Assembly (NCBI GenBank): GCA_963705505.1
Contig: CAVPJU010000010.1
Span: 64,001-128,000 of the forward strand
DNA length: 64,000 nucleotides
Direction of reading: 5' to 3'
Source of the DNA: an uncultured bacterium
GTDB taxonomy: Bacteria; Desulfobacterota_D; UBA1144; Nemesobacterales; UBA2774
This document shows, in pieces, positions 1-64,000 of this stretch. Positions within the stretch are counted from its first letter, which is position 1. The number at the start of each line of letters is the position of its first letter. The translations under genes and the position numbers were made by a program. The notes beneath the pieces were generated by a model. The model had not been told where the DNA came from, ran no database searches, and saw nothing but the letters and a program-made list of their open reading frames with translations.

Positions 1-1
1 A

Positions 2-298
2 AGGGCAGGCTCGCCTAATTTCGGGAAGTGGACGGGTGTTTACCTCTCGCCTCTCAATAACCGTCAGCTATATATACCCGAGGGTTTCGCACACGGGTTC
101 TGCGTCCTCAGCGATTCCGCGGACGTAATATATAAATGCACGCAGTTTTATGCCGTCGATGAGGACTACGGCATACTCTGGTCGGACCCAACTCTCGATA
201 TAAATTGGCCTGTGAAAGAGCCGATTCTATCGGAGAAGGACAAAAACAACCCCCCTCTCCACGAAATACCGCTCACGCTTCTTCCTTCTTACAAATAG
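2..298 (+). CDS. rmlC: dTDP-4-dehydrorhamnose 3,5-epimerase, 3' part (5' end outside window)
   Basis: Manual translation in frame 2: ...GSPNFGKWTGVYLS...QLYIPEGFAHGFCVLSDSADVIYKCTQFY...GILWSDPTLDINWP...ILSEKD, stop TAG at 296-298; typical RmlC/RfbC motifs. Confidence 0.93.
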   Translation, partial: RAGSPNFGKWTGVYLSPLNNRQLYIPEGFAHGFCVLSDSADVIYKCTQFYAVDEDYGILWSDPTLDINWPVKEPILSEKDKNNPPLHEIPLTLLPSYK

Positions 299-389
299 AG
301 TTGTTCGAAATAGATTCAGCCCGGCTGCAACGGGACGGTCCCTGAGACGTTTTTCGGTTCCGCGGGCCGCGTTTCTTATTCGGGCTGCC

Positions 390-944
390 TTATGACTGGT
401 AGGCTGCGAAGACGACGGCGGCGATCACCGTAGTCCATAGACCGCTCTTGTCCCCGACCGCTGTCTGGGTGTTATTCATCGTCTTTACGGTGTGCCCGCT
501 TATCTTCCATATATCCTTTTGCTCGTCATAGCTCTTATCCGGGTCGAAAGGCGCGCCCAGCGTCGTGGCAAGCATGTACGCAGCGAGGTCCTCCGCGTAC
601 TCCCCCGCTATCGTATCGTTCTGTCCGAAGCTGTGGTGCTCGGATATATAGCCGTGGTGCTCAGGGTCTTTCGGTATCGCGATGCCTGTGGTGGCCGCCA
701 CGAGCCTGTTGGGCTCATTCGTGGCGTTTTCGCTCATCACTACGTGCACTATCTGTCCCGGGCTCAGATATTTTAGCCCGTTCGTGCGCGATATGAGTTT
801 GCAGTTGGGAGGGAAAATACTCGACACCTTTACCAGGTTATATGCGGCAATCCCCGCGTCCCTGAGGGCCATTTCGAAGCTCGTGAGTTTCTCTTTGTGT
901 TTCCCGACGCCTTTTGTGATGAAAGCCTTTTTTGGTAAAAGCAA
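390..944 (-). CDS. pdaD: Pyruvoyl-dependent arginine decarboxylase
   Basis: SFEMALRDAGIAAYNLVKVSSIFPP with the Ser-Ser autocleavage site; GYISEHH; AEDLAAYMLATTLG. Confidence 0.9.
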   Translation of the reverse strand: MLLPKKAFITKGVGKHKEKLTSFEMALRDAGIAAYNLVKVSSIFPPNCKLISRTNGLKYLSPGQIVHVVMSENATNEPNRLVAATTGIAIPKDPEHHGYISEHHSFGQNDTIAGEYAEDLAAYMLATTLGAPFDPDKSYDEQKDIWKISGHTVKTMNNTQTAVGDKSGLWTTVIAAVVFAAYQS

Positions 945-1130
945 TTTTGTTACCTCCTTGAATTAAAAGCAGAATTTTCTACTATAAGGCGGCAATTGTC
1001 AAACCCAGGGGCGTTTAAATAATGAGACAGGGCGCGCTGTGCCGGTTTTGCATTTTTTGTAATCCCGTTCTGACGTCATTTGTGACTGTTTTTCCTGCTT
1101 AATTTTCAACATTTAATATTTATTTGTTCC

Positions 1131-1143
1131 TAACCCCTTGAAA
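1131..1143 (-). promoter_or_regulatory. Putative IHF site between upstream motif and sigma54 promoter
   Basis: TAACCCCTTGAAA; reverse complement TTTCAAGGGGTTA is one mismatch from WATCAANNNNTTR, inside an AT-rich tract about 30 bp upstream of the -24 box. Confidence 0.5.
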
Positions 1144-1171
1144 ACATTCGATTGGTGACTAGGTTGTATAT

Positions 1172-1187
1172 TGGCACGCAAATTGCA
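1172..1187 (+). promoter_or_regulatory. Sigma54 (-24/-12) promoter
   Basis: TGGCACGCAAATTGCA is a perfect TGGCAC-N5-TTGC match, 47 bp before an ATG with an AGGAGG RBS. Confidence 0.85.
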
Positions 1188-1234
1188 TGTAAATAATACA
1201 TGACGTTGTAAAAATTTCAACAGGAGGTAGGTAA

Positions 1235-1453
1235 ATGGACATCAAAATAGTACCATATAGGTTCGAGCCGTCATGCGATTGTTCGCCCGAAGCCGTAGGT
1301 TTTGACAAGAGCCTCCACATAGGCAGCGTTCACGCTCCCATTACTTATTGGGGGGTTTTCCTGAACGAGAACAGGGTTTCTACGACCTCTTCGAGAGAAC
1401 TCGCCGAAAAGACCAAGGAGTGGATGGAGAACTGGCTGGCAAGCCCGCAATAA
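1235..1453 (+). CDS. Small hypothetical protein (72 aa), monocistronic
   Basis: RBS AGGAGGT, sigma54 promoter upstream and terminator downstream; no family recognised. Confidence 0.75.
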   Translation: MDIKIVPYRFEPSCDCSPEAVGFDKSLHIGSVHAPITYWGVFLNENRVSTTSSRELAEKTKEWMENWLASPQ

Positions 1454-1481
1454 CGAAAAAAATATCCGATACCCCCTATCT

Positions 1482-1525
1482 GCCGCATTGATGCATATGC
1501 TTTATGCATCAATGCGGCTTTGTTT
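1482..1525 (+). terminator. Rho-independent terminator
   Basis: Perfect 16-bp stem GCCGCATTGATGCATA / TATGCATCAATGCGGC, 5-nt loop, followed by TTTGTTT. Confidence 0.8.
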
Positions 1526-1673
1526 CGCAAATCCCTCATACACCCCATATGGATTATCCCGGCGCGGAGAGCCGCCGGACCTCTATGATTGCCCGGTCTT
1601 TGACTGCGGGCTCCGTTTGGAAGTATATTAGTCGCAGAAGGCTTATATATATCTGACGAGGAGACGGGTTGAT

Positions 1674-2705
1674 ATGAAGGCTGTCGTTACGGGCGGAACC
1701 GGGTTCATAGGCGGACGGCTCGTCGAAGAGCTCGTTGAAAAGGGATACAAAGTCAGATGTCTCGTCAGGGACACGAGCGACGTAAAGATGCTTAAGGAGC
1801 TGGGCGCCGAGCTTTACCACGGCGACCTCGGCGATAGCCGAAGCCTCGAGAGACTGCCCGAGGGCGGCGACGTGGTATTCCACCTGGCTGCTCTGGTTTC
1901 CGACTGGGGGGAGAGGTCGGAGTTCCGGAGATTCAATGTAGATGCAACCAACACCCTTCTCGAAGCTTCGCTGAAGTCGGGCGTGAAGAGGTTCGTCCAT
2001 ATGAGCTCCTCCACGGTCGTCTGGAAGTCCGACTTCTGGAACGTCCACAACCTGATCGACATAGACGAGACTTTCCCGTACAGGGACAGATACAACGATT
2101 ATTACAACGAGTCGAAGGCGGATGCTGAAAGGCTCGTATTAAGATTTTACAGGGACCGTGGTCTCGGGACCGTGGTCATCAGGCCCTCAAACGTCTGGGG
2201 CGCCGGAGATACGGTGATTCTTCCGCGGGTGGCGATGGCAGCCCGGAAAGGAATTCTTTTCCCCATGGGCAGCGGCGTGAGGACCGTCACTCCCTGCCAT
2301 GTCTCGAACCTCGCCAGGGCTCTCGTCCTCGCGGCGGAGAGCGGGAGAGCGCCGGGCAATATCTACTTCGTAAACGACGGGGTAAAAATAAGCTACATGG
2401 AGTTTCTTAAGAAACAGTTAAAAGCGGCGGGGATCGACTGGACTCCGGGTTTCTCTATACCGTATAAATTCGCGTATGCTCTGGCGTCGATCATGGAGTC
2501 CGCATACCGCGCGAGGAAATCGAAGAAGCCCCCCGTGCTCACCAGGTTTGCCGTGGCTGCGCTCGCCGGCAGCAGGAGCTACTCCATAGAAAAGGCGAGG
2601 CGGGACCTCGGTTACGAGCCTTCCGTCGATATGGACCTGGGGATGAGAGAGATGGAGAACTGGGTCAAGCTCCTGGGCGGAACCGACGCGCTTTTGAAAT
2701 CATGA
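1674..2705 (+). CDS. NAD-dependent epimerase/dehydratase (extended SDR, 3-beta-HSD-like)
   Basis: TGGTGFIG Rossmann motif, HLAA, catalytic YNESK (YxxxK), IRPSNVWG. Confidence 0.9.
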   Translation: MKAVVTGGTGFIGGRLVEELVEKGYKVRCLVRDTSDVKMLKELGAELYHGDLGDSRSLERLPEGGDVVFHLAALVSDWGERSEFRRFNVDATNTLLEASLKSGVKRFVHMSSSTVVWKSDFWNVHNLIDIDETFPYRDRYNDYYNESKADAERLVLRFYRDRGLGTVVIRPSNVWGAGDTVILPRVAMAARKGILFPMGSGVRTVTPCHVSNLARALVLAAESGRAPGNIYFVNDGVKISYMEFLKKQLKAAGIDWTPGFSIPYKFAYALASIMESAYRARKSKKPPVLTRFAVAALAGSRSYSIEKARRDLGYEPSVDMDLGMREMENWVKLLGGTDALLKS

Positions 2706-2795
2706 CCGGTATAAATATTTTCCTGACATCATGAATGCACGACCGTTTGATTGAAAGAAGGCTTCATTTAATGTAGTTTTCTTCACGCCCCCGAT

Positions 2796-3527
2796 ATGCA
2801 GGACTCACACACGGATTCAGGATTCGATATCCAAGCCCAGGGACTGACGAAGTCGTTCGGTAATTTTGAAGCCCTCTGCGGGATAGACCTCGATATCAGA
2901 AAGGGGGAGTTCTTCACCCTGTTCGGCCCGAACGGAGCGGGCAAGACCACTTTTATCCGGATACTCTCCACCCTTGCAAAACCCTCCTCGGGAAAGCTGA
3001 CGATATCGGGGTTCGATGCGAGGAAGGAGCCCGACAAGGTGAGACGGGTTACCGGGGTGATATCGCACGACCCGTTTTTATACGAGAACCTGAGCGCGTT
3101 CGAGAATATAAAATTCTTCGGGACCCTTTACGGGGTCGAGAACATAGATGACAGGGGCGAGGAAGTCATAAAACAGGTCGGACTCGGTCAGCGCATGCAC
3201 GATCTCGTGAGGAATTTCAGCCGGGGCATGAAGCAGCGCCTGGCGGTAGCGCGGGCGATAGTACACGAGCCCGGGATACTCCTCCTGGATGAGCCTTATA
3301 CGGGGCTCGACCAGCACGGGGCAAAAGTATTCGGGGAGATGCTCACACTCCTTAAATCCCGGAACCGGACGATACTAATGACAACTCACAATATGGATGA
3401 AGGCCTTGACCGGAGCGACCGTATAGGCATTCTCGCCGGGGGGCGTATAGTCTATGAATGCGGAAGGGAAGGGGTGGATAAGGACACCTTCAAGGAAATA
3501 TACATTTCGAGTGTGGAAAATTCATAA
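2796..3527 (+). CDS. ccmA: Heme ABC exporter ATP-binding subunit CcmA
   Basis: GPNGAGKT, FSRGMKQR signature, LLLDEPYTGLD; lies upstream of ccmB and ccmC. Confidence 0.85.
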   Translation: MQDSHTDSGFDIQAQGLTKSFGNFEALCGIDLDIRKGEFFTLFGPNGAGKTTFIRILSTLAKPSSGKLTISGFDARKEPDKVRRVTGVISHDPFLYENLSAFENIKFFGTLYGVENIDDRGEEVIKQVGLGQRMHDLVRNFSRGMKQRLAVARAIVHEPGILLLDEPYTGLDQHGAKVFGEMLTLLKSRNRTILMTTHNMDEGLDRSDRIGILAGGRIVYECGREGVDKDTFKEIYISSVENS

Positions 3528-3805
3528 AACGTAAAATTACTTGAAGTATTTGGATGGCAGGCATGCCAGTTATTACAGGATGATACAGCAAATATATAAT
3601 GCAATAACTGATGTTGGTAAATTAATATTTCGGATCACGGTTTAGAGTTAAAATACTTTTATTTACGAGCATTATGCAGAATATTAAATATGTATAGTAA
3701 TAACTACATATCATTGGATATTATGGCTCCACACTGCATCGATTGCCCGTATCCCGGAGTCAAAGTCTCAATCCACGAGAGCCGGAAGACGGAGGCTGAC
3801 CCGGA

Positions 3806-4477
3806 TTGAAAAAGGTTTGGGCGATAATCAGGAAGGATTTTGTGACGGAGATGAGGACAAAAGAGCTCTTCTCCTCCATGCTGACATTTTCACTCCTGGT
3901 TACGGTGATATTCAGCTTCGCTTTCGGGTTCTCGACGGAGCTTGTCAGGCTTTCGGCACCGGCGATGCTATGGATCACGTTCACGTTCGCCGGGGTCCTC
4001 GGCCTCTCCCGCTCGTTCGCGCTGGAGAAGGAAGGTAACGCCGTCCTCGGCCTCCTCCTCACGCCGACGGACAGGAGTCTCATTTACTTCGGTAAAATGA
4101 TAAGCGGCACGGTCTTCGTTTTCATAGTCGGCATTATAATCGTCCCGATGTTCATTCTCTTCTTCAATCTCAGCTTCCTGGCCACTCTCGTGCCTCTCGT
4201 GCCCGTCATATTCCTGGGCGCGCTCGGATTCGTCTCCGTGGGCACGTTGTTTTCAGCTATGGCCGTCAATACGCGGCTCCGCGAGGTGCTCCTCCCGATA
4301 CTCCTCTTTCCGATAATCATCCCGCTCATTGTGAGCGCGGTGAAGCTGACGGGACTCGTGCTTGAGGGGAAGCCGCTCTCGGAGGGATCTTCCGCTTTAC
4401 AACTCCTCATAGCATTCGATATAATCTTTATTGCCGCGTGCGCCGTGGTCTTCGAATTCGTGATAGAGGAATCGTAG
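3806..4477 (+). CDS. ccmB: Heme exporter membrane protein CcmB
   Basis: KDFVTEMRTKE, F.LEKEGNA..GLLL.P, REVLLPILLFPIIIP; about 6 TM; TTG start after GGAGG. Confidence 0.9.
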   Translation: MKKVWAIIRKDFVTEMRTKELFSSMLTFSLLVTVIFSFAFGFSTELVRLSAPAMLWITFTFAGVLGLSRSFALEKEGNAVLGLLLTPTDRSLIYFGKMISGTVFVFIVGIIIVPMFILFFNLSFLATLVPLVPVIFLGALGFVSVGTLFSAMAVNTRLREVLLPILLFPIIIPLIVSAVKLTGLVLEGKPLSEGSSALQLLIAFDIIFIAACAVVFEFVIEES

Positions 4478-4490
4478 GGGGCAATTCAAC

Positions 4491-5162
4491 ATGAGCCGGA
4501 TAATGAGAAAAGTGCTGGTAGTCCTCACGTTCATAGGCATGGCTGCTTCCCTCTATGCCGCCTTCGTTTACGCACCCACCGAGCCCAAGATGGGGCACAT
4601 ACAGAGGATATTCTATATCCACATGGGGACTGTGTGGGTTGCGACTGTGGCGTTCATAATCGTATTCGTATCGAGCATTATGTATCTCTGGAAGGAGAGC
4701 AGGAAGTGGGACATCCTCGCTTACTGCTCAGCGGAGATAGGCGTCGTTTTCCTTACCATCACGATACTCACCGGGAGCATCTGGGCAAAGCCCATATGGG
4801 GCACATGGTGGACCTGGGACCCCCAGCTCACGACGACATTTATATTGTGGATACTCTATATCGTTTACCTCGTGCTCAGGTCGTCTGCCGGCAGCGACAC
4901 GAAAAAGGCCAAGTTCGCTGCGGTCTTCGGAATAATCGCGTTTATCGACCTGCCGCTCGTATACATATCCGTGAGGGTCATGAGGGGTATCTCCCCCGTG
5001 GTGTTCGGCCCCGGAGGCGGGGGCATTACGCCCGAGATGCTGTATGCCCTCCTGATTAACCTTGCGACGTGTTCCCTTTTATTCATTTTGCTCCTCCTCG
5101 AGCGGATGGACATTGAGCGGATGGGCGACCGACTCGCGGGCTTAAAGGCCGGTAGAACCTGA
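4491..5162 (+). CDS. ccmC: Heme exporter/chaperone CcmC
   Basis: QRIFYIH and the Trp-rich WWD motif GSIWAKPIWGTWWTWDPQLT. Confidence 0.92.
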   Translation: MSRIMRKVLVVLTFIGMAASLYAAFVYAPTEPKMGHIQRIFYIHMGTVWVATVAFIIVFVSSIMYLWKESRKWDILAYCSAEIGVVFLTITILTGSIWAKPIWGTWWTWDPQLTTTFILWILYIVYLVLRSSAGSDTKKAKFAAVFGIIAFIDLPLVYISVRVMRGISPVVFGPGGGGITPEMLYALLINLATCSLLFILLLLERMDIERMGDRLAGLKAGRT

Positions 5163-5300
5163 TCCGGGGCGTGTGCGGTCTCATCGCCGGTCCGCCGCAG
5201 CGGGCGGCAATACTTAAGACGTAACATTACTAATACTGTATAATTAGCTTTCAATTAATAAGTATTAAATACGGCTCGGCTCTCTTTCAGGCAAAAGGCA

Positions 5301-5966
5301 ATGGAAAGTCAAGGCGAAATGTATGACTACTACGTAATAGCGGCGGTAGTCATCGGACTCATCGAGTGCTTTTTCGGCTACAGGATTCTCAGGTTCCTCC
5401 TGGGCGTGCTGGGCTTCATCGCAGGCGCCGTGGTGGCCGGGAGCCTCGGGTACGAGCTCTCAAACGGAAGCGAGCTGATTTCCATTATCTCCGGTATAGC
5501 GGGCGGTGTCATAGGCGCTTTCATCATGTACACGCTCTACGTAGTGGGGGTGTTTGCCATAGGGGCGGCGCTCGGCTTCATGATAGCGTCCTACGTTTTC
5601 GGCATTATGAATACGGGCCCTGTCACTCTGATGCTCGTAGCCGCAGCCGCGGCAGGCGGTATTCTCGCGGCTGTTTTCCGGAAGCCCATGCTTATACTCG
5701 CGACCGCTTACGGCGGCTCGTATGCGGCGGTTACGGGGGTTTCGTACCTGCTCGCAAAGAATTTCAATCCTCTCGATCCGGAGTTCCTGAATTCCCTCGG
5801 TGAGGACCAGCTCTACAGGATGGCGATTATATGGTTCGGCCTCGGGGTATTCGGCTTCGTCGTCCAGCTTATGACTCTTCCCGCCGCTGGAGAAGCCGGG
5901 GATTCCGCCGCGGACGACGTCGGGGAAGCGGGTGCCGGAGAGGAGGACGGGGGAAAGGAGTCCTGA
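5301..5966 (+). CDS. TM7S3/TMEM198-like (DUF4203) membrane protein
   Basis: CFFGYR..R...G..GF..G N-terminus, Gly-rich helices, TAYGGS, G..G..VQ; start may be ATG 5319. Confidence 0.75.
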   Translation: MESQGEMYDYYVIAAVVIGLIECFFGYRILRFLLGVLGFIAGAVVAGSLGYELSNGSELISIISGIAGGVIGAFIMYTLYVVGVFAIGAALGFMIASYVFGIMNTGPVTLMLVAAAAAGGILAAVFRKPMLILATAYGGSYAAVTGVSYLLAKNFNPLDPEFLNSLGEDQLYRMAIIWFGLGVFGFVVQLMTLPAAGEAGDSAADDVGEAGAGEEDGGKES

Positions 5967-6153
5967 GGGCGGGCAAAAATCTGCTTTTATAACTAAAATT
6001 AGTCATTGACCGCGGTTAAAATATCCGTGAAACTGAGTATTGCCGATTATTTCCGGCTGCGGGCGTGGTTTTAATAGGGGTAGCGTATGGTTTTTTAATT
6101 TCCCGTGGGTGCAGGTATTCTTTTTAGAGCCGGTGAGGGAGATTGATTCTATC

Positions 6154-6810
6154 TTGAAAGCTGTATTGCTTCTCATAGCGCTTGCGGGTTTATGTTTTGC
6201 GGCATCGTGCTACGACTCTGAAGAAAAGGAGTCGAGCGTGATGAGGTTCCCGGTCTCGGACCAGGGTGAATTTAATGCGCTCGGAAACGCCGTGATCGAT
6301 AAGAACGTGACGAGCGACGGGAACGGCTCTCTCTCCGTAGATACTCAGTCGCCGGTGAGCATAGAGCTTTTCACGGTGGACGGCTCCGGCCTCGACCATA
6401 CACGCGCCGCTTATAAGGCCATGATCAAGACTGAAGGGCTGACTGCCGCAGGGGATACGAAGGGTATAGCGTATCTCGAAATGAAGGTGCGTTACCCCGG
6501 AGGGGAGGAGCTCGTTTCCCGCGGCCCGCGCATCCCGCCTACGGGGACGACCGATTGGATGCCGGCTGAAGCCGTGCTCTATGCGGATAAAGGCGTAAAA
6601 CCTGACAGGGTCTCGCTCTCTCTTGTGGTCGACGGGAAAGGGAAGGTCTGGATAGACGACGTAATGCTGGTCACGCAGCCCCTAAGGCTCGAGTACCTCT
6701 TTTGGGGGAACACTGTTGTCTGGATAGTACTAATTATATATATTTATCAACTACTCGCGAAACAAAAAAGGCTCCGAAGGGAGCTCGGCTCGATGAGTCA
6801 GGGAACTTAA
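6154..6810 (+). CDS. Putative lipoprotein: beta-sandwich (CBM-like) domain fused to a C-terminal CcmD-like module
   Basis: In-frame TTG at 6154 after GAGGGAG gives signal MKAVLLLIALAGLCFAASC. The middle has AYLEM..R.PG..E..SRG....TGTTDW...GKGKVWIDDV. The C-terminus YLFWGNTVVWIVLIIYIYQLLAKQKRLRREL resembles deltaproteobacterial CcmD. Directly upstream of ccmE. Confidence 0.7.
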   Translation: MKAVLLLIALAGLCFAASCYDSEEKESSVMRFPVSDQGEFNALGNAVIDKNVTSDGNGSLSVDTQSPVSIELFTVDGSGLDHTRAAYKAMIKTEGLTAAGDTKGIAYLEMKVRYPGGEELVSRGPRIPPTGTTDWMPAEAVLYADKGVKPDRVSLSLVVDGKGKVWIDDVMLVTQPLRLEYLFWGNTVVWIVLIIYIYQLLAKQKRLRRELGSMSQGT

Positions 6811-6855
6811 GATAGAATTTTTTGTAACCCCGGTCGTGAAGCCAAGGGTGAGCGA

Positions 6856-7293
6856 ATGCTTAAAGGCAAATTAAAATTCATCGTAGCGATCGTCGTGATA
6901 GCGCTTGCCGTGAGCTATCTGGTTTACGGCGGCGTGAAGGACACCATGGTGTATTACCTCACCGTGAAGGAGCTCAAGAGCAGAGTCCCTTCTATCTACG
7001 GCGAGAAGATCAGGGTGTCGGGGAAGGTCGTGCCGGGGTCCATAAAGCACGGCGCGGACGGGGCGCTCGAGTTCAGCATCGCTGACGGCGGAGGGGATAT
7101 CGCTGTCGCTTACAGCGGGATCGTCCCCGATATCTTCAAGGATAACGTTGAAGCCGTCGTCGAAGGCGAGTACACTCCAAAGAACGTCTTTGAGGCGGAT
7201 GTGCTCCTGGCCAAGTGTCCGACGAAGTACGAATCGACCGAGGCGCTGTATAATAAACCGGCCTCGGAAAACAAAGGGGTAAAATCCTACTGA
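6856..7293 (+). CDS. ccmE: Cytochrome c maturation heme chaperone CcmE, CxxxY (System I*) variant
   Basis: VYYLTV, Y.GIVPDIFK, VVEG, and LLAKCPTKY (Cys replaces His of HxxxY). Confidence 0.93.
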   Translation: MLKGKLKFIVAIVVIALAVSYLVYGGVKDTMVYYLTVKELKSRVPSIYGEKIRVSGKVVPGSIKHGADGALEFSIADGGGDIAVAYSGIVPDIFKDNVEAVVEGEYTPKNVFEADVLLAKCPTKYESTEALYNKPASENKGVKSY

Positions 7294-9299
7294 TGGTAGA
7301 GACAGGAAAGATATCAATATATCTGGCTTTCGCCGTATCCATCTATGTCGTATGCGCGTCGATTTACGGCGCGAGGACGGGGAAAGGCGATTTCATAAAC
7401 AGCGCCCGGAACGGAGCGCTGGCAGTGTGTTTTCTCCTCATCGTTGCCGCGGGCTCTCTCCTTCATTCTCTCGTAAACCTCGATTTCAGTCTCAAGTACG
7501 TGGCGCTTAACACGAGCACCGATCTCCCGGTGATATACAGGTTTACTTCGCTCTGGGCGGGACAGGCGGGCTCACTCCTCCTCTGGTCGCTCATCCTGTC
7601 CATATACACTGCTCTCGTCGTCCTTTCGACCAGAAACAGATCGAGGAAGCTCATGCCCTATGTCCTGGCCGTTCTCGCGGCCATATTAGTCTTCTTCACC
7701 TACATAGTAGGCTTCGTTGAAAACCCTTTCGAAAAGCTCCCCGTAGCTCCGCTTGAGGGCAGGGGGCTTAACCCCATTCTCCAGAACGCGTACATGGCTA
7801 TCCATCCGGTCACGCTTTACCTCGGCTACGTCGGCGTGAGCGTCCCGTTCGCGTTCGGCATGGGCGCGCTGCTGAGCGGTCAGCTCGGCGACGAATGGAT
7901 AAGATACTCCCGCAAATGGACCCTCCTCGCATGGACGTTCCTGAGCGTGGGGCTCCTGCTGGGCGCGCGCTGGGCTTACCTCGAGCTCGGGTGGGGAGGA
8001 TACTGGGCGTGGGACCCGGTGGAGAACGCGGCTTTCATGCCCTGGCTTGCGGGCACGGCTTTCCTCCACTCGGTCATGATCCAGGAAAAGAAGGGCATGC
8101 TCAAGAAATGGAACATGGTTCTGTTGATCATCACTTTCTTTCTCGCTATATTCGGCACATTCATAACGCGAAGCGGCGTCATATCGTCGGTCCACTCATT
8201 CGCGCAGAGCGATATAGGCCCGCTCTTTCTGGGCTTCATAGCATTCTTACTTCTTTTTTCGTTCGCCGTGTTCCTCTACCGGATGCGGGACCTCGAATCC
8301 GAAAACAAATTCGACTCGATACTTTCGAGGGAAAGCGCTTTCATATTCAATAACCTGCTTTTCCTGGGCGCCGCGTTCGCGGTTTTCCTGGGCACGATCT
8401 TCCCGATCATGTCGGAGGCCGTGACAGGGCATAAGATCCTCGTGGGCTCGCCGTATTTCAACAGGGTGAACGTTCCGATTGCGCTCGTGCTTATTTTCCT
8501 CATGGGCGTGGGTCCGCTCATATCATGGAGGAAGGCGTCTAAGGAAAACCTCATGAAAAACTTTTTCGTCCCCGTCCTCATAGGCGTGGTCACTGCCGTC
8601 GTGCTGCTGTCGATCGGGGTGAGGGATGTTTACGCGCTCCTCTCTTACGCGTTCTGCGCGTTCGTCACGGGGACGGTATTCACGGAGTTCTTCCGCGGGG
8701 TGCGGGTCAGGAGCGGGAGGGGCGAGAATCCGGCTCTCGCTTTCGTGCGTCTCGTGTCGAGGAACAAGAGGAGATACGGCGGCTACATTGTGCATATAGG
8801 CGTCGTATTGATAGTCCTGGGCATCACGTCTTCTTCCGTTTTCGTAACGGAGAAGCAGGCGACGCTCACGAAAGGGCAGTCGGTCGAGATAGGCGGATAT
8901 ACTCTCACGTACCGGGGGCTCGAGCAGTATACGACCGACGCAAAGAACGCCACAGTGGCCAAGCTCGACGGCTTTAAGAACGGAAAGGACATAGGTCTGA
9001 TAGCACCCGAAAAGAACGTCTATAAATACGAAGGGAACCGCGAGATAAACCAGGAGACCGAAGTCTCCCTGAGATCGACATTCACCGACGACCTCTATGT
9101 GATACTGATGAATTACAGCGGGGACGGCTCGGCGACCATCAGGGTCATAGTGAACCCTATGGTAAGCTGGATATGGGCGGGCGGACTCGTGCTGCTGATG
9201 GGGGCTATCGTAACCATGTGGCCCGGCGGACGGAAGGGGCGCGAGGAAGCTTTTGTCAGGTACACGTTAGGCGACAGTGACGGGACCGTAAAGGTGTAG
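7293..9299 (+). CDS. ccmF: Cytochrome c heme lyase CcmF
   Basis: WAGQAGSLLLW, GLNPILQ, IHP..LYLGY, WAYLELGWGGYWAWDPVENA, TRSG..SSVHSF. Confidence 0.96.
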   Translation: MVETGKISIYLAFAVSIYVVCASIYGARTGKGDFINSARNGALAVCFLLIVAAGSLLHSLVNLDFSLKYVALNTSTDLPVIYRFTSLWAGQAGSLLLWSLILSIYTALVVLSTRNRSRKLMPYVLAVLAAILVFFTYIVGFVENPFEKLPVAPLEGRGLNPILQNAYMAIHPVTLYLGYVGVSVPFAFGMGALLSGQLGDEWIRYSRKWTLLAWTFLSVGLLLGARWAYLELGWGGYWAWDPVENAAFMPWLAGTAFLHSVMIQEKKGMLKKWNMVLLIITFFLAIFGTFITRSGVISSVHSFAQSDIGPLFLGFIAFLLLFSFAVFLYRMRDLESENKFDSILSRESAFIFNNLLFLGAAFAVFLGTIFPIMSEAVTGHKILVGSPYFNRVNVPIALVLIFLMGVGPLISWRKASKENLMKNFFVPVLIGVVTAVVLLSIGVRDVYALLSYAFCAFVTGTVFTEFFRGVRVRSGRGENPALAFVRLVSRNKRRYGGYIVHIGVVLIVLGITSSSVFVTEKQATLTKGQSVEIGGYTLTYRGLEQYTTDAKNATVAKLDGFKNGKDIGLIAPEKNVYKYEGNREINQETEVSLRSTFTDDLYVILMNYSGDGSATIRVIVNPMVSWIWAGGLVLLMGAIVTMWPGGRKGREEAFVRYTLGDSDGTVKV

Positions 9300-9345
9300 A
9301 AATTCTTAGCAGCTGTATTCAGCACAATTCATAAAAGGGATTAAA

Positions 9346-9885
9346 TTGGAAATTATACTGGCTTTAGTTATAGCTGCGCTTGCGGCTCTTTTTATTTCGA
9401 TGCCCTTTTTCTTCAGGAGTAAAAAAAGATTCGGAGCGGAATATTTCCCCGACCCGCGCCAGGAGAAGCTGAAGGCGCTCCTTTCTCAAAAGGATTCCCT
9501 CCTCACGGCGATAAAGGATATCGAGTTCGATCACGGACTCGGAAAATTGTCGGGGGAGGATTTCGAGGAGCTGCACGGGAAGTACAGGAGCGAAGCCGCC
9601 CTGGTGCTGAAACAGATAGACTCTCTCGGCAAAGGAGACGCGGCGGTCGACGATTATGACGATATAGAGAAGGAAATCAGGGCGGAGCGGATGAAGTTTC
9701 TGACGTCTTACGATGACGAAGAGCTTGAGAAGGAGATACTGCGCGCACGCGAGGCAACATGGAATGCCGGCGGCGGAACGGTATTCTGTTCCAAATGCGG
9801 GAGCGCCTGCGAGGAGCAGGATCTCTACTGCTCAAAATGCGGCGCAAAGCTAAAGAATATTACGGAGAATAAAAATGCAGGGTAG
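9346..9885 (+). CDS. CcmI N-terminal-like membrane protein with C-terminal zinc ribbon
   Basis: N-terminal TM, KDSLLTAIKDIEFDHGLGKLSGEDFEEL helical hairpin, CSKC..CSKC. Confidence 0.7.
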   Translation: MEIILALVIAALAALFISMPFFFRSKKRFGAEYFPDPRQEKLKALLSQKDSLLTAIKDIEFDHGLGKLSGEDFEELHGKYRSEAALVLKQIDSLGKGDAAVDDYDDIEKEIRAERMKFLTSYDDEELEKEILRAREATWNAGGGTVFCSKCGSACEEQDLYCSKCGAKLKNITENKNAG

Positions 9886-11338
9886 GTCAGGCGCGTTCAT
9901 CCTCACGTTTACTTTTCTGGCACTCTTGTTCATCCCCGGTGTATACAGGTCCTACGCCCAGAACCCGCACGATATGGACAAGATGGGGAAGGACCTTTTT
10001 ATAGAGAACCGCTGCGTCAGATGCCATACGATAGGGAGGGGGAGGTTTGTGGGCCCCGATTTGAACGGCGTCGGCCAAAGGTACAACCGGGACGAGTTAA
10101 TCAAATGGATCGAGAACCCGCAGGCGGTCTATCAGTCAACGGGCAAGATGCCCATGAATGAAGGCTATCCTCCCATGCCCCCGATGGACATCAACCCGAT
10201 GGTGGCACAGGCCATAGCGGATTATCTCCTCGCTGTCAAAGTGAAGCCCGACACGGGGAAGGGCGGGACTATTATCGGAAAGGTGCTCAATAAGACCGAG
10301 AACACTGCAGTCCCCGACATAAAAGTCACGCTCGTGTCCTATATGGGAGATAAGGAAACGGGCAGGACGGATTCCAAAACTTCAAAGGACGGCAGCTTCT
10401 CGTTCACGGCCCTGCCCTGGGACAGGAGCTACGCGGTCACTATCGAATACGACAGCGCCGAGTACTCTACCGATAAGATGGTCTTCTATCCGGACGAGGA
10501 GACGAAGACGCTCGACTTGCCCGTGTACGCACCCACGACGAGCGGAGATAGTATAGGCGTGACCGAAGCTCACATGATAGTTCAGGTGGTCGAGGGAGGC
10601 CTTTCTATAGCCGACCTCTCGGTCTTCGACAATAAAGGGGATAAGATGTATGTGGGAAGCGGGGAGCTCGCCGACGGAAAGAAGGAGACGCTGAAATTCA
10701 GCGTCCCGCCGGACGCGGCTAATATTAATTTCATAAGCGGCCTCGCGCCCGAAAGCATTGTGAGGACACCGTCGGGCTTCTCCGATACCGGGAGCGTTGC
10801 CCCGGGATCCAAAAGAATTGTATTTGCATATACGCTGCCGCTCGGCTCCGGCAGCGGATCAGTGGAGAAGACGATAGAATACCCCACCGAGAAGTTCCTG
10901 CTCCTCGTATCGAAATCGAATGACACAGTCACGGTCGAGGGCCTCAGCGGAGGCGATACCGTGCAGATAGAGAAGGAGGATTTCATCAGGTGGTCGGGCG
11001 AGAACCTGAAGCCGGGACAGAAGTTTACGGTCAGGTTTGTGAACCCGACCGCGTGGAAGGAGTATATCAAGTGGGGAGCAATAGGGCTTTTAATTCTCGT
11101 CGTCGGAGGAGGAATAATTTATTCCTCGTTTGCGCGGGGCGGGAGTAAAGATGCCGACGAAGAGAAAAAGAACGGACGGAGAGAATCGCTCATGGAGAGG
11201 AGGAGCCATCTGGTAAAGGAGATAGCGGCTCTTGACGACGGATACGAAGCGGGGCGTATCGACGAAACGGCTTATAAGGAACTCAGGGAATCTAAGAAGG
11301 CGGAGCTTCTTGAAGTTACACGGAGACTGCGATTTTGA
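9875..11338 (+). CDS. Membrane-anchored monoheme cytochrome c with Ig-like/carboxypeptidase-regulatory domain and CcmI-like tail
   Basis: Signal peptide, CVRCH, GPDL, PPMPPM, beta-rich middle, C-terminal TM, then EIAALDDGYEAGRIDETAYKELR. Confidence 0.8.
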   Translation: MQGRSGAFILTFTFLALLFIPGVYRSYAQNPHDMDKMGKDLFIENRCVRCHTIGRGRFVGPDLNGVGQRYNRDELIKWIENPQAVYQSTGKMPMNEGYPPMPPMDINPMVAQAIADYLLAVKVKPDTGKGGTIIGKVLNKTENTAVPDIKVTLVSYMGDKETGRTDSKTSKDGSFSFTALPWDRSYAVTIEYDSAEYSTDKMVFYPDEETKTLDLPVYAPTTSGDSIGVTEAHMIVQVVEGGLSIADLSVFDNKGDKMYVGSGELADGKKETLKFSVPPDAANINFISGLAPESIVRTPSGFSDTGSVAPGSKRIVFAYTLPLGSGSGSVEKTIEYPTEKFLLLVSKSNDTVTVEGLSGGDTVQIEKEDFIRWSGENLKPGQKFTVRFVNPTAWKEYIKWGAIGLLILVVGGGIIYSSFARGGSKDADEEKKNGRRESLMERRSHLVKEIAALDDGYEAGRIDETAYKELRESKKAELLEVTRRLRF

Positions 11339-12061
11339 TCACAAGTCTCCATGATGAAACTGGATTATAGAAAGAACCGCGATGCTTGCGGTTTCCGTTC
11401 TAAGAGTCCTGGGACCCAGACCCAGGGGGGTAAAACCCATTTCACTAGCAAGGAGGACTTCCTTTTCCGAAAATCCACCTTCCGGTCCTATCAATACTAT
11501 AATATTTTTAGGAAGTTGTAAAGAGTATTTTAGATGATCTTTGATGGAATGTTCATAATTAACATGGAATATCAGTGATAAGTCGCTCATATTCTTATAG
11601 TTTAATGCCTCAGAAAAATTTAAAGTATTTTCTATGATTGCCGGTCTGGTCCTTCCGCACTGCTTTGAGGCCTCAAGCGCGATCCTCTCCCATCTCTTTT
11701 TTTTATCCGCCGTCCTCACCTGCGACCTTTCGGTTATTACGGGCACGATTGTATGTACGCCTAACTCCGTCGCCTTCTCCACTATGTAGTCCATCTTGTC
11801 TCCCTTCGTGAGCCCCTGAAGAAGGGTAATATTAAGCGGGGAATCGGTCGTCACTTTCCGGGACGAAATGATATCGATGACTATCTCTTTGCTTCCGATC
11901 CCGGCTATCTTCCCGGTGTATTCCCTGGAGCACTCATCGAAGAGCGTTATGGTGTCTCCTTCCCTGAGTCTCAGCACCTTCACGATGTGTTTGTAATCGG
12001 TGCCGGAGATGAGCGCCTTATCACCTTCTATGTTTTTTTCTTTTATCGGGAATCTCGGCAT
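11339..12061 (-). CDS. rsmE: 16S rRNA m3U1498 methyltransferase
   Basis: HIVKVLRL, KGDKMDYIVEKATELGV, EASKQCGR, IGPEGGFS, LGPRTLRTETA. Confidence 0.96.
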   Translation of the reverse strand: MPRFPIKEKNIEGDKALISGTDYKHIVKVLRLREGDTITLFDECSREYTGKIAGIGSKEIVIDIISSRKVTTDSPLNITLLQGLTKGDKMDYIVEKATELGVHTIVPVITERSQVRTADKKKRWERIALEASKQCGRTRPAIIENTLNFSEALNYKNMSDLSLIFHVNYEHSIKDHLKYSLQLPKNIIVLIGPEGGFSEKEVLLASEMGFTPLGLGPRTLRTETASIAVLSIIQFHHGDL

Positions 12062-12138
12062 CGTTTATGCTGGAATCAGGAATGTGTTTTTATGAGACGG
12101 TTATTGTGACAGGGCCCAGCTCACCACATCCGCGGCTT

Positions 12139-13677
12139 TTATTTTTTCTGCTTCTCATGTGTAACGAAGTACTCCGCGATCTCTTCCGCGAGCTTATCGA
12201 CTGTATATTCGGGTGCGGTTATCTGAGCGACGTATCCGGCGTCCCTGAGCGTCTTCGCTGTTATCGGCCCGATGCATGCGACGGCGGGGCGTCCTGATGC
12301 GGGTCTGAATCCGGGAAATATCGAGAGGAAGTTCCTCACGGTGGATGAGCTGGTGAATGTAACTGCATCTATCATGTTCCGCTCAAGCATATTTTTTATT
12401 TTCTCCGATTTCTTCTTTCCGGGCTTCCTCGTCTCATAAGCCGTCACTACATCGACCGCGGCTCCCATCTCTCCGAGCGTGACGGGCAGGACGTCGCGCG
12501 CTTTGCTCGCCCTCGGTATCAGTATCCGCTTGCCCTTTACATTTTCCTTCCCGAACCTTTCTATGAGTCCCTCGGCCCTGTACTCGCCGGGAATGATCTC
12601 CACATCGATGCCTTTCTTCCCGATCTCTCCCGCGGTGACTTCACCGATCGCGGCTATCCTGATGCCGTAGAGCGCCCTCACGTCCTTCCCCGAGAGCCTG
12701 AGCCTCTCGAAGAACTTTCCCACGCCGTTTACACTCGTGAATACAATCCAGTCATAACTCGCGAGACTGCCGATAGCCCTGTCGAGGGCCTTAAAGCTTT
12801 TGGGAGGGGCTATCTCTATGACGGGGAACTCTATGACCTCCGCTCCCTTTTCTTCGAGCAGCCTGACGAAGGACTCCGCCTGCTCCCTCGCCCTCGTGAC
12901 TATGACCCTCTTTCCGAAGAGCGGTTTCCGCTCGTACCAGTTTATTATTTCTCTTAGATTTATGACTTCCCCCGTGACGACTATCGCGGGAGAGATAATG
13001 TCCTTCCTATCTTTCACGGATCGCGCGATGTCCCCGACAGTCCCTGTAACGACTGCCTGCGCCGGGTATGTCCCCCACGTGATGACCGCAGCGGGAGTGC
13101 CGGAAGGCTTCCCGGAATCCATGAGCTTCCGCATGTTTTTTTCGATGTTCCTCACTCCCATGAGGAATACCACCGTGCCTATTTTCGCGAGCGCATCCCA
13201 GGGGATGTTCGATTCCTCCTTCCCCGGGTCTTCGTGCCCGGTGACTACCGCGAAGGATGAAGTGACGTCCCTGTGCGTAAGGGGTATGCCCGCATACGCC
13301 GGGACCGCGGAGGCGGAAGAGACTCCGGGCACTATCTCGAAAGGGACTCCTTTCTTCGCGAGCGCCTCTGCTTCCTCTCCGCCCCTCCCGAATATGAAAG
13401 GGTCCCCGCCCTTCAAGCGCGCGACAGTCTTTCCCTTTTTCGCCCGCGCGACCAGAAGCCTGTTTATCTCGCCTTGTGACATCTCCTTTGCGCCTGCTTT
13501 CTTGCCTACGTAAATCACCTCCGCGCTCGTTCGGGCGAATGAGAGCAGCCTCCGGTTGACGAGGTAGTCGTATACGATTACGTCTGATTTCTCGAGTATT
13601 TCTTTTCCTCTGAGAGTGAGGAGGCCCGGGTCTCCGGGTCCAGCGCCTATCAGATATACGGTTCCGGCTTTAGACAT
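12139..13677 (-). CDS. cobA: Uroporphyrinogen-III C-methyltransferase / synthase fusion (CobA-HemD)
   Basis: GAGPGDPGLLT, RLKGGDPFIFGRGGEE, then a HemD half (VIVTRA, FTSVNGV, FTSSSTV, CIGPITA). Confidence 0.95.
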   Translation of the reverse strand: MSKAGTVYLIGAGPGDPGLLTLRGKEILEKSDVIVYDYLVNRRLLSFARTSAEVIYVGKKAGAKEMSQGEINRLLVARAKKGKTVARLKGGDPFIFGRGGEEAEALAKKGVPFEIVPGVSSASAVPAYAGIPLTHRDVTSSFAVVTGHEDPGKEESNIPWDALAKIGTVVFLMGVRNIEKNMRKLMDSGKPSGTPAAVITWGTYPAQAVVTGTVGDIARSVKDRKDIISPAIVVTGEVINLREIINWYERKPLFGKRVIVTRAREQAESFVRLLEEKGAEVIEFPVIEIAPPKSFKALDRAIGSLASYDWIVFTSVNGVGKFFERLRLSGKDVRALYGIRIAAIGEVTAGEIGKKGIDVEIIPGEYRAEGLIERFGKENVKGKRILIPRASKARDVLPVTLGEMGAAVDVVTAYETRKPGKKKSEKIKNMLERNMIDAVTFTSSSTVRNFLSIFPGFRPASGRPAVACIGPITAKTLRDAGYVAQITAPEYTVDKLAEEIAEYFVTHEKQKK

Positions 13678-13851
13678 GACGATCAGTAAAGAAAACCGAA
13701 GGGGTGCTCCATTGTCAAGAAATTTCTCAGGCGCTTTAAATAGTGCCTGATATATGTATTATATTAGCGCTTGCCCGATAATTCTGTATGATAATATTAA
13801 GTTATTCCTGGGAATCAGAATACACGATAACTTTTTGGGCGGAGGCGAACT

Positions 13852-14442
13852 ATGCTCGTTAAAGACTTCATGACACCCGATCCGATTACCGTTACATCCG
13901 ATAAAAGGGCGGACGAAACCCTCGAGATGATGAGGAGCCTCAATTTCAGGCAGTGCCCTGTCGTCGAGGGCGGAAAGCTTGTGGGGATAGTGACACAGCG
14001 TGATATACGGGCGGCGCTCGTTCAAGGCGGCAACCTCAAGGTCGGCGATATTATGGCCAGGAACCCGATAACGATACTCGATTACGCTTCCGTCGAGGGC
14101 GCGGCCGAGATCATAAGGAGCGGCAAGTTCAACGCCCTCCCCGTCGTCTCGAACAGGGGAGACCTGGTCGGTATTCTGACCGTCACCGACCTGCTCGACG
14201 CATTACTCAGGATGCTGGGGTTCCATGAAAAACCCCAGAGGCTCGAAGTCCAGATGCCTGACGGCATAGGCCTCTTCGACGTGCTGCATGTAATCCAGAA
14301 CAATTCGGAGAAGGTGCTCTCTTTCAGCGCCGCGCCCGAGAACCGGAAGCTCTACTATTTCTGGGTGGTCAACTGCAACTTCGGCGAGACCGAGAAAGCG
14401 CTCCGTAAAATGGATACCAAAATAAGCACGATCAATTCGTGA
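13852..14442 (+). CDS. CBS-pair protein with ACT-like C-terminus (AcuB-like)
   Basis: Two CBS repeats (PVV..GKLVGIVT.RD; LPVV...G.LVGILT.TD). Confidence 0.85.
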   Translation: MLVKDFMTPDPITVTSDKRADETLEMMRSLNFRQCPVVEGGKLVGIVTQRDIRAALVQGGNLKVGDIMARNPITILDYASVEGAAEIIRSGKFNALPVVSNRGDLVGILTVTDLLDALLRMLGFHEKPQRLEVQMPDGIGLFDVLHVIQNNSEKVLSFSAAPENRKLYYFWVVNCNFGETEKALRKMDTKISTINS

Positions 14443-14524
14443 GGTGTCTATTCAGTGATATGAACGCCTGCGGAACTTCTGGTATAATACAAAAAGGCCG
14501 GTAGATAAAAGGGTCCTTTCTGTC

Positions 14525-14899
14525 ATGGAAGCGGAACAGTACGAATTCATTCTGGATCACTATAAAAACCCGAGAAACTACGGAACGATAGAAGACGCGG
14601 ACGCCTCCTTTGAAGAGGGGATACCTTCCTGCGGGGACGTCGTAAGACTAGACCTCAAGCTCAGGGACGGCAGGGTTGAGGACATAAAATTCTCGGGGAA
14701 AGGATGCGCAATAAGCCAGGCTTCCGTTTCCATACTTACTGAAAACGTGCGTGGTAAAACGGTGGAAGAAATATTATCGTTAAAAGACGAAGAGATGCTG
14801 GGCGCTCTCGGAAAGCCGATCTCGCCCGTCAGGTTCAAATGCGCTCTCCTGGGAGTGAAAGTTCTCAAAAAAGCGCTCCTCGCCAAACGGGCGCCCTGA
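14525..14899 (+). CDS. sufU: Fe-S scaffold / sulfur acceptor, SufU/IscU family
   Basis: ILDHYKNPRNYG, PSCGD, GCAISQAS, R.KCA; upstream of sufS. Confidence 0.88.
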   Translation: MEAEQYEFILDHYKNPRNYGTIEDADASFEEGIPSCGDVVRLDLKLRDGRVEDIKFSGKGCAISQASVSILTENVRGKTVEEILSLKDEEMLGALGKPISPVRFKCALLGVKVLKKALLAKRAP

Positions 14900-14938
14900 G
14901 CTTCCATTCCGCGATAAAACCCGGATTCATGAAACCTT

Positions 14939-16186
14939 ATGGAAAGAGCAGCAGATAAAAAGACAGTTTTCGACCCGCTCAGGCTGAGGGAGGATTTCCC
15001 CATTCTCGGGCGGAAGGTAAACGGCAAGCCGCTCGTCTATCTCGACAACGCCGCCACGACGCAGAAACCGAAGCCTGTCATCGATACCTTAAAGAATTAC
15101 TACGAGACGCATAACTCCAATATCCACAGGGGCGTCCACACCCTGAGCTACGAATCCACCGTCTTGTACGAGGATGCGCACAAGAAGGTCGCCGGGTTCA
15201 TAGGGGCTCCCGACTGGCGCAGCATCGTATTTACGAGGAACACTACAGAATCGATAAACCTCGTCGCGTACGCGTGGGGGCTTCGTAATTTAAAAGAGGG
15301 TGACGAGGTCCTAATAACGCTGATGGAGCACCACTCGAATATAGTCCCGTGGCAGATGCTCCGCGATAGAATAGGCGTCAAGCTGAATTTTCTTCCCATA
15401 GACGGCCGCGGCAACCTGAATCTGGACGAGCTTCCTCGGCTCCTCAATGAGAGAACCAAGCTCGTGGGCATCGTACACGCCTCTAACGTGCTGGGCACTA
15501 TAAATCCGGTAAAGCGCATCGCCGAAGAGGCACGGAAGGTCCGGGCGCTCGTGTTGATAGACGCGGCTCAGTCGGTCCCTCACCTGCCCGTCGACGTAAC
15601 GGACATAGGCTGTGATTTCCTCGCGGCTTCCGGGCACAAGATGATGGGACCCACGGGCACGGGGTTCCTGTACGGGAGGCCCGAGCTGCTGGAAGGGATG
15701 GAGCCTTTCCTTTACGGCGGGGACATGATAGAAAAGGTCACGATTGAAAAGTCCACATGGAACGAGCTCCCCTGGAAGTTCGAGGCAGGCACACCGGACA
15801 TAGGCGGAGGCATAGCTTTAGGCGCGGCGGTCGATTACCTCGAAAGCGTAGGTCTTGATAACATTATGGCCCACGAAGAGGAACTCCTCAGATACGCGCT
15901 TGAAAAACTTTCAGAGCATGAATGGATAAAGATATACGGGCACGGGAATGGCGAAAGGGTAGGTGTCATATCCTTTAACGTCGAGGGCATCCACCCCCAC
16001 GATGTGGCCGGCATACTCGACGAAGATGGTATAGCCGTCCGCTCCGGTCACCACTGCGCCCAGCCTCTCATGGCGGAATTAGGCATGGACTACACGGTCC
16101 GCATGAGCTTTTACCTCTACAACACGAAAGACGAGATAGACCTCGCCGTCCGGGCGCTCAAGAGGGCGAAAAAGATTTTCGGATAA
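14939..16186 (+). CDS. sufS: Group II cysteine desulfurase
   Basis: YLDNAATTQKP, EHHSN, SGHKM (PLP Lys), RSGHHCAQPL. Confidence 0.95.
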   Translation: MERAADKKTVFDPLRLREDFPILGRKVNGKPLVYLDNAATTQKPKPVIDTLKNYYETHNSNIHRGVHTLSYESTVLYEDAHKKVAGFIGAPDWRSIVFTRNTTESINLVAYAWGLRNLKEGDEVLITLMEHHSNIVPWQMLRDRIGVKLNFLPIDGRGNLNLDELPRLLNERTKLVGIVHASNVLGTINPVKRIAEEARKVRALVLIDAAQSVPHLPVDVTDIGCDFLAASGHKMMGPTGTGFLYGRPELLEGMEPFLYGGDMIEKVTIEKSTWNELPWKFEAGTPDIGGGIALGAAVDYLESVGLDNIMAHEEELLRYALEKLSEHEWIKIYGHGNGERVGVISFNVEGIHPHDVAGILDEDGIAVRSGHHCAQPLMAELGMDYTVRMSFYLYNTKDEIDLAVRALKRAKKIFG

Positions 16187-16381
16187 CCTCAGCTCATTCG
16201 AATTCATCTAAATTAAATTCCCATCATTTCCATTCTCCGGAACTCCCGGCGAACATTACCTCTCTTGGGTTACAGAGCCGCAGTCTGCGGCTTCTTCCGA
16301 CATGTTCTTACCCTTCCCAATACCATGAGTGAGCGCACACTCATTTTTTGTACTATTTTCTGACATACGACAGGGACGGGT

Positions 16382-16395
16382 TTCATTAATATCAA
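16382..16395. promoter_or_regulatory. Possible FNR/DNR-like box upstream of the nos cluster
   Basis: TTCAT-TAAT-ATCAA, one mismatch from TTGAT-N4-ATCAA, but in AT-rich DNA. Confidence 0.35.
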
Positions 16396-16415
16396 TCGTT
16401 CCCGATAGTTACGAT

Positions 16416-16431
16416 TGGCATTTAACTTTCT
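16416..16431 (+). promoter_or_regulatory. Degenerate sigma54 promoter for the nos cluster
   Basis: TGGCATTTAACTTTCT has a good -24 box and correct spacing, but TC replaces GC at -12; it sits just before the RBS of the first nos gene. Confidence 0.45.
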
Positions 16432-16459
16432 TAATAGTAATCGCAAAAGGAGGCTTTGC

Positions 16460-16867
16460 ATGTTGAAAAATAAGACTTTCTCATTCCCCGCCAGGATGCT
16501 GTTTATGATGCTGGTCGTTACTTTAAGTTTTCACATTTTTGTTCCCGTTTCCATCGGTTCGTCTGACGATGAGGTCGTGGAGAAGGGCCAAAAGGTTTTT
16601 CAGGACAAGGGATGTGTGGCGTGTCACTCGATAGGGAAGGGCAAGATCACAGGGCCCGACCTCTTCGGCGTTACTCAAAGGAGAGATCCGGCTTGGATTA
16701 AGAAATGGATCATGTCCCCCGATACCATGATCATGTCGGACCCCATCGCGAAAGAATTATTCAAACAATACATGGTTCCGATGCCTAATCAGGGGCTCAC
16801 GGACGAACAGGCGGACATACTCATTGAGTATTTCAAGTATCAAGATGCTAACAACGCAAAAAAGTAA
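16460..16867 (+). CDS. Monoheme cytochrome c (NosC-like), first gene of the nos cluster
   Basis: ATG 16460 after AGGAGG; signal/TM; CVACH, GPDL, VPMP. Confidence 0.88.
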   Translation: MLKNKTFSFPARMLFMMLVVTLSFHIFVPVSIGSSDDEVVEKGQKVFQDKGCVACHSIGKGKITGPDLFGVTQRRDPAWIKKWIMSPDTMIMSDPIAKELFKQYMVPMPNQGLTDEQADILIEYFKYQDANNAKK

Positions 16868-16906
16868 ATCTATGAGAAACCTTTTTACACAAGGAGGTAC
16901 GTAAAC

Positions 16907-18951
16907 ATGTCAGGATTGAAGAAGTGGATCACATTATTGCCGGTTTTTTTCTTGGCTCTGACTACGGTCTTTTTTACGAGCTGTAGGAATTCCGGTAGTG
17001 AGAAGCAGGCGAGTAAACAGGAGACCGTAACATGGGGATTGTCCGAGAGGCGGAGCAGGTAGCGGAGTCGAGGGGTCTTACGCCCAAGGACGTTGAGGCC
17101 GCTCTCAAGACTTACGTGCCTTCGGGGAAATATGACGATTACCTGATGTTTGCCTCCGGAGGACATTCCGGTCAGGTGTTCGTCATTGGCGTTCCTTCTA
17201 TGAGGCTCCTCAAAGAGATAGCGGTATTCACGCCGGAGCCCTGGCAGGGATTTGCGACCGGATCGAAGGAGTCGGACGATTTACTGAAAGAAGGCTATAT
17301 GCCCAACGGAAAAGACGGAAAGCTTACCTGGGCGGATACACACCACCCCGCTCTAAGCGAGACGAAAGGCGATTACGACGGACAGTTCTTATTCATAAAC
17401 GATAAAGCCAATGCGAGGATCGCAGTCATCGACCTCCGCGACTTTGAAGTAAAACAGATCGTAAAGACGCCGAACATGATCTCGGATCACGGCGCTACCT
17501 TTGTTACCCCGAATACCGAATACGTAATTGAGGGTTCCCAGTATGCAACGCCCCTTCCTTTCGAACGATACGCTCCTATGGATGAGTATAAGGACAAATA
17601 CAGGGGTCTCATTACGTTTCATAAGTTCGACAGGGAGAAGGGAAGGATAGACGAGTCCCAGTCATTCCAGATCGAGCTGCCTCCCTACTGGCAGGACCTC
17701 TGCGACGCCGGGAAGAAAGTCAGTGAAGGATGGGTATTCTGCAACTCCATAAATACGGAGCTCGCCACAGGCGGCATTGAGCAGGGCAACCCTCCCTATG
17801 AAGCGGGCGTATCTCAAAGAGACATGGACTATATGCACGTAATTAACCTGAACAAGGCCGTCGAGGTTTCAAAAGAGGCGGGCAAGACAGAGGTTATTAA
17901 CGGAATGAAGGTAATTCCGCTCAACACGGCTATCTCGGAAGGTCTTTTGTATTTCATACCGGAGCCCAAGAGCCCCCACGGAGTCGATGTAGCCCCGGGA
18001 GGAGATTATATAGTCGCTTCCGGCAAGCTCGACACACACGCGACGGTATATTCCTTCGACAAGATAATGGATGCCATGAAAAATAGCAAAATCGAGGGTA
18101 AGGATCCCTTCGGCGTCCCTGTACTGAACTTTAAGGATGTCGTCGCAGCGCAGGTCGAGATAGGCCTCGGGCCTCTCCATACGCAGTTCGATAACGAGGG
18201 TAACGCATATACGAGCGTTTTTATCGAGAGTACGGTTGCAAAATGGAAACTGGGCCCTCCTTACAATACGGGGGCAGACGCCTGGACCCTCGTTGAGAAG
18301 ATGCCGGTTGACTACAACATAGGCCACCTGGTTTGTGCGGAGGGCGATACCGTGTCCCCGGACGGCAAGTACTGTGTCGCGCTGAACAAGTGGTCCATAG
18401 ACAGGTTTACTCCGGTCGGCCCGCTGCATCCTCAGAATTTCCAGCTGATAGACATTTCGGGAAAGAAGATGCAGCTGCTTTACGATATGCCTATAGGCTC
18501 AGGCGAGCCGCATTACGTTCAGATGATCAAGGCTGACAAGCTCAAACCATGGCTCGTTTATCCGGAGGTGGGATTTGATCCGGCGACGATGAGCGTCAAT
18601 CCCGACGCGGCAAAAGCCGGGGGTGAGAAAGTCGTGCGGAGTAACGGAAAAGTCGAGGTATGGATGACCGCTATCAGGAGCCATTACAACCCCGAGCACA
18701 TAGTCGCGAGCGAAGGGGATAAAGTAATAATACATATCACGAGCGTGGAGCGGGCGAGGGACGCTACACACGGTTTCGCCATCGACGGCTACAACGTTAA
18801 CCTGAGCCTGGAGCCGGGTGAAAGCGAGACGGTGGAGTTCGTCGCGGACAAGGTTGGTGTGTATCCGTTCTACTGCACGGAGTTCTGCTCGGCGCTTCAC
18901 CTGGAGATGATGGGTTATCTCCTTGTTGAGCCAAAACAGCCAAAGTCATGA
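16907..18951 (+). CDS. nosZ: Clade II (Sec-dependent, predicted lipoprotein) nitrous-oxide reductase; apparent 1-bp deletion near 17045
   Basis: ATG 16907 after AAGGAGGT gives MSGLKKWITLLPVFFLALTTVFFTSC (no twin-Arg). Main ORF 17032-18951 has SGGHSG, DTHHP, PHG, GPLH, IGH, EPH (CuZ) and HGF...CTEFCSALHLEM (CuA). Confidence 0.95.
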
Positions 18952-18957
18952 ACTACT

Positions 18958-19011
18958 GAGGGCGCCCCATCCGGACCTTTAGTCACGGGAAGTGAAGGAG
19001 GGGGCGTCCTC
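18958..19011 (+). other. Stem-loop immediately after nosZ
   Basis: GAGGGCGCCCC...GGGGGCGTCCTC inverted repeat, no U-tract. Confidence 0.55.
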
Positions 19012-19045
19012 GGTTCTAACCCAAAACGGAATAAGGAGGTTTGTT

Positions 19046-19415
19046 ATGAAAAAGTTAATAGCGCCGTTTTTACTTGTAACTTTGTTAGTGTTAGCGGGCG
19101 CCGTTTACGGAGCCCAAAATGCAAGAGACTGCCCAGTCGTGGCAGAAGCAGGCAAACGATACCAGGGCAGCTGTTATGAAAGTCTACGGCGAGCTCGAGA
19201 AGCTGGATGTCAAGTCAGCAGCCGATGCGAAGGATCTTATTGCCGATGCCGTCGCCCAGCTCGGCGAAGGGGATAAGTACCTTAAGCAGGGGGACGAAGC
19301 CATGAATAAACAGGATTGGGAAAAGGCTAATTACGGTTATAACATGGCATGGCAGTATTACGTAAAAGCCGCAACATCCGGATTAAATGCAAAGAGAATT
19401 TTAACCGGACAATAA
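19046..19415 (+). CDS. Secreted alpha-helical hypothetical protein (about 122 aa); apparent extra A near 19116
   Basis: AAGGAGGT RBS and signal MKKLIAPFLLVTLLVLAGAVYGAQ; joins ORF 19119-19415 if one A of CAAAAT is removed. Confidence 0.7.
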
Positions 19416-19548
19416 AAACTCAGGAGAACGGCGGTTCTCCCATACGACTGGGGACGCTCTTGAATAGCGGATATTTTAGAGTATTCCCCGCCGGTTGTTC
19501 AGAAGGGCCGATCTGAATACGATGTTATTACGAACGGAGGTTTAAAAA

Positions 19549-20202
19549 ATGAAAGAAAACGAATTGATATTCGGGCCGCGAATACCGAAGGAGCTGTGGG
19601 AGAAGGAGAGAAAGAGGTTTCTTGTTCCTTCGATCGTCCTCGTCGTTGCCGCGGTGCTGCTTTTCATCTCGATATTTCTCCCTTATTGGAAACTTACACT
19701 TTTCGCGCCTCAGTATCCTCAGGGTCTCAAAGCCAGTATGTACGTAAACAGGCTTGCGGGGGATATTCAGGAGATAGACGGGCTCAATCACTATATAGGA
19801 ATGAAGCCCATGGACGAGGCTGCCGTGCTCGAACGCACGCTCAGCATATTCATGATCATCGGTATAGCGCTCCTCATCGCGGGGGCCGTATACGTGCACA
19901 GCCCGATTGCGCTTTTCCTGTGCATCCCGGCGGTGCTTTACCCCGCGTTCTTTCTGGGCGACCTCTATTTCTGGATGCGGACCTTCGGCACGAACCTTAA
20001 TCCGCACGCCCCTTTAAGCAGTGCGATAAAGCCCTTCGTACCACCCATACTCGGCGTGGGCCAGATCGCACAATTCAAGACTATCGCGAGCTGGGAGATA
20101 GGTCTCTATATGTCTATCGCGGCTTCGGTACTGATTGTCATAGGCCTCTACTTTCATCGTAAAGCTTATAAGCCGTTAATAGTAAATGAAGGCGTCAGGT
20201 AG
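19549..20202 (+). CDS. nosB: Clade II nos-associated membrane protein (NosB-like)
   Basis: PYW..TL.APQYPQGL, EIDGLNHYIGM, NLNPHAP, FVPP..G..Q; about 4 TM. Confidence 0.8.
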   Translation: MKENELIFGPRIPKELWEKERKRFLVPSIVLVVAAVLLFISIFLPYWKLTLFAPQYPQGLKASMYVNRLAGDIQEIDGLNHYIGMKPMDEAAVLERTLSIFMIIGIALLIAGAVYVHSPIALFLCIPAVLYPAFFLGDLYFWMRTFGTNLNPHAPLSSAIKPFVPPILGVGQIAQFKTIASWEIGLYMSIAASVLIVIGLYFHRKAYKPLIVNEGVR

Positions 20203-20228
20203 AGAAAGGTGTAAATCCCGGGTGACCC

Positions 20229-21629
20229 GTGACTAAATATTGCCTTCTACATTTTTCCACGATCGTTATTCTTGCCCTCTCCGGAGCTGTGAACGGAGCG
20301 GCTGTCGCCAGGACAATCCATGTCTCACCGGACGGCCCCGTAAGATCAATTACTGAGGCTATAGCTTCTGCTGAGAGCGGTGATACCATACGCATCCTGA
20401 AGGGAGACTATAAAGAACATATAGTAATCAACAAGACTTTAACAATTATAGGAGAGGGTTATCCCCGCATAGACGGCGGGGGGAAAGGAGTCGTCGTTTT
20501 AATAAAAGCCCCGAGTACCGTATTCAGGGGTATTCATGTGACGGGGAGCGGCGACAGCCTGAACCTTGAGGACGCTGGTATTATCCTCGATTCCGCACAC
20601 GGGAGCGTCATAAAAGAAAACCGGCTCGATGATGTGCTCTTCGGTATATACCTCAAAAACTCTCCCGACAGTGTAATAGAAAAGAACGTCGTCGAGGGCA
20701 AGCGGCTTACACTTCCCGAACGCGGCGACGGAATAAAGCTCTGGTACAGCTCAGGGACGAAGATACTCTATAACCGGGTCCTCCACACTAGGGACCTTGT
20801 TATTTGGTGGTCGAGCAATACGCTTATAAAAGGGAATACCGTCGAGGAAGGAAGATACGGACTTCATTACATGTCGAGTAACCATAACAGGTTCGAGGAC
20901 AACATTTTCAGGAATAACTATGTGGGCGGGTTCCTCATGTATAGCAAGGGGATTGAGTTTTACAGGAATAGGTTCGTCAGTAACCGCGGCACGGGGTCGG
21001 GCTACGGAGTCGGGTTCAAGGACCTCGACGACGTAGTAGCCAAAGACAACCTTATCGCGGACAACCGCGTTGGAATCTTTCTCGATAACTCGCCCTACCT
21101 CATCGATTCGTGGAATAATATAAGCGACAACGTTATAGCTTTCAACGACATAGGCGTCTCCCTCATGCCTTCGATAAGGAGGAACGCTTTTCACAAGAAC
21201 AGCTTCGTAGATAACGACGAGCAGGTGGAGATAAGGGGAGGGGGAGAGCTTGCAGGGAACGAATGGTCCAAGGACGGCAGCGGGAATTACTGGAGCGATT
21301 ACATCGGATATGACGAGGACGGGGACGGGATAGGAGAGATACCCTACAAGTCCGAGAGCCTCTTCGAGAGCCTTATAGACTCGAAGCCCGAGCTCAGGAT
21401 ATTCGTGTTCAGCCCTGTTGCGAAGGCAATAGAGCTCGCTTCTCAGGCGTTTCCCGTGATCAAGCCCGAGCCCAAGCTCACGGACGACTATCCGCTCGTC
21501 AGCTCGGCGATACCGCCTGACCTCAGGGCAGGCGGGAGGGAAAGGGAGTTGTCGCCGAGGCTTCTTTTCCTGTCCCTCTCTATGGTGATGCTTCCCCTGA
21601 TCTTTTACGGCTACATTATGAAACGGTAA
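20229..21629 (+). CDS. nosD: NosZ maturation protein NosD
   Basis: Beta-helix repeats, RGDGIKLWYS, RYGLHYM, GNYWSDY.GYD.DGDGIG; extra C-terminal TM. Confidence 0.93.
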   Translation: MTKYCLLHFSTIVILALSGAVNGAAVARTIHVSPDGPVRSITEAIASAESGDTIRILKGDYKEHIVINKTLTIIGEGYPRIDGGGKGVVVLIKAPSTVFRGIHVTGSGDSLNLEDAGIILDSAHGSVIKENRLDDVLFGIYLKNSPDSVIEKNVVEGKRLTLPERGDGIKLWYSSGTKILYNRVLHTRDLVIWWSSNTLIKGNTVEEGRYGLHYMSSNHNRFEDNIFRNNYVGGFLMYSKGIEFYRNRFVSNRGTGSGYGVGFKDLDDVVAKDNLIADNRVGIFLDNSPYLIDSWNNISDNVIAFNDIGVSLMPSIRRNAFHKNSFVDNDEQVEIRGGGELAGNEWSKDGSGNYWSDYIGYDEDGDGIGEIPYKSESLFESLIDSKPELRIFVFSPVAKAIELASQAFPVIKPEPKLTDDYPLVSSAIPPDLRAGGRERELSPRLLFLSLSMVMLPLIFYGYIMKR

Positions 21630-21642
21630 ACGGGAGCTTGAA

Positions 21643-22542
21643 TTGATTGAGATTAAGAACGTAACGAAGCGTTTCGGAAAGCTGACTGCAGTCGATTCGG
21701 TGAGCTTCAGGGCTGAAAAGGGTGAAGCGGTTTCCCTCCTCGGCGCGAACGGCGCCGGAAAGAGCACGCTTATCAAATGCATACTCGGGCTCCTCGATTA
21801 TACGGGCGAGATTACGGTGAGCGGGCTCAGGGTGAAAGACCACCCGAAGGAGGCGAAGTCCCTAATCGGATACCTGCCGCAGGAGCCTCTTTTCTACGAT
21901 ATGCGCACACTCGATATAGTACGTTTCTTCGCGCGGCTCAGGAAAATTGACGAGAGGGGTTCATTGTCGGTCCTGGAGAAAGTGGGGCTTGGGGAGCACT
22001 CTTCCAAATACGCTTCAGAGCTTTCGGGAGGCATGAGGCAGCGCCTCTCTTTCGCTATAGCGCTTCTATCAGAGCCTATGTTCCTGATACTGGACGAGCC
22101 CACTTCCAACCTCGATGCTCACGCGCGCGCTGAATTCCTCAGGCTAATCAAGGAATACAAGGAGAACGGTAAGACGGTGATCTTTTCCTCGCACAGGCTC
22201 GACGAGGTGGACTATCTGGCTGACAGGGCGGTCCTGATGAAAGACGGCAGTGTCGTCATGGACGAGGAGCCGCACAGGCTGAGGCAGTCCCTCGGGCTCG
22301 GCACGAAGATGAATATCGCTGTCCCTGAGGAGTATGTCACACTGGCGTATTCGGCGTTCGCCGGTGCCGGCATAATAGTTCACGGCAGAAACGGAAGGGG
22401 CTTCCTCGTGGAGGTGAAGAGCGGGGACAGCCTCCATCCTCTGAGGGAGCTGATGTCGAGAGACATACCCGTCCTCGGGTTCAGCGTCGAGGAGCCTACC
22501 ATGGAAAATATACTCGAAGGAGCGGGAAAAGATGGAGCTTAG
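21643..22542 (+). CDS. nosF: ABC ATP-binding protein NosF
   Basis: GANGAGKS, LSGGMRQR, ILDEPTSNLD; between nosD and nosY. Confidence 0.88.
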   Translation: MIEIKNVTKRFGKLTAVDSVSFRAEKGEAVSLLGANGAGKSTLIKCILGLLDYTGEITVSGLRVKDHPKEAKSLIGYLPQEPLFYDMRTLDIVRFFARLRKIDERGSLSVLEKVGLGEHSSKYASELSGGMRQRLSFAIALLSEPMFLILDEPTSNLDAHARAEFLRLIKEYKENGKTVIFSSHRLDEVDYLADRAVLMKDGSVVMDEEPHRLRQSLGLGTKMNIAVPEEYVTLAYSAFAGAGIIVHGRNGRGFLVEVKSGDSLHPLRELMSRDIPVLGFSVEEPTMENILEGAGKDGA

Positions 22543-23371
22543 AAATATTCTCATACTGGCGGGGAAGGAAACGAGGGAGTCGCTCAAGAACAGGTGGTTC
22601 GTTTTATATACCGTCTCTTTTTCCGTCCTCGCCGTGCTCATCTTTTCTATAGCGCCCGGGAGGGGCGAGATCACGGGCATATCGGGCTACGGCAGGACGG
22701 CCGCGAGCCTGGTCAACCTCGTGCTTCTCTTTGTCCCGCTAATAGCGCTTATAACCGGAGCGATAAGCATATCCGGGGAGAGAGAGAACGGAACGCTGCA
22801 GTACCTGCTCTCGCACCCCGTAACCAAATCCGAGGTGTTCGTGGGCAAGTTCTGCGGGATACTCATCCCGATCTGTTTTTCAATTTCGCTCGGTTTCGGG
22901 CTCGCCGGTATAGGAGTCGCGCTCAGAGGCGGGAGCGGGAACTCGGCGGAGTTCATACTGACTGCGCTCCTATCGGGGCTCCTGGCTGCGTCCCTGCTGA
23001 GCGTGGGGTTTGTCGTCTCGGTGTTTTCGGGCAGGGCTTCGAAGGCGATAGGCGTCGCGGTGTTCCTCTGGCTCCTTTTTATCGTTCTCGGAGACCTCGG
23101 CATCATGGGCACAGCTGCAGCGATGGACCTCGGCATAAAGCAGGTCTTCGTGCTCGCGCTGCTAAACCCGGCGGAGGTGTTCAAGATCGCTTCCGTGCTC
23201 GTGCTCAGTCCGCGGTTCGAGATACTGGGCCCAGTCGGAGTTTACGCCGTCAGGACGTTCGGCAGGGAAGGGGTGGTCTATCTGCTCCTCTCCGTCATGG
23301 CGCTATGGACCATCATACCGTTCGTATATGCATTTATAACTTTCAGCATATTCAGGAGGGAAGAAGCATGA
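22532..23371 (+). CDS. nosY: ABC permease NosY
   Basis: RTAASLVNL, PLIAL, ISGERENGTL.YLLSHP, LLNPAEVF. Confidence 0.88.
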   Translation: MELRNILILAGKETRESLKNRWFVLYTVSFSVLAVLIFSIAPGRGEITGISGYGRTAASLVNLVLLFVPLIALITGAISISGERENGTLQYLLSHPVTKSEVFVGKFCGILIPICFSISLGFGLAGIGVALRGGSGNSAEFILTALLSGLLAASLLSVGFVVSVFSGRASKAIGVAVFLWLLFIVLGDLGIMGTAAAMDLGIKQVFVLALLNPAEVFKIASVLVLSPRFEILGPVGVYAVRTFGREGVVYLLLSVMALWTIIPFVYAFITFSIFRREEA

Positions 23372-23802
23372 AATACTTGCTCATACTGCTTGTGCTCCTG
23401 GGTTTCGCCGCCTGTAAGGATAAAATCGATACCGGGCCTCATATTATTCATTACGGGGAAGATGTCTGCGAGAGGTGCAAGATGATTATAAGCGACAAGC
23501 GTTTTGCCGCCCAATACATCACGGAGAGCGGCGAGGCTAAAAAATTCGACGATATAGGGTGCATGATGGAGGCGCTCAAAGAGAAAAACAAGGACGGTGG
23601 CGGCGTGCTCGCCGTCTATGTCACCGACTACGTCACCGGGGAATGGATAGACGGCGGAAAGGCTTTTTATCTCAAAAACACGGAGCTCAAGACCCCTATG
23701 GGGTACGGTATTGCAGCTTTCGGAAACGAGGAATCGATGCGGGCGAGCCCATTTTATAAGGACGGGCGGGCGCTCGGGGGAATCGATGACCTCCAGAAAT
23801 AA
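23368..23802 (+). CDS. nosL: Copper chaperone lipoprotein NosL
   Basis: ATG overlapping the nosY stop; lipobox FAAC; CERCKMII, FDDIGCM, TPMGYG. Confidence 0.9.
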   Translation: MKYLLILLVLLGFAACKDKIDTGPHIIHYGEDVCERCKMIISDKRFAAQYITESGEAKKFDDIGCMMEALKEKNKDGGGVLAVYVTDYVTGEWIDGGKAFYLKNTELKTPMGYGIAAFGNEESMRASPFYKDGRALGGIDDLQK

Positions 23803-23821
23803 ATAATCCCGGACGGTTCCC

Positions 23822-24409
23822 ATGGATAAAAGGATTATAGATCCTAGTGAGAAGATTCAGAGCGCCGCGCTTGCGCTCTTTATCAAAAAAGGCATAGCGG
23901 GCACGACGACAAAAGAGATCGCGAGGAAGGCGGGTGTATCCGAAGGCTCCATTTATAATTACTTCGAGAGCAAGGGAGACCTCGCGTATAAGCTCTTTGT
24001 CCGGTATATGGACAAGTTCAGGGACGAGCTCTCGGTAAAATCGGCAGGCGCGGACGGCCCCGCGGGAAAGCTATCCGCCGTCGTCGGGGCTTTCTTCGGA
24101 TTTGCCGAGAGAGAGCCCGAGGCATACGCCTATATAATGATAGGACACTACACCGAGCTCCAGAAAATGAAATATGACAAAAAGAAGCCCAAGGACGTAT
24201 TCGTCGAAATAATCGGGGAAGGCGTTAAAAACGGCGTATTCATGAGCATGGACGAGAACCTCGGGGCAGCCTTCGTCATAGGGATGGTTACCAGGGCGAT
24301 CCTTTTTCATAAGAGCGGCATGCTCGGTATGCCCTATGCGAGGCTTATAGAGGATACCGTGGCCTCTTCCTTACGCGTCCTCGGCGCAGACACGCCGCGG
24401 CCCTTGTAA
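23822..24409 (+). CDS. TetR/AcrR family regulator
   Basis: HTH TTKEIARKAGVSEGSIYNYFESK. Confidence 0.92.
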   Translation: MDKRIIDPSEKIQSAALALFIKKGIAGTTTKEIARKAGVSEGSIYNYFESKGDLAYKLFVRYMDKFRDELSVKSAGADGPAGKLSAVVGAFFGFAEREPEAYAYIMIGHYTELQKMKYDKKKPKDVFVEIIGEGVKNGVFMSMDENLGAAFVIGMVTRAILFHKSGMLGMPYARLIEDTVASSLRVLGADTPRPL

Positions 24410-24522
24410 ACCCGTATAAAATTTTCATAGTATTAAACTTATCCGCTGGAATTATATCCCGGAATGTGCAGGTTATATTTATACTTTATGCATGCTGGTA
24501 AAAATTACACGGAGGATATAGA

Positions 24523-24915
24523 ATGCTCGTAAAAGAATGTATGACCGTAAACCCTGTGACCTTTTCCCCTAAAGAGGACGTCAGGGTCGCCTTTAACACA
24601 CTTACCGACCGCAAGATTCGTCAGGCGCCTGTACTCGAGAATGGAAAGCTGGCCGGTATAGTCACGGACAGGGACCTCAGGCTCGCGGTGGTGGAGACCC
24701 TTACGGAGCCGGGTTTGACTGTGGGTTCCGTCATGACGCGGGACCCCGTAACGGTCAACGAGAATTCTTTACTCAAAGATGCGGCCAGGGTGATCGGTAA
24801 AAACAAGTTCAACGCGCTCCCGGTGCTTTCCGATTCCGGTGAGCTCGTGGGCGTCCTCACTACCACCGATATACTCAACGGTCTCGTTAGAGCGCTCGAT
24901 GCGGAGAAAAAATGA
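24523..24915 (+). CDS. CBS-pair protein
   Basis: Two CBS repeats; clear paralog of the N-terminal part of 13852-14442. Confidence 0.88.
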   Translation: MLVKECMTVNPVTFSPKEDVRVAFNTLTDRKIRQAPVLENGKLAGIVTDRDLRLAVVETLTEPGLTVGSVMTRDPVTVNENSLLKDAARVIGKNKFNALPVLSDSGELVGVLTTTDILNGLVRALDAEKK

Positions 24916-24973
24916 CGACCCGTTTCTTTCTATGTTTAAGGCATTAATATATTGTTGACAAAGGAGAGCCTTT

Positions 24974-25414
24974 ATGAAGATTGAGAAAATATTGTTTCCG
25001 ACGGATTTCTCCGCCAGGTCGCTCAGCGCGAGGGAGCACGCGCTTTACCTCGCCCGGGCCCTCGACTCGTCCGTTTATCTGCTTCACGCGATAGAGCCTC
25101 TGAAATACGAGGAGGTGGACGACGAGATCAGGGAATTTTATAAGACGCTCGAGACCCAGCTCGGTGAAAAAATGGAACGGGAAAAAGAGGTCTTTGAAAA
25201 AAGGGGTCTAAGGGTGGATACGGACATAGTTATCGGTCAGAGGTGGAGGGTAATAGACACATATGCCAAAGAGAAGGGAATCGACCTGATAATCATGGGG
25301 TCGCACGGCATCAGGACCGAGACGGGGGAGGTTTCCGTGGGCACGACTAGCCACAAGGTCATGTTCTCGTCCCCATGCCCCGTTCTGATAGTGAGGCACG
25401 ACGAAGCCCGTTAG
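24974..25414 (+). CDS. Universal stress protein (single domain)
   Basis: KILFPTDFS, DLIIMGSHG, VGTTS.KV...PCPVLIV. Confidence 0.92.
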   Translation: MKIEKILFPTDFSARSLSAREHALYLARALDSSVYLLHAIEPLKYEEVDDEIREFYKTLETQLGEKMEREKEVFEKRGLRVDTDIVIGQRWRVIDTYAKEKGIDLIIMGSHGIRTETGEVSVGTTSHKVMFSSPCPVLIVRHDEAR

Positions 25415-25478
25415 TAATATTCTTAATGAGATTTTTACAAAACTGATATAAAATTAGGGCATATTATTACAGGAGGAG

Positions 25479-26297
25479 ATGCTTGATATGACGAGATTCC
25501 TGCCGGATTTGAAGCGGTTTGTCCTTTTAATCGCTGTCGTTGCGGCACCATTTCTATTATCGTCCGGGCCGGGCTTAAACGCGTACGCTCAGGACGGCGG
25601 TACTCAGGCCGCGCCTATAAAACCCGTGATAGACCCGGTCGCAGACAAGCTGCTGAAGTCTATGGGGGCTACGCTCTCTTCCGCCAAGGCTTTCACTTTC
25701 AGGGCCGATATAAACTTCGACCAGCTCCTTGTTTCCGGGCAGCAGATTCAATACGGAGGGACGGCGAACCTGACGGTCGAGAGGCCCAACAAGGTTTATG
25801 TTGAGTTCACGGGGGACCTGGACGGAAAAAGAATATGGTATACGGGTAAGGACGTTACAGTGCTCGACGTGAATAAGAATTTTTACGGCAAGCTGGCCGT
25901 ACCCGCAACTATTGATGAAGCCATGGATAACCTTATGGATCAATACGGGTTCACCCTCCCGCTTTCCGACGTAATGGTGAGCGACCCGTATAAGGCGTTT
26001 ATCAGAAACGTCGCCGCGGGCGTAGTCATCGGGGACAGCATGATAAACGGTCAGCAGTGCAAGCACCTGGCTTTCGTCGAGAAGTATATAGATTGGCAGA
26101 TATGGATTTCAGACGGGGCGCAGGCGCTTCCCTGCAAGCTGGTCATAACGTACAAGACCATACCGGGCGGGCCTCAATATTCGGCGGTATTTTCCAACTG
26201 GGCGATCAACCCGGCTATAAACGCGTCGGTATTCACGCCTGTGCTGCCTGAAGGGGCAGAACGGATAGAGTTTATAAAAATGGGTAATCAACAATAA
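25479..26297 (+). CDS. DUF2092 family periplasmic protein (LolA-like fold)
   Basis: Signal peptide; RPNK, Y.GK..T, LPLSD, C.HLAF, DWQIWI, LPCKLVITYK..PG.PQY. Confidence 0.85.
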   Translation: MLDMTRFLPDLKRFVLLIAVVAAPFLLSSGPGLNAYAQDGGTQAAPIKPVIDPVADKLLKSMGATLSSAKAFTFRADINFDQLLVSGQQIQYGGTANLTVERPNKVYVEFTGDLDGKRIWYTGKDVTVLDVNKNFYGKLAVPATIDEAMDNLMDQYGFTLPLSDVMVSDPYKAFIRNVAAGVVIGDSMINGQQCKHLAFVEKYIDWQIWISDGAQALPCKLVITYKTIPGGPQYSAVFSNWAINPAINASVFTPVLPEGAERIEFIKMGNQQ

Positions 26298-26310
26298 TCC
26301 GGGGGCTGAT

Positions 26311-27408
26311 ATGAGAAACCTGAGACAAATGATAAATAGAACGACTATAGCTGCTGCCGTATTCGCGTTCGCAGCATCGGGGGTATTAATGACGGGAGAC
26401 GCCTATTCCCGGGGCGGGTTCGGAGGAGGAGGGTTCGGAGGCGGTTACAGGGGCGCGGATTTCGGCTCAGGAATGGGCGACAGGGGCTTCGGAAACGTCA
26501 GGTATTCGGGGAACAGCATGGGTGACATGTCCGGCTACAAGGGCTTTCAGGGGGATAATTTCGGAAGCAAACAGTCCTTCCAGAACTCCGATTTCAGTCA
26601 GGACAAGAGCGACTTCGGCGGGGATCAGGACTCATTCTCGGGCCGCCAGTCCGAGTCCCAGGACAATACGGGCATGACCCAACGCCAGGCCACGAGCCAG
26701 AACCGCGCCATAGAATCCGATAACGGGCAGAATACCAGCAAAACGACCAACGGCACGACGACTAACGGCAAGACCAACAGCAGCACGAACAGCAACAGCA
26801 CGAACAAAAATAACACCAACAACACCAATAACAGCAACAATTCCAACAACAAGAATAACAACAACAATAACAACAATAATAATAATAATAACACCTACAA
26901 CACCTACAACAATTACAACAACTACAATCACTATTGGGGCGGATACTGGGGCTCATGGGGCGGTTATTACGGCGGGTGGGCTTTCGCGGGCGGCCTGGCC
27001 ATGGGAGCCGCAATAGCGAGTATCCCGGCAAGCTCCTCCACTGTCTATGTATCGGGAAATCCGTTCTATTATTCGGACGGCGTGTACTACGCTCCTCAGG
27101 GCAGCCAGTACATAGTCGTTCCGCCTCCGCCGGGCGCAGTCGTCGATACGCTCCCACCGTCATGCGACACCGTATATGCAGGTGATGATTCGTATTTTGA
27201 CTGCGGGGGCGCGTTCTATTCGTCTGCGGACGCGGGGTTTCAGGTCGTACAGCCCCCTGTGGGCGCGACAGTGGACTCTCTCCCCCAGGGAGCGCAGCGG
27301 AAAACAATAAACGGGACGACTTACTATCTCTTCGGCGCCGCGTATTACCAGCCGTTTTACAGCGGGAGCAGCGTGATATACCAGGTAGTCCCCGATCCGA
27401 CTGCTTAA
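26311..27408 (+). CDS. Secreted low-complexity protein with DUF6515-like C-terminal repeats
   Basis: Signal peptide, RGGFGGG region, poly-Asn tract, YWGG segment, then repeated YY..G.YY/Y.VV.PP.GA.V..LP units. Confidence 0.78.
   Translation: MRNLRQMINRTTIAAAVFAFAASGVLMTGDAYSRGGFGGGGFGGGYRGADFGSGMGDRGFGNVRYSGNSMGDMSGYKGFQGDNFGSKQSFQNSDFSQDKSDFGGDQDSFSGRQSESQDNTGMTQRQATSQNRAIESDNGQNTSKTTNGTTTNGKTNSSTNSNSTNKNNTNNTNNSNNSNNKNNNNNNNNNNNNNTYNTYNNYNNYNHYWGGYWGSWGGYYGGWAFAGGLAMGAAIASIPASSSTVYVSGNPFYYSDGVYYAPQGSQYIVVPPPPGAVVDTLPPSCDTVYAGDDSYFDCGGAFYSSADAGFQVVQPPVGATVDSLPQGAQRKTINGTTYYLFGAAYYQPFYSGSSVIYQVVPDPTA
26761..26930 (+). repeat. (AAC/AAT)n poly-Asn coding repeat
   Basis: Runs such as AACAACAATAACAACAATAATAATAATAATAAC. 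Confidence 0.9.
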
Positions 27409-27444
27409 GCGACCCGACAGGGGACTCATCAGGGCTTTACGGCT

Positions 27445-30114
27445 TCAGAGCCTTTTCAGGGACGTGTATAACTGTCCTGCAGCCAGAGGCAGCAGGCTCA
27501 TGATTGCTATGAGCGTCCAGCCGCCGCGGCCGGGATCGACGACCCCCAGCACATTCGCGACTGGTTCTATATAGACCGCGGCCAGGATTATCAGCGTGCA
27601 GAGAGCTATGGCTCCCCAAACGTATACGTTGCGTGTCACCTCGTTCTTCAACATCCCCGACCTGGCGCCGCGCATGTTGAATACGTGCAGGATCTGAGCG
27701 AAAGCCAGAGTGAGGAACGAGACCGAGACGGCCCTTTTGTCCCCGAATCCGAGTTTATACATAGCCAGGAGTAACGCACCGAGCACGGCTGCGGTGATGA
27801 CCGTGCCGTAACCCGCTATACCGAGCCAGCTCCTCTGCGTTATGATGTGCTCTTTCGGGTCTCTCGGCGGGGAACGCATGACCCTTTCGTCACCTTCGCC
27901 CATCCCGAGGGCGAGCGCCGGGAATACGTCCGTCACGAGGTTAAGGAATAGTATCTGGAGGGGCATGAGCGGAAGGGGGATATGGACGAAGGAAGCGATA
28001 GTCACGACCATGATTTCGCTCACGTTGCATGAAAGGAGGTAGAATATGAACTTCCTTATGTTCCCGAATATAATCCTTCCCTGCTCCACGGCGTGGACTA
28101 TGGTCGAAAAAGAGTCGTCCTTGAGAACTATATCGGCTGCCTCCTTAGCCACCTGAGTCCCCCGCTTCCCCATCGCGATGCCTATGTCCGCCTGCTTGAG
28201 CGCCGGAGCGTCGTTAACGCCGTCCCCGGTCATCGCGACTACGAACCCCTCTTCCTGATAGAATTTAACGAGCGCGAGCTTCTGCTCCGGGCTTACGCGC
28301 GCTAATATCAGCGACTCGGCTACGCTTATTTTAAATTCCTCGGGCAGCTCTTCGATCGCTTTCAGGTCTTTACCGTGAATTACGGGTTCGTCTGCCCTGT
28401 CCGTCAGTCCGACCGCGAGAGCGATATTCCTTGCTGTCGAGGGGTGGTCGCCCGTTACCATTACGACCTTTATCCCGGCCTCTAGACACTTCCCGATGGC
28501 CTCTCTTATCCCCGGTCTGGGAGGGTCGAGGAGGCATACGAGCCCCAGGAACGTGAGGTTCCTATACGGTCTCGATTCGGGGTCAGTCACGGTTTTTTCG
28601 GCGTGAGCGATTACCCTGTATCCCCGGGAGGCGAGCTCTTCGTTCTTTTCGTGCCAGTATCCTTTCATTTCTTCGGACAGGTCTGTGATCCCCGCGGGCG
28701 TGAGTACGTGGTCGGAGCAGGCAAGAACAGCGTCGGGCGCGCCCTTAACGGCCACCCTGTATTTCCCGTCCGACTTGTGGAAGGTCGCCATCATGTTCAC
28801 GAGATTGTCAAACGCCTCGACTCCCGTTTCGGGATACCGCGATATGAGCTCGCCCCTCTCGATCCCGACCCGCGCCCCGGCGTGGAGCAGGGCGATCTCA
28901 AGCGGGTCGCCTATGTTTTCCCCGCCCGCCGCTCCCTTCTTTCCGAGCGCGGCCCTGTTGCACAGGACCCCTGTCTCAATGACCTTTATCGCGGCTTCAT
29001 CGGTAACCGGCCGGGCCATTTCGCCGTTTATGAGGGTCCCTCCGGCATCGTCCTCAAACCCGAGTGTCCCGCCGTCCGTAACGATTAACTCGACGGTCAT
29101 TCTGTTTTCCGTGAGCGTCCCCGTCTTGTCCGTGCAGATGACGTTGGTCGAGCCCAGGGTCTCGACGGCGCTCAGGCGGTTAACGAGCGCGTTCCTCGCG
29201 GCCATTCTGAGCATACCCCTCGCGAGCGCGATAGTGGCGACTACAGGCAGCCCTTCCGGGATGGCGGCAACTGCGAGCGCAATTCCTGTTTTGGCCATGA
29301 GCAGCAGCTCCCGGCCCGTGAGAGCCCCCGCAACGACGACTGCCGATGCGAGCATGAGCGTCACCCATATGAGCCTGTTCCCGAGTCTGTCGAGGCTCTT
29401 CTCGAGAGGGGTTTGTTCCTGTTTCGCGCTTTCGGTGAGAACACTAATCCGTCCCAGCTCGGTATTTAGTCCGGTCGAGGTTACGACACCTTCACCCGAG
29501 CCCTTCGTGAGCGCGGTCCCCATGAAAACCATATTGCTGCGCTCGGCGAGCGTGGTTTCCCCGTTTATCACTCCCGTATTTTTTCTGACCGGAGCCGATT
29601 CCCCCGTGAGCGTCGATTCGTTTGATTCCATTCTCGAGGCCTCTAAGAGCCTCAAGTCCGCGGGGACCATGTCGCCGGCTTCGAGTATTACAATATCCCC
29701 GGGCACTAGCTCCTCGGCGTGGACGACAGAAATAGTCCCGCCCCGCTTGACCTTCGCCTCTATGCGGACGAGATTGTAGAGCGCTTCCATCGACCTCACG
29801 GCCCTTATCTCGGTGAAAAACCCTATAGCCGAGTTTAAGAGTATGACGATTATTACCGCGACGCCTTCGGCCCAGTCGCCGAATGTAAAGGAGAGGAGCG
29901 CTGCGCCTATGAGGAGCAGCACGATGAGGCTCCTGAACTGGCTCACGAGTATGGAGAGGGCGCTCGCCGGCTTCGATTCGACGAGGCGGTTCTGCCCGTA
30001 CTTTCTTAAACGAGCGAGGGCTTCTGAGCCCGTGAGTCCTTCTTCCGGAGAGACTCCGAGCCCGGTTAGCACATCTTCCTCTGAAATGTTGCAGGGATTT
30101 TTTATGACGGTCAT
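27445..30114 (-). CDS. Cation-transporting P-type ATPase (type II, CtpF/Ca2+-ATPase-like)
   Basis: TGES, IPEGLP, DKTGTLT, KGAP, DPPR, MTGDGVNDAPALK, QILFLNLVTD. Confidence 0.95.
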   Translation of the reverse strand: MTVIKNPCNISEEDVLTGLGVSPEEGLTGSEALARLRKYGQNRLVESKPASALSILVSQFRSLIVLLLIGAALLSFTFGDWAEGVAVIIVILLNSAIGFFTEIRAVRSMEALYNLVRIEAKVKRGGTISVVHAEELVPGDIVILEAGDMVPADLRLLEASRMESNESTLTGESAPVRKNTGVINGETTLAERSNMVFMGTALTKGSGEGVVTSTGLNTELGRISVLTESAKQEQTPLEKSLDRLGNRLIWVTLMLASAVVVAGALTGRELLLMAKTGIALAVAAIPEGLPVVATIALARGMLRMAARNALVNRLSAVETLGSTNVICTDKTGTLTENRMTVELIVTDGGTLGFEDDAGGTLINGEMARPVTDEAAIKVIETGVLCNRAALGKKGAAGGENIGDPLEIALLHAGARVGIERGELISRYPETGVEAFDNLVNMMATFHKSDGKYRVAVKGAPDAVLACSDHVLTPAGITDLSEEMKGYWHEKNEELASRGYRVIAHAEKTVTDPESRPYRNLTFLGLVCLLDPPRPGIREAIGKCLEAGIKVVMVTGDHPSTARNIALAVGLTDRADEPVIHGKDLKAIEELPEEFKISVAESLILARVSPEQKLALVKFYQEEGFVVAMTGDGVNDAPALKQADIGIAMGKRGTQVAKEAADIVLKDDSFSTIVHAVEQGRIIFGNIRKFIFYLLSCNVSEIMVVTIASFVHIPLPLMPLQILFLNLVTDVFPALALGMGEGDERVMRSPPRDPKEHIITQRSWLGIAGYGTVITAAVLGALLLAMYKLGFGDKRAVSVSFLTLAFAQILHVFNMRGARSGMLKNEVTRNVYVWGAIALCTLIILAAVYIEPVANVLGVVDPGRGGWTLIAIMSLLPLAAGQLYTSLKRL

Positions 30115-30150
30115 ATCGATACCGGTTTCAGATTGATCGGAACTATACGA

Positions 30151-31761
30151 TTATACAGTTTTGCCGGGCGCTGCCCCCGCGGCGATGATCCGCGCGAGTA
30201 ATGTATTAAGCACTTCTCGCCCGGGCCTGTTTGTATCAATTTCAAAATAGAAGCGGGCATTAATCTCATCGGGCTCTTCCCATTCCGATATGAATTTGTC
30301 CAGTATCGAGGCCCTGGCGTCAGACACCGATGTCCCTTCCTTCTCCCTTTTGAGGAGCCTCTCTTCGATTACGCTTACAGGGGCGGCAGTCTCAATAAAA
30401 TAAACGTTCACCCCCCTCCGCTCCGCCTCACGCGAGAGGATGTCCCTCCGTTTGCGCTTGGAAAAGCTCGCGTCGAGTATGACGGTGCCGCTTACCTCGC
30501 TCTCGTTAAGTGCGCGTGATATTATCTCCCCGTAAGTCCTCTCCGTTATATCCCCCGTATATATGCCGCCTCCCCATTCCTCGTATCGCCTTTCGCCGGG
30601 CCGTGTGCCCGTGATCTCCTTTCTCACCGGGTCGGAGGATACGATCCGGCATGAAAGCTCCTCCCCCAGCATGGCCGCGAGCGTCGATTTCCCCGTACCT
30701 ATGACGCCGAAAGTGACTATAACCGCCGGGGCTGAGCCGAAGAGGGCGTACCTGAGCGCGAGCCTGAAATACCTTTTAGCCCGCTCCAGGGACATTTTCT
30801 TTTCGTCATCAGGCACTTCGGGCTCAAATGCCCTTATGCTCTCGACCTTCCCCCTTACGAAAGCCCTGTAGCATTTATAAAAGTCCATTACGTCATAGAT
30901 GCCCGTATCGTTCATCGCCGCCGAGATTTCATTGACTATAAAACGCGAGAGCCCGCAGTACCCGTTATAGTCGAGGTCCATGGCGAGGAACGCCACATCC
31001 GAAGCGGTGTCTATGTACCTGAACCTCTCGTTGAACTCTATGCAGTCGTAAATGCATATATCGTCCGTGCCTATGTTTATATGGTCGAGGTGGAGGTCGC
31101 CGTGGCAGTCCTTTATGAAGCCGCCTTCCATGCGCTTAAGAAATATTTCACGCTTATTCTCGAAGAAGAGTTCGTTGTAATACTTTATTGCGTCGTATGC
31201 GGTTTTGGAGATCGTCTTATCCGTGAATTTCGCTGAGAGCGCAAGGTTCTCGTCTATGTTCACCCTTACCCTCTCGGGGCGTCCGTACACGAGGACTTCC
31301 TCCTGCCGGGGCTGCCCGTTATAAAATTCCACGAGCTTCCGCGCGAGCCTTCTTAAGTCCTCTTCTCCGGCTTTACCTTTCCGCAGCAGGTTCATGAGGA
31401 ATTTCTGCTCCGGGAGCTTCCTCATCTTGACGGCGTATTCGACGGCGTCTCCCGGCCCGCCGATCGAGAACAGCCCGTCTTTGAGCGTTATTTCCTCGAC
31501 GCCCAGGTATACGCCCCCGCAGAGCCTCCTGTTGAGCCCGACCTCCAGTGTGCAGAAATGCCTCCTCTTTTCGAGAGTGCTGAAGTCGAGAAAACCGAAG
31601 TCAACCGGTTTTTTCACCTTGTAGACATATGGCGGGACGATGAAAACGTCAGACGCGTGTGTCTGGACGTGGCGGACCCTCGAGGGTCTGTGAGGGTACG
31701 ACGAGGGTTCGAGAAGAAAATCTATTAAGTCCTGCCTTCTGTAGCTTTCACATTTAGGCAT
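30151..31761 (-). CDS. APH-like kinase fused to P-loop (AAA_33/gluconate-kinase-like) domain, Rv2004c-like
   Basis: QTHAS, YKVKKPVDFGFLDFSTL, CHGDLHL, DCIEFNERFR, GVIGTGKST, SDA. Confidence 0.9.
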   Translation of the reverse strand: MPKCESYRRQDLIDFLLEPSSYPHRPSRVRHVQTHASDVFIVPPYVYKVKKPVDFGFLDFSTLEKRRHFCTLEVGLNRRLCGGVYLGVEEITLKDGLFSIGGPGDAVEYAVKMRKLPEQKFLMNLLRKGKAGEEDLRRLARKLVEFYNGQPRQEEVLVYGRPERVRVNIDENLALSAKFTDKTISKTAYDAIKYYNELFFENKREIFLKRMEGGFIKDCHGDLHLDHINIGTDDICIYDCIEFNERFRYIDTASDVAFLAMDLDYNGYCGLSRFIVNEISAAMNDTGIYDVMDFYKCYRAFVRGKVESIRAFEPEVPDDEKKMSLERAKRYFRLALRYALFGSAPAVIVTFGVIGTGKSTLAAMLGEELSCRIVSSDPVRKEITGTRPGERRYEEWGGGIYTGDITERTYGEIISRALNESEVSGTVILDASFSKRKRRDILSREAERRGVNVYFIETAAPVSVIEERLLKREKEGTSVSDARASILDKFISEWEEPDEINARFYFEIDTNRPGREVLNTLLARIIAAGAAPGKTV

Positions 31762-31782
31762 CGGTTCCCGCGGAGGACTTTA

Positions 31783-32691
31783 TTACGGCCTTAAGGACAG
31801 GACCGAGCAGGGAGATTCGGGGATCACCCTTTCCGTGACGCTTCCCAGTATGAGCCTCTTTAAACCCGTCCTCGCGTGCGTGTTGATCACTATGAGGTCT
31901 ATATTGTTTTTCGACGCATAATTAGCGATCGATATGGCGGGGCTGAGACCGTGAATGACTTTAGTCGTTATTTCGTTTTTGACCGCCGTACCGCGCGTGG
32001 TTTCGTATTTCGTCTTTATCTTCCCGACCCTCTCCCGGAGCTCCTTTACCGATTGCTTTATGACGATGTCGAGCGCTCCCGCGGGTATGTCCTGAGCGTA
32101 CATATCGAGCCTCAGCGCGTATACCGCGGTCACCTGAGCGCCTGCCAGGCCCGCGATGTCGAGCGCGTAGATGAGCGCGGTCTCGTTGTCGTCCGCAAGG
32201 TCTATGGGTACGAGTATGTTCCTGAATTTGATTTCCTGTTGGGGGTCGGTTCTCTTGACGGCGAGCACGGGGATGTGTGAGCTCTTGAGCACCTTCACTG
32301 TTTCGCTCCCGACCATCACGCTCTCCATGATTCCGTGTCCCTGTTTCCCCATGACTATAAGGTCCGCCTTTTTCCGGAGTGAGAATTCCCTGATCTTGTC
32401 GCTTGGTATTCCTTTCAGAATCTCGCCGTCGAATTTTATCCCGGAATGCAGCAGCTCGCTCCGCACCTCGACGAACCTGTCGCTCACCCTCCTTTCCACC
32501 TTCGACTGCCATTCACGGAATTCCTCGTCCTCTTCCCGGAGCGATTCGAAGAGCAGCTGTACCGGAAGCGGTATGACGTGCACCCCGATGATCTCGGCCC
32601 CCGAGAGGCCGGCAATGTATTTCGCGTATCCCAGAGCAAGCTCCGCTTCATCCGATCCGTCAGTCGCCCAGAGAATCCTTTTTATCTCCAT
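31783..32691 (-). CDS. Universal stress protein (tandem domains)
   Basis: ILWATDGS, DLIVMG..G.G, LGSVTERV. Confidence 0.92.
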   Translation of the reverse strand: MEIKRILWATDGSDEAELALGYAKYIAGLSGAEIIGVHVIPLPVQLLFESLREEDEEFREWQSKVERRVSDRFVEVRSELLHSGIKFDGEILKGIPSDKIREFSLRKKADLIVMGKQGHGIMESVMVGSETVKVLKSSHIPVLAVKRTDPQQEIKFRNILVPIDLADDNETALIYALDIAGLAGAQVTAVYALRLDMYAQDIPAGALDIVIKQSVKELRERVGKIKTKYETTRGTAVKNEITTKVIHGLSPAISIANYASKNNIDLIVINTHARTGLKRLILGSVTERVIPESPCSVLSLRP

Positions 32692-32797
32692 ATTCGTTTA
32701 CCTTTCGAGCAGTATTTTTCGTTTCTCCCTTTTATAGTCCCTAAGACAAAGGTGTTTATTCTACCACATTAAATTCGGATCCGACGGAAGCGTTTCG

Positions 32798-33247
32798 TCA
32801 GAGCACTTTGGATTTGCTGCTGAGGGCCATGGCGAGGTTTACGAGCTCGGTCGCCACGACGACTATAAGGTCGTCGACGGATACTATGCCTTTTAACTTA
32901 TTTCCCCGTGTGACCGGGAGCCTCCTTATCGAATTCTCGGAAAGTATCCGCAGCATCTCGAATATATCCGCATCCTCGTCGATCATTATGAGCTCTTTCG
33001 TCATGACTTCTTCGACGGTCACTTCATCGGGATTTTGCCTCTCGGCCATTGCCGACACTACGAGGTCCCTGTCCGTTATTATGCCCACCGGCCTCGATTC
33101 GCTGTCTATAACGACGAGCGCGCCCACGTCCTCGTTCATCATCATATAAGCGGCCTCCGACAGCGGGGACGAAGGAGAGACCGTTACGACGTTCTTGTTG
33201 ATTACCTCGTTCAGAAGCTCGGACTGGCTCTTTCTTTTTGCGTTCAT
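32798..33247 (-). CDS. CBS-pair protein (Rv2626c/Hrp1-like)
   Basis: M...DVGALVV, GIITDRDLV, IRRLPV, GIVSVDDL. Confidence 0.9.
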   Translation of the reverse strand: MNAKRKSQSELLNEVINKNVVTVSPSSPLSEAAYMMMNEDVGALVVIDSESRPVGIITDRDLVVSAMAERQNPDEVTVEEVMTKELIMIDEDADIFEMLRILSENSIRRLPVTRGNKLKGIVSVDDLIVVVATELVNLAMALSSKSKVL

Positions 33248-33304
33248 TATTACCTCTCTACTTTGTGAAGTATACTCAATAAAAGACTCGGCTCTTTAGT
33301 ATAA

Positions 33305-33320
33305 TGCAACATTAATGCCA
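33305..33320 (-). promoter_or_regulatory. Sigma54 promoter for the CBS-USP-kinase-ATPase operon
   Basis: Minus strand TGGCATTAATGTTGCA (GG-N10-GC), 57 bp before the CBS start. Confidence 0.8.
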
Positions 33321-33390
33321 TTGCGAGGACGGGCATATAACACCGGGAAACCCGTACTATTCGAATAAACACGGTGCGGATTATGTCGTT

Positions 33391-33407
33391 TGTCGGATTT
33401 TCAGACA
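33391..33407. promoter_or_regulatory. Putative enhancer-binding-protein site
   Basis: TGTCG-GATTTTC-AGACA imperfect 17-bp palindrome between two divergent sigma54 promoters. Confidence 0.5.
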
Positions 33408-33458
33408 GACGCACAGCAGTATATATATAATATGCCTTGTGCAGGGGCATGCGGCGGG

Positions 33459-33474
33459 TGGCACCGTTATTGCC
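33459..33474 (+). promoter_or_regulatory. Sigma54 promoter for the 77-aa gene
   Basis: TGGCACCGTTATTGCC matches TGGCAC-N5-TTGC. Confidence 0.75.
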
Positions 33475-33503
33475 ACTTAATACGACTAAGACCGGAGGCT
33501 TCC

Positions 33504-33737
33504 ATGTCCGATTACGGCACGATTTACATGATCGATACGCAGTATAACGCGGAGAGGGACGCGACCGAGGTCTCTTTCGGGTATATAGAGAAGGAGGAGC
33601 AGGTGAAGGGCAGGATCAGGACGCTCAGGATCATAGTCAATGTGCCGGGTCACAGGGATGATAAAAAGGGCGCTGTCGACGAGGGGCTCAGGATTGCGAG
33701 GGAGTTCGTTTCGAGGGCCGCTCAGGCTCCCATTTGA
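33504..33737 (+). CDS. Small hypothetical protein (77 aa)
   Basis: GGAGG RBS before ATG 33504 (MSDYGTIYMIDTQY...); sigma54 promoter upstream. Confidence 0.72.
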   Translation: MSDYGTIYMIDTQYNAERDATEVSFGYIEKEEQVKGRIRTLRIIVNVPGHRDDKKGAVDEGLRIAREFVSRAAQAPI

Positions 33738-33757
33738 GTCCGATTGATGAGGGGCTG

Positions 33758-34756
33758 CTATTTGCCCGATATCCCTTCGAGCGCTTTTAATTTCAATTTA
33801 TCTCCGAGCGCGATCAATGTGTCTCCCGGGTTTATGACCGTCCTCGAGGTCGGATTGAACTGCATCGTGCCGTCGGGCTTTTTTACGGCTACGATAATGA
33901 TCCCCAGGTCACGGCCTATGCCCGATGCCTCGAGCGTTTTCCCCGAGAGCGCCGAGCCCGGGCGTATCTCAATTTCCTCGATCTGAATCTCGAGGTTCCC
34001 GCTCTTAGTCGCAAGCTCGATAAAATCGACTACGGCGGGCTTGAGTATCATGTTCGCTATCCTCAAGCCTCCAGTGTGGTAGGGCGATACGACCCTGTCC
34101 GCGCCCGCTCTCAGTATCTTCCGTTCGGAGCCTTCGTCACCCGCTCTCGTATAGATGAGCAAATGCGGGTTCAGCACACGGGCGCTCAAAACGACGAAAA
34201 GGTTTTCAGCGTCGGTGGGAAGGACGGATATGAGTCCCCGCGCCCTTTCGATGCCGGCCCTCATCAGCACTTCGTCTTTTGTAGCGTCGCCCTCGATCAA
34301 GACCAGCTCTTCATTATCCTCAATATCGACGGGGTCTTTTTCTATCGCTATGACATCCATGCCCTTCGAGGAGAGCTCCTTTACGACGGTCTTCCCCATC
34401 CTGCCGTAGCCGCATACGATGTAATGGTCTTTCAGATATTTTATTCGTCTTTCCAATCTCGACCTCCCGATTATCTGTTTCAATTCACCTTCAAGGACGA
34501 TCTTAGCCAGGGCGCTCAGCAGATAAAGGATTGTGCCGACACCGAGCGTAAGAAGCACCATCGTAAAGACCTCGCCCGCGGGCGTGAGGTCGTGCACCTC
34601 TCCGTACCCGACCGTCGTGAGGGTAGTCACGGTCATAAAGAGGGAATCACGGAAATTCCACCCCTCAATGACCATATAGCCGGTCGTGCCGATCGTATTT
34701 ATAAGAATTATCAGTAAAATAGGTATGAAGAGCTTTTTTCTGATTGCAGAAAACAT
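33758..34756 (-). CDS. Potassium channel with RCK (TrkA-N/TrkA-C) domains
   Basis: TLTTVGYGE selectivity filter, HYIVCGYGRMG, GDAT, TrkA-C tail. Confidence 0.94.
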   Translation of the reverse strand: MFSAIRKKLFIPILLIILINTIGTTGYMVIEGWNFRDSLFMTVTTLTTVGYGEVHDLTPAGEVFTMVLLTLGVGTILYLLSALAKIVLEGELKQIIGRSRLERRIKYLKDHYIVCGYGRMGKTVVKELSSKGMDVIAIEKDPVDIEDNEELVLIEGDATKDEVLMRAGIERARGLISVLPTDAENLFVVLSARVLNPHLLIYTRAGDEGSERKILRAGADRVVSPYHTGGLRIANMILKPAVVDFIELATKSGNLEIQIEEIEIRPGSALSGKTLEASGIGRDLGIIIVAVKKPDGTMQFNPTSRTVINPGDTLIALGDKLKLKALEGISGK

Positions 34757-34789
34757 CTTGCTCCGTCGAAACGAATTTCGTGTATAAGG

Positions 34790-35659
34790 CTACACGGGCT
34801 TTACGGTGATAACGGGGCAGGGGGCTTCCTGAACGACTCGTTCAGCGACGCTCCCGATGAAGTCCTCACGCCTGAATTTGTAGCCCCCGTATGTGTTCAT
34901 CATTATGAGGTCTATGTTCTTCCGTTTTGCGTAATCCACGATCCCGATCCAGGCGTTCCTAGCCGTCTCCACGGCGGTCTCTACCCTGTCCTCGAGCTTC
35001 GCTTCCTCCACCTGCTCGGTGAGCTTATTGTATGCGTCCCCCCTCATGAGCTCTACGAGCTTCGGAGGGTATTTCCCCTCTCCGGTCGCGACTATATTGA
35101 GGCTGTATATATCTGCGTCCAGGTCCTTCGCCAGACCTAACGCCAGCTGCAAGTCCCTCGACAGTATATTGTAGAGGTCAGTCGGGACGAGTATCCTTTT
35201 AATACCCTTGTGCGCGGCGCCTTTTCTCACTATAAGTATCGGTATCCTCGAGCGTCTCAGCACCTTGAGAGCGGTCGCCCCGAGTATGTTTCTCTCCTCG
35301 GCCCTCCCTTTCCCGAGAACTATGAGGTCGGCGTTTTCCTCCTCCCCCGCCTCTATAATCTTGAGGTAGGGCACGCCTTGAGTTATGAGCGTCCTGAAGC
35401 GGAGCCCTTTCGATTTGAGCTCCTCCGATATATTGTTGAGCCTGTCGCTGCCCTTGGATTCCTTTTCCTTTATCCAGTCCGCAAGGAGGTCGAGCTCCCG
35501 GGGCGGGAACTCATCGAGCGCCTTCACTTCGAAGTAGTCCGGAATGACGTATAGCCCTATGATCTCCGAGTCCAGGGGCCGCGCGATGTTCTCGGCAAAC
35601 GTGAGCGCGTCGACCGAATCCTTCGAGCCGTCTGAGGCCCAAACAATTTTCTTTATCAA
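34790..35659 (-). CDS. Universal stress protein (tandem domains)
   Basis: KKIVWASDGS, LGATA.KV, IGSVAERVVQEAPCPV. Confidence 0.92.
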   Translation of the reverse strand: MIKKIVWASDGSKDSVDALTFAENIARPLDSEIIGLYVIPDYFEVKALDEFPPRELDLLADWIKEKESKGSDRLNNISEELKSKGLRFRTLITQGVPYLKIIEAGEEENADLIVLGKGRAEERNILGATALKVLRRSRIPILIVRKGAAHKGIKRILVPTDLYNILSRDLQLALGLAKDLDADIYSLNIVATGEGKYPPKLVELMRGDAYNKLTEQVEEAKLEDRVETAVETARNAWIGIVDYAKRKNIDLIMMNTYGGYKFRREDFIGSVAERVVQEAPCPVITVKPV

Positions 35660-35755
35660 GATGAGATCCTCCTTGTCCGCATCGGTTTGGGTTTTATTTT
35701 AATCGATATGAGCGGCGTTGAAAACGCGGAAGACGTATTTTGTGATAATTCCGCA

Positions 35756-36361
35756 TCATTTTCCCGTTTTTTTATCCGGGAGAGGGACGGGTTTGGGGAC
35801 AGCGTTTTTCACCGGGGTTATCGTCATAAGGTAGGCGAATATAGCTTTAAGGTCTTCGTCACTGAGCTTCCCGTAATCCTGCCAGGGCATCGGCGGGAGC
35901 ACGTCCCTTTTGAAGTCTATATGCTTCCCGGTCCTCATCGTCTCTATGAATACCTGCTCCGTCCACTTCCCTATACCGGTCTCGGGGTCGGGCGTAATGT
36001 TTTTTGAGAATGTGAGCCCCCACGGGCCCGCCCATTCCGTCGAGTCGAGCGTGCCCAGGAACTCTATCCACTCCCCGGAGCCGACCTCGGCGTCCGGCAA
36101 ACGGGGGATCTCCGCGTCCTGGGGGTGGCCAGAGAGCCGCCTCTTCATATCGGGCACGGGGCCTTCTTTGGTCTCGATTAGCGGCGTGTGGCAGTAATCG
36201 CAGTTCCCTTCGGTGACGAGCTGCTTTCCCCTCTCCGCGTATTTGTTCCCCGCGGAGTACGCATCTTTTTCACCCGCTCCCGTCCGCAGGCATGTGATTA
36301 TGAAAAGGCACAACGTGGCCGAAATAACGGTCTTAATCATTGTCTTCATGCGGTTATCCAT
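35756..36361 (-). CDS. Periplasmic cytochrome c (one CxxCH; ADH/gluconate-DH cytochrome-subunit-like domain)
   Basis: CDYCHTP, LSGHP, GPWG, NITPDPETGIG.W, PPMPW, DEDLKAIFAYL. Confidence 0.88.
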   Translation of the reverse strand: MDNRMKTMIKTVISATLCLFIITCLRTGAGEKDAYSAGNKYAERGKQLVTEGNCDYCHTPLIETKEGPVPDMKRRLSGHPQDAEIPRLPDAEVGSGEWIEFLGTLDSTEWAGPWGLTFSKNITPDPETGIGKWTEQVFIETMRTGKHIDFKRDVLPPMPWQDYGKLSDEDLKAIFAYLMTITPVKNAVPKPVPLPDKKTGK

Positions 36362-36364
36362 ATC

Positions 36365-37279
36365 TCAGGGCTTAAATGCGAGAACGGGCGAGTGTGCTTC
36401 GCGTATGACCTTATCGGTTTCGCTGCCGAGTATTACCCTCTCGAGACCCTTCCTGCCGTGAGTGCTCACGGCTATCAGGTCAAAGCCGTTTTCCTGTGCG
36501 TAGTCGGTGATGGTAAGAGCCGGGCTTACGCCTGTAAGGACGACGGTCTCGACCTCGATACCCGCAGCCGCGTCATTGACCCGGGAGCATCCCGCCTTGA
36601 TCTCGTCCACCCTCCGTCTTAACTCATTTGAGGAGTGCGCCGTAAGCTCGTCCACGAGCTGAGGGCTTAGCTCGTAGACGTTTGCGTCTATCCAGAAGAC
36701 GTAGACGGCGGTTATGGAAGCCCCGAGCTTCGCGGCAAGGCCGATCGAGTACGATAGCGACGACTCGGCAGTGTCCGAGATATCGAACGGGACGAGTATT
36801 TTTTTTATATCGTATTCTTTTTTGTCGCTGTCCGGTTTGACCGAGAGCACCGGGACAGGGGAGTTCCTCAGCACCTTGAGCGTATTGCTGCCGAGAAGAG
36901 CGCTCCCTATGAGACCGTGGCCCTTCTTGCCCATAACGATTAGCTGGGCTCCCTCGCTGCGCGCCGTCTCTATTATCCAGTCTACAACGCTCCCCCTCAC
37001 GATTCTGGAGGAGATCCTCACACCCGGGTTTTCCCCTTCTATGCGCTTGAATTCGTTCCCGAACCTCTCCTCGGTCTTCTTGAGGATGTCCATAACAACG
37101 GTTTCATAGGTCGGGTAGAGGTCTGTTACGGGGATTTGTATCTCGCTCACGTGGAGGCACATGATCTCGGCAGAGAATTTACGTGCAAGATACAGTGCCA
37201 TTTTGAGGGATTCTTCCGCTTCCTTCGAGCCGTCCGTCGGCCAGAGAATTTTTTTAATGTCCATGTTTTCGCCGGTCAC
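36365..37279 (-). CDS. Universal stress protein (tandem domains)
   Basis: KKILWPTDGS, LIVMGKKG.G, THGRKG..LGSETDKV. Confidence 0.92.
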   Translation of the reverse strand: MTGENMDIKKILWPTDGSKEAEESLKMALYLARKFSAEIMCLHVSEIQIPVTDLYPTYETVVMDILKKTEERFGNEFKRIEGENPGVRISSRIVRGSVVDWIIETARSEGAQLIVMGKKGHGLIGSALLGSNTLKVLRNSPVPVLSVKPDSDKKEYDIKKILVPFDISDTAESSLSYSIGLAAKLGASITAVYVFWIDANVYELSPQLVDELTAHSSNELRRRVDEIKAGCSRVNDAAAGIEVETVVLTGVSPALTITDYAQENGFDLIAVSTHGRKGLERVILGSETDKVIREAHSPVLAFKP

Positions 37280-38139
37280 GGAGTCATGGTGATTACGGGG
37301 CAGTGAGACTCCTGTATAACCTTTTCCGAGACGCTGCCTATAAACTCCTTTTTGAACCTGCCTCCGCCGTAAGTCATTATAACAATTAAATCAGCTTTTT
37401 TGTCAAAAGCAAAGTCCACGATTCCGCGCCACCCGTTCACGGCTATGACGGTGTATATTTCGAGGTTGTCTTTCAGCCTGGTCGTGCCCACAGTCTCCTT
37501 TAATTCCCTGTGCGCGAATCCCCTCAACTGCTCGCCCAGCTCGGGCGGGTATTTCTGGTATCCTGTCTCGACGACGTTCACGACTTCGACGCGGGCGCCG
37601 AACGCGACCGCGAGTTGTATCGCGTAATCGAAGCTCCTTCCGAGCCCGTGGGAGAGGTCGACCGGGAGAACTATTTTTTTGATTGTCCCTTTGAATTTAT
37701 CCCCCCTGGCCGTCAGAACCGGGACCCTCGAAGTCCTCAGCACTTTAAGCGCAGTCCCGCCAAGTATAGTCTTCTCAACGGAGCGCCCCCTTCCGAGCGC
37801 TATCAGGTCTGCGTCCTGTTTAGCCGCAAAATTGGTAATGGTCTTCGAAGGGATGCCCTTTACTATATCGTATTCGAAGTTTATCCCCTTCTTCGAGAGG
37901 TCACGTTTGACCTTCTCCATCGTCTCCCTCCTCCCCGTAATGAGGTTGAGGTCTATCCAGTCGCGGAACTTGGCTTTCTCAGTCGGGGGGAAAAGGTTTA
38001 CGACCGTGTAGTATTCGGGGATTACCGAAATGCCGAGAATCTGGGAATTGAATTTAACCGATATCGCCTCGGCGATTTTAAGTGCATGCTCGGAGTCGCT
38101 CGTCCCGTCTGCTCCCCAGACGATCTTATTTATTTTCAA
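37276..38139 (-). CDS. Universal stress protein (tandem domains)
   Basis: KIVWGADG, LGGTALKV, IGSVSEKVIQESHCPV. Confidence 0.92.
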   Translation of the reverse strand: MKINKIVWGADGTSDSEHALKIAEAISVKFNSQILGISVIPEYYTVVNLFPPTEKAKFRDWIDLNLITGRRETMEKVKRDLSKKGINFEYDIVKGIPSKTITNFAAKQDADLIALGRGRSVEKTILGGTALKVLRTSRVPVLTARGDKFKGTIKKIVLPVDLSHGLGRSFDYAIQLAVAFGARVEVVNVVETGYQKYPPELGEQLRGFAHRELKETVGTTRLKDNLEIYTVIAVNGWRGIVDFAFDKKADLIVIMTYGGGRFKKEFIGSVSEKVIQESHCPVITMTP

Positions 38140-38206
38140 GGTGGCCTCCTCGTATTTTTCAGTCGGAGCGGGAGCCGCGCTTATGGCGACCCCGCCCCGG
38201 CGCCTG

Positions 38207-38662
38207 TTACTTTATATCGACCTTGATCTCTTTCGCCTTCGATTCGGCCGCCTTGGGGAGGTGGACTTCAAGTATTCCGTCCTTGAATTCAGCCGATATC
38301 TTGCTCTCCACGACCTTAGCTGGAAGGGTCAACGACCGGGAAAAGCTGCCGTACGACCTCTCGGAATAATAGTAGTCCTCTTCCTTGACCTCCTCTTCCT
38401 TCTTCACTTCCCCCTTGATCGTAAGCGTATTGTCCGATACCGAGATCTTTATGTTCTTCTTGTCTATCCCCGGCACCTCCGCCTTGACAACTATCTCGTC
38501 TGCCTTGTCGAACATATCGACAGCAGGGGAAACCGCCTCGAATTCAGTCATCCATTTAAACCTTGGGAATCTCCTTAAAAACCTCGACGGAAAATTTTCT
38601 TCGAACATATCCTCGAAGAACTTCTCCATACTCTTTGTCGGTTCCCATCTTTTTAGCGCCAT
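38207..38662 (-). CDS. Small heat-shock protein (Hsp20/alpha-crystallin)
   Basis: PAVDM, AEVPG, ERSYGSFSRSLTLP, AEFKDGILEVHLPK. Confidence 0.95.
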   Translation of the reverse strand: MALKRWEPTKSMEKFFEDMFEENFPSRFLRRFPRFKWMTEFEAVSPAVDMFDKADEIVVKAEVPGIDKKNIKISVSDNTLTIKGEVKKEEEVKEEDYYYSERSYGSFSRSLTLPAKVVESKISAEFKDGILEVHLPKAAESKAKEIKVDIK

Positions 38663-38705
38663 GATTCTGCCCTCCTGATAGTTGGATTTATATTAAATAA
38701 TTATA

Positions 38706-38721
38706 ATCAAGTTCCATGCCG
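38706..38721 (-). promoter_or_regulatory. Degenerate sigma54 promoter for the hsp20-USP operon
   Basis: Minus strand CGGCATGGAACTTGAT (GG-N10-GA), 43 bp before the ATG; 17-bp motif copies at 38797-38825. Confidence 0.55.
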
Positions 38722-38965
38722 TAAAAAGAACTATAGAATGTTTAGGGCACAATTGCGCGTATAATTTGAATTACGGCTATAATAATTGATGTCCGTTGTA
38801 TGATAATATGACAGAAATGGCGGCATATACATTCAGCGAGCGCTCCGGGTCATTGTCCCGGAGAGAAGCGAAAAACACCCGGGCGGGCCGCCACAATTTA
38901 TAATCCGGGGAGACTCGTACGGGCCTTGCATATTACGAAAGAATTGTATATTTCCGGGTGAATAA

Positions 38966-40087
38966 ATGAACAGAAAGTACATATTGATCCTCCTCTCCGC
39001 TGCTGTTATAGCCGTCCTCGCTTACCTCTTTCTCGTTAATAACAAGAACGGGCCTGCGGAAAACGCGAAGGTCGAGAAAAAGAGATACATCAAGTCCGTA
39101 TATGCTTCGGGCTACGTGGACAGCGTCAACAAGGTGCAGATAAAGCCCGAGGTGTCGGGGTATATAGATCATATTTACGTCAAGGAAGGGGACAAGGTAA
39201 AAAAGGGCGAGGTAATCGCCACTATTAAAAACGACAAACTGAAAGAGCAGCTCAGGGAAATATCCGCGAAAAGGGAGCTCACCGAGAGCAGAATGAAAGA
39301 AGACTCACCCTTCCTCAAGGCTCTCAAGGACGAAATAGGCATATGGAAGATGAATACGGAGATCGAGAGGAGGAACTTCGAGAGGAGGGAGTCCCTTTTC
39401 AAGAAGGGGATAATTTCGAAGGAATCGTTCGACCAGGCAAAGCAGAGCCTCGAGGTGACCGAAAAGACGTACACAAAATCGCTTGAGAGCTTAAACGACC
39501 AGCTCGCGTCCCTTAAGTCCGAGCTCAACTCCCTCACTGCGTCCGAGCAGGCAGTCGTGCGCGAGATGGAAAAGCACGAGATCAAGTCCCCTGTCGACGG
39601 CGAGATTCTCAGGAAGTTCGCGGAGGAAGGGGATTACGTCAACAGCGTGCTCAAGGAAGATGTCATGTTCTCGATCGGCAACCCCGGAGAGCTTGAGACC
39701 GACCTTCTGGTCGATGAGGAATATATTCCGCTCATAAAACCCGGCCAGAAGGTGCTCATAACGACTGACGCCTACCCGGACAAGGTTTTCGAAGGAAAAA
39801 TCAGGGTCATAGAGAGGGAATCCGACAGGGTCTCCCGGACCGTGAAGGTCAAAGCCGATACCGACTATCCCCCCGACATACCCGTCGGCATAACGGTCGA
39901 GGCCAATATCATAGTGACCGACAGGGACGGGCTATTCATATCCAAAGAAGCCTACAAGGACGGGTATATCGAGGTCGTAAAGGACGGGAAGACGGTCAGG
40001 GTTCCCGTTGAGACCGGCGTCGAAGAAGACAGCTACATAGAAATCAAGGACGGGGTCACTGAGCAGAAGGAGATTCCGACCCGTTGA
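38966..40087 (+). CDS. Efflux periplasmic adaptor (MFP, HlyD/MacA family)
   Basis: N-terminal TM, VKEGDKVKKG, coiled coil, IKSPVDG. Confidence 0.9.
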   Translation: MNRKYILILLSAAVIAVLAYLFLVNNKNGPAENAKVEKKRYIKSVYASGYVDSVNKVQIKPEVSGYIDHIYVKEGDKVKKGEVIATIKNDKLKEQLREISAKRELTESRMKEDSPFLKALKDEIGIWKMNTEIERRNFERRESLFKKGIISKESFDQAKQSLEVTEKTYTKSLESLNDQLASLKSELNSLTASEQAVVREMEKHEIKSPVDGEILRKFAEEGDYVNSVLKEDVMFSIGNPGELETDLLVDEEYIPLIKPGQKVLITTDAYPDKVFEGKIRVIERESDRVSRTVKVKADTDYPPDIPVGITVEANIIVTDRDGLFISKEAYKDGYIEVVKDGKTVRVPVETGVEEDSYIEIKDGVTEQKEIPTR

Positions 40088-41337
40088 GATCCATCCTGTT
40101 CATCGCGTTAAAGCTCCTCACCGAAAGGAAAAGGCAGGCTTTCGTCTCGATTGTCGGCGTTGCCATCGGTGTGGCTGCTTTCATAGCGATGAGCTCCGTT
40201 ATGAACGGCTTCCAGATCTACTTCATAAAGCAGGCGGTCGATATAAACGCCCATATCACTCTCAAGGTCGAGGAATCGGATGATCCCGACAGGATACTAA
40301 AAGAGGCCTACGGCGATAATATCGTTGCAGAGGTGCTCGGCTCCAAACCCAAAGACCTGAAGGATAAGATCACAGGCTACAAGCATTTCATAGACAAATA
40401 CGAAAAGGACGACAGGGTGCTCGGCATAGCGCCCCACCTCACGGGGCAGGCAATAATCAATTACGGCACGAAGGAAAAGAGCGCGACACTTATAGGCATC
40501 GACCCCGTTCTCGAGAGGAACGCGTCTGTCGTGGACAATTACATCGAGTTCGGGAACCTGGACAAGATAGTGACCGACAGGAACAGCATCGTTATAGGGA
40601 AGCTCCTCGCGAGGGACCTCGGTATTAAGGAAACCGGGAAGAAAGTGACCCTCGTTTCGCCGAGCGGAGGCATCTATACGCTAAAGGTCGTCGATTTCTT
40701 TAACTCGGGAATAACCAGCATCGACCAGTCGAGGGTTTATATGAACCTCCGCACCCTGCAGGCGATACTCGATAAACCGAATCAGGTGAACGAGCTCATA
40801 ATCAAGGTAAAGGACGTCGATCAGGCGGAGAGCCTCGCGAGCGAGATGTCGGAGGATACGGGGTATTACGCGGAGAGCTGGCAGAGGGCTTTCAGCAACT
40901 TCCTTCAGATATTTAAAATGCAGAACTGGATAACGTACATGATGGTATTCGCAATCCTTATCGTCTCCGCGTTCGGTATCTTCAACATCATGATGATGAC
41001 CGTGCTCGAGAAAAAGAGAGATATAGCGATCCTGAAGGCGATAGGATACGAGGACGGGGAGATAACGAGGATCTTCGTGTTCCAGGGACTCCTCGTGGGA
41101 CTTATCGGCGCGCTCATCGGGTGTCTCCTCGGGTATCTCATTGAGGTATGGCTCGCGTCGCTAAAGTTCGATCTGGTGGGCATAATCAGGGCGAGCGGGT
41201 TCGTTCTCGACAGGAGGCCGCGTTATTTCGTGCTCGGCTTCATATTCGCGATGATATTCGCGTTCTTCGCCTCATTTTACCCCTCCTGGAGGGCATCCAA
41301 GCTCTTCCCGGTGGACATATTCCGGTCAAGCGTATGA
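40084..41337 (+). CDS. ABC permease, MacB/FtsX/LolE family
   Basis: GVAIGVAA, V.EKKRDIAILKAIG, YPSWRASKL.P. Confidence 0.9.
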   Translation: MRSILFIALKLLTERKRQAFVSIVGVAIGVAAFIAMSSVMNGFQIYFIKQAVDINAHITLKVEESDDPDRILKEAYGDNIVAEVLGSKPKDLKDKITGYKHFIDKYEKDDRVLGIAPHLTGQAIINYGTKEKSATLIGIDPVLERNASVVDNYIEFGNLDKIVTDRNSIVIGKLLARDLGIKETGKKVTLVSPSGGIYTLKVVDFFNSGITSIDQSRVYMNLRTLQAILDKPNQVNELIIKVKDVDQAESLASEMSEDTGYYAESWQRAFSNFLQIFKMQNWITYMMVFAILIVSAFGIFNIMMMTVLEKKRDIAILKAIGYEDGEITRIFVFQGLLVGLIGALIGCLLGYLIEVWLASLKFDLVGIIRASGFVLDRRPRYFVLGFIFAMIFAFFASFYPSWRASKLFPVDIFRSSV

Positions 41338-41996
41338 GCGTAATCCTCGAAGGCAGGGACATAAAGAAGTCCATAGGCGAGAGCGCGATACTGAATGGAA
41401 TATCGATCAGTATCGCGAAAGGGGACTTCGTCAGCATCGTAGGGGCTTCGGGCTCGGGCAAGAGCTCTCTCATGTACATACTGGGGCTCCTGGACGCGCC
41501 GACATCAGGGGATGTCATCATAGACGAAAAAAAGATCGATTTCGGCGACGCCAAGCTGCTCTCGCGAATAAGGAACAGGAAGATAGGGTTCGTGTTCCAG
41601 TTCCATTACCTCATTACCGAGCTCACCGCTTATGAAAACATACTCATACCCATGCTGAAGAACGGCGCAAACGACGGGGGCCTCGCGAAGGAGAAGTGTT
41701 ATAATCTCATCGAGAGCCTCGGGCTCAAGGGCAAAGAGGACAGGAAGCCCTATCAGATGTCGGGCGGGGAGCAGCAGAGGGTGGCGATCGCGAGGGCGCT
41801 CGCGAACGACCCCGAAATAATCATGGCCGACGAGCCCACGGGCAACCTCGACTCCAAGAACTCCGCCGTCGTAATGGACGTGTTCCTGGAGCTAAACGAA
41901 AAGGGGAGGGCTATACTCATGATCACGCACGAAATGCACCTCGCCAAACTGACTAAAAAAATATTGGAAATAAAAGACGGTCTTATGGTGAGCTGA
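41334..41996 (+). CDS. ABC ATP-binding protein, LolD/MacB family
   Basis: ATG 41334 overlapping the permease stop; GASGSGKS, SGGEQQRVAIARAL, ADEPTGNLD. Confidence 0.92.
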   Translation: MSVILEGRDIKKSIGESAILNGISISIAKGDFVSIVGASGSGKSSLMYILGLLDAPTSGDVIIDEKKIDFGDAKLLSRIRNRKIGFVFQFHYLITELTAYENILIPMLKNGANDGGLAKEKCYNLIESLGLKGKEDRKPYQMSGGEQQRVAIARALANDPEIIMADEPTGNLDSKNSAVVMDVFLELNEKGRAILMITHEMHLAKLTKKILEIKDGLMVS

Positions 41997-42022
41997 AGGG
42001 CGAAAGTGCGGAGGGAATTCGT

Positions 42023-43051
42023 TTGAGAGCGATGGTGCTTGAAAAAATAACATCCGTTCACGAAAACACGGAGCCGCTCCGTCTGAAAGACGTACCCGTG
42101 CCTTCCCCCGGCGAGGGCGAGGTGCTGATACACGTCTCTGCGTGCGGGGTGTGCCACACGGAGCTGGACGAGATAGAAGGCAGGACGCCTCCCCCGAAAT
42201 TTCCCGTCATACCCGGGCACCAGGTGGTCGGCACCGTCGAGAAAGCCGGTAAAGGCGTTACTCGCCACAAAGAAGGGGACAGGGTAGGCGTCGCGTGGAT
42301 ATTCTCCTCCTGCGGGAAATGCGGCTACTGCCTCGAAGGGAACGATAACCTCTGTCCCGATTTCATGGCTACCGGAAGGGACAGGGACGGCGGCTATGCG
42401 GAGTATATGATAGCGAAAGAGGACTATGCGTTCCCGATTTCCGGTTCGTTTTCAGACGCTGAAGCTGCGCCCATGCTCTGCGCAGGGGCGATAGGCTACA
42501 GATCACTCAGGCTCACAGGCATTGAGGACGGCCGGAATCTGGGATTAACCGGGTTCGGAGCCTCGGGCCACCTCGTATTGAAAATGGCGCGTTATATGTA
42601 CCCCCGGACGGGGATATATGTTTTCGCGAGGAGCGCGGCCGAAAGGGAGTTCGCGAAGGAGCTGGGCGCTGTATGGGCCGGCGATACCGGGGACCTCCCT
42701 CCCGAAAAGCTCGACGGCATCATAGATACCACGCCCGCCTGGAAGCCTGTAGTCGAGGCGCTTAAGAACCTCAACCCTGAAGGGAGACTCGTCATAAACG
42801 CGATAAGGAAAGAGGACGCAGATAAGGACTATCTGCTCAGGCTCGATTATCCCCTGCACCTCTGGATGGAGAAGGAGATAAAGTCGGTCGCAAATGTGAG
42901 CAGGAGGGACGTCAGCGAGTTCCTCACTCTCGCGGCGGAAGTACCGATAATACCGGAAGTCGAGGAGTACGCGCTCGAAGATGCGAACACTGCGCTTATC
43001 GAATTGAAAGAAGGAAAGATAAAAGGGGCCAAGGTGCTGAGAATGGTATAA
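42023..43051 (+). CDS. Zinc-dependent alcohol dehydrogenase family protein
   Basis: CGVCHT, PGHQVVG, C..C.YC....NLC, GFGASG. Confidence 0.92.
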   Translation: MRAMVLEKITSVHENTEPLRLKDVPVPSPGEGEVLIHVSACGVCHTELDEIEGRTPPPKFPVIPGHQVVGTVEKAGKGVTRHKEGDRVGVAWIFSSCGKCGYCLEGNDNLCPDFMATGRDRDGGYAEYMIAKEDYAFPISGSFSDAEAAPMLCAGAIGYRSLRLTGIEDGRNLGLTGFGASGHLVLKMARYMYPRTGIYVFARSAAEREFAKELGAVWAGDTGDLPPEKLDGIIDTTPAWKPVVEALKNLNPEGRLVINAIRKEDADKDYLLRLDYPLHLWMEKEIKSVANVSRRDVSEFLTLAAEVPIIPEVEEYALEDANTALIELKEGKIKGAKVLRMV

Positions 43052-43056
43052 TAAAC

Positions 43057-44654
43057 GTGATACGACTGTTATACGCTTTTTCATTTATGAATTCGTCAAG
43101 AGAAGAAAGCCGCAATAAGTCCGCATACTTCATTCTGAGCGGTCCTGAGTACCGTGACGATATAATTGCGAAAATCAGGAACGATATTTCTATAAGCCCC
43201 GACAGCTCCCGTGACATCAAACAGGTCTTCTTCGATACCTTCGATCACAGGCTTTATAAGAAGGGGTATCTGCTTACTATGGAAGACGGACACTATGCAC
43301 TCCGGAATTCGGCAAATGAAATGGACCTTTCTTCCCCATGCTCAGGTACCGACGACCGCCCCAGATTCTGGCGGGACTTCCCCGAAGGCCGTTTCAGGGA
43401 GGAGCTCCGCCCCGTGATCGATATAAGGGCGCTCATTCCGATTATAAGCGTGAAGAGCAGTGTGAAAGAGCACCATGTGGTCAACGAAGACGAGAAGACG
43501 GTCGTACACCTGAATTTCGAGGAGATCACAGTCGATATCGAGAGCTATGAGAGTAACCCCGTTTATGTGCTGGAAGCGGCGCCCGTCAGGGGTTATGCGG
43601 ATGAATTCAGCGATATGATACGTTACCTCTCGGACATGGGACTCGAGCGGGAGGAGGGGAATATACTCTCTATCGCGCTCAGAGCGGCGGGCAGAAAGAC
43701 CGGGGATTATTCGTCCAAGGTCACCGTCGCGCTCGATCCCGACATGGGTGCGGCGGCCGCGCTCAAGCTAATATTGACCAGTCTGCTTGAAACGATGAAG
43801 AAGAATGAAGAGGGGATAATCCGGGACATTGATACCGAGTTCCTTCACGACTTCAGAGTAGCGGTCAGAAGGACGCGCTCGGCTCTCACGCTCATAAAAG
43901 GCATATTTCCCGACACGATCAAAGAGAGGTTCAAAACCGATTTCGCAGGTATAGGCAAAAAGTCAAACGAGCTCCGCGATCTCGACATCTATCTCCTGAG
44001 AAAAGAGCAGTACATGGAAATGCTCCCGCCCGGACTCAGGCCCGGTCTCGAGAATCTTTTCGAAATAATACGCCTCGAAAGGGAGGACGCGCACCGTGAA
44101 TTCGTGAGAGAGCTCGAGGTCCGATTCATACAGGCACAGCATCGAGTCCTGGGAAAATTTTCTGAACGAGCCGGTTAACAGCGAAGGCGTCACGGAAGCG
44201 GCGGGCGCGCCTGTAATCGGTCTCGCGAAAAAACGCATTCGCAAAAGGTACAAGCAGGCCGTCAGGCTCGGGAAGGAAATAGACGAGAGCTCGCCCGACG
44301 GGGACCTCCACGCGCTCAGGATAGAATGCAAGAAGCTCAGGTATTATCTCGAATTCTTCGAGTCCCTGTTTCCCGAGAGCGAGGTAAGGGACGTCATAAG
44401 GCACCTCAAGATATTGCAGGACAACCTCGGCGATTTTAACGACCTCCGCGTTCAGCAGGACAGGCTCAGAGGCTATATATCGAAGATGGATTCCTCTGAA
44501 AGAGCAGGTTACAGCATCGCGGCTGCGGGCGGGCTCATATCACGGCTCTACGAGACGGCAGAAGGAGATCAGGTCCGAATTCTCTCAGAGGTTCGAGGAA
44601 TTCTCGGGCAGTGAGATGAAAGAGCTGTTTGAAAAATTGTTTTCCGGCAATTAG
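43057..44654 (+). CDS. CHAD-domain protein with N-terminal CYTH-like region; two apparent +1 frameshifts (about 44118 and 44555)
   Basis: FFDTFD.RL, EFLHDFRVAVRRTRS, LRDLD; the shifted frame continues LHALRIECKKLRYYLEFF and LQDNLGDFND, ending ...EKLFSGN* at 44654. Confidence 0.85.
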
Positions 44655-44666
44655 AGTATTCACTCT

Positions 44667-45437
44667 ATGATTACGATCGCTCTCTACAGCATGAAGGGCG
44701 GAGTCGGCAAGACCGCCGCCGCGGTGAACCTCGCCTACCTCGCCTCCGCATACGGCTTCCGTACACTGTTATGCGACCTCGACCCGCAGGGGGCGTCTTC
44801 TTATTATTTCCGCATCAAGGCGTCCCGGAGCTTCAATTCGAGCAAGTTCATAAAGGGCGGCAGAAACATAGACGAGAATATAAAGGGGACGGATTATCCG
44901 AAGCTCGACCTGCTCCCCTCCAAGCTCTCATTCCGGAACCTCGACCTCACTCTCGACGAGATGAAGAAATCCAAGTCGCGTCTGAAAATGGTTTTTCAGG
45001 AGATCGAGCACGAGTACGATTATCTGTTCCTCGACTGCCCGCCAGGCATATCGCTCGTCTCGGAGAACGTTTTCGTAGCTGCGGAATATATACTCGTTCC
45101 TCTCATACCTACGACTCTCTCCGTCATGACTTACGAGAAGCTGCTGGAATTTTTCAGGAAGAAGGAATACGACATAGGGAAGCTCTACGTCTTCTTCTCG
45201 ATGGTGGAGTCGAAAAAGAGCCTCCATATAGAGATTATGGAGAAGATCGAGTCGGGCGGAGAGAGAATACTCAGGTCACGCATACCGTACCGCTCTGATA
45301 TCGAGAGGATGGGCGTGTATCGCGAGCCGCTTCCCGCATATCTCCCAAAATCCGATTCGGCAGTGTTCTTCATGGACCTATGGGAAGAGGTCAGGAGGAT
45401 AACCGGGACGAGAGAGACTCAGGAGTCCGAGTCTTGA
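44667..45437 (+). CDS. ParA/MinD family ATPase without adjacent parB
   Basis: Deviant Walker A KGGVGKT, DLDPQG, LDCPP. Confidence 0.9.
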   Translation: MITIALYSMKGGVGKTAAAVNLAYLASAYGFRTLLCDLDPQGASSYYFRIKASRSFNSSKFIKGGRNIDENIKGTDYPKLDLLPSKLSFRNLDLTLDEMKKSKSRLKMVFQEIEHEYDYLFLDCPPGISLVSENVFVAAEYILVPLIPTTLSVMTYEKLLEFFRKKEYDIGKLYVFFSMVESKKSLHIEIMEKIESGGERILRSRIPYRSDIERMGVYREPLPAYLPKSDSAVFFMDLWEEVRRITGTRETQESES

Positions 45438-45465
45438 GGGTTCGAAAAATTAAATACGAGCTGAT

Positions 45466-45937
45466 ATGCCGAACGAGATAGAAAGGAAATTCCTTGTGAA
45501 AGAGATGCCCCGGGGGCTCGGGGATTACCTCGCGAGCGAAATAAATCAGGGCTATCTCGCCGTCACCGACGACGACACTGAGATAAGGATTCGTAAAAAG
45601 GGGGATGGGTATTACGAGACGGTGAAGTCGGGGAAGGGGCTCAAGAGAAAGGAAGTAGAGATCGAGATCGGGGAAAAAGTGTTTAACGCCCTCTGGCCGC
45701 TAACGGAGGGCATGAGAGTGGAGAAGACGCGCTATGACATCCCCTACGGCGGGCACGTCGTGGAGCTCGATGTGTATTCAGGCGGTCTCGCCGGCCTCGT
45801 CGTAGCCGAGGTCGAGTTCGCCGACGGTGGAAGAGAGCGGAAAGTTCACCCCTCCCGCGTGGCTCGGCAGGGAGATAACGGACGACATCAGATACAGCAA
45901 CAGACACCTCGCGCTTTACGGCAAACCTGTCGATTAA
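45466..45937 (+). CDS. CYTH-domain protein (triphosphate tunnel enzyme); apparent +1 frameshift near 45823
   Basis: EIERKFLV, I.QGYL, RIRK, VEKTRY, ELDVY, AEVEF; the shifted frame gives the conserved PAWLGREITDD.RYSN..LA. Confidence 0.88.
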
Positions 45938-45997
45938 TAGGTGCAGAATCTGCACACATATACGGTTTCTCCCTTTCCCCTCAGCCTAACCAATCGT

Positions 45998-46140
45998 GTC
46001 ATTGCGAGCGCAGCAATATTAAGAAAAAAGATGAGATCCTGAATCAAGTTCAGGATGACGAAAGAGAGATCGCCACGGCTATAAGACAGCCTCGCGATGA
46101 CAAAAAAAGTTGTCATTCCCGACACCGATCGGGGATCCAG
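45998..46140. repeat. Mosaic of REP-like palindromic elements
   Basis: GTCATTGCGAG...CTCGCGATGAC pair, ATCCTGAA-TCAAG-TTCAGGAT, GTCATTCCCG...CGGGGATCCAG, between convergent genes. Confidence 0.7.
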
Positions 46141-46229
46141 TTTTTTGATCGCAACTGGTAGCCGCTCCTGCAAGGTGTTGGCGAGATATTTTCAGACGCA
46201 GGTCAAAAAACTACCCTCTTTGACTTAAA

Positions 46230-47541
46230 CTACTTCCCTCCGAACGGGTCCTTCATCTCCGGGTGCCAGAGCTTGAAGTGGTTCTTGTGTACGTCCGTAT
46301 ACGCCCCTTCGGTGTAGTACTTGTCGTAGAATTCGAGGTCTAAATGGTGCGCCTGGAAGACGAGCCTCGTGAACATCGGGATCCAGGAACGCGGGGAACC
46401 TCCCGTAATTCTCATAAACGTATGTGCAGAAATCCTTCACTATCTCTATCCTGACCTCGCTCGGGTGGTACTCGTCCGCGAGCACGCCCCCGGGGTTCTT
46501 GTAAGGGTAGGGGTTGTCCTCCTCCCAGAACCTCCCCCTCATGCGGAGGAATTTGTCCACCGCCTCGCCCATGTCCTTCACATACGGCGGGCATAGCGCC
46601 TCGAACACACCGTCCCTCCCCACCGGCACAGGAGGCTTAGCGCTCCTCACGGTCTTCTCAGGGTTAGTGAACCTGAACCCGAGCCCCTTGTAATCGGGGT
46701 GAACGCCCAGAGCATAGTGCGGAAGAAGTCCAGTAAATGCCCATCCGCCCAATCCCAACCCCTGTAATGCGAGGTTCATGTTCTGGCAAATGAACGCCTG
46801 CTCCACGTTGAGCGTGGTCAGTACCCTCAGCTCAAGATCGAACAGCGACAGCTCGACGTCCTTCCTTATGTATCCCTTCTCTATCCATTTATCGAGACCG
46901 CACGACCTCCCGCCGTTTAACTCGTCGATGATGTTAAACCCGTACTTCGCGCCGAAGTAAATAAAGAGCAGCACCATGTACTCGACCGTCGTGTTCGTTA
47001 CCGGGACGAAGAACGTAGTCCCCGGACGGTTGCAGTTCCACGCGTTGAAATCGAATAATCCCGGCTCGCCCTTCGGCAGATCAGCCCTCCCGTCTTCGAG
47101 CTTTATCAGACTCTTTCTGAAGAGCTCGAGCACCTTCCCGAGCTTCTCCTCGTCCGACATGCCCCGGAAGATCAGGCTCTTCCCTTCTTCGGGCATAACG
47201 TCGTGGAGCCTCACCATATACACGCCGCTGTCGTTCGTGTAGAAGAGCTCCGTAGAATGAGAATTGCAGGAGCAGGGCCAGCTCCTCCCGGTCCATTGGA
47301 ATAGCCAGGAGATTCCGGTACGCGGAAGGTCGCCTAAAGAGAGCCCCGTCATGCCCGTCCCCGCCCAAATCAGGAACGCTTCTTCTAATTCGGAGAGAGG
47401 CACAGGCTCGTGTCGGGACTTGTGACTGAGAGTCCCCTCCTTTATCTCCATCCCGAGGCCGAACCTCCGCGACCGCCTCGTGAATATGGCGTCCATGAAT
47501 CCGAAATTAAGCGCGGCTTCAAGTCCTTCGGGGATGCTCAT
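46230..47541 (-). CDS. Hypothetical protein, probably nitroreductase-like (FMN-binding); apparent frameshift near 46377
   Basis: N-terminal AIFTRRSRRF, PLSELEE, QNM.L..Q.LGLGGW; C-terminus continues in ORF 46230-46415 (FQAHHLDLEFYDKYY). Confidence 0.7.
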
Positions 47542-47601
47542 AACGGTCTCCTATTCAGGGTTTTTGAATAGAATTACACGATTATGGGGCGATTGGAAAT
47601 A
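47513..47601. repeat. 89-bp direct repeat, copy 1 (upstream region, RBS and first codons of gene 46230-47541)
   Basis: Aligns ungapped to 48390-48478 with 8 mismatches; first 40 nt identical. Confidence 0.93.
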
Positions 47602-47722
47602 GGGGCGTGTGAGAATAAGGAGTAGTATCGCGGCTCGAAGCCGTTCCTAGAAGGTTAAAGGCGAAGCCGCTTTTCTCGCCTTCTTTCAAGGCCTGGCGTA
47701 AAGCGTTCAATTTGACTTCCCT

Positions 47723-48262
47723 CTATTCGAGTAGCCCCAACCCCGCCCGTATAGCTTCGCGTGAGTTTATATCCCTATCCTCTGTCGGCACCGCCACCTT
47801 GTTGGAAGCAATCCGGAACACAGGAAATGCCGCCGCGATCTTTTCGAATTCCGCAAGAGCTGCATCCTTGTTCACCGGCACGTGGGGTCGCGCTCCCGGC
47901 GCCCGCTGCAGGTAAGCCCTCAAGATGGGTGCGCGCCGGTCGGCGGGAATCTCTTCGAGTTGTATGTCCTCGCGACCGCCGCTCCGGAGAACCGCTCTTC
48001 CACCGGCTGCCCGCACGTTCCGGACCCATTGCACGTTATCTCCGAGCATCGACACCAGGTAGCGCTGCCCATCGACGACGGCTATGACCACCGGCAACGA
48101 GAAGGTCTTCCCCGACTTTCGTCCGGTCACTTCCAATGTCTCCATGTAGTTGGAGGTGACGCCCGACGAGGCCACAGCAGCCGACGCTCGATTCAGAATC
48201 CTCGCAATCCAGTTGGGTCGCCTGCCACGGTACAACCATCGAGAGAAGTCGCTTAGAGTCAT
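47723..48262 (-). CDS. Deazaflavin-dependent nitroreductase family (DUF385/Ddn-like) protein
   Basis: TLEVTGRKSG, WVRNVRAAGG, FPVFRI; visibly higher GC than its flanks. Confidence 0.8.
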   Translation of the reverse strand: MTLSDFSRWLYRGRRPNWIARILNRASAAVASSGVTSNYMETLEVTGRKSGKTFSLPVVIAVVDGQRYLVSMLGDNVQWVRNVRAAGGRAVLRSGGREDIQLEEIPADRRAPILRAYLQRAPGARPHVPVNKDAALAEFEKIAAAFPVFRIASNKVAVPTEDRDINSREAIRAGLGLLE

Positions 48263-48389
48263 CCAGGCCTCAGTACCTCTATGTCTTTTTATCTGACTTC
48301 TGACTACTTATTATACGGAAAGCTTCCATATTATTTTATAATTTTACCTTAAGTATCAGTTTACCATACCATCTGTTATCGCACCGGGG

Positions 48390-48478
48390 GCGGCTTCAAG
48401 TCCTTCGGGGATGCTCATAACGGTCTCCTTTCCGGTGTTTTTGAATAGGATTACATGATTATGGGGTGATTGGGAATA
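48390..48478. repeat. 89-bp direct repeat, copy 2 (orphan gene start)
   Basis: Minus strand reads MSIPEGLEAA, then diverges and stops after 20 codons. Confidence 0.93.
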
Positions 48479-48580
48479 TTTGATTTGTGATCTTTGTATT
48501 ACGCTGGAACAGAAACTAGTGGTTAATATATAGCTCCATGCTCGGTAAGACGGTATAGTTTTCAGTTAGGAGGGGATGTA

Positions 48581-48808
48581 TTGAAAAAGAGGTATGATGA
48601 AGAACTAGCAAGGTCTGCGTTCACCAAATTCCTGAACACACGGCCAGAACAATATACAATCACATGGGAAACTGTTCCACAAGAGTTCGAGCCTCCAGAT
48701 TACTACATCAACATTAGAGGCATACGCTATGCTGTAGAGGTAACCGCTATTTTTGACCAAATTGAAATTAATGGAAAGGACTACTCCTTTCGTACTAAAA
48801 TCCAGTGA
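48581..48808 (+). pseudogene. Short AT-rich ORF, possibly a truncated PD-(D/E)xK-like gene
   Basis: AGGAGG RBS; EPPDY...YAVEVT resembles a PD-(D/E)xK core; only 75 aa. Confidence 0.4.
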
Positions 48809-48865
48809 GAAAAGTTGGATATTGTGTTAAGGTGGTGTCTGGTTTGGAATTGAGGATACTAATCA

Positions 48866-49336
48866 ATGAATGACCAAGAAAAAAGAGAACGCTACGAAGC
48901 TTTGGAGGCCCGTCGCGCTGAAGAGAGTGAACGGTTTTGGGATAGAAAAGCGCGCCTAAGCTACTACACCGTCTCCCTGCCAATCGCTATCTTCGGTGTT
49001 GCTATCGCTTCATATCCGTACACTAATGGTGCGGTTTATTCTGCTATGTTTGAGATCATGGCGTGGGTGCTATTACTCATATCTGGTGGGGCGGGTATTA
49101 TAGCGAAGTGGGGTGAAGCGGAGCAGTCGAGACAGTCATCCATCATAGCCTCAGCTGAAATACAACGTTATATGCAACATGGCGATAAGTTCACCCCTGA
49201 GTATTCAAAGGCTGTGTTAAATAAACAAGAACGGCTGTTTGAAGCAGAGGGCTGGGAATCACATGGCACTAAGTGGCACCTGATACTTTTAAGTAAACTC
49301 ATTACCTCCGAAACGTGCCATTTGTATTCTCCCTAA
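48866..49336 (+). CDS. Hypothetical membrane protein (2 TM), atypical composition
   Basis: GAGG RBS, two hydrophobic stretches; no family recognised. Confidence 0.55.
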   Translation: MNDQEKRERYEALEARRAEESERFWDRKARLSYYTVSLPIAIFGVAIASYPYTNGAVYSAMFEIMAWVLLLISGGAGIIAKWGEAEQSRQSSIIASAEIQRYMQHGDKFTPEYSKAVLNKQERLFEAEGWESHGTKWHLILLSKLITSETCHLYSP

Positions 49337-49501
49337 TTTTTATATAAAAATTAATCCGCACAATAATTATCGTGCATTTATTATTATTCGAATAATTTAA
49401 ACTATGAAGCATATCAAATCAATAGTCGACATAAGTTAAATTATCGGACATGCAAGATTGCTATGATCCAAGGTGGAATCTACCTTGAGGGGGCTGCCGC
49501 T

Positions 49502-50329
49502 TCACACCACCATGCGGGGGTAAAGGCGGGCTGCAAGTAAAACCAGAGCTGCGAAGATCACGGCCAGGATGCCGAAATCGAACGCAAGCCCGAATTCCGG
49601 CTTTACGCCCTGTATCATAAGCGATCTCAGGGCATCGACTTGATAAGTAAGCGGATTGAACGATGAAACGGTGCGCAGCCATCCGGGCATAAGCGAGATC
49701 GGATATATGGCGTTGCTCGCGAAGAAGACCGGCATTGTGATGAGCTGACCTATCCCCATGAACCGCTCGCGCGTCTTGACGAGGCAGGCGATAATCAGCG
49801 ACAGGGTAGAAAAAAGTCCGCACCCGAGCGAAATCAGAACGACGACGCCGAGAATATGAAGAGTGACGAAGCTGAGGTCTGCGCCCATTAGCCCGGCTAC
49901 GGCGTAAACTATAGCGCCCTGAAGGAGTCCCCGCACGCTTGCGGCAAGGGCCTTGCCGATTACGATGGCTGTACGCGGCGCGGGACTGACCAGCATCCGG
50001 TGAAGAATGCCCAGATCGCGGTCCCAGATGGCGGATATACCGAAGAAAATGGCGACGAACAGAACGCTTTGCGCGAGTATGCCTGCCGAGAGATAGTCGA
50101 CGTAGCTTATGTTGCCCGGAGACAGCCCCCGGACCCGCGCCATGACCTCTCCGAAAAGCAGCAGCCAGAGGAGCGGCTGCACGGCGCGCGACACAAGCTC
50201 TATCGGGTCGTGCCTGACCTTCTGAAGCTCCGCGCTCAGGACGCCCAGGACCTGCATGCAGTAATCGGCTGCCATCCCGGGGATTTTAGCTGCGGGATGC
50301 AATAGACCTGCGGTTTCGGCGTACTTCAC
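49502..50329 (-). CDS. ABC-2 permease (DrrB-like)
   Basis: QPLLWLLLFG, GILAQSVLF, WDRDLG, P.FFAS.A.YP, NPLTY.VDALR. Confidence 0.9.
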   Translation of the reverse strand: MKYAETAGLLHPAAKIPGMAADYCMQVLGVLSAELQKVRHDPIELVSRAVQPLLWLLLFGEVMARVRGLSPGNISYVDYLSAGILAQSVLFVAIFFGISAIWDRDLGILHRMLVSPAPRTAIVIGKALAASVRGLLQGAIVYAVAGLMGADLSFVTLHILGVVVLISLGCGLFSTLSLIIACLVKTRERFMGIGQLITMPVFFASNAIYPISLMPGWLRTVSSFNPLTYQVDALRSLMIQGVKPEFGLAFDFGILAVIFAALVLLAARLYPRMVV

Positions 50330-51102
50330 GATAACCTCCTTCCTGCTGTTCGTCTGTCGTTTCTATGAGCCCGGAAAAAACATCGTCGAGTGTGGCATCC
50401 GCCCCCAGCCCGGCCTTCAGCTCGGACGGGGTGCCTGTGGCGATTATCTTACCTTTGTGGAGGAGAGCCATGCGGTCGGCGAGCTCTTCGACCTCCTCCA
50501 TATAATGTGTCGTCAGGATGATCGTCATCTGATGCTCTTCTCTCAGCGCCTGCACGTGCTCCCACACAGCCTTGCGGGCGACCGGGTCGAGCCCGACCGT
50601 CGGCTCGTCCATAAAGATGACGGAAGGCTGATGCAGCATGCTCTGCGCGATTTCAAGCCGCCGTATCATGCCGCCCGAATAGCTCTGTACGAGATCGTCG
50701 GCTTCTTCAGTAAGCTCCATGAATTCCAGAGCTTCTTTGATGCGCCCTGACTGCTCCGCACGCGGAATGGCGTAAAGCCGCGCCGAAAGAAGGAGGTTCT
50801 CCCGTCCCGTGAGCGCGCCGTCGGATGACAGGAGCTGCGGAATGTAGCCGATGCTCCGGCGCACATCCGTCGCCTGCCTGACGATATCGTAGCCCGCAAC
50901 CCTGGCCGTACCCGAGGCGGGGGGCAGCAGTGTCGTCAGCATCTTGATGATTGTGCTCTTGCCGGCGCCGTTCGGGCCTATGAGGGCAAAAATCTCCCCC
51001 GCGTCAACAGTGAAGGACACGGAGTCAACGGCTGTGAATTCGCCGAAAGTTTTGCTCAGGTTTTCAACATATAACAGCAGACTCTTTAACGTAGCTCAAC
51101 AT
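50286..51102 (-). CDS. ABC ATP-binding protein (DrrA-like); apparent frameshift near 51071
   Basis: GPNGAGKS, YSGGM.RRL, DEPTVGLDP; the frame extends upstream through VENLSKTFGEFTAVD and joins ATG 51102 (MLSYVKESAV) if one base is removed. Confidence 0.88.
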
Positions 51103-51298
51103 TAATAAGATTACCCTATATACCAGTTATGAGAGAGAATTTTGTTAAATGGATGCAGGTGAATTGCTCAATCCGTAAAAGGAGCATCGTTCGCCCGTCA
51201 ACTCCGGGTTGAAGGAGAATGCCAAAATAACGCGTATCGATACATATAATGTGGTGAAGCTCGATGAATTGACTGATGTGGGCCCGGAAGGTGTTTGC

Positions 51299-51748
51299 TC
51301 AGCTAACCCGGCAGTCTTTGCAGACGCCGTTTAGGAGTATGGAGTAGCCTTTGATGTGGTAGTCGCCGAGGGTCTTGTCCGAGACGTCGAGCGTCGAAAG
51401 CGACTCGTCGTATATGTCCTCGACCTTCTTGCATTCGATGCACACGATGTGGTTATGGGGTGAGAGGTTCGCGTCGTAGCGAGCGGCGTTATAGAGCACG
51501 TTCACAACCGAAATCAGCCTCAGCTTCTCGAATGTTTCTAAAGTCCTGTAAACGGTAGTGAGCGAGATATTGGGGTAATAGTCCTTGATCTTCTTATAAA
51601 TAGTTTCAGTGCTCGGGTGCTGGTCGGTGGATGCAAGCTCCTTGTATATGGCTACCCTTTGCGGAGTAACCTTTATGCCGAGCTCCTTGCTCCGTTCAAT
51701 GAACTCATGAACCCTTTCCTTTATCATCTCTTCGGTGATAAAACTCAT
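51299..51748 (-). CDS. Fur family regulator, PerR-like
   Basis: TPQR, HPS, SLTTVYRTL, RYD, H.H..CIEC, C-terminal CKDC. Confidence 0.9.
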   Translation of the reverse strand: MSFITEEMIKERVHEFIERSKELGIKVTPQRVAIYKELASTDQHPSTETIYKKIKDYYPNISLTTVYRTLETFEKLRLISVVNVLYNAARYDANLSPHNHIVCIECKKVEDIYDESLSTLDVSDKTLGDYHIKGYSILLNGVCKDCRVS

Positions 51749-51885
51749 TCTACACTCCCTGCTGAGATAATATTACACAATAAAAATAAAATATCCAGAG
51801 ATATAAATCAATAACGTATGGTGATTAATGGATAAATTTTACGGATTTCATGCCGCTCGGCACGGCCACTTGCATCTAATCGCCT

Positions 51886-52539
51886 GTGTCTGTTAAGGTA
51901 ATCCCTGTGAAGAGTCTCGAAGCCATCAGGAAGAATAAGATATTCGCCGTCATACGTGCGGAGAACACGGAATCCGCGCTCGAGTTCGCCGAGGGGTGCA
52001 TACGCGGCGGACTAAGGCTCATCGAGATCACGTTTTCCTTCCCGGGTGCGGAGGAAGCGATATCGGCGCTCAGCGGAAGGCTGGGCGTGCTCGTCGGGGC
52101 GGGAACTGTGATCGACATGGGAATGGCCGAGAGGGCATTGAAAGCCGGAGCCGCGTTCCTCGTGTCTCCCCATACCGACAAAGACCTCATCGGTTTCGCG
52201 AAAGAAAACGGAGTTGCATCGATACAGGGCGCCTTCACGTCCTCCGAGATAGTGAACGCGTGGAAGCTTGGCGTGGACATGGTGAAGATATTCCCCGTGA
52301 GCTCGGTCGGGGGGCCGTCTTACGTAAGGGCGATAAAGGAGCCTCTCCCTTTCGTCGATATAATGACGACCGGAGGGGTCAGCCTCGATAACTTCATCGA
52401 GTTTATAAATTCCGGCGCCTCGGCAGTCGGAGTTTCGAGCGCGCTCCTCGGGAGCGGAAAGAAGATCGACCCCGACGTGATCGAGGAAAACGCGGAAAAA
52501 TTCGTCAGCAGGCTCCGCGAAATTGAAAAAGGTGAATGA
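51886..52539 (+). CDS. eda: KDPG/KHG aldolase
   Basis: AVIR, EIT, VGAGTV, VSPH, VKIFP, TGGV. Confidence 0.92.
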   Translation: MSVKVIPVKSLEAIRKNKIFAVIRAENTESALEFAEGCIRGGLRLIEITFSFPGAEEAISALSGRLGVLVGAGTVIDMGMAERALKAGAAFLVSPHTDKDLIGFAKENGVASIQGAFTSSEIVNAWKLGVDMVKIFPVSSVGGPSYVRAIKEPLPFVDIMTTGGVSLDNFIEFINSGASAVGVSSALLGSGKKIDPDVIEENAEKFVSRLREIEKGE

Positions 52540-52609
52540 ATTTTCTTTACTGGTAATATAATTAACTGAGACTCTGCAGGAAATATTTCATCGGCTCTTT
52601 AATCGAACA

Positions 52610-54112
52610 ATGAAAATCCTCTTCGTAGCCTCCGAAATGGAGCCATTCGTCAAAATCGGCGGTCTGGCGGATGTAATAGGCACTCTGCCCAAGCGGCTCG
52701 CCGGCCTCGGCTGTGAAGTCAGGGTCGTGATCCCCTATTACAGGAGGATTAGGGCGAAGCTGTCCAGGCTCGGAATAAAACCCAAAACCCTCCCGAAGGG
52801 GATCGATATCTGCATCGACTGGCTCCCGGTGAAGGGCAGGATAAAGGAGATAGAATTCAACGATATCAAGGTTTATTTCCTCTCGAACGATGAGTATTTC
52901 GGAAGGAGATATATCTACTCGACGCCTAAGGGGGATTACGAGGACAACGACCTCAGGTTCGGCTTCCTTTCCCTGGGGGCGCTCGAGATCGCCAAGGCGC
53001 TCGACTTCAAGCCGGATATTATCCACTGCCATGACTGGCAGACGGCGCTCCTCCCCATATGCCTCAGGTGGCGGAAACATCTGAAGGACGACCCTTTCTT
53101 CAAGGACACGAGGGTCGTGTTCACCATACACAATATCTCGTACCAGGGTCAGTACGATAGGAACGTACTCGACAAGTTCGGCCTCCCCGAATTCCTCTTC
53201 ACGTCCCAGGGGATCGAGCTCTACGGCAAGGCTAACCTGCTTAAGGGGGGGATAATCTATTCCGACCTCGTCACTACCGTGAGCCCTACATACGCGGCCG
53301 AGCTTAAGAAGAGGGAATTCGGCTACGGCCTCGACGCCGTGCTCAAATGGATTTCCCGGGACCGGGACAACCTGCTGGGGATATTGAACGGCATAGACTA
53401 CGAGGGATGGGACCCGGAGAAAGACGAGTCCATATTCGAGAACTACGGCGCGGGGAGCATCGATAACAAGTCCGGGAACAAGGTCAGGCTCAAAGAAGAG
53501 CTGGGACTCAAGCCCGACGCGGACAAGCCGCTCTTGGGAGTTGTATCCAAGCTCACGGAGCAGAAGGGGATAGACCTCTTTCTCGAATCCATTCAGCAGA
53601 TACTCGACCTGGGTTATCAGGTCGCTGTGGTCGGGGCCGGGGTCGAGAGGTACGAGCTCCTGCTCGGGAAAGCCATGCAGAGGTGGAAGGGGAACCTGTC
53701 CGTGACCGTAGCCGTGAACAACGACGAGCTCGAGAGGAGGGTATATGCGGGCTCCGACATGTTCCTGATGCCGTCCCGTTTCGAGCCGTGCGGTCTGGGA
53801 CAGATAATAGCGCTCAGGTACGGCGCCATTCCCGTCGTCAGAGGGACGGGAGGGCTCCTCGATACGGTGAGGGACTATACCGAGGACAGGGAGGCCGGGA
53901 ACGGCTTTATCTTCTACGAATTCTCCAAAGTCAGCATGCTCGATGCGCTGCTGCGCGCAATAGCCGTTTACGAGGATAAGGAGCAGTGGCGGGAGCTCAT
54001 ATCGAGGGGTATGAAGGAGGACTTTTCCTGGAAGAGCTCAGGCAAAAAGTACCTCAAGGTATACGGAGAGCTACTTGAAAGGAAGCGCCACCTAACCAAC
54101 CAGAAACACTAA
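52610..54112 (+). CDS. glgA: Glycogen synthase
   Basis: KIGGLADV, HCHDWQT, TIHN, GILNGID, MPSRFEPCGL. Confidence 0.95.
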   Translation: MKILFVASEMEPFVKIGGLADVIGTLPKRLAGLGCEVRVVIPYYRRIRAKLSRLGIKPKTLPKGIDICIDWLPVKGRIKEIEFNDIKVYFLSNDEYFGRRYIYSTPKGDYEDNDLRFGFLSLGALEIAKALDFKPDIIHCHDWQTALLPICLRWRKHLKDDPFFKDTRVVFTIHNISYQGQYDRNVLDKFGLPEFLFTSQGIELYGKANLLKGGIIYSDLVTTVSPTYAAELKKREFGYGLDAVLKWISRDRDNLLGILNGIDYEGWDPEKDESIFENYGAGSIDNKSGNKVRLKEELGLKPDADKPLLGVVSKLTEQKGIDLFLESIQQILDLGYQVAVVGAGVERYELLLGKAMQRWKGNLSVTVAVNNDELERRVYAGSDMFLMPSRFEPCGLGQIIALRYGAIPVVRGTGGLLDTVRDYTEDREAGNGFIFYEFSKVSMLDALLRAIAVYEDKEQWRELISRGMKEDFSWKSSGKKYLKVYGELLERKRHLTNQKH

Positions 54113-54297
54113 TGATCGCAGTAACCTAGGACTTGCAACCATCCTTTTCCGTTTGCATCTAAAACATTAGGAACCTAATTTGTACATACAAGAGTGTGTG
54201 AAATGAAACAGTGTGTGTGTAATAGCAAACATTTTTTTACACAGTGAAACAATCCGTATGTATGGATTGTTTGATATGGTAGGTTAGTTCATAAGGA

Positions 54298-56010
54298 GTG
54301 AGTACGAAAACAATGAGAAGCAGATTAGCAGTTTTGGTATTGGCATTTGCGTTATTTGCAGGCGGGGAAATAGCGGATATAGGTGATTTTGAAGAGAAAG
54401 CGCATGCGGACAGCGCATTCAGCTTTAACCTCTTTTTCGATTCATTAGCGCCCTACGGCAGCTGGGTGCCCGTAGAGGGTTACGGGTACGGTTGGTATCC
54501 GGCCCAGGTCGGTCCGAACTGGCAGCCGTACATGGACGGTCAGTGGGCGTGGTCCAATCAGGGCTGGACATGGATATCCTATGAGCCCTGGGGATGGGCT
54601 ACCTATCATTACGGCAGGTGGGTATTCGACAGCTATTACGGGTGGACATGGATTCCGGGCGCAACGTGGGCCCCGGCCTGGGTGTCCTGGTATCAGGCGC
54701 CGGGTTATGTCGGATGGTCTCCTCTTCCGCCGGACAATAATTTCTTCCTCGAGATAGGGATAAGTTTCTCCAATTACGGATACGGATACGACAACGGTTA
54801 CTACGGCGGCTATTATGGCGGTTACGACGGAGGATACAACGGGCATCACCACCACCACGATCACGGACATTATTACGACAACGATTATTACGCTCCGGGA
54901 GAGCACTGCGTTTTCGTGCCTCAGGATCAATTCACGGGGAACAACGCGAAGCTCGTTGCACTGCAGGGTCCGGACAGGCTGACCGTTATGAGGAACGTTA
55001 AAAACGTGACCAACATCAAGGTCGATAACAATAAGATTTATAACTTCGGTCCTGATAAAGCGGTGATCGAGCGCGCCGAGAGGGGGAAACTGACCTCCGT
55101 TAATCTCGTTGACAGCGACCTCAGCACGCTTAAGGGCGGCAAGAACCCGAACAGGATGAAAGGTAACGACTATTCCGTTTTCAGGCCGAATATCGAGAAG
55201 AAGGCGGACGATTCTCCTTTTATGAGGTCCGGCTTTGACAACACGGGCATCAAGAACGGATACACCTCTTCAGACTCCGACAAGTTTGGCGGGCAGGGTC
55301 TCGTTCAGGACAGGAGCACGAGGACGGGGAGAAGCAATCCTTACGGCAACAGCACTCCCGACGGGTTCGGCGTTATCAGGAAGGATAATACGAACAGCCT
55401 CAGGAGCAACATGGGTCCCGATACGGGCAAGCGGCGGGAAACAAACGGAGACACGTTCACCCCTGCGATTAACAACCCGAGAGCGAATGAAAATACCGGA
55501 GCCGCTGATACAAGCAGGCAATTCAGGTCGTATACCGGCCCTTCGGTCAACGACCAGCCTGACGAGCCTATACACATCAAGAGCAACCCGGCCGGGAACA
55601 TCAGGCAGAGGAACAATTATGAGGCTCCGACGGCCGTGGAAAGGCAGGCGGTGATCAGGAACCCTTATGATCACAACGCGCCGAATAACAGGACGTTGAG
55701 CCAGCCCTCGAATCAGGCGAACAGGCGGGCTATCAACAGAGCGCCCGTCCAACAGAGAAACAATTACAATCCGAACGTGTACAACATGCAGAGGCCTTCG
55801 AACAACCATCAACCCGCGCAGAATACGGAGAGGAATTACTCGAACACCAGGAGATCGAATAGTTCGAATAATAACCGGAACACGAATACAAGGCCTCAGG
55901 AGTTCACAAGCCCGCCTATGAATAATACGGGCATGCGGAACTTCAACCCGGGAAATACGAGGTCTTATAACAACAACTCGTTTGTTCAGGATTCGGGACG
56001 CGGCAGGTAA
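54298..56010 (+). CDS. Secreted DUF6600-like Trp/Gly-rich protein with long disordered Asn/Arg-rich tail
   Basis: Signal peptide; LAPYGSW, WQPY..GQW, EPWGWATYHYGRW, WAPAWVSW, YVGWSPLPP; start may be ATG 54313. Confidence 0.8.
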   Translation: MSTKTMRSRLAVLVLAFALFAGGEIADIGDFEEKAHADSAFSFNLFFDSLAPYGSWVPVEGYGYGWYPAQVGPNWQPYMDGQWAWSNQGWTWISYEPWGWATYHYGRWVFDSYYGWTWIPGATWAPAWVSWYQAPGYVGWSPLPPDNNFFLEIGISFSNYGYGYDNGYYGGYYGGYDGGYNGHHHHHDHGHYYDNDYYAPGEHCVFVPQDQFTGNNAKLVALQGPDRLTVMRNVKNVTNIKVDNNKIYNFGPDKAVIERAERGKLTSVNLVDSDLSTLKGGKNPNRMKGNDYSVFRPNIEKKADDSPFMRSGFDNTGIKNGYTSSDSDKFGGQGLVQDRSTRTGRSNPYGNSTPDGFGVIRKDNTNSLRSNMGPDTGKRRETNGDTFTPAINNPRANENTGAADTSRQFRSYTGPSVNDQPDEPIHIKSNPAGNIRQRNNYEAPTAVERQAVIRNPYDHNAPNNRTLSQPSNQANRRAINRAPVQQRNNYNPNVYNMQRPSNNHQPAQNTERNYSNTRRSNSSNNNRNTNTRPQEFTSPPMNNTGMRNFNPGNTRSYNNNSFVQDSGRGR

Positions 56011-56094
56011 TCACGTCCCGGCCGAAAGTGAATATGATCCGAATGACGGGGCGCTGATGAAAACCGGCGTCCCGTCTGATATCATATCCCTCCT

Positions 56095-56479
56095 GTGAGC
56101 ATAGTCCGCGATAACCTCTTTACGATCCATATCACAGGAATAGACGAATTCCTGGCGGCTCGCCTCGTCGAAGGGGAGAAACCCCTCTCTTTCACCGTGT
56201 CCGGAACGGATTCCGAAGGGAATATCACTCTTGCTGAGACTCGATACGCCGGCGGAAGACCATCCCTCCGGAGAAGGGGTCGATTTCGAGCTCTTTACGT
56301 GTGAGTGCCGTGGACTCGATGCGGCGGATATAAAGGATTATCTTGAAAGGCCCGTCTATACGAGCTCCGCTTACGAGTTCTTCGACTTCCTGCTCGGCTA
56401 TCTCTCTTCTTTCGACTGTTTTATCGAATTCACCGGAAACGCGTGGAGGATCAGGGTCTTAAACCCTTTAAGCTCTTAA
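56095..56479 (+). CDS. Hypothetical protein; apparent +1 frameshift near 56230
   Basis: ORFs 56095-56304 and 56231-56479 join into one plausible protein of about 127 aa. Confidence 0.5.
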
Positions 56480-56596
56480 TAAAAATGTGCAGTTCGTCCA
56501 TACTCTCAATTCCTTTCCCCTGTTAAAGGAGAATGAGTCCGGGCAGGCGAGGGCGAATTTTATTGCAGTAAGGTTTCCGTCAGGTCTCAAGGAAAA

Positions 56597-57675
56597 TCAG
56601 AAGCGGTTGAGTATCTGGTAGTAGGTATCCCTCTGGGCGGGCACGAACCCCGCCGACCTGATCATGTGTACGAGCTCGTCGACCGTGGACCTAAGTCTGT
56701 TCTCGGCGCAGCAGAGCACGTTCTCGTCAAAAAGGGTGCCGCCCAGATCGCTCGCGCCGTAGTACATGGAGAGCGAGCCTATTTTAGCCCCCTGAGTGAA
56801 CCACGAGCCCTGAATGTGGACGAAGTTGTCGAGGTAAATCCTCGAGAGCGCCAGCACCCTCAAATACCTGTCCCCGCCCGTCTCGTTCGGGAGCTTCCGT
56901 TCAAGGAATGTGTTCTTAGGCTTAAACGTCCAGGGGATGAACGCGAGGAAATTCCCCGTCTCGTCCTGGAGCGCCCTTATTCTGTCCAGATGCTCGAGGA
57001 TGTCCTCGTCCTCCTCGAAATGGCCGAACATCATCGTCGCAGTGGTCTTGAAGCCAATCAGGTGCGCCTCACGCGTGACCCTCATCCACTGGTCGGCGTC
57101 TATCTTGAGCGGGCTTATCTTCTTCCTCACACGGTTCGACAAAACCTCGGCCCCTCCTCCGGGAATAGTCCTGAGACCGGCTTCCCAGAACCTTCTCAGC
57201 ACTTCTTCCGTCGTAAGGTCGGAATATTTTGCGATCGCGCTTATCTCGGGAGCCGAGAAGGCGTGTAGATGGAGACCGGGTATCTCTTTCCTCGTTCTCC
57301 TTATTATTTCTATGTAGTAATCGAGCGTGATCTCCGGATTGTGCCCTCCCTGGAGGAGAACGGTCGTGGCCCCGTTGTGGTAGGAGGTCCTCATCATCTC
57401 TATTACTTTGTCGACACTATGTGTGTACGCATCGCTTGCGCTCCTGCGGGGCGCCAGAATGCGCAGAAAAGGCATTCGGTGTCGCAGACGTTCGTGTAAT
57501 TCGGGTTCGTATCGGCGACGAACGTAACTATCCCTTCAGGATGGTGCTTCCTTCTCACTGCATCGGCGAGAGAGCCCATCTGTATGGTGTCCGCGTTCTT
57601 AAGAAGGACCAGCCCCTCGTCCCTGCCTATCCTCTCTCCCGCAAATACCTTTCCGAATATTTCCCTTACTTCCAT
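56597..57675 (-). CDS. mqnC: Cyclic dehypoxanthine futalosine synthase (radical SAM); apparent frameshift near 57440
   Basis: NYTNVCDTECLFCAF (CxxxCxxC), LLQGGHNP, IPGGGAEVL, TATMMFGH, FIPWTF, Q.SW.TQG, ENV. Confidence 0.88.
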
Positions 57676-57727
57676 CGCACATTTAGTGAACCTTATACCA
57701 CCTTTTATGTCAATTTAAGTATAGGGG

Positions 57728-57950
57728 GCTTAAGAAGGGTATATATCTTTCCCTTCTTAAGCACTTGATCCTCTCCTTTCCTGTCAATTCCTTCCCCATA
57801 AATAGGGGGAAGGTGAGGATGGGGGTGTATAAGCCCGTTCGCCCTGAGCTTGTCGAAGTGTCGAAAGATGTCATTTCGACCCCAGGGAGAAATCTATCCT
57901 TTATTTTTCTACTCTATAAATACAGATTTCTCGCGTTGCTCGAAATGACA
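57728..57950. repeat. Cluster of palindromes and REP-like elements
   Basis: GCTTAAGAAGGG/CCCTTCTTAAGC; CCTTCCCC...GGGGAAGG; GTTCGCCCTGAGCTTGTCGAAG; TGTCATTTCGA..GAGAAATCT paired with AGATTTCTC..TCGAAATGACA. Confidence 0.7.
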
Positions 57951-58114
57951 GTGTAGGTTAGATGGAGGGTAAGAGAGTAAGGCGGAACTGAGCTCCTCCC
58001 ACTCCGCCGCCAAGGCGGGGGGTATATATCTGTCGGACTGTCGGAAGGTCCGCGAACCTGAAATCTCAAAACTATTGAGACCCTCGGCAAACGTGTGTAG
58101 ATTATTCCCGTAAC

Positions 58115-59545
58115 ATGCCATACCGCAAAGGCGCTTTGATCCTTTCAGCCCTCCTCTTATTTATTCTCGCATCGAATCCAAACGTCAACTCAGGCTCATT
58201 CGACGAAAACCTCCTTTCCATATATTCCCAGGGGCGAAAGGTCGGATATCAATACGATTCCGAAAAGTCTGTAGGGGACATTACCGAGGTAACCGAAAAG
58301 ACAAAGCTCAAGGTCAAGCTCCTCGACAATGTTGAGGACCTCGTGACCGTTGCCCATTACAGGCTCCGCGGCTACCGTCTCCTCTCGTTTGATTTCAGCT
58401 ACACGTCCACGTCGGGGAACGTGACGGCAAGCGGGGAGAGAGAAGGGCAATCTCTCCGAATAAAAATAAATTCCGTATCCGGGAAATCGGAGCTGGTTAT
58501 TCCGGCGGGTGAAGACCTCATTCCGGTCTCGCTGCTCCCCGCATGGCTCACGGCGAAATCGCCCCGGGCGGGACGCGAATACAAAGTCCCTGTGCTCGAC
58601 CCTCTTACTGTCATCGCGGGCTCGGGAGGAGCTATCCCCGAATCCGTTAACAGGATAGCCGCACGGGAGCGGGTCGATATCCCCTCATCGGGCAGCTACG
58701 ACACATGGAGGGTGGAATCCGAAATCTCGGGCGTGCGTATCACGTCCTGGATCACCGACAGCGGCCAGTTGATAAGGCAGTCGACTCCTCCCGGCATGAC
58801 GGCACTGAGGGACAAGGAAGGCAGCGCCCCTGATGAAGGGATTACGGAATACGACGTTACCGCCTCGACCTCCATACCTTCCGATACGGAGATTAAAGAC
58901 GCGAGGAACCTCAAGTACCTCAGGGTGGAGATAAAGGGTATCGAGCCCGGCGACGGGTTTGAGCTCAGCGACGGCTACAGGCAGTCCTCCCGGGGGAGCG
59001 TCGTCGAGATCAGGGCGGGAGACCTCGCTCATCTGAATACGTACAAGATCCCGAATAAAGACCCGGCGCTCGCTCGGTACCTCAAGCCCGATAACCTCAT
59101 TCAGAGCGGGGACCCGGAAATAATTTCCAAGTCGCGGGAGATACTCGGCGGGGAGACCGATTCACTCCAGGCGGCTGAGAAGATAAACAGATGGGTCTAC
59201 GGGTATCTGGAAAAAACCGGCACGGCGAGCATCCCTAACGCAAAGGACGTGCTGAAGGCCGGCTCGGGCGACTGTAACGAGCATTCCGCCCTTTTCGCCG
59301 CGCTTGCGCGCGCTGCGGGAATCCCGACAAAAACAGTGTCGGGTACAATATATCTCGACGGGAGATTCTATTACCATGCCTGGAACGAGGTCTACGTAGG
59401 GGAATGGGTGGCGGTCGACCCCACTTTCGGGCAGATACCCGCGGACGCGACTCATATAAAACTCGTCGAAGGGGATTTGACGAAAAGCTCCCTCATAATG
59501 AATGCAGCGGGTAAAATAAATCTCAAAATTCTGGATGCCTCCTGA
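58115..59545 (+). CDS. Exported transglutaminase-like (Cys-His-Asp) protein
   Basis: GDCNEHS, ARAAGIP, YHAWNEVY, VDPT; N-terminal signal/TM. Confidence 0.88.
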   Translation: MPYRKGALILSALLLFILASNPNVNSGSFDENLLSIYSQGRKVGYQYDSEKSVGDITEVTEKTKLKVKLLDNVEDLVTVAHYRLRGYRLLSFDFSYTSTSGNVTASGEREGQSLRIKINSVSGKSELVIPAGEDLIPVSLLPAWLTAKSPRAGREYKVPVLDPLTVIAGSGGAIPESVNRIAARERVDIPSSGSYDTWRVESEISGVRITSWITDSGQLIRQSTPPGMTALRDKEGSAPDEGITEYDVTASTSIPSDTEIKDARNLKYLRVEIKGIEPGDGFELSDGYRQSSRGSVVEIRAGDLAHLNTYKIPNKDPALARYLKPDNLIQSGDPEIISKSREILGGETDSLQAAEKINRWVYGYLEKTGTASIPNAKDVLKAGSGDCNEHSALFAALARAAGIPTKTVSGTIYLDGRFYYHAWNEVYVGEWVAVDPTFGQIPADATHIKLVEGDLTKSSLIMNAAGKINLKILDAS

Positions 59546-61334
59546 AATGAACGGAAAAAATAAGCTCTTATATATAGCCGTATCCGCATTATTCGCGGCA
59601 CTGCCCTTACTGTCGTGCGCGCAGAAGAACGTCTACAAAACCGACCCCGCGCAGGCCGATCAGCCTATACTCTCGGCTGCGAAGCCTATGAACGACGCTT
59701 ACTATCATTTCATGGTTTCGAGGATGCTCTACCTCGACAACAAGGTACCGGAATCTCTGTCCGAGCTCGAGCTCGCGGAGCAGTACGATCCGTCCTCCGC
59801 GTACCTGAAATACAACCTGGCCCTCATGTACATGTCGGTAGGCAGGATGAACGATGCGCTCGCGAAGCTCGATGAATCGATCAAGACCGATCCCAACTTC
59901 GCTCCTTCCTACACGCTGCTGGGGAAAGTGTACGCCTCGTCCCAGGACCCGAAGGAGAGGGAGAAGTCGGTAGGGTTACTGAATAAGGCAGTGGAGCTCG
60001 ACCCCAATGACGCGGAATCGCTCCTGTTCCTGGGGATCATGGATACGGAGGCGGGCAACTACGACAGCGCGGAGATCAAGTTCAGGAAGATAACGGAGCT
60101 CTACCCCGACAACGAAAGGGGTTATTTCTTCCTCGGGAAGCTCTATTTCCAAAAAGGCGACTATGCTTCAGCGGAGGCGAACTACAAGAAGGCGCTCGAT
60201 ATAAACCCGAGCTTCGGCTCGGCGCTCATCGAGCTCGCGGTGGTCTATGAGCAGGAGGGGAGGATAAAGGAGTCGGAGCAGATATACAAGGACGTCATAG
60301 TGCTCTTCCCCCACAGTCTCGAGTCCTACGTCCGCTACGGCAACTTTCTCTTCAGAGTGAACCGTATCGAGGACGCGAGGGCTCAGTTCGAGAAGGCGGA
60401 GAGCCTCGATGTCGAAAACCCGGATCTCAAGCTCAGACTCGGTCTCCTTTACATCGAAAACGGTGAGTATGACAAGGCGATAGAGGAGTTCAGGGTCATC
60501 CTCATGGGGAACCCCAAGGACGAGAGGGCGAAATATTACCTGGCGCTCGGGTACATCGAGACGGGACGGTACGATACAGCCATCCAGATATTGGATTCCA
60601 TACCGCAATATTCAGAATTTTACGACGAAAGCCTCGTCCAGAAGGCTTATATATTCGAAAAGCAGAATATGCTTCCCGAGTCCCTCGCCCTGATGGAGCA
60701 GGTATACGGGCACGAGCCTAATAATGAAGTAATCGTAAATTACCTCGGGAACGTTTACAGGAAGCTGGGCAGGAACGAGGACGCGATCAACCTTTATAAG
60801 AAATTCCTCGAGTCCAATCCCGGTAACGAGACGATATACTACTCCCTCGGCGTGACGTATTACCTCATAGATCAGGAAGACAAGTCGGTAGAGACGATGA
60901 TGAAGCTGATCGAGATCAACCCGAAGCACGCGGACGCCCTCAACTTCGTCGGCTATTCCTACGCGGAGAGGGGCATTAAACTCGACGAAGCCGAGTCGCT
61001 CATAAAGAAAGCCCTCGCCATTTCCCCCAATAAGGGTTATATACTCGACAGCCTGGGCTGGGTCTATTACAAGAAGGGGAATTACAGCGAAGCGATAAAA
61101 ATGCTCAAGGAAGCGGCAGCACTTCAATCTGACGACCCGGCCATACTCGAGCACATAGGCGACGTTTACAAGGATATGGGGGACAGCGGCAGCGCGCTCG
61201 AATATTACCGTAAAGGCGTTAAAATGCTGAACGGCGCGCCGTCGAATGACCCCGATGAAAAGGAGCTCAGAGACAGGCTCCAGGAAAAGATAAATCAGCT
61301 CTCACAAAATCCTAAGGTCCAAAGCAAGAATTGA
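59535..61334 (+). CDS. TPR-repeat lipoprotein
   Basis: Lipobox LLSC; many TPRs; ALNFVGYSYA, YILDSLGWVYY, EHIGD. Confidence 0.9.
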   Translation: MPPEMNGKNKLLYIAVSALFAALPLLSCAQKNVYKTDPAQADQPILSAAKPMNDAYYHFMVSRMLYLDNKVPESLSELELAEQYDPSSAYLKYNLALMYMSVGRMNDALAKLDESIKTDPNFAPSYTLLGKVYASSQDPKEREKSVGLLNKAVELDPNDAESLLFLGIMDTEAGNYDSAEIKFRKITELYPDNERGYFFLGKLYFQKGDYASAEANYKKALDINPSFGSALIELAVVYEQEGRIKESEQIYKDVIVLFPHSLESYVRYGNFLFRVNRIEDARAQFEKAESLDVENPDLKLRLGLLYIENGEYDKAIEEFRVILMGNPKDERAKYYLALGYIETGRYDTAIQILDSIPQYSEFYDESLVQKAYIFEKQNMLPESLALMEQVYGHEPNNEVIVNYLGNVYRKLGRNEDAINLYKKFLESNPGNETIYYSLGVTYYLIDQEDKSVETMMKLIEINPKHADALNFVGYSYAERGIKLDEAESLIKKALAISPNKGYILDSLGWVYYKKGNYSEAIKMLKEAAALQSDDPAILEHIGDVYKDMGDSGSALEYYRKGVKMLNGAPSNDPDEKELRDRLQEKINQLSQNPKVQSKN

Positions 61335-62134
61335 AAAACGCCTCTAAGAAATTTTACTTTCTCGCCGGAATAATACTGCTCCTGGCCTCATCGTGCGCGC
61401 CCAGAGTCGCCGAGATAGACGTGACCGGAGCGGACGCCGAAAATATAATAAAAAAAATCGAGCTTTTTGAAAGCGGCGTAAGGTCCGTAAAGGGACTCGC
61501 GAGGGTCAGGATAGAGACCGCCGCGGACAAGGTCTCCTATACCCAGGTCACGATAGCCGAAGAGCCAAACCTGATCCGCCTTGAAGCTCTCAACCCCTTC
61601 GGGAGCACGGTGGGGTTCATATCGTCCGACGGACGTCATATTTACATCATGTCCTCGGGCGAAAAGGGGATTTATGACGCCGCAGAGGAATTCGACCTCT
61701 CATACGTCTACCCGGGGCTCGATATAAGGATAACGGCTGAAAGCCTTGTGAATCTGGTCATGGGACGCCTGCCACTCAGGATCTACGAGGCGGCGGAGAA
61801 ACCCGCGATTGCCGCCGACGCGGGCCTGATAAAGCTCACGTGGAAGGGCGCGAAGTCGGGAGAAGAGAACATACTCTGGGTGAACCACGAGAATTACAGG
61901 GTCGAGAAAGCCGACTTTACGCTCGGGAACGGCGAGAGGGCGAGGCTCCTCTACGAATATTTCGGAGGACTTGTTGACGGGCACTATTTCCCCAGGAAAA
62001 TTGACTTTGCTACCGGGGGGCTTTCGATTAATATTGTCTATGAGCCGGACCTGGAGCTTAACGGGGGTGTGGACAGGGCACTCTTCACCCCATCGGCGTC
62101 GATTGAAAAAGCCGGCGCACAAAATTATAATTAG
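61331..62134 (+). CDS. Lipoprotein, LolB-like/DUF4292
   Basis: Lipobox ASSC; IRLEALNPFG; FPRKI; follows the TPR gene. Confidence 0.65.
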   Translation: MKNASKKFYFLAGIILLLASSCAPRVAEIDVTGADAENIIKKIELFESGVRSVKGLARVRIETAADKVSYTQVTIAEEPNLIRLEALNPFGSTVGFISSDGRHIYIMSSGEKGIYDAAEEFDLSYVYPGLDIRITAESLVNLVMGRLPLRIYEAAEKPAIAADAGLIKLTWKGAKSGEENILWVNHENYRVEKADFTLGNGERARLLYEYFGGLVDGHYFPRKIDFATGGLSINIVYEPDLELNGGVDRALFTPSASIEKAGAQNYN

Positions 62135-62211
62135 TACGGATGACATTACATGCTCATACTCGTCCGCGATCAACAGAATCTAATTTACTAATCATTTGAG
62201 GTTGCCATCCG

Positions 62212-62493
62212 GTGTCGGGAACTGAAGTCGTAAAGGTATTTACGATAAAAAACAAGCTGGGTCTCCATGCACGCGCAGCGGCGGTGTTCGTCAGGCTGTC
62301 GAGCAAACTCACGTGCGAGGTAAAGATCGTAAAGAACGGCTACGAGGTAGACGGCAAGAGCATACTCGGTGTGCTGTCGCTCGCGGCCGCGAAAGGGAGC
62401 GAGATAAAGGTGATAACGAGGGGCGAGGGATCGGAGAGCGCAATGGCCGAGATCGAAGAGCTTATCGAGAGCGGGTTCGGAGAGGGCATATGA
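62212..62493 (+). CDS. ptsH: Phosphocarrier HPr
   Basis: [10 protein letters not shown] (His15) and DGKSILG (Ser46). Confidence 0.95.
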
Positions 62494-64000
62494 GGGTCGA
62501 GAGGAAAGGTATACCCATATCCCCGGGGATCGCGCTCGGAAAGGTCGTGCTGCTCGACCGCTCGAGGATGATAGTCGAAAGGACTCAAGTCGACGAGCAC
62601 CAGATCGATAACGAGAAGCAGAGGTTCCTACAAGCCGTCAGGCGCTCGAAGGATCAGCTGCTGTCCATCAAGGACGAGCTCGAGCCTCTCGAGGGCGGAG
62701 ACCATCTTCAAATCCTGAACATAAACATAATGATGCTCGAGGACGAGATCCTCACGGAAGAGGTGCTCAGGTTCATAGAGGACGAGCGGGTAAACGCCGA
62801 GTGGGCCGTGAACCACATACTTTCGAAGAAGAGCGAGGCTTTCAGGAAAGTCGAAGACCATTACATGAAGGAGAGACTCGCCGACATCTACTACATGGGC
62901 GAGCGGATACTCCGGAACCTCCACGGCGTCTCGGAGGATATCCCCGACCTCGGATACGACTCGATACTCGTAGCCCACGATATATCCGCCGTTGATGTCG
63001 TGGCGTTCGCCAAGCACCACGCGATCGGTATCGCCACCGATACCGGCGCCTCCACCTCACACAGCGCCATAGTTGCGAAGTCCCTCGGCATACCGACCGT
63101 CATGGGTCTTGAGGACATCACTCTCAGGGCATCCCCCGGAGACACTATATTCATCGACGGCTTCAAGGGGGTAGCGGTACTCGACCCCGAAGAGGATGAG
63201 CAGGAGGAGTTCAGGCAGCGGAAGACTAGCTACATAGCGCTCGAGAAGAAGCTGCTTGAATACGCGAAGCTCCCCGGCAGGACGCTCGACGGCAGGGAGA
63301 TAAAAGTAAACGCAAACATAGAGATAACGGAAGAGCTCAACCACGCGGTCTGCTACGGAGCCGAAGGCATCGGCATGTACCGCACCGAGTTCCTTTTCAC
63401 GAAGTCAGGATACTTTCCCGACGAGGATGAGCAGTACGAGAGCTACAAAAAGGTAATCTCGGCGCTGAGCTCCCCGCTCGTTACGATAAGGACGCTCGAC
63501 ATAGGCGGGGACAAATTCCCCCCCGGCATGGAACCTTCCACGAGGTTAAACCCGGCGCTCGGGCTCAGGGGCATAAGGTTTTCGCTCAAGGACGAGGGCA
63601 CGTTCAGGACTCAGATAAGGGCCATATTGAGGGCGGCTGACAAGAGGAAGGTACGGATACTCATCCCGATGGTCTCGGATATGGCCGAGATAACGGAATC
63701 AAAATCCATAATCTCGGAAATCGCTGCCGAGCTGGGCAGGCAGGATTCGTGGGATATAGGCGTCATGATAGAGACACCATCCGCTGCCGTAACGGCGTCC
63801 GACATTTCAGAAGAGGTAGATTTCCTGAGCATCGGCACTAACGACCTCATCCAGTACACCCTCGCCGTGGACAGGGTGAACGAGCACGTCTCCTACCTCT
63901 ATACGCCGTTCCACCCTGCTGTGCTCAGGCTCATAAAGGGCGTTATAGACTCCGCGCATTCGAAGGGCATACCGGTGAGCGTGTGCGGCGAGATGGCGAG
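62490..64000 (+). CDS. ptsI: PTS enzyme I, runs off the window (absent from the ORF track)
   Basis: Manual translation from ATG 62490: [72 protein letters not shown]. Confidence 0.95.

Follow-up and report, generated by a model that had tools for sequence, protein, structure and literature searches.

What controls the nos genes of clade II N2O reducers, organisms regarded as important sinks of this potent greenhouse gas? To our knowledge, the switch for these genes is largely unknown, and among the papers listed by full-text literature searches none placed a clade II nos cluster under sigma-54 in its title or abstract; in one candidate paper, rpoN served as a qPCR reference only. Here, we analyzed a 64,000-nt stretch of DNA (hereafter the window) from an uncultured soil or sediment bacterium, in which the nos genes and an adjacent stress block appear to be under one conserved sigma-54-type module. 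From sequence comparison, we consider it likely that four units between 16.3 and 38.8 kb share a control module, an upstream element and a sigma-54-type promoter, on which an NtrC-family regulator would act: the nos operon, a CBS2-USP-AAA_33-ATPase operon, the small gene sP2 and an hsp20-USP-cytochrome-TrkA operon. A first-pass annotation had joined nos, the USP/CBS genes, hsp20 and two small ORFs into one regulon; of the two small ORFs, sP2 (33504) belongs to the module, while the ORF at 1235 probably falls outside it.

Gene units and canonical sigma-54 promoters

Based on Pfam assignments, the nos gene run spans 16461..27408 on the plus strand, and its gene order is conserved in relatives L002-L007, L009 and L010. 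It begins with cytochrome c, clade II (Sec-type) nosZ, three ORFs lacking Pfam assignments and nosD, and continues with nosF, nosY, nosL, a TetR regulator, a CBS protein, a USP, DUF2092 and DUF6515. NosZ scored 853 bits on TIGR04246 (cut-off 625) versus 426 on the TAT-type model (625), and the accessory genes identified by Pfam (NosD, ABC ATPase, ABC-2 permease and NosL) characterize a clade II (Sec-dependent) cluster. We infer that the whole run is one transcript. The window, L001-L007, L009, L010, L012 and L070 all have a TetR gene linked to nos. Downstream on the minus strand lies the CBS2 operon (27445..33247; Pfam, NCBIfam), encoding CBS2, a tandem USP, an AAA_33 protein and a P2-type (Ca-like) P-type ATPase, in an order conserved in L003, L004, L005, L007 and L012. 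Divergent from it, sP2 (33504..33737, plus strand) encodes a protein of 77 aa that matched neither Pfam nor NCBIfam and had Atlas scores below 0.9, and for which tblastn found 70-74% identity at the same position in L003, L004 and L005. The hsp20 run (33758..38662, minus strand; Pfam) comprises Hsp20, two USPs, cytochrome c, another USP and a TrkA-type K+ channel, and is a predicted operon with intergenic gaps of at most 96 nt.

Searching the window with TGGCAY-N5-TTGCH obtained three matches versus 0.09 expected, a number that none of 100 shuffles reached. This indicates that the sigma-54 boxes reported earlier at 1172(+), 33320(-) and 33459(+) are real. The coordinates given in the first-pass annotation are correct. 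Each matches 10-11 of the 11 consensus positions, and all three are intergenic and correctly oriented, with a start codon 30-58 nt downstream. They are TGGCACGCAAATTGCA (1172..1187, plus strand), ahead of the small ORF sP1 (1235-1453, plus strand); TGGCATTAATGTTGCA (33305..33320, minus strand), ahead of the CBS2 operon; and TGGCACCGTTATTGCC (33459..33474, plus strand), ahead of sP2. In an alignment of the divergent CBS2/sP2 region from four genomes, having a mean column identity of 70%, the only conserved blocks were the two promoters, the upstream element described below, an AAAT..TTG block and the ribosome-binding site with the start codon. The CBS2 promoter formed a conserved block in all four genomes, and TGGCAC and TTGC of the sP2 promoter were invariant in all four; a sigma-70-like site at 33402-33431 was not conserved across the aligned regions.

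A 24-bp directional element at fixed distance from the promoters

Upstream of the four units we found a 24-bp element, TGTM-N9-KACA-N3-KACA, conserved, constant in spacing and co-occurring with sigma-54-type promoters. It is composed of an inverted TGTM/KACA half-site pair followed, a further one-third of a turn along, by a third KACA, and is therefore longer than the 17-bp TGTCR-N7-YGACA dyad described in the first-pass annotation, and directional, each copy being oriented toward its own promoter. Its centre lies about 58-64 nt, or two helical turns further at 80-85 nt, upstream of the -24 GG. Relative to the expected start, these positions correspond to about -84 and -105, in keeping with the 80-150 nt upstream at which enhancers of bacterial enhancer-binding proteins occur as conserved inverted repeats. 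The predicted upstream activating elements are located at 16349..16372 for nos (plus strand, TGTA-N9-GACA-N3-GACA), at 33384..33407 in the divergent CBS2/sP2 region (TGTC-N9-GACA-N3-GACA on the minus strand) and at 38790..38813 for hsp20 (TGTC-N9-TACA-N3-GACA on the minus strand).

Scoring with a matrix derived solely from 11 sites outside the window, in other genomes, ranked 16349, 33391 and 38797 (the last on the hsp20 strand) first, second and third among the 128,000 window positions, with scores of 29.9, 21.2 and 20.7; the next window match scored 13.8 and the best in 15 shuffles 16.9. Three of the six dyads listed previously are thus real, while the remaining three are at chance level: 16286 ranked 181, 38809 ranked 20 (score 7.3), and the loose dyad pattern with up to two mismatches occurred at 108 window places versus 61.6 expected, so that 16286, 38809 and 1071 are no better than about 100 other places. 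The tighter TGT-N10-GACA, which fits 16349, 33391 and 38797, occurred at seven places (11 strand matches) versus 3.39 expected.

Comparison with related genomes, as had been proposed, confirmed the promoters together with the element in the nos region and in the divergent CBS2/sP2 region. At nos, TGT, ACA and ACA of the element were invariant in all 10 orthologous promoters; in the window, the element centre is 60 nt from the -24 GG. In the divergent region, ATGTC..TGTC..ATTTT..GACA was invariant in four of four genomes while the flanks varied, and the centre lies 61 nt from the GG of the plus-strand promoter and 80 nt (80-83 in relatives) from that of the minus-strand promoter. Overall, TGT-N10-[GT]ACA was present in 13/13 orthologous promoter regions, centred 58-64 nt from the downstream GG. 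The 24-bp pattern, which was defined after the sites had been seen, had 21 matches in 1.34 Mb, three of them in the window versus 0.07 in shuffles. Nineteen of the 21 were followed by a sigma-54-like box in their own orientation, 14 at 58-61 nt and five at 80-85 nt. Conversely, 13 of the 151 sigma-54-like matches in 80 loci were preceded at 20-130 nt by an element with a score of 13 or more, and five of these elements were outside the matrix training (L011 10947 and 19113, and three in L070), versus a maximal upstream score of 9.5 for the 136 matches in 71 other loci; these site counts overstate the independent support because of the common descent of orthologous sites. Beside none of the promoters was there a second full copy with a score of at least 14, each having one 17-bp dyad plus the third half-site.

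The sP1 promoter, although the best-scoring sigma-54 box of the window (11/11 positions), is not linked to such an element. The best matrix score upstream of it was 4.1 (site 1071; rank 92 of 128,000 window positions), and no inverted repeat was found in 945-1180. By its lack of an element copy, sP1 probably answers to a different activator. By eye, a stretch from about 1053 looks like the nos element with one extra base between the half-sites.

The nos and hsp20 promoters and alternative explanations

The -12 GC dinucleotide is nearly invariant in characterized sigma-54 promoters, and the boxes of both nos and hsp20 depart from it. The nos box TGGCATTTAACTTTCT (16416..16431, plus strand; TGGCAT-N5-TTTC) ends 30 nt upstream of the cytochrome c start (16461), matches 8/11 consensus positions and lies outside the strict GG-N10-GC definition, with TC at -12. 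In all, 59 window sites, the nos box among them, score 8-9/11 (62 score at least 8), and the consensus with one mismatch had five window matches versus 3.73 expected; therefore, the box is not significant from the window alone. In the alignment, it was found at the same position in all 10 orthologs with TGGCA and TT.C invariant, and the complete set of invariant columns was TGT, ACA, ACA, the AA of CAAT/C, TGGCA and TT.C, the close relatives conserving the whole nos promoter beyond these elements. The variant box proposed earlier, at chance level by itself, is thus supported by conservation. The non-canonical TTTC is kept in six close relatives (L002, L003, L004, L005, L007 and L009), and the distant L011, L012 and L070 (NosL identity 41-46%) have the canonical TTGC at the aligned -12. 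These patterns suggest that the nos box behaves like a sigma-54 promoter despite falling outside the strict definition, and that a G-to-T change at -12 was fixed within the clade of the window, possibly adjusting the tightness with which sigma-54 keeps the promoter closed. In 16000-17100, the search for sigma-70-like promoters gave none.

The candidate hsp20 box CGGCATGGAACTTGAT (38706..38721, minus strand), having GA instead of GC at -12 and so outside strict GG-N10-GC, matches only 7/11 positions. Scored by a matrix built on 17 promoters from relatives, it ranked 9 of about 128,000 window positions, and its score of 8.7 was below the mean of shuffle maxima (13.7). By sequence the box is at chance level. 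The distance between its GG and the element centre is 85 nt and falls into the 80-85 nt class. A perfect TATAAT on the hsp20 strand (38701-38706) overlaps the -12 region, and the one sigma-70-like match nearby (38806-38779) overlaps the upstream element itself.

Just upstream of the nos element lies a near-perfect palindrome, TGAGTGAGCGCACACTCA (16325..16342; 16325-16344 as a hairpin or palindrome). Its GAGTG-N5-7-CACT core was found at the nos promoter in the window, L002, L003, L004, L005, L007, L009 and L070, always 5-12 nt ahead of the element, with scattered matches elsewhere. It is a candidate operator, possibly that of the TetR encoded with nos, and might at the same time form a weak hairpin downstream of iscS: the RNA fold reached only -8.2 kcal/mol, and the T-run that follows, in which the 16349 dyad begins, is present in the window and absent in L070. 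A lone GCGCA occurs inside the palindrome. Between the element and the promoter, TTCAT-N4-ATCAA can be seen by eye at about 16381-16394; this FNR-like sequence is only partly conserved at nos, with nothing more than CAAT/CAAC persisting.

Three other explanations were weighed against the shared module. Sigma-54 dependence could be confined to the three canonical promoters, with the nos and hsp20 boxes decayed or coincidental, their operons transcribed from sigma-70-type promoters, and the element there acting by another route or not at all. The missing -12 GC, consensus scores (8/11 and 7/11) like those of dozens of other window sites, the TATAAT on the hsp20 strand and the hsp20 score under the mean shuffle maximum all favor this, but TGGCAT-N5-TTTCA in six relatives is column-aligned with TGGCA-N6-TTGC of L011, L012 and L070, the L009 and L070 16-mers differ solely by G/T at -12, and sigma-70-like alternatives were not found at nos and were limited near hsp20 to the single match on the element; we regard it as unlikely. 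About as improbable, in our estimate, is that the element is bound by a regulator other than an enhancer-binding protein, such as the nos-linked TetR or a Crp/Fnr-type protein, with the sigma-54 activator binding elsewhere or acting from solution. Fixed orientation and fixed distance to the -24 box in 19 of the 21 element occurrences argue against this, as does L011, in which the element stands at three promoters and no TetR ortholog was found (the flank scan showed a cupin after nosL). Its supporting points are the single dyad per promoter, the linkage of TetR to nos in the window and many relatives, and the TTCAT-N4-ATCAA; the palindrome is the better candidate TetR site, and the FNR-like sequence is weakened by its partial conservation.

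The original version of the regulon, with five promoters including that of sP1 at 1172 and all six dyads, is the least probable and in our view very unlikely. The perfect consensus score of the sP1 box and the resemblance of the stretch near 1053 to the nos element speak for it; against it are the low-ranking best site and the lack of an inverted repeat upstream of sP1, the background-level scores at 16286 and 38809, and a dyad pattern loose enough to match at more than a hundred places.

A candidate activator, its possible signal and known systems

Returning to the module shared by four units, a scan of 62 window ORFs gave neither a Sigma54_activat nor a Sigma54 domain, and the GAFTGA motif was absent in six frames, in agreement with the earlier proposal that the activator is encoded outside the window. 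In L011, the C-terminus of a histidine kinase and a REC-Sigma54_activat (AAA+)-HTH_8 regulator (AAA+ domain E 3.8e-64) are encoded directly upstream of the nos cluster; on the GlrR model, the regulator scored 346.6 bits, below the cut-off of 763. The same module is also located at a CBS gene and at the cbb3 oxidase operon (ccoNO, ccoP and ccoG, with a FixI-type ATPase) of L011, where three element copies stand at promoters in their own orientation and a fourth is reversed. An ortholog of this regulator is thus the candidate activator. The closest NosL among the genomes searched had 72% identity to that of the window.

We infer from these arrangements that the regulator would bind the element and that the promoters would depend on sigma-54. 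In the proposed mechanism, an NtrC-family response regulator encoded outside the window would bind the element as a dimer and, upon phosphorylation by its kinase, assemble into an active ring, which would contact the sigma-54 holoenzyme held at the promoter and open the promoter using ATP; at 33.3-33.5 kb, a single central element would serve both divergent promoters. The signal is probably oxygen limitation, because the same module drives the cbb3 oxidase operon in L011 and because the NmpR hypoxia regulon of Myxococcus is closely analogous (PMC11841059). As N2O respiration is tied here to a stress or dormancy gene set, N2O use would seem to be part of a low-oxygen survival programme in these cells. 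A broader reading, which we hold tentatively as possible rather than probable, is that in this uncultured Thermodesulfobacteriota / Candidatus Dadabacteria lineage the Crp/Fnr-type anaerobic switch is functionally replaced by one NtrC-family two-component system with sigma-54, which would co-induce the clade II N2O reductase, the cbb3 oxidase and a dormancy-like USP/Hsp20/CBS/ion-pump island via a 24-bp directional enhancer at fixed helical phase. If true, a transcriptional control circuit would for the first time be defined for a clade II nos cluster beyond the Campylobacterota. As a specific cis-element, the type of promoter and a class of candidate regulator are now defined, nos control becomes testable in heterologous hosts for organisms that cannot be grown, and the conserved non-canonical -12 box offers a natural experiment on sigma-54 promoter recognition.

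Among known systems, the closest is the NmpR hypoxia regulon (NmpRSTU) of M. xanthus, in which an NtrC-like response regulator acts at sigma-54 promoters in response to hypoxia, with a protoglobin kinase as the sensor (PMC11841059). Its targets, a CBS-domain protein, a universal stress protein and a P-type ATPase with a cbb3 oxidase operon (PMC11841059), resemble CBS2, the USPs and the P-type ATPase of the window and the CBS gene and FixI-type ATPase with cbb3 of L011, whereas the nos cluster and Hsp20 present here do not appear in the regulon as that source presents it. NmpR sites are given as GCGCA-N5-TGCGC in two copies 14-15 nt apart, and NtrC-type activators as usually using two or three sites (PMC11841059); in contrast, each promoter here has a single TGTM-N9-KACA-N3-KACA element, with no such pair of GCGCA-N5-TGCGC copies.

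Inverted TGT(C)/(G)ACA half-sites ahead of sigma-54 promoters are also found in the sites of NifA and GlrR/QseF. The NifA UAS is TGT-N10-ACA (16 bp) and the GlrR/QseF site TGTC-N10-GACA (18 bp), unlike the 17 bp plus third half-site found here; moreover, the L011 regulator carries a REC domain, whereas NifA carries a GAF domain. The FixLJ-FixK and FNR-ANR-DNR systems of Proteobacteria use Crp/Fnr-type activators at sigma-70 promoters, with TTGAT-N4-ATCAA near -41.5. The logic is alike, in that a high-affinity oxidase and the N2O reductase would be induced together as oxygen falls, whereas -24/-12 promoters are combined here with an element lying at a distance. The DosRST genes of Mycobacterium tuberculosis are clustered and co-regulated under hypoxia by the NarL/LuxR-type DosR, through sigma-70-type promoters and a different palindrome, and sigma-54 is not known to be involved. 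Control of cbb3 oxidase by FixLJ-FixK or FNR-type regulators and induction of USPs by hypoxia are both noted in the NmpR report (PMC11841059). In gene content, the window resembles the DosRST dormancy regulon, with several USPs, Hsp20 (alpha-crystallin), a CBS-only protein and a P-type ATPase clustered together.

Gene order around nos and the stress island

The gene map of the window was annotated with Pfam and NCBIfam. On the plus strand, a cytochrome c gene (16461-16867) precedes a Sec-type (clade II) nosZ (17032-18951; TIGR04246, 853 bits against a cut-off of 625), followed by nosD, nosF, nosY and nosL (23368-23802) and then, up to 27408, by genes for a TetR regulator, a CBS protein (CBS1), a USP, a DUF2092 protein and a DUF6515 protein. 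A minus-strand operon of a second CBS gene (CBS2, 33247-32798), tandem USP, an AAA_33 protein and a P2-type ATPase converges on this nos run. The 77-aa ORF sP2 (33504-33737, plus strand) diverges from CBS2, and a further minus-strand run comprises Hsp20 (38662-38207), three tandem USPs, a cytochrome c and a TrkA-type K+ channel. Just upstream of nos lie a system I cytochrome c maturation cluster (ccmA, B, C, E, F), a fused sirohaem/uroporphyrinogen-III gene and nifU-iscS (2796-9299 and 12139-16186); a CBS gene, nifU and iscS upstream of nos are syntenic in L002, L007 and L009. No Rfam RNA family was found in the entire window.

Relatives were collected by aligning NosL with 24 homologs and searching genome contigs, which gave 80 loci with 10-kb flanks. 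The closest NosL relatives, at most 72% identical, are from MAGs labelled Candidatus Dadabacteria or Thermodesulfobacteriota. By tblastn of 33 window proteins against twelve of the loci (L001-L012), the order nos - TetR - CBS - USP - DUF2092 (- DUF6515), the converging ATPase - AAA_33 - USP - CBS2, then sP2 and TrkA - USP, was retained in L002-L007, L009 and L010 over whatever part each contig covers. This indicates that nos and the stress island lie side by side as a conserved trait of the lineage, not by accident in one genome. Homologs of sP2 are 70-74% identical in L003, L004 and L005, and a cytochrome c gene lies 5′ of nosZ in all relatives.

A directional element upstream of nos, CBS2 and hsp20

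The first-pass annotation had proposed that six copies of a 17-bp TGTCR-N7-YGACA-like dyad, one of them weaker, lie upstream of the nos, stress-island and 1172 promoters. With up to two mismatches this loose dyad matched the window 108 times and was dropped as a definition. TGT-N10-GACA occurred at seven places (11 strand matches, 3.39 expected), including 16349, 33391 and 38797, while an N9 spacing in the window pattern search gave nothing relevant; TGT-N10-[GT]ACA was present in all 13 orthologous regions, its centre 58-64 nt from a downstream GG. A 21-nt matrix, built from 11 non-window sites alone and scanned over both window strands, ranked highest the sites at 16347 (nos, score 29.9), 33389 (CBS2/sP2 intergenic region, 21.2) and 38795 (minus strand, in hsp20 orientation, 20.7), all exceeding the maxima of 15 shuffles (mean 13.8, peak 16.9). 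The fourth site, 48280, was rejected, having a shuffle-level score of 13.8 and no sigma-54-like box downstream. Half of the proposed dyads, 16349, 33391 and 38797, thus stood, and the others fell to background (16286, rank 181; 1071, rank 92; 38809, score 7.3).

Inspection of all sites revealed that the element, TGTM-N9-KACA-N3-KACA, is longer than the proposed dyad and has a direction, facing the promoter in each case at nos, CBS2 and hsp20. As a regular expression, this 24-mer matched 21 times in 1,338,307 bases (window plus 80 loci), and 19 of the 21 matches had a sigma-54-like box downstream in the same orientation, 14 of them at 58-61 nt and five at 80-85 nt, the latter being CBS2 in four genomes and hsp20. 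In L011, a locus of the closed chromosome OZ244197.1, a match at 1869 (−) has a TGGCATCTGGATTGCT on the opposite strand at 1925, a calculated 65 nt downstream, which makes a module with reversed element before an outer-membrane beta-barrel gene; a match in L059 has no box. Three matches fall in the window against 0.07 in 200 shuffles. Since the 24-mer was written after the sites were seen, the clean tests are the non-window matrix scan and the specificity count across loci. In this count, 13 of the 151 GG-N10-GC matches with at least 9 of 11 consensus positions in the 80 loci were preceded, at 20-130 nt, by an element scoring 13 or more; eight of these pairs came from matrix-training sites and five from outside the training set, namely L011 10947 (CBS gene), L011 19113(−) (FixI-type ATPase operon) and three in L070 (TetR, cytochrome c-nosZ and CBS gene). 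Among the 136 boxes in the remaining 71 loci, the best element score was 9.5.

Canonical and variant sigma-54 promoters

The canonical pattern TGGCAY-N5-TTGCH matched the window three times (1172+, 33305-33320−, 33459+), where 0.09 matches are expected and 100 shuffles never reached three. All three boxes, which had been proposed at first pass and are hereby borne out, are intergenic and rightly oriented, with a start codon 30-58 nt downstream. The window's best box (11/11 consensus positions), at 1172, precedes sP1, a 72-aa ORF (1235-1453) of no family. Upstream of sP1 both the element (best matrix score 4.1) and an inverted repeat are absent, so its promoter most likely depends on a different activator. 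Of the two orphan small proteins assigned to the regulon, sP2, with a canonical box and a conserved element, therefore stays, and sP1 probably does not. The two are mutually unrelated; neither matched NCBIfam, sP2, which alone was scanned against Pfam, matched nothing there, and Atlas look-alikes of both score below 0.9 and serve as leads only.

Alignment of the divergent CBS2/sP2 region (about 33.3-33.5 kb) from the window, L003, L004 and L005, with a mean column identity of 70%, showed five blocks conserved in the four genomes: the minus-strand promoter (TGCAACA.TA.TGCCA read on the plus strand), ATGTC..T.TGTC..ATTTT..GACA, AAAT...TTG, TGGCAC-N5-TTGC, and the sP2 ribosome-binding site and start. 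The sP2 promoter shares the CBS2 copy of the element, from the opposite side. A sigma-70-like site at 33402-33431, found by a simple scan, was not conserved in this alignment.

The variant boxes proposed for nos and hsp20 both break the −12 GC. At the window level the nos box, TGGCATTTAACTTTCT, could be a chance match: it fits 8/11 consensus positions, being among the 59 window sites scoring 8-9 (of 62 scoring at least 8), and with one mismatch allowed the consensus has 5 window matches against 3.73 expected. Conservation decides otherwise. Ten orthologous nos upstream regions align nearly without gaps from the element through the promoter, with invariant TGT, ACA, ACA, AA of CAAT/CAAC, TGGCA and TT.C columns; TGGCAT-N5-TTTCA is kept by six close relatives (L002, L003, L004, L005, L007 and L009), and three distant relatives carry canonical boxes (L011, TGGCACCTATTTTGCT; L012, TGGCATAGAATTTGCG; L070, TGGCATAAGGATTGCA). 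On this comparative evidence the nos box is best read as a variant sigma-54 promoter that has become fixed in the lineage, not as a chance match. Between L009 and L070, the sole difference in the nos-box 16-mer is the G/T of −12, and a promoter scan found no sigma-70-like promoter within 16000-17100. Element and promoter are separated by a stretch with a short conserved block, which reads CAAT/CAAC at nos (16390-16395) and AAAT..TTG in the divergent region (about 33430-33445). It may be a bending-protein site; the CAAT block is a poor fit to the IHF consensus, and an IHF reading is not claimed.

The hsp20 box, CGGCATGGAACTTGAT, matches 7/11 positions and ranked ninth in the window with a promoter matrix from 17 promoters of relatives, its score of 8.7 being below the mean shuffle maximum of 13.7; this matrix is biased toward the nos form, as 8/17 training promoters were from nos. 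In its favor, the box lies on the correct strand, within the 140 nt that separate the hsp20 start from one of the three best elements, with its GG in the 80-85 nt distance class. It is thus a probable but unconfirmed sigma-54-type promoter. A perfect TATAAT (38701-38706, −) overlaps the −12 part of this candidate, so a sigma-70 promoter could overlap the sigma-54 one here. An HlyD-side promoter in the 38.7-39.0 kb gap was rejected, the sole box-like site there (38915) lacking GG. Upstream of CBS1 (24410-24522), no sigma-54 box was seen by eye and matrix scans gave neither element nor box; its L011 ortholog has a full module upstream (10880-10962). The window CBS1 may be transcribed by read-through from nos or TetR.

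In eight genomes the nos element is preceded, at 5-12 nt, by a near-perfect palindrome, GAGTGAGCGC(A/T)CACTC (window 16325-16342; L002 2973; L003 3022; L004 3006; L005 242; L007 2978; L009 2993, with a second, partial copy alongside; L070 4652). All eight have a nos-linked TetR gene, which follows nosL except in L070, where it lies directly upstream. The palindrome, a candidate TetR operator, is absent in L011, which lacks TetR, and in L012, whose TetR is 49% identical. The segment could also be a terminator hairpin (16325-16344); a pure terminator role is doubted, given a weak stem (−8.2 kcal/mol, z −2.1) and the lack of a T-run after the L070 palindrome.

Candidate activator and relation to known regulons

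As the first-pass annotation had supposed, the activator appears to be encoded outside the window: none of 62 scanned window ORFs has a Sigma54_activat domain, and no GAFTGA occurs in the six frames of the window. L011 is the single locus of the 80 with GAFTGA. The motif belongs to a protein (355-1710) with Response_reg, Sigma54_activat, AAA_lid_14 and HTH_8 domains, whose gene follows a histidine kinase gene represented by its HATPase_c end (kinase and regulator, 2-1710). This NtrC-type regulator reached no NCBIfam equivalog cut-off (best AtoC, 365 bits against 714). The L011 nos promoter lies 1.4 kb downstream, and by this adjacency in one genome we infer the regulator to be the natural candidate for the element-binding protein. 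L011 further carries a CBS-gene module at 10882-10962 (box 10947) and a module with box 19113(−) at an operon of FixI-type ATPase, ccoNO, ccoP, ccoG and DsbD_2 (11411-19195). L070, from a bin labelled Spirochaetia whose NosL is 41% identical, shares the palindrome and the element and has canonical sigma-54 boxes, with modules at 3940-4022 (TetR), 4652-4757 (cytochrome c-nosZ) and 11938-12019 (CBS gene) and cbb3 genes close by. Either this bin is mislabelled or the cluster moved along with its control region.

Taken together, the sequence comparisons suggest that a conserved enhancer and sigma-54 module couples the clade II nos operon to the USP/CBS/Hsp20 island. The shared regulon proposed at first pass is real in this core of promoters and conserved element; three dyads drop out of it, and sP1 probably does too. 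Low oxygen is indirectly suggested as the signal by the L011 cbb3 operon with its module, by the resemblance of the island (USPs, Hsp20, CBS, ion pumps) to hypoxia regulons and by the closest known system being hypoxia-responsive; N2O, NO or redox signals are also possible.

Among the papers listed by full-text searching, no title or abstract describes a clade II nos cluster under the control of sigma-54. In the available text of the one paper combining sigma-54, nosZ, clade II and promoter, rpoN is merely a qPCR reference, and a term search of the main text of a 2025 survey of sigma-54 regulons gave no mention of nitrous, nosZ, cbb3 or Hsp20. The system is of the NtrC-family/sigma-54 regulon type, its nearest analogue being that of NmpR, an NtrC-like, hypoxia-responsive regulator of Myxococcus xanthus, which is described as acting on the sigma-54 promoters of genes for a CBS protein, a USP, a P-type ATPase with cbb3, hemN and a hemerythrin, and as activating them (PMC11841059). 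The NmpR site given there, two copies of GCGCA-N5-TGCGC, differs from the element and is absent here, so we do not claim that the regulator is the same. Its unusual features are the membership of nos and the fixed non-canonical −12 box of the nos promoter.
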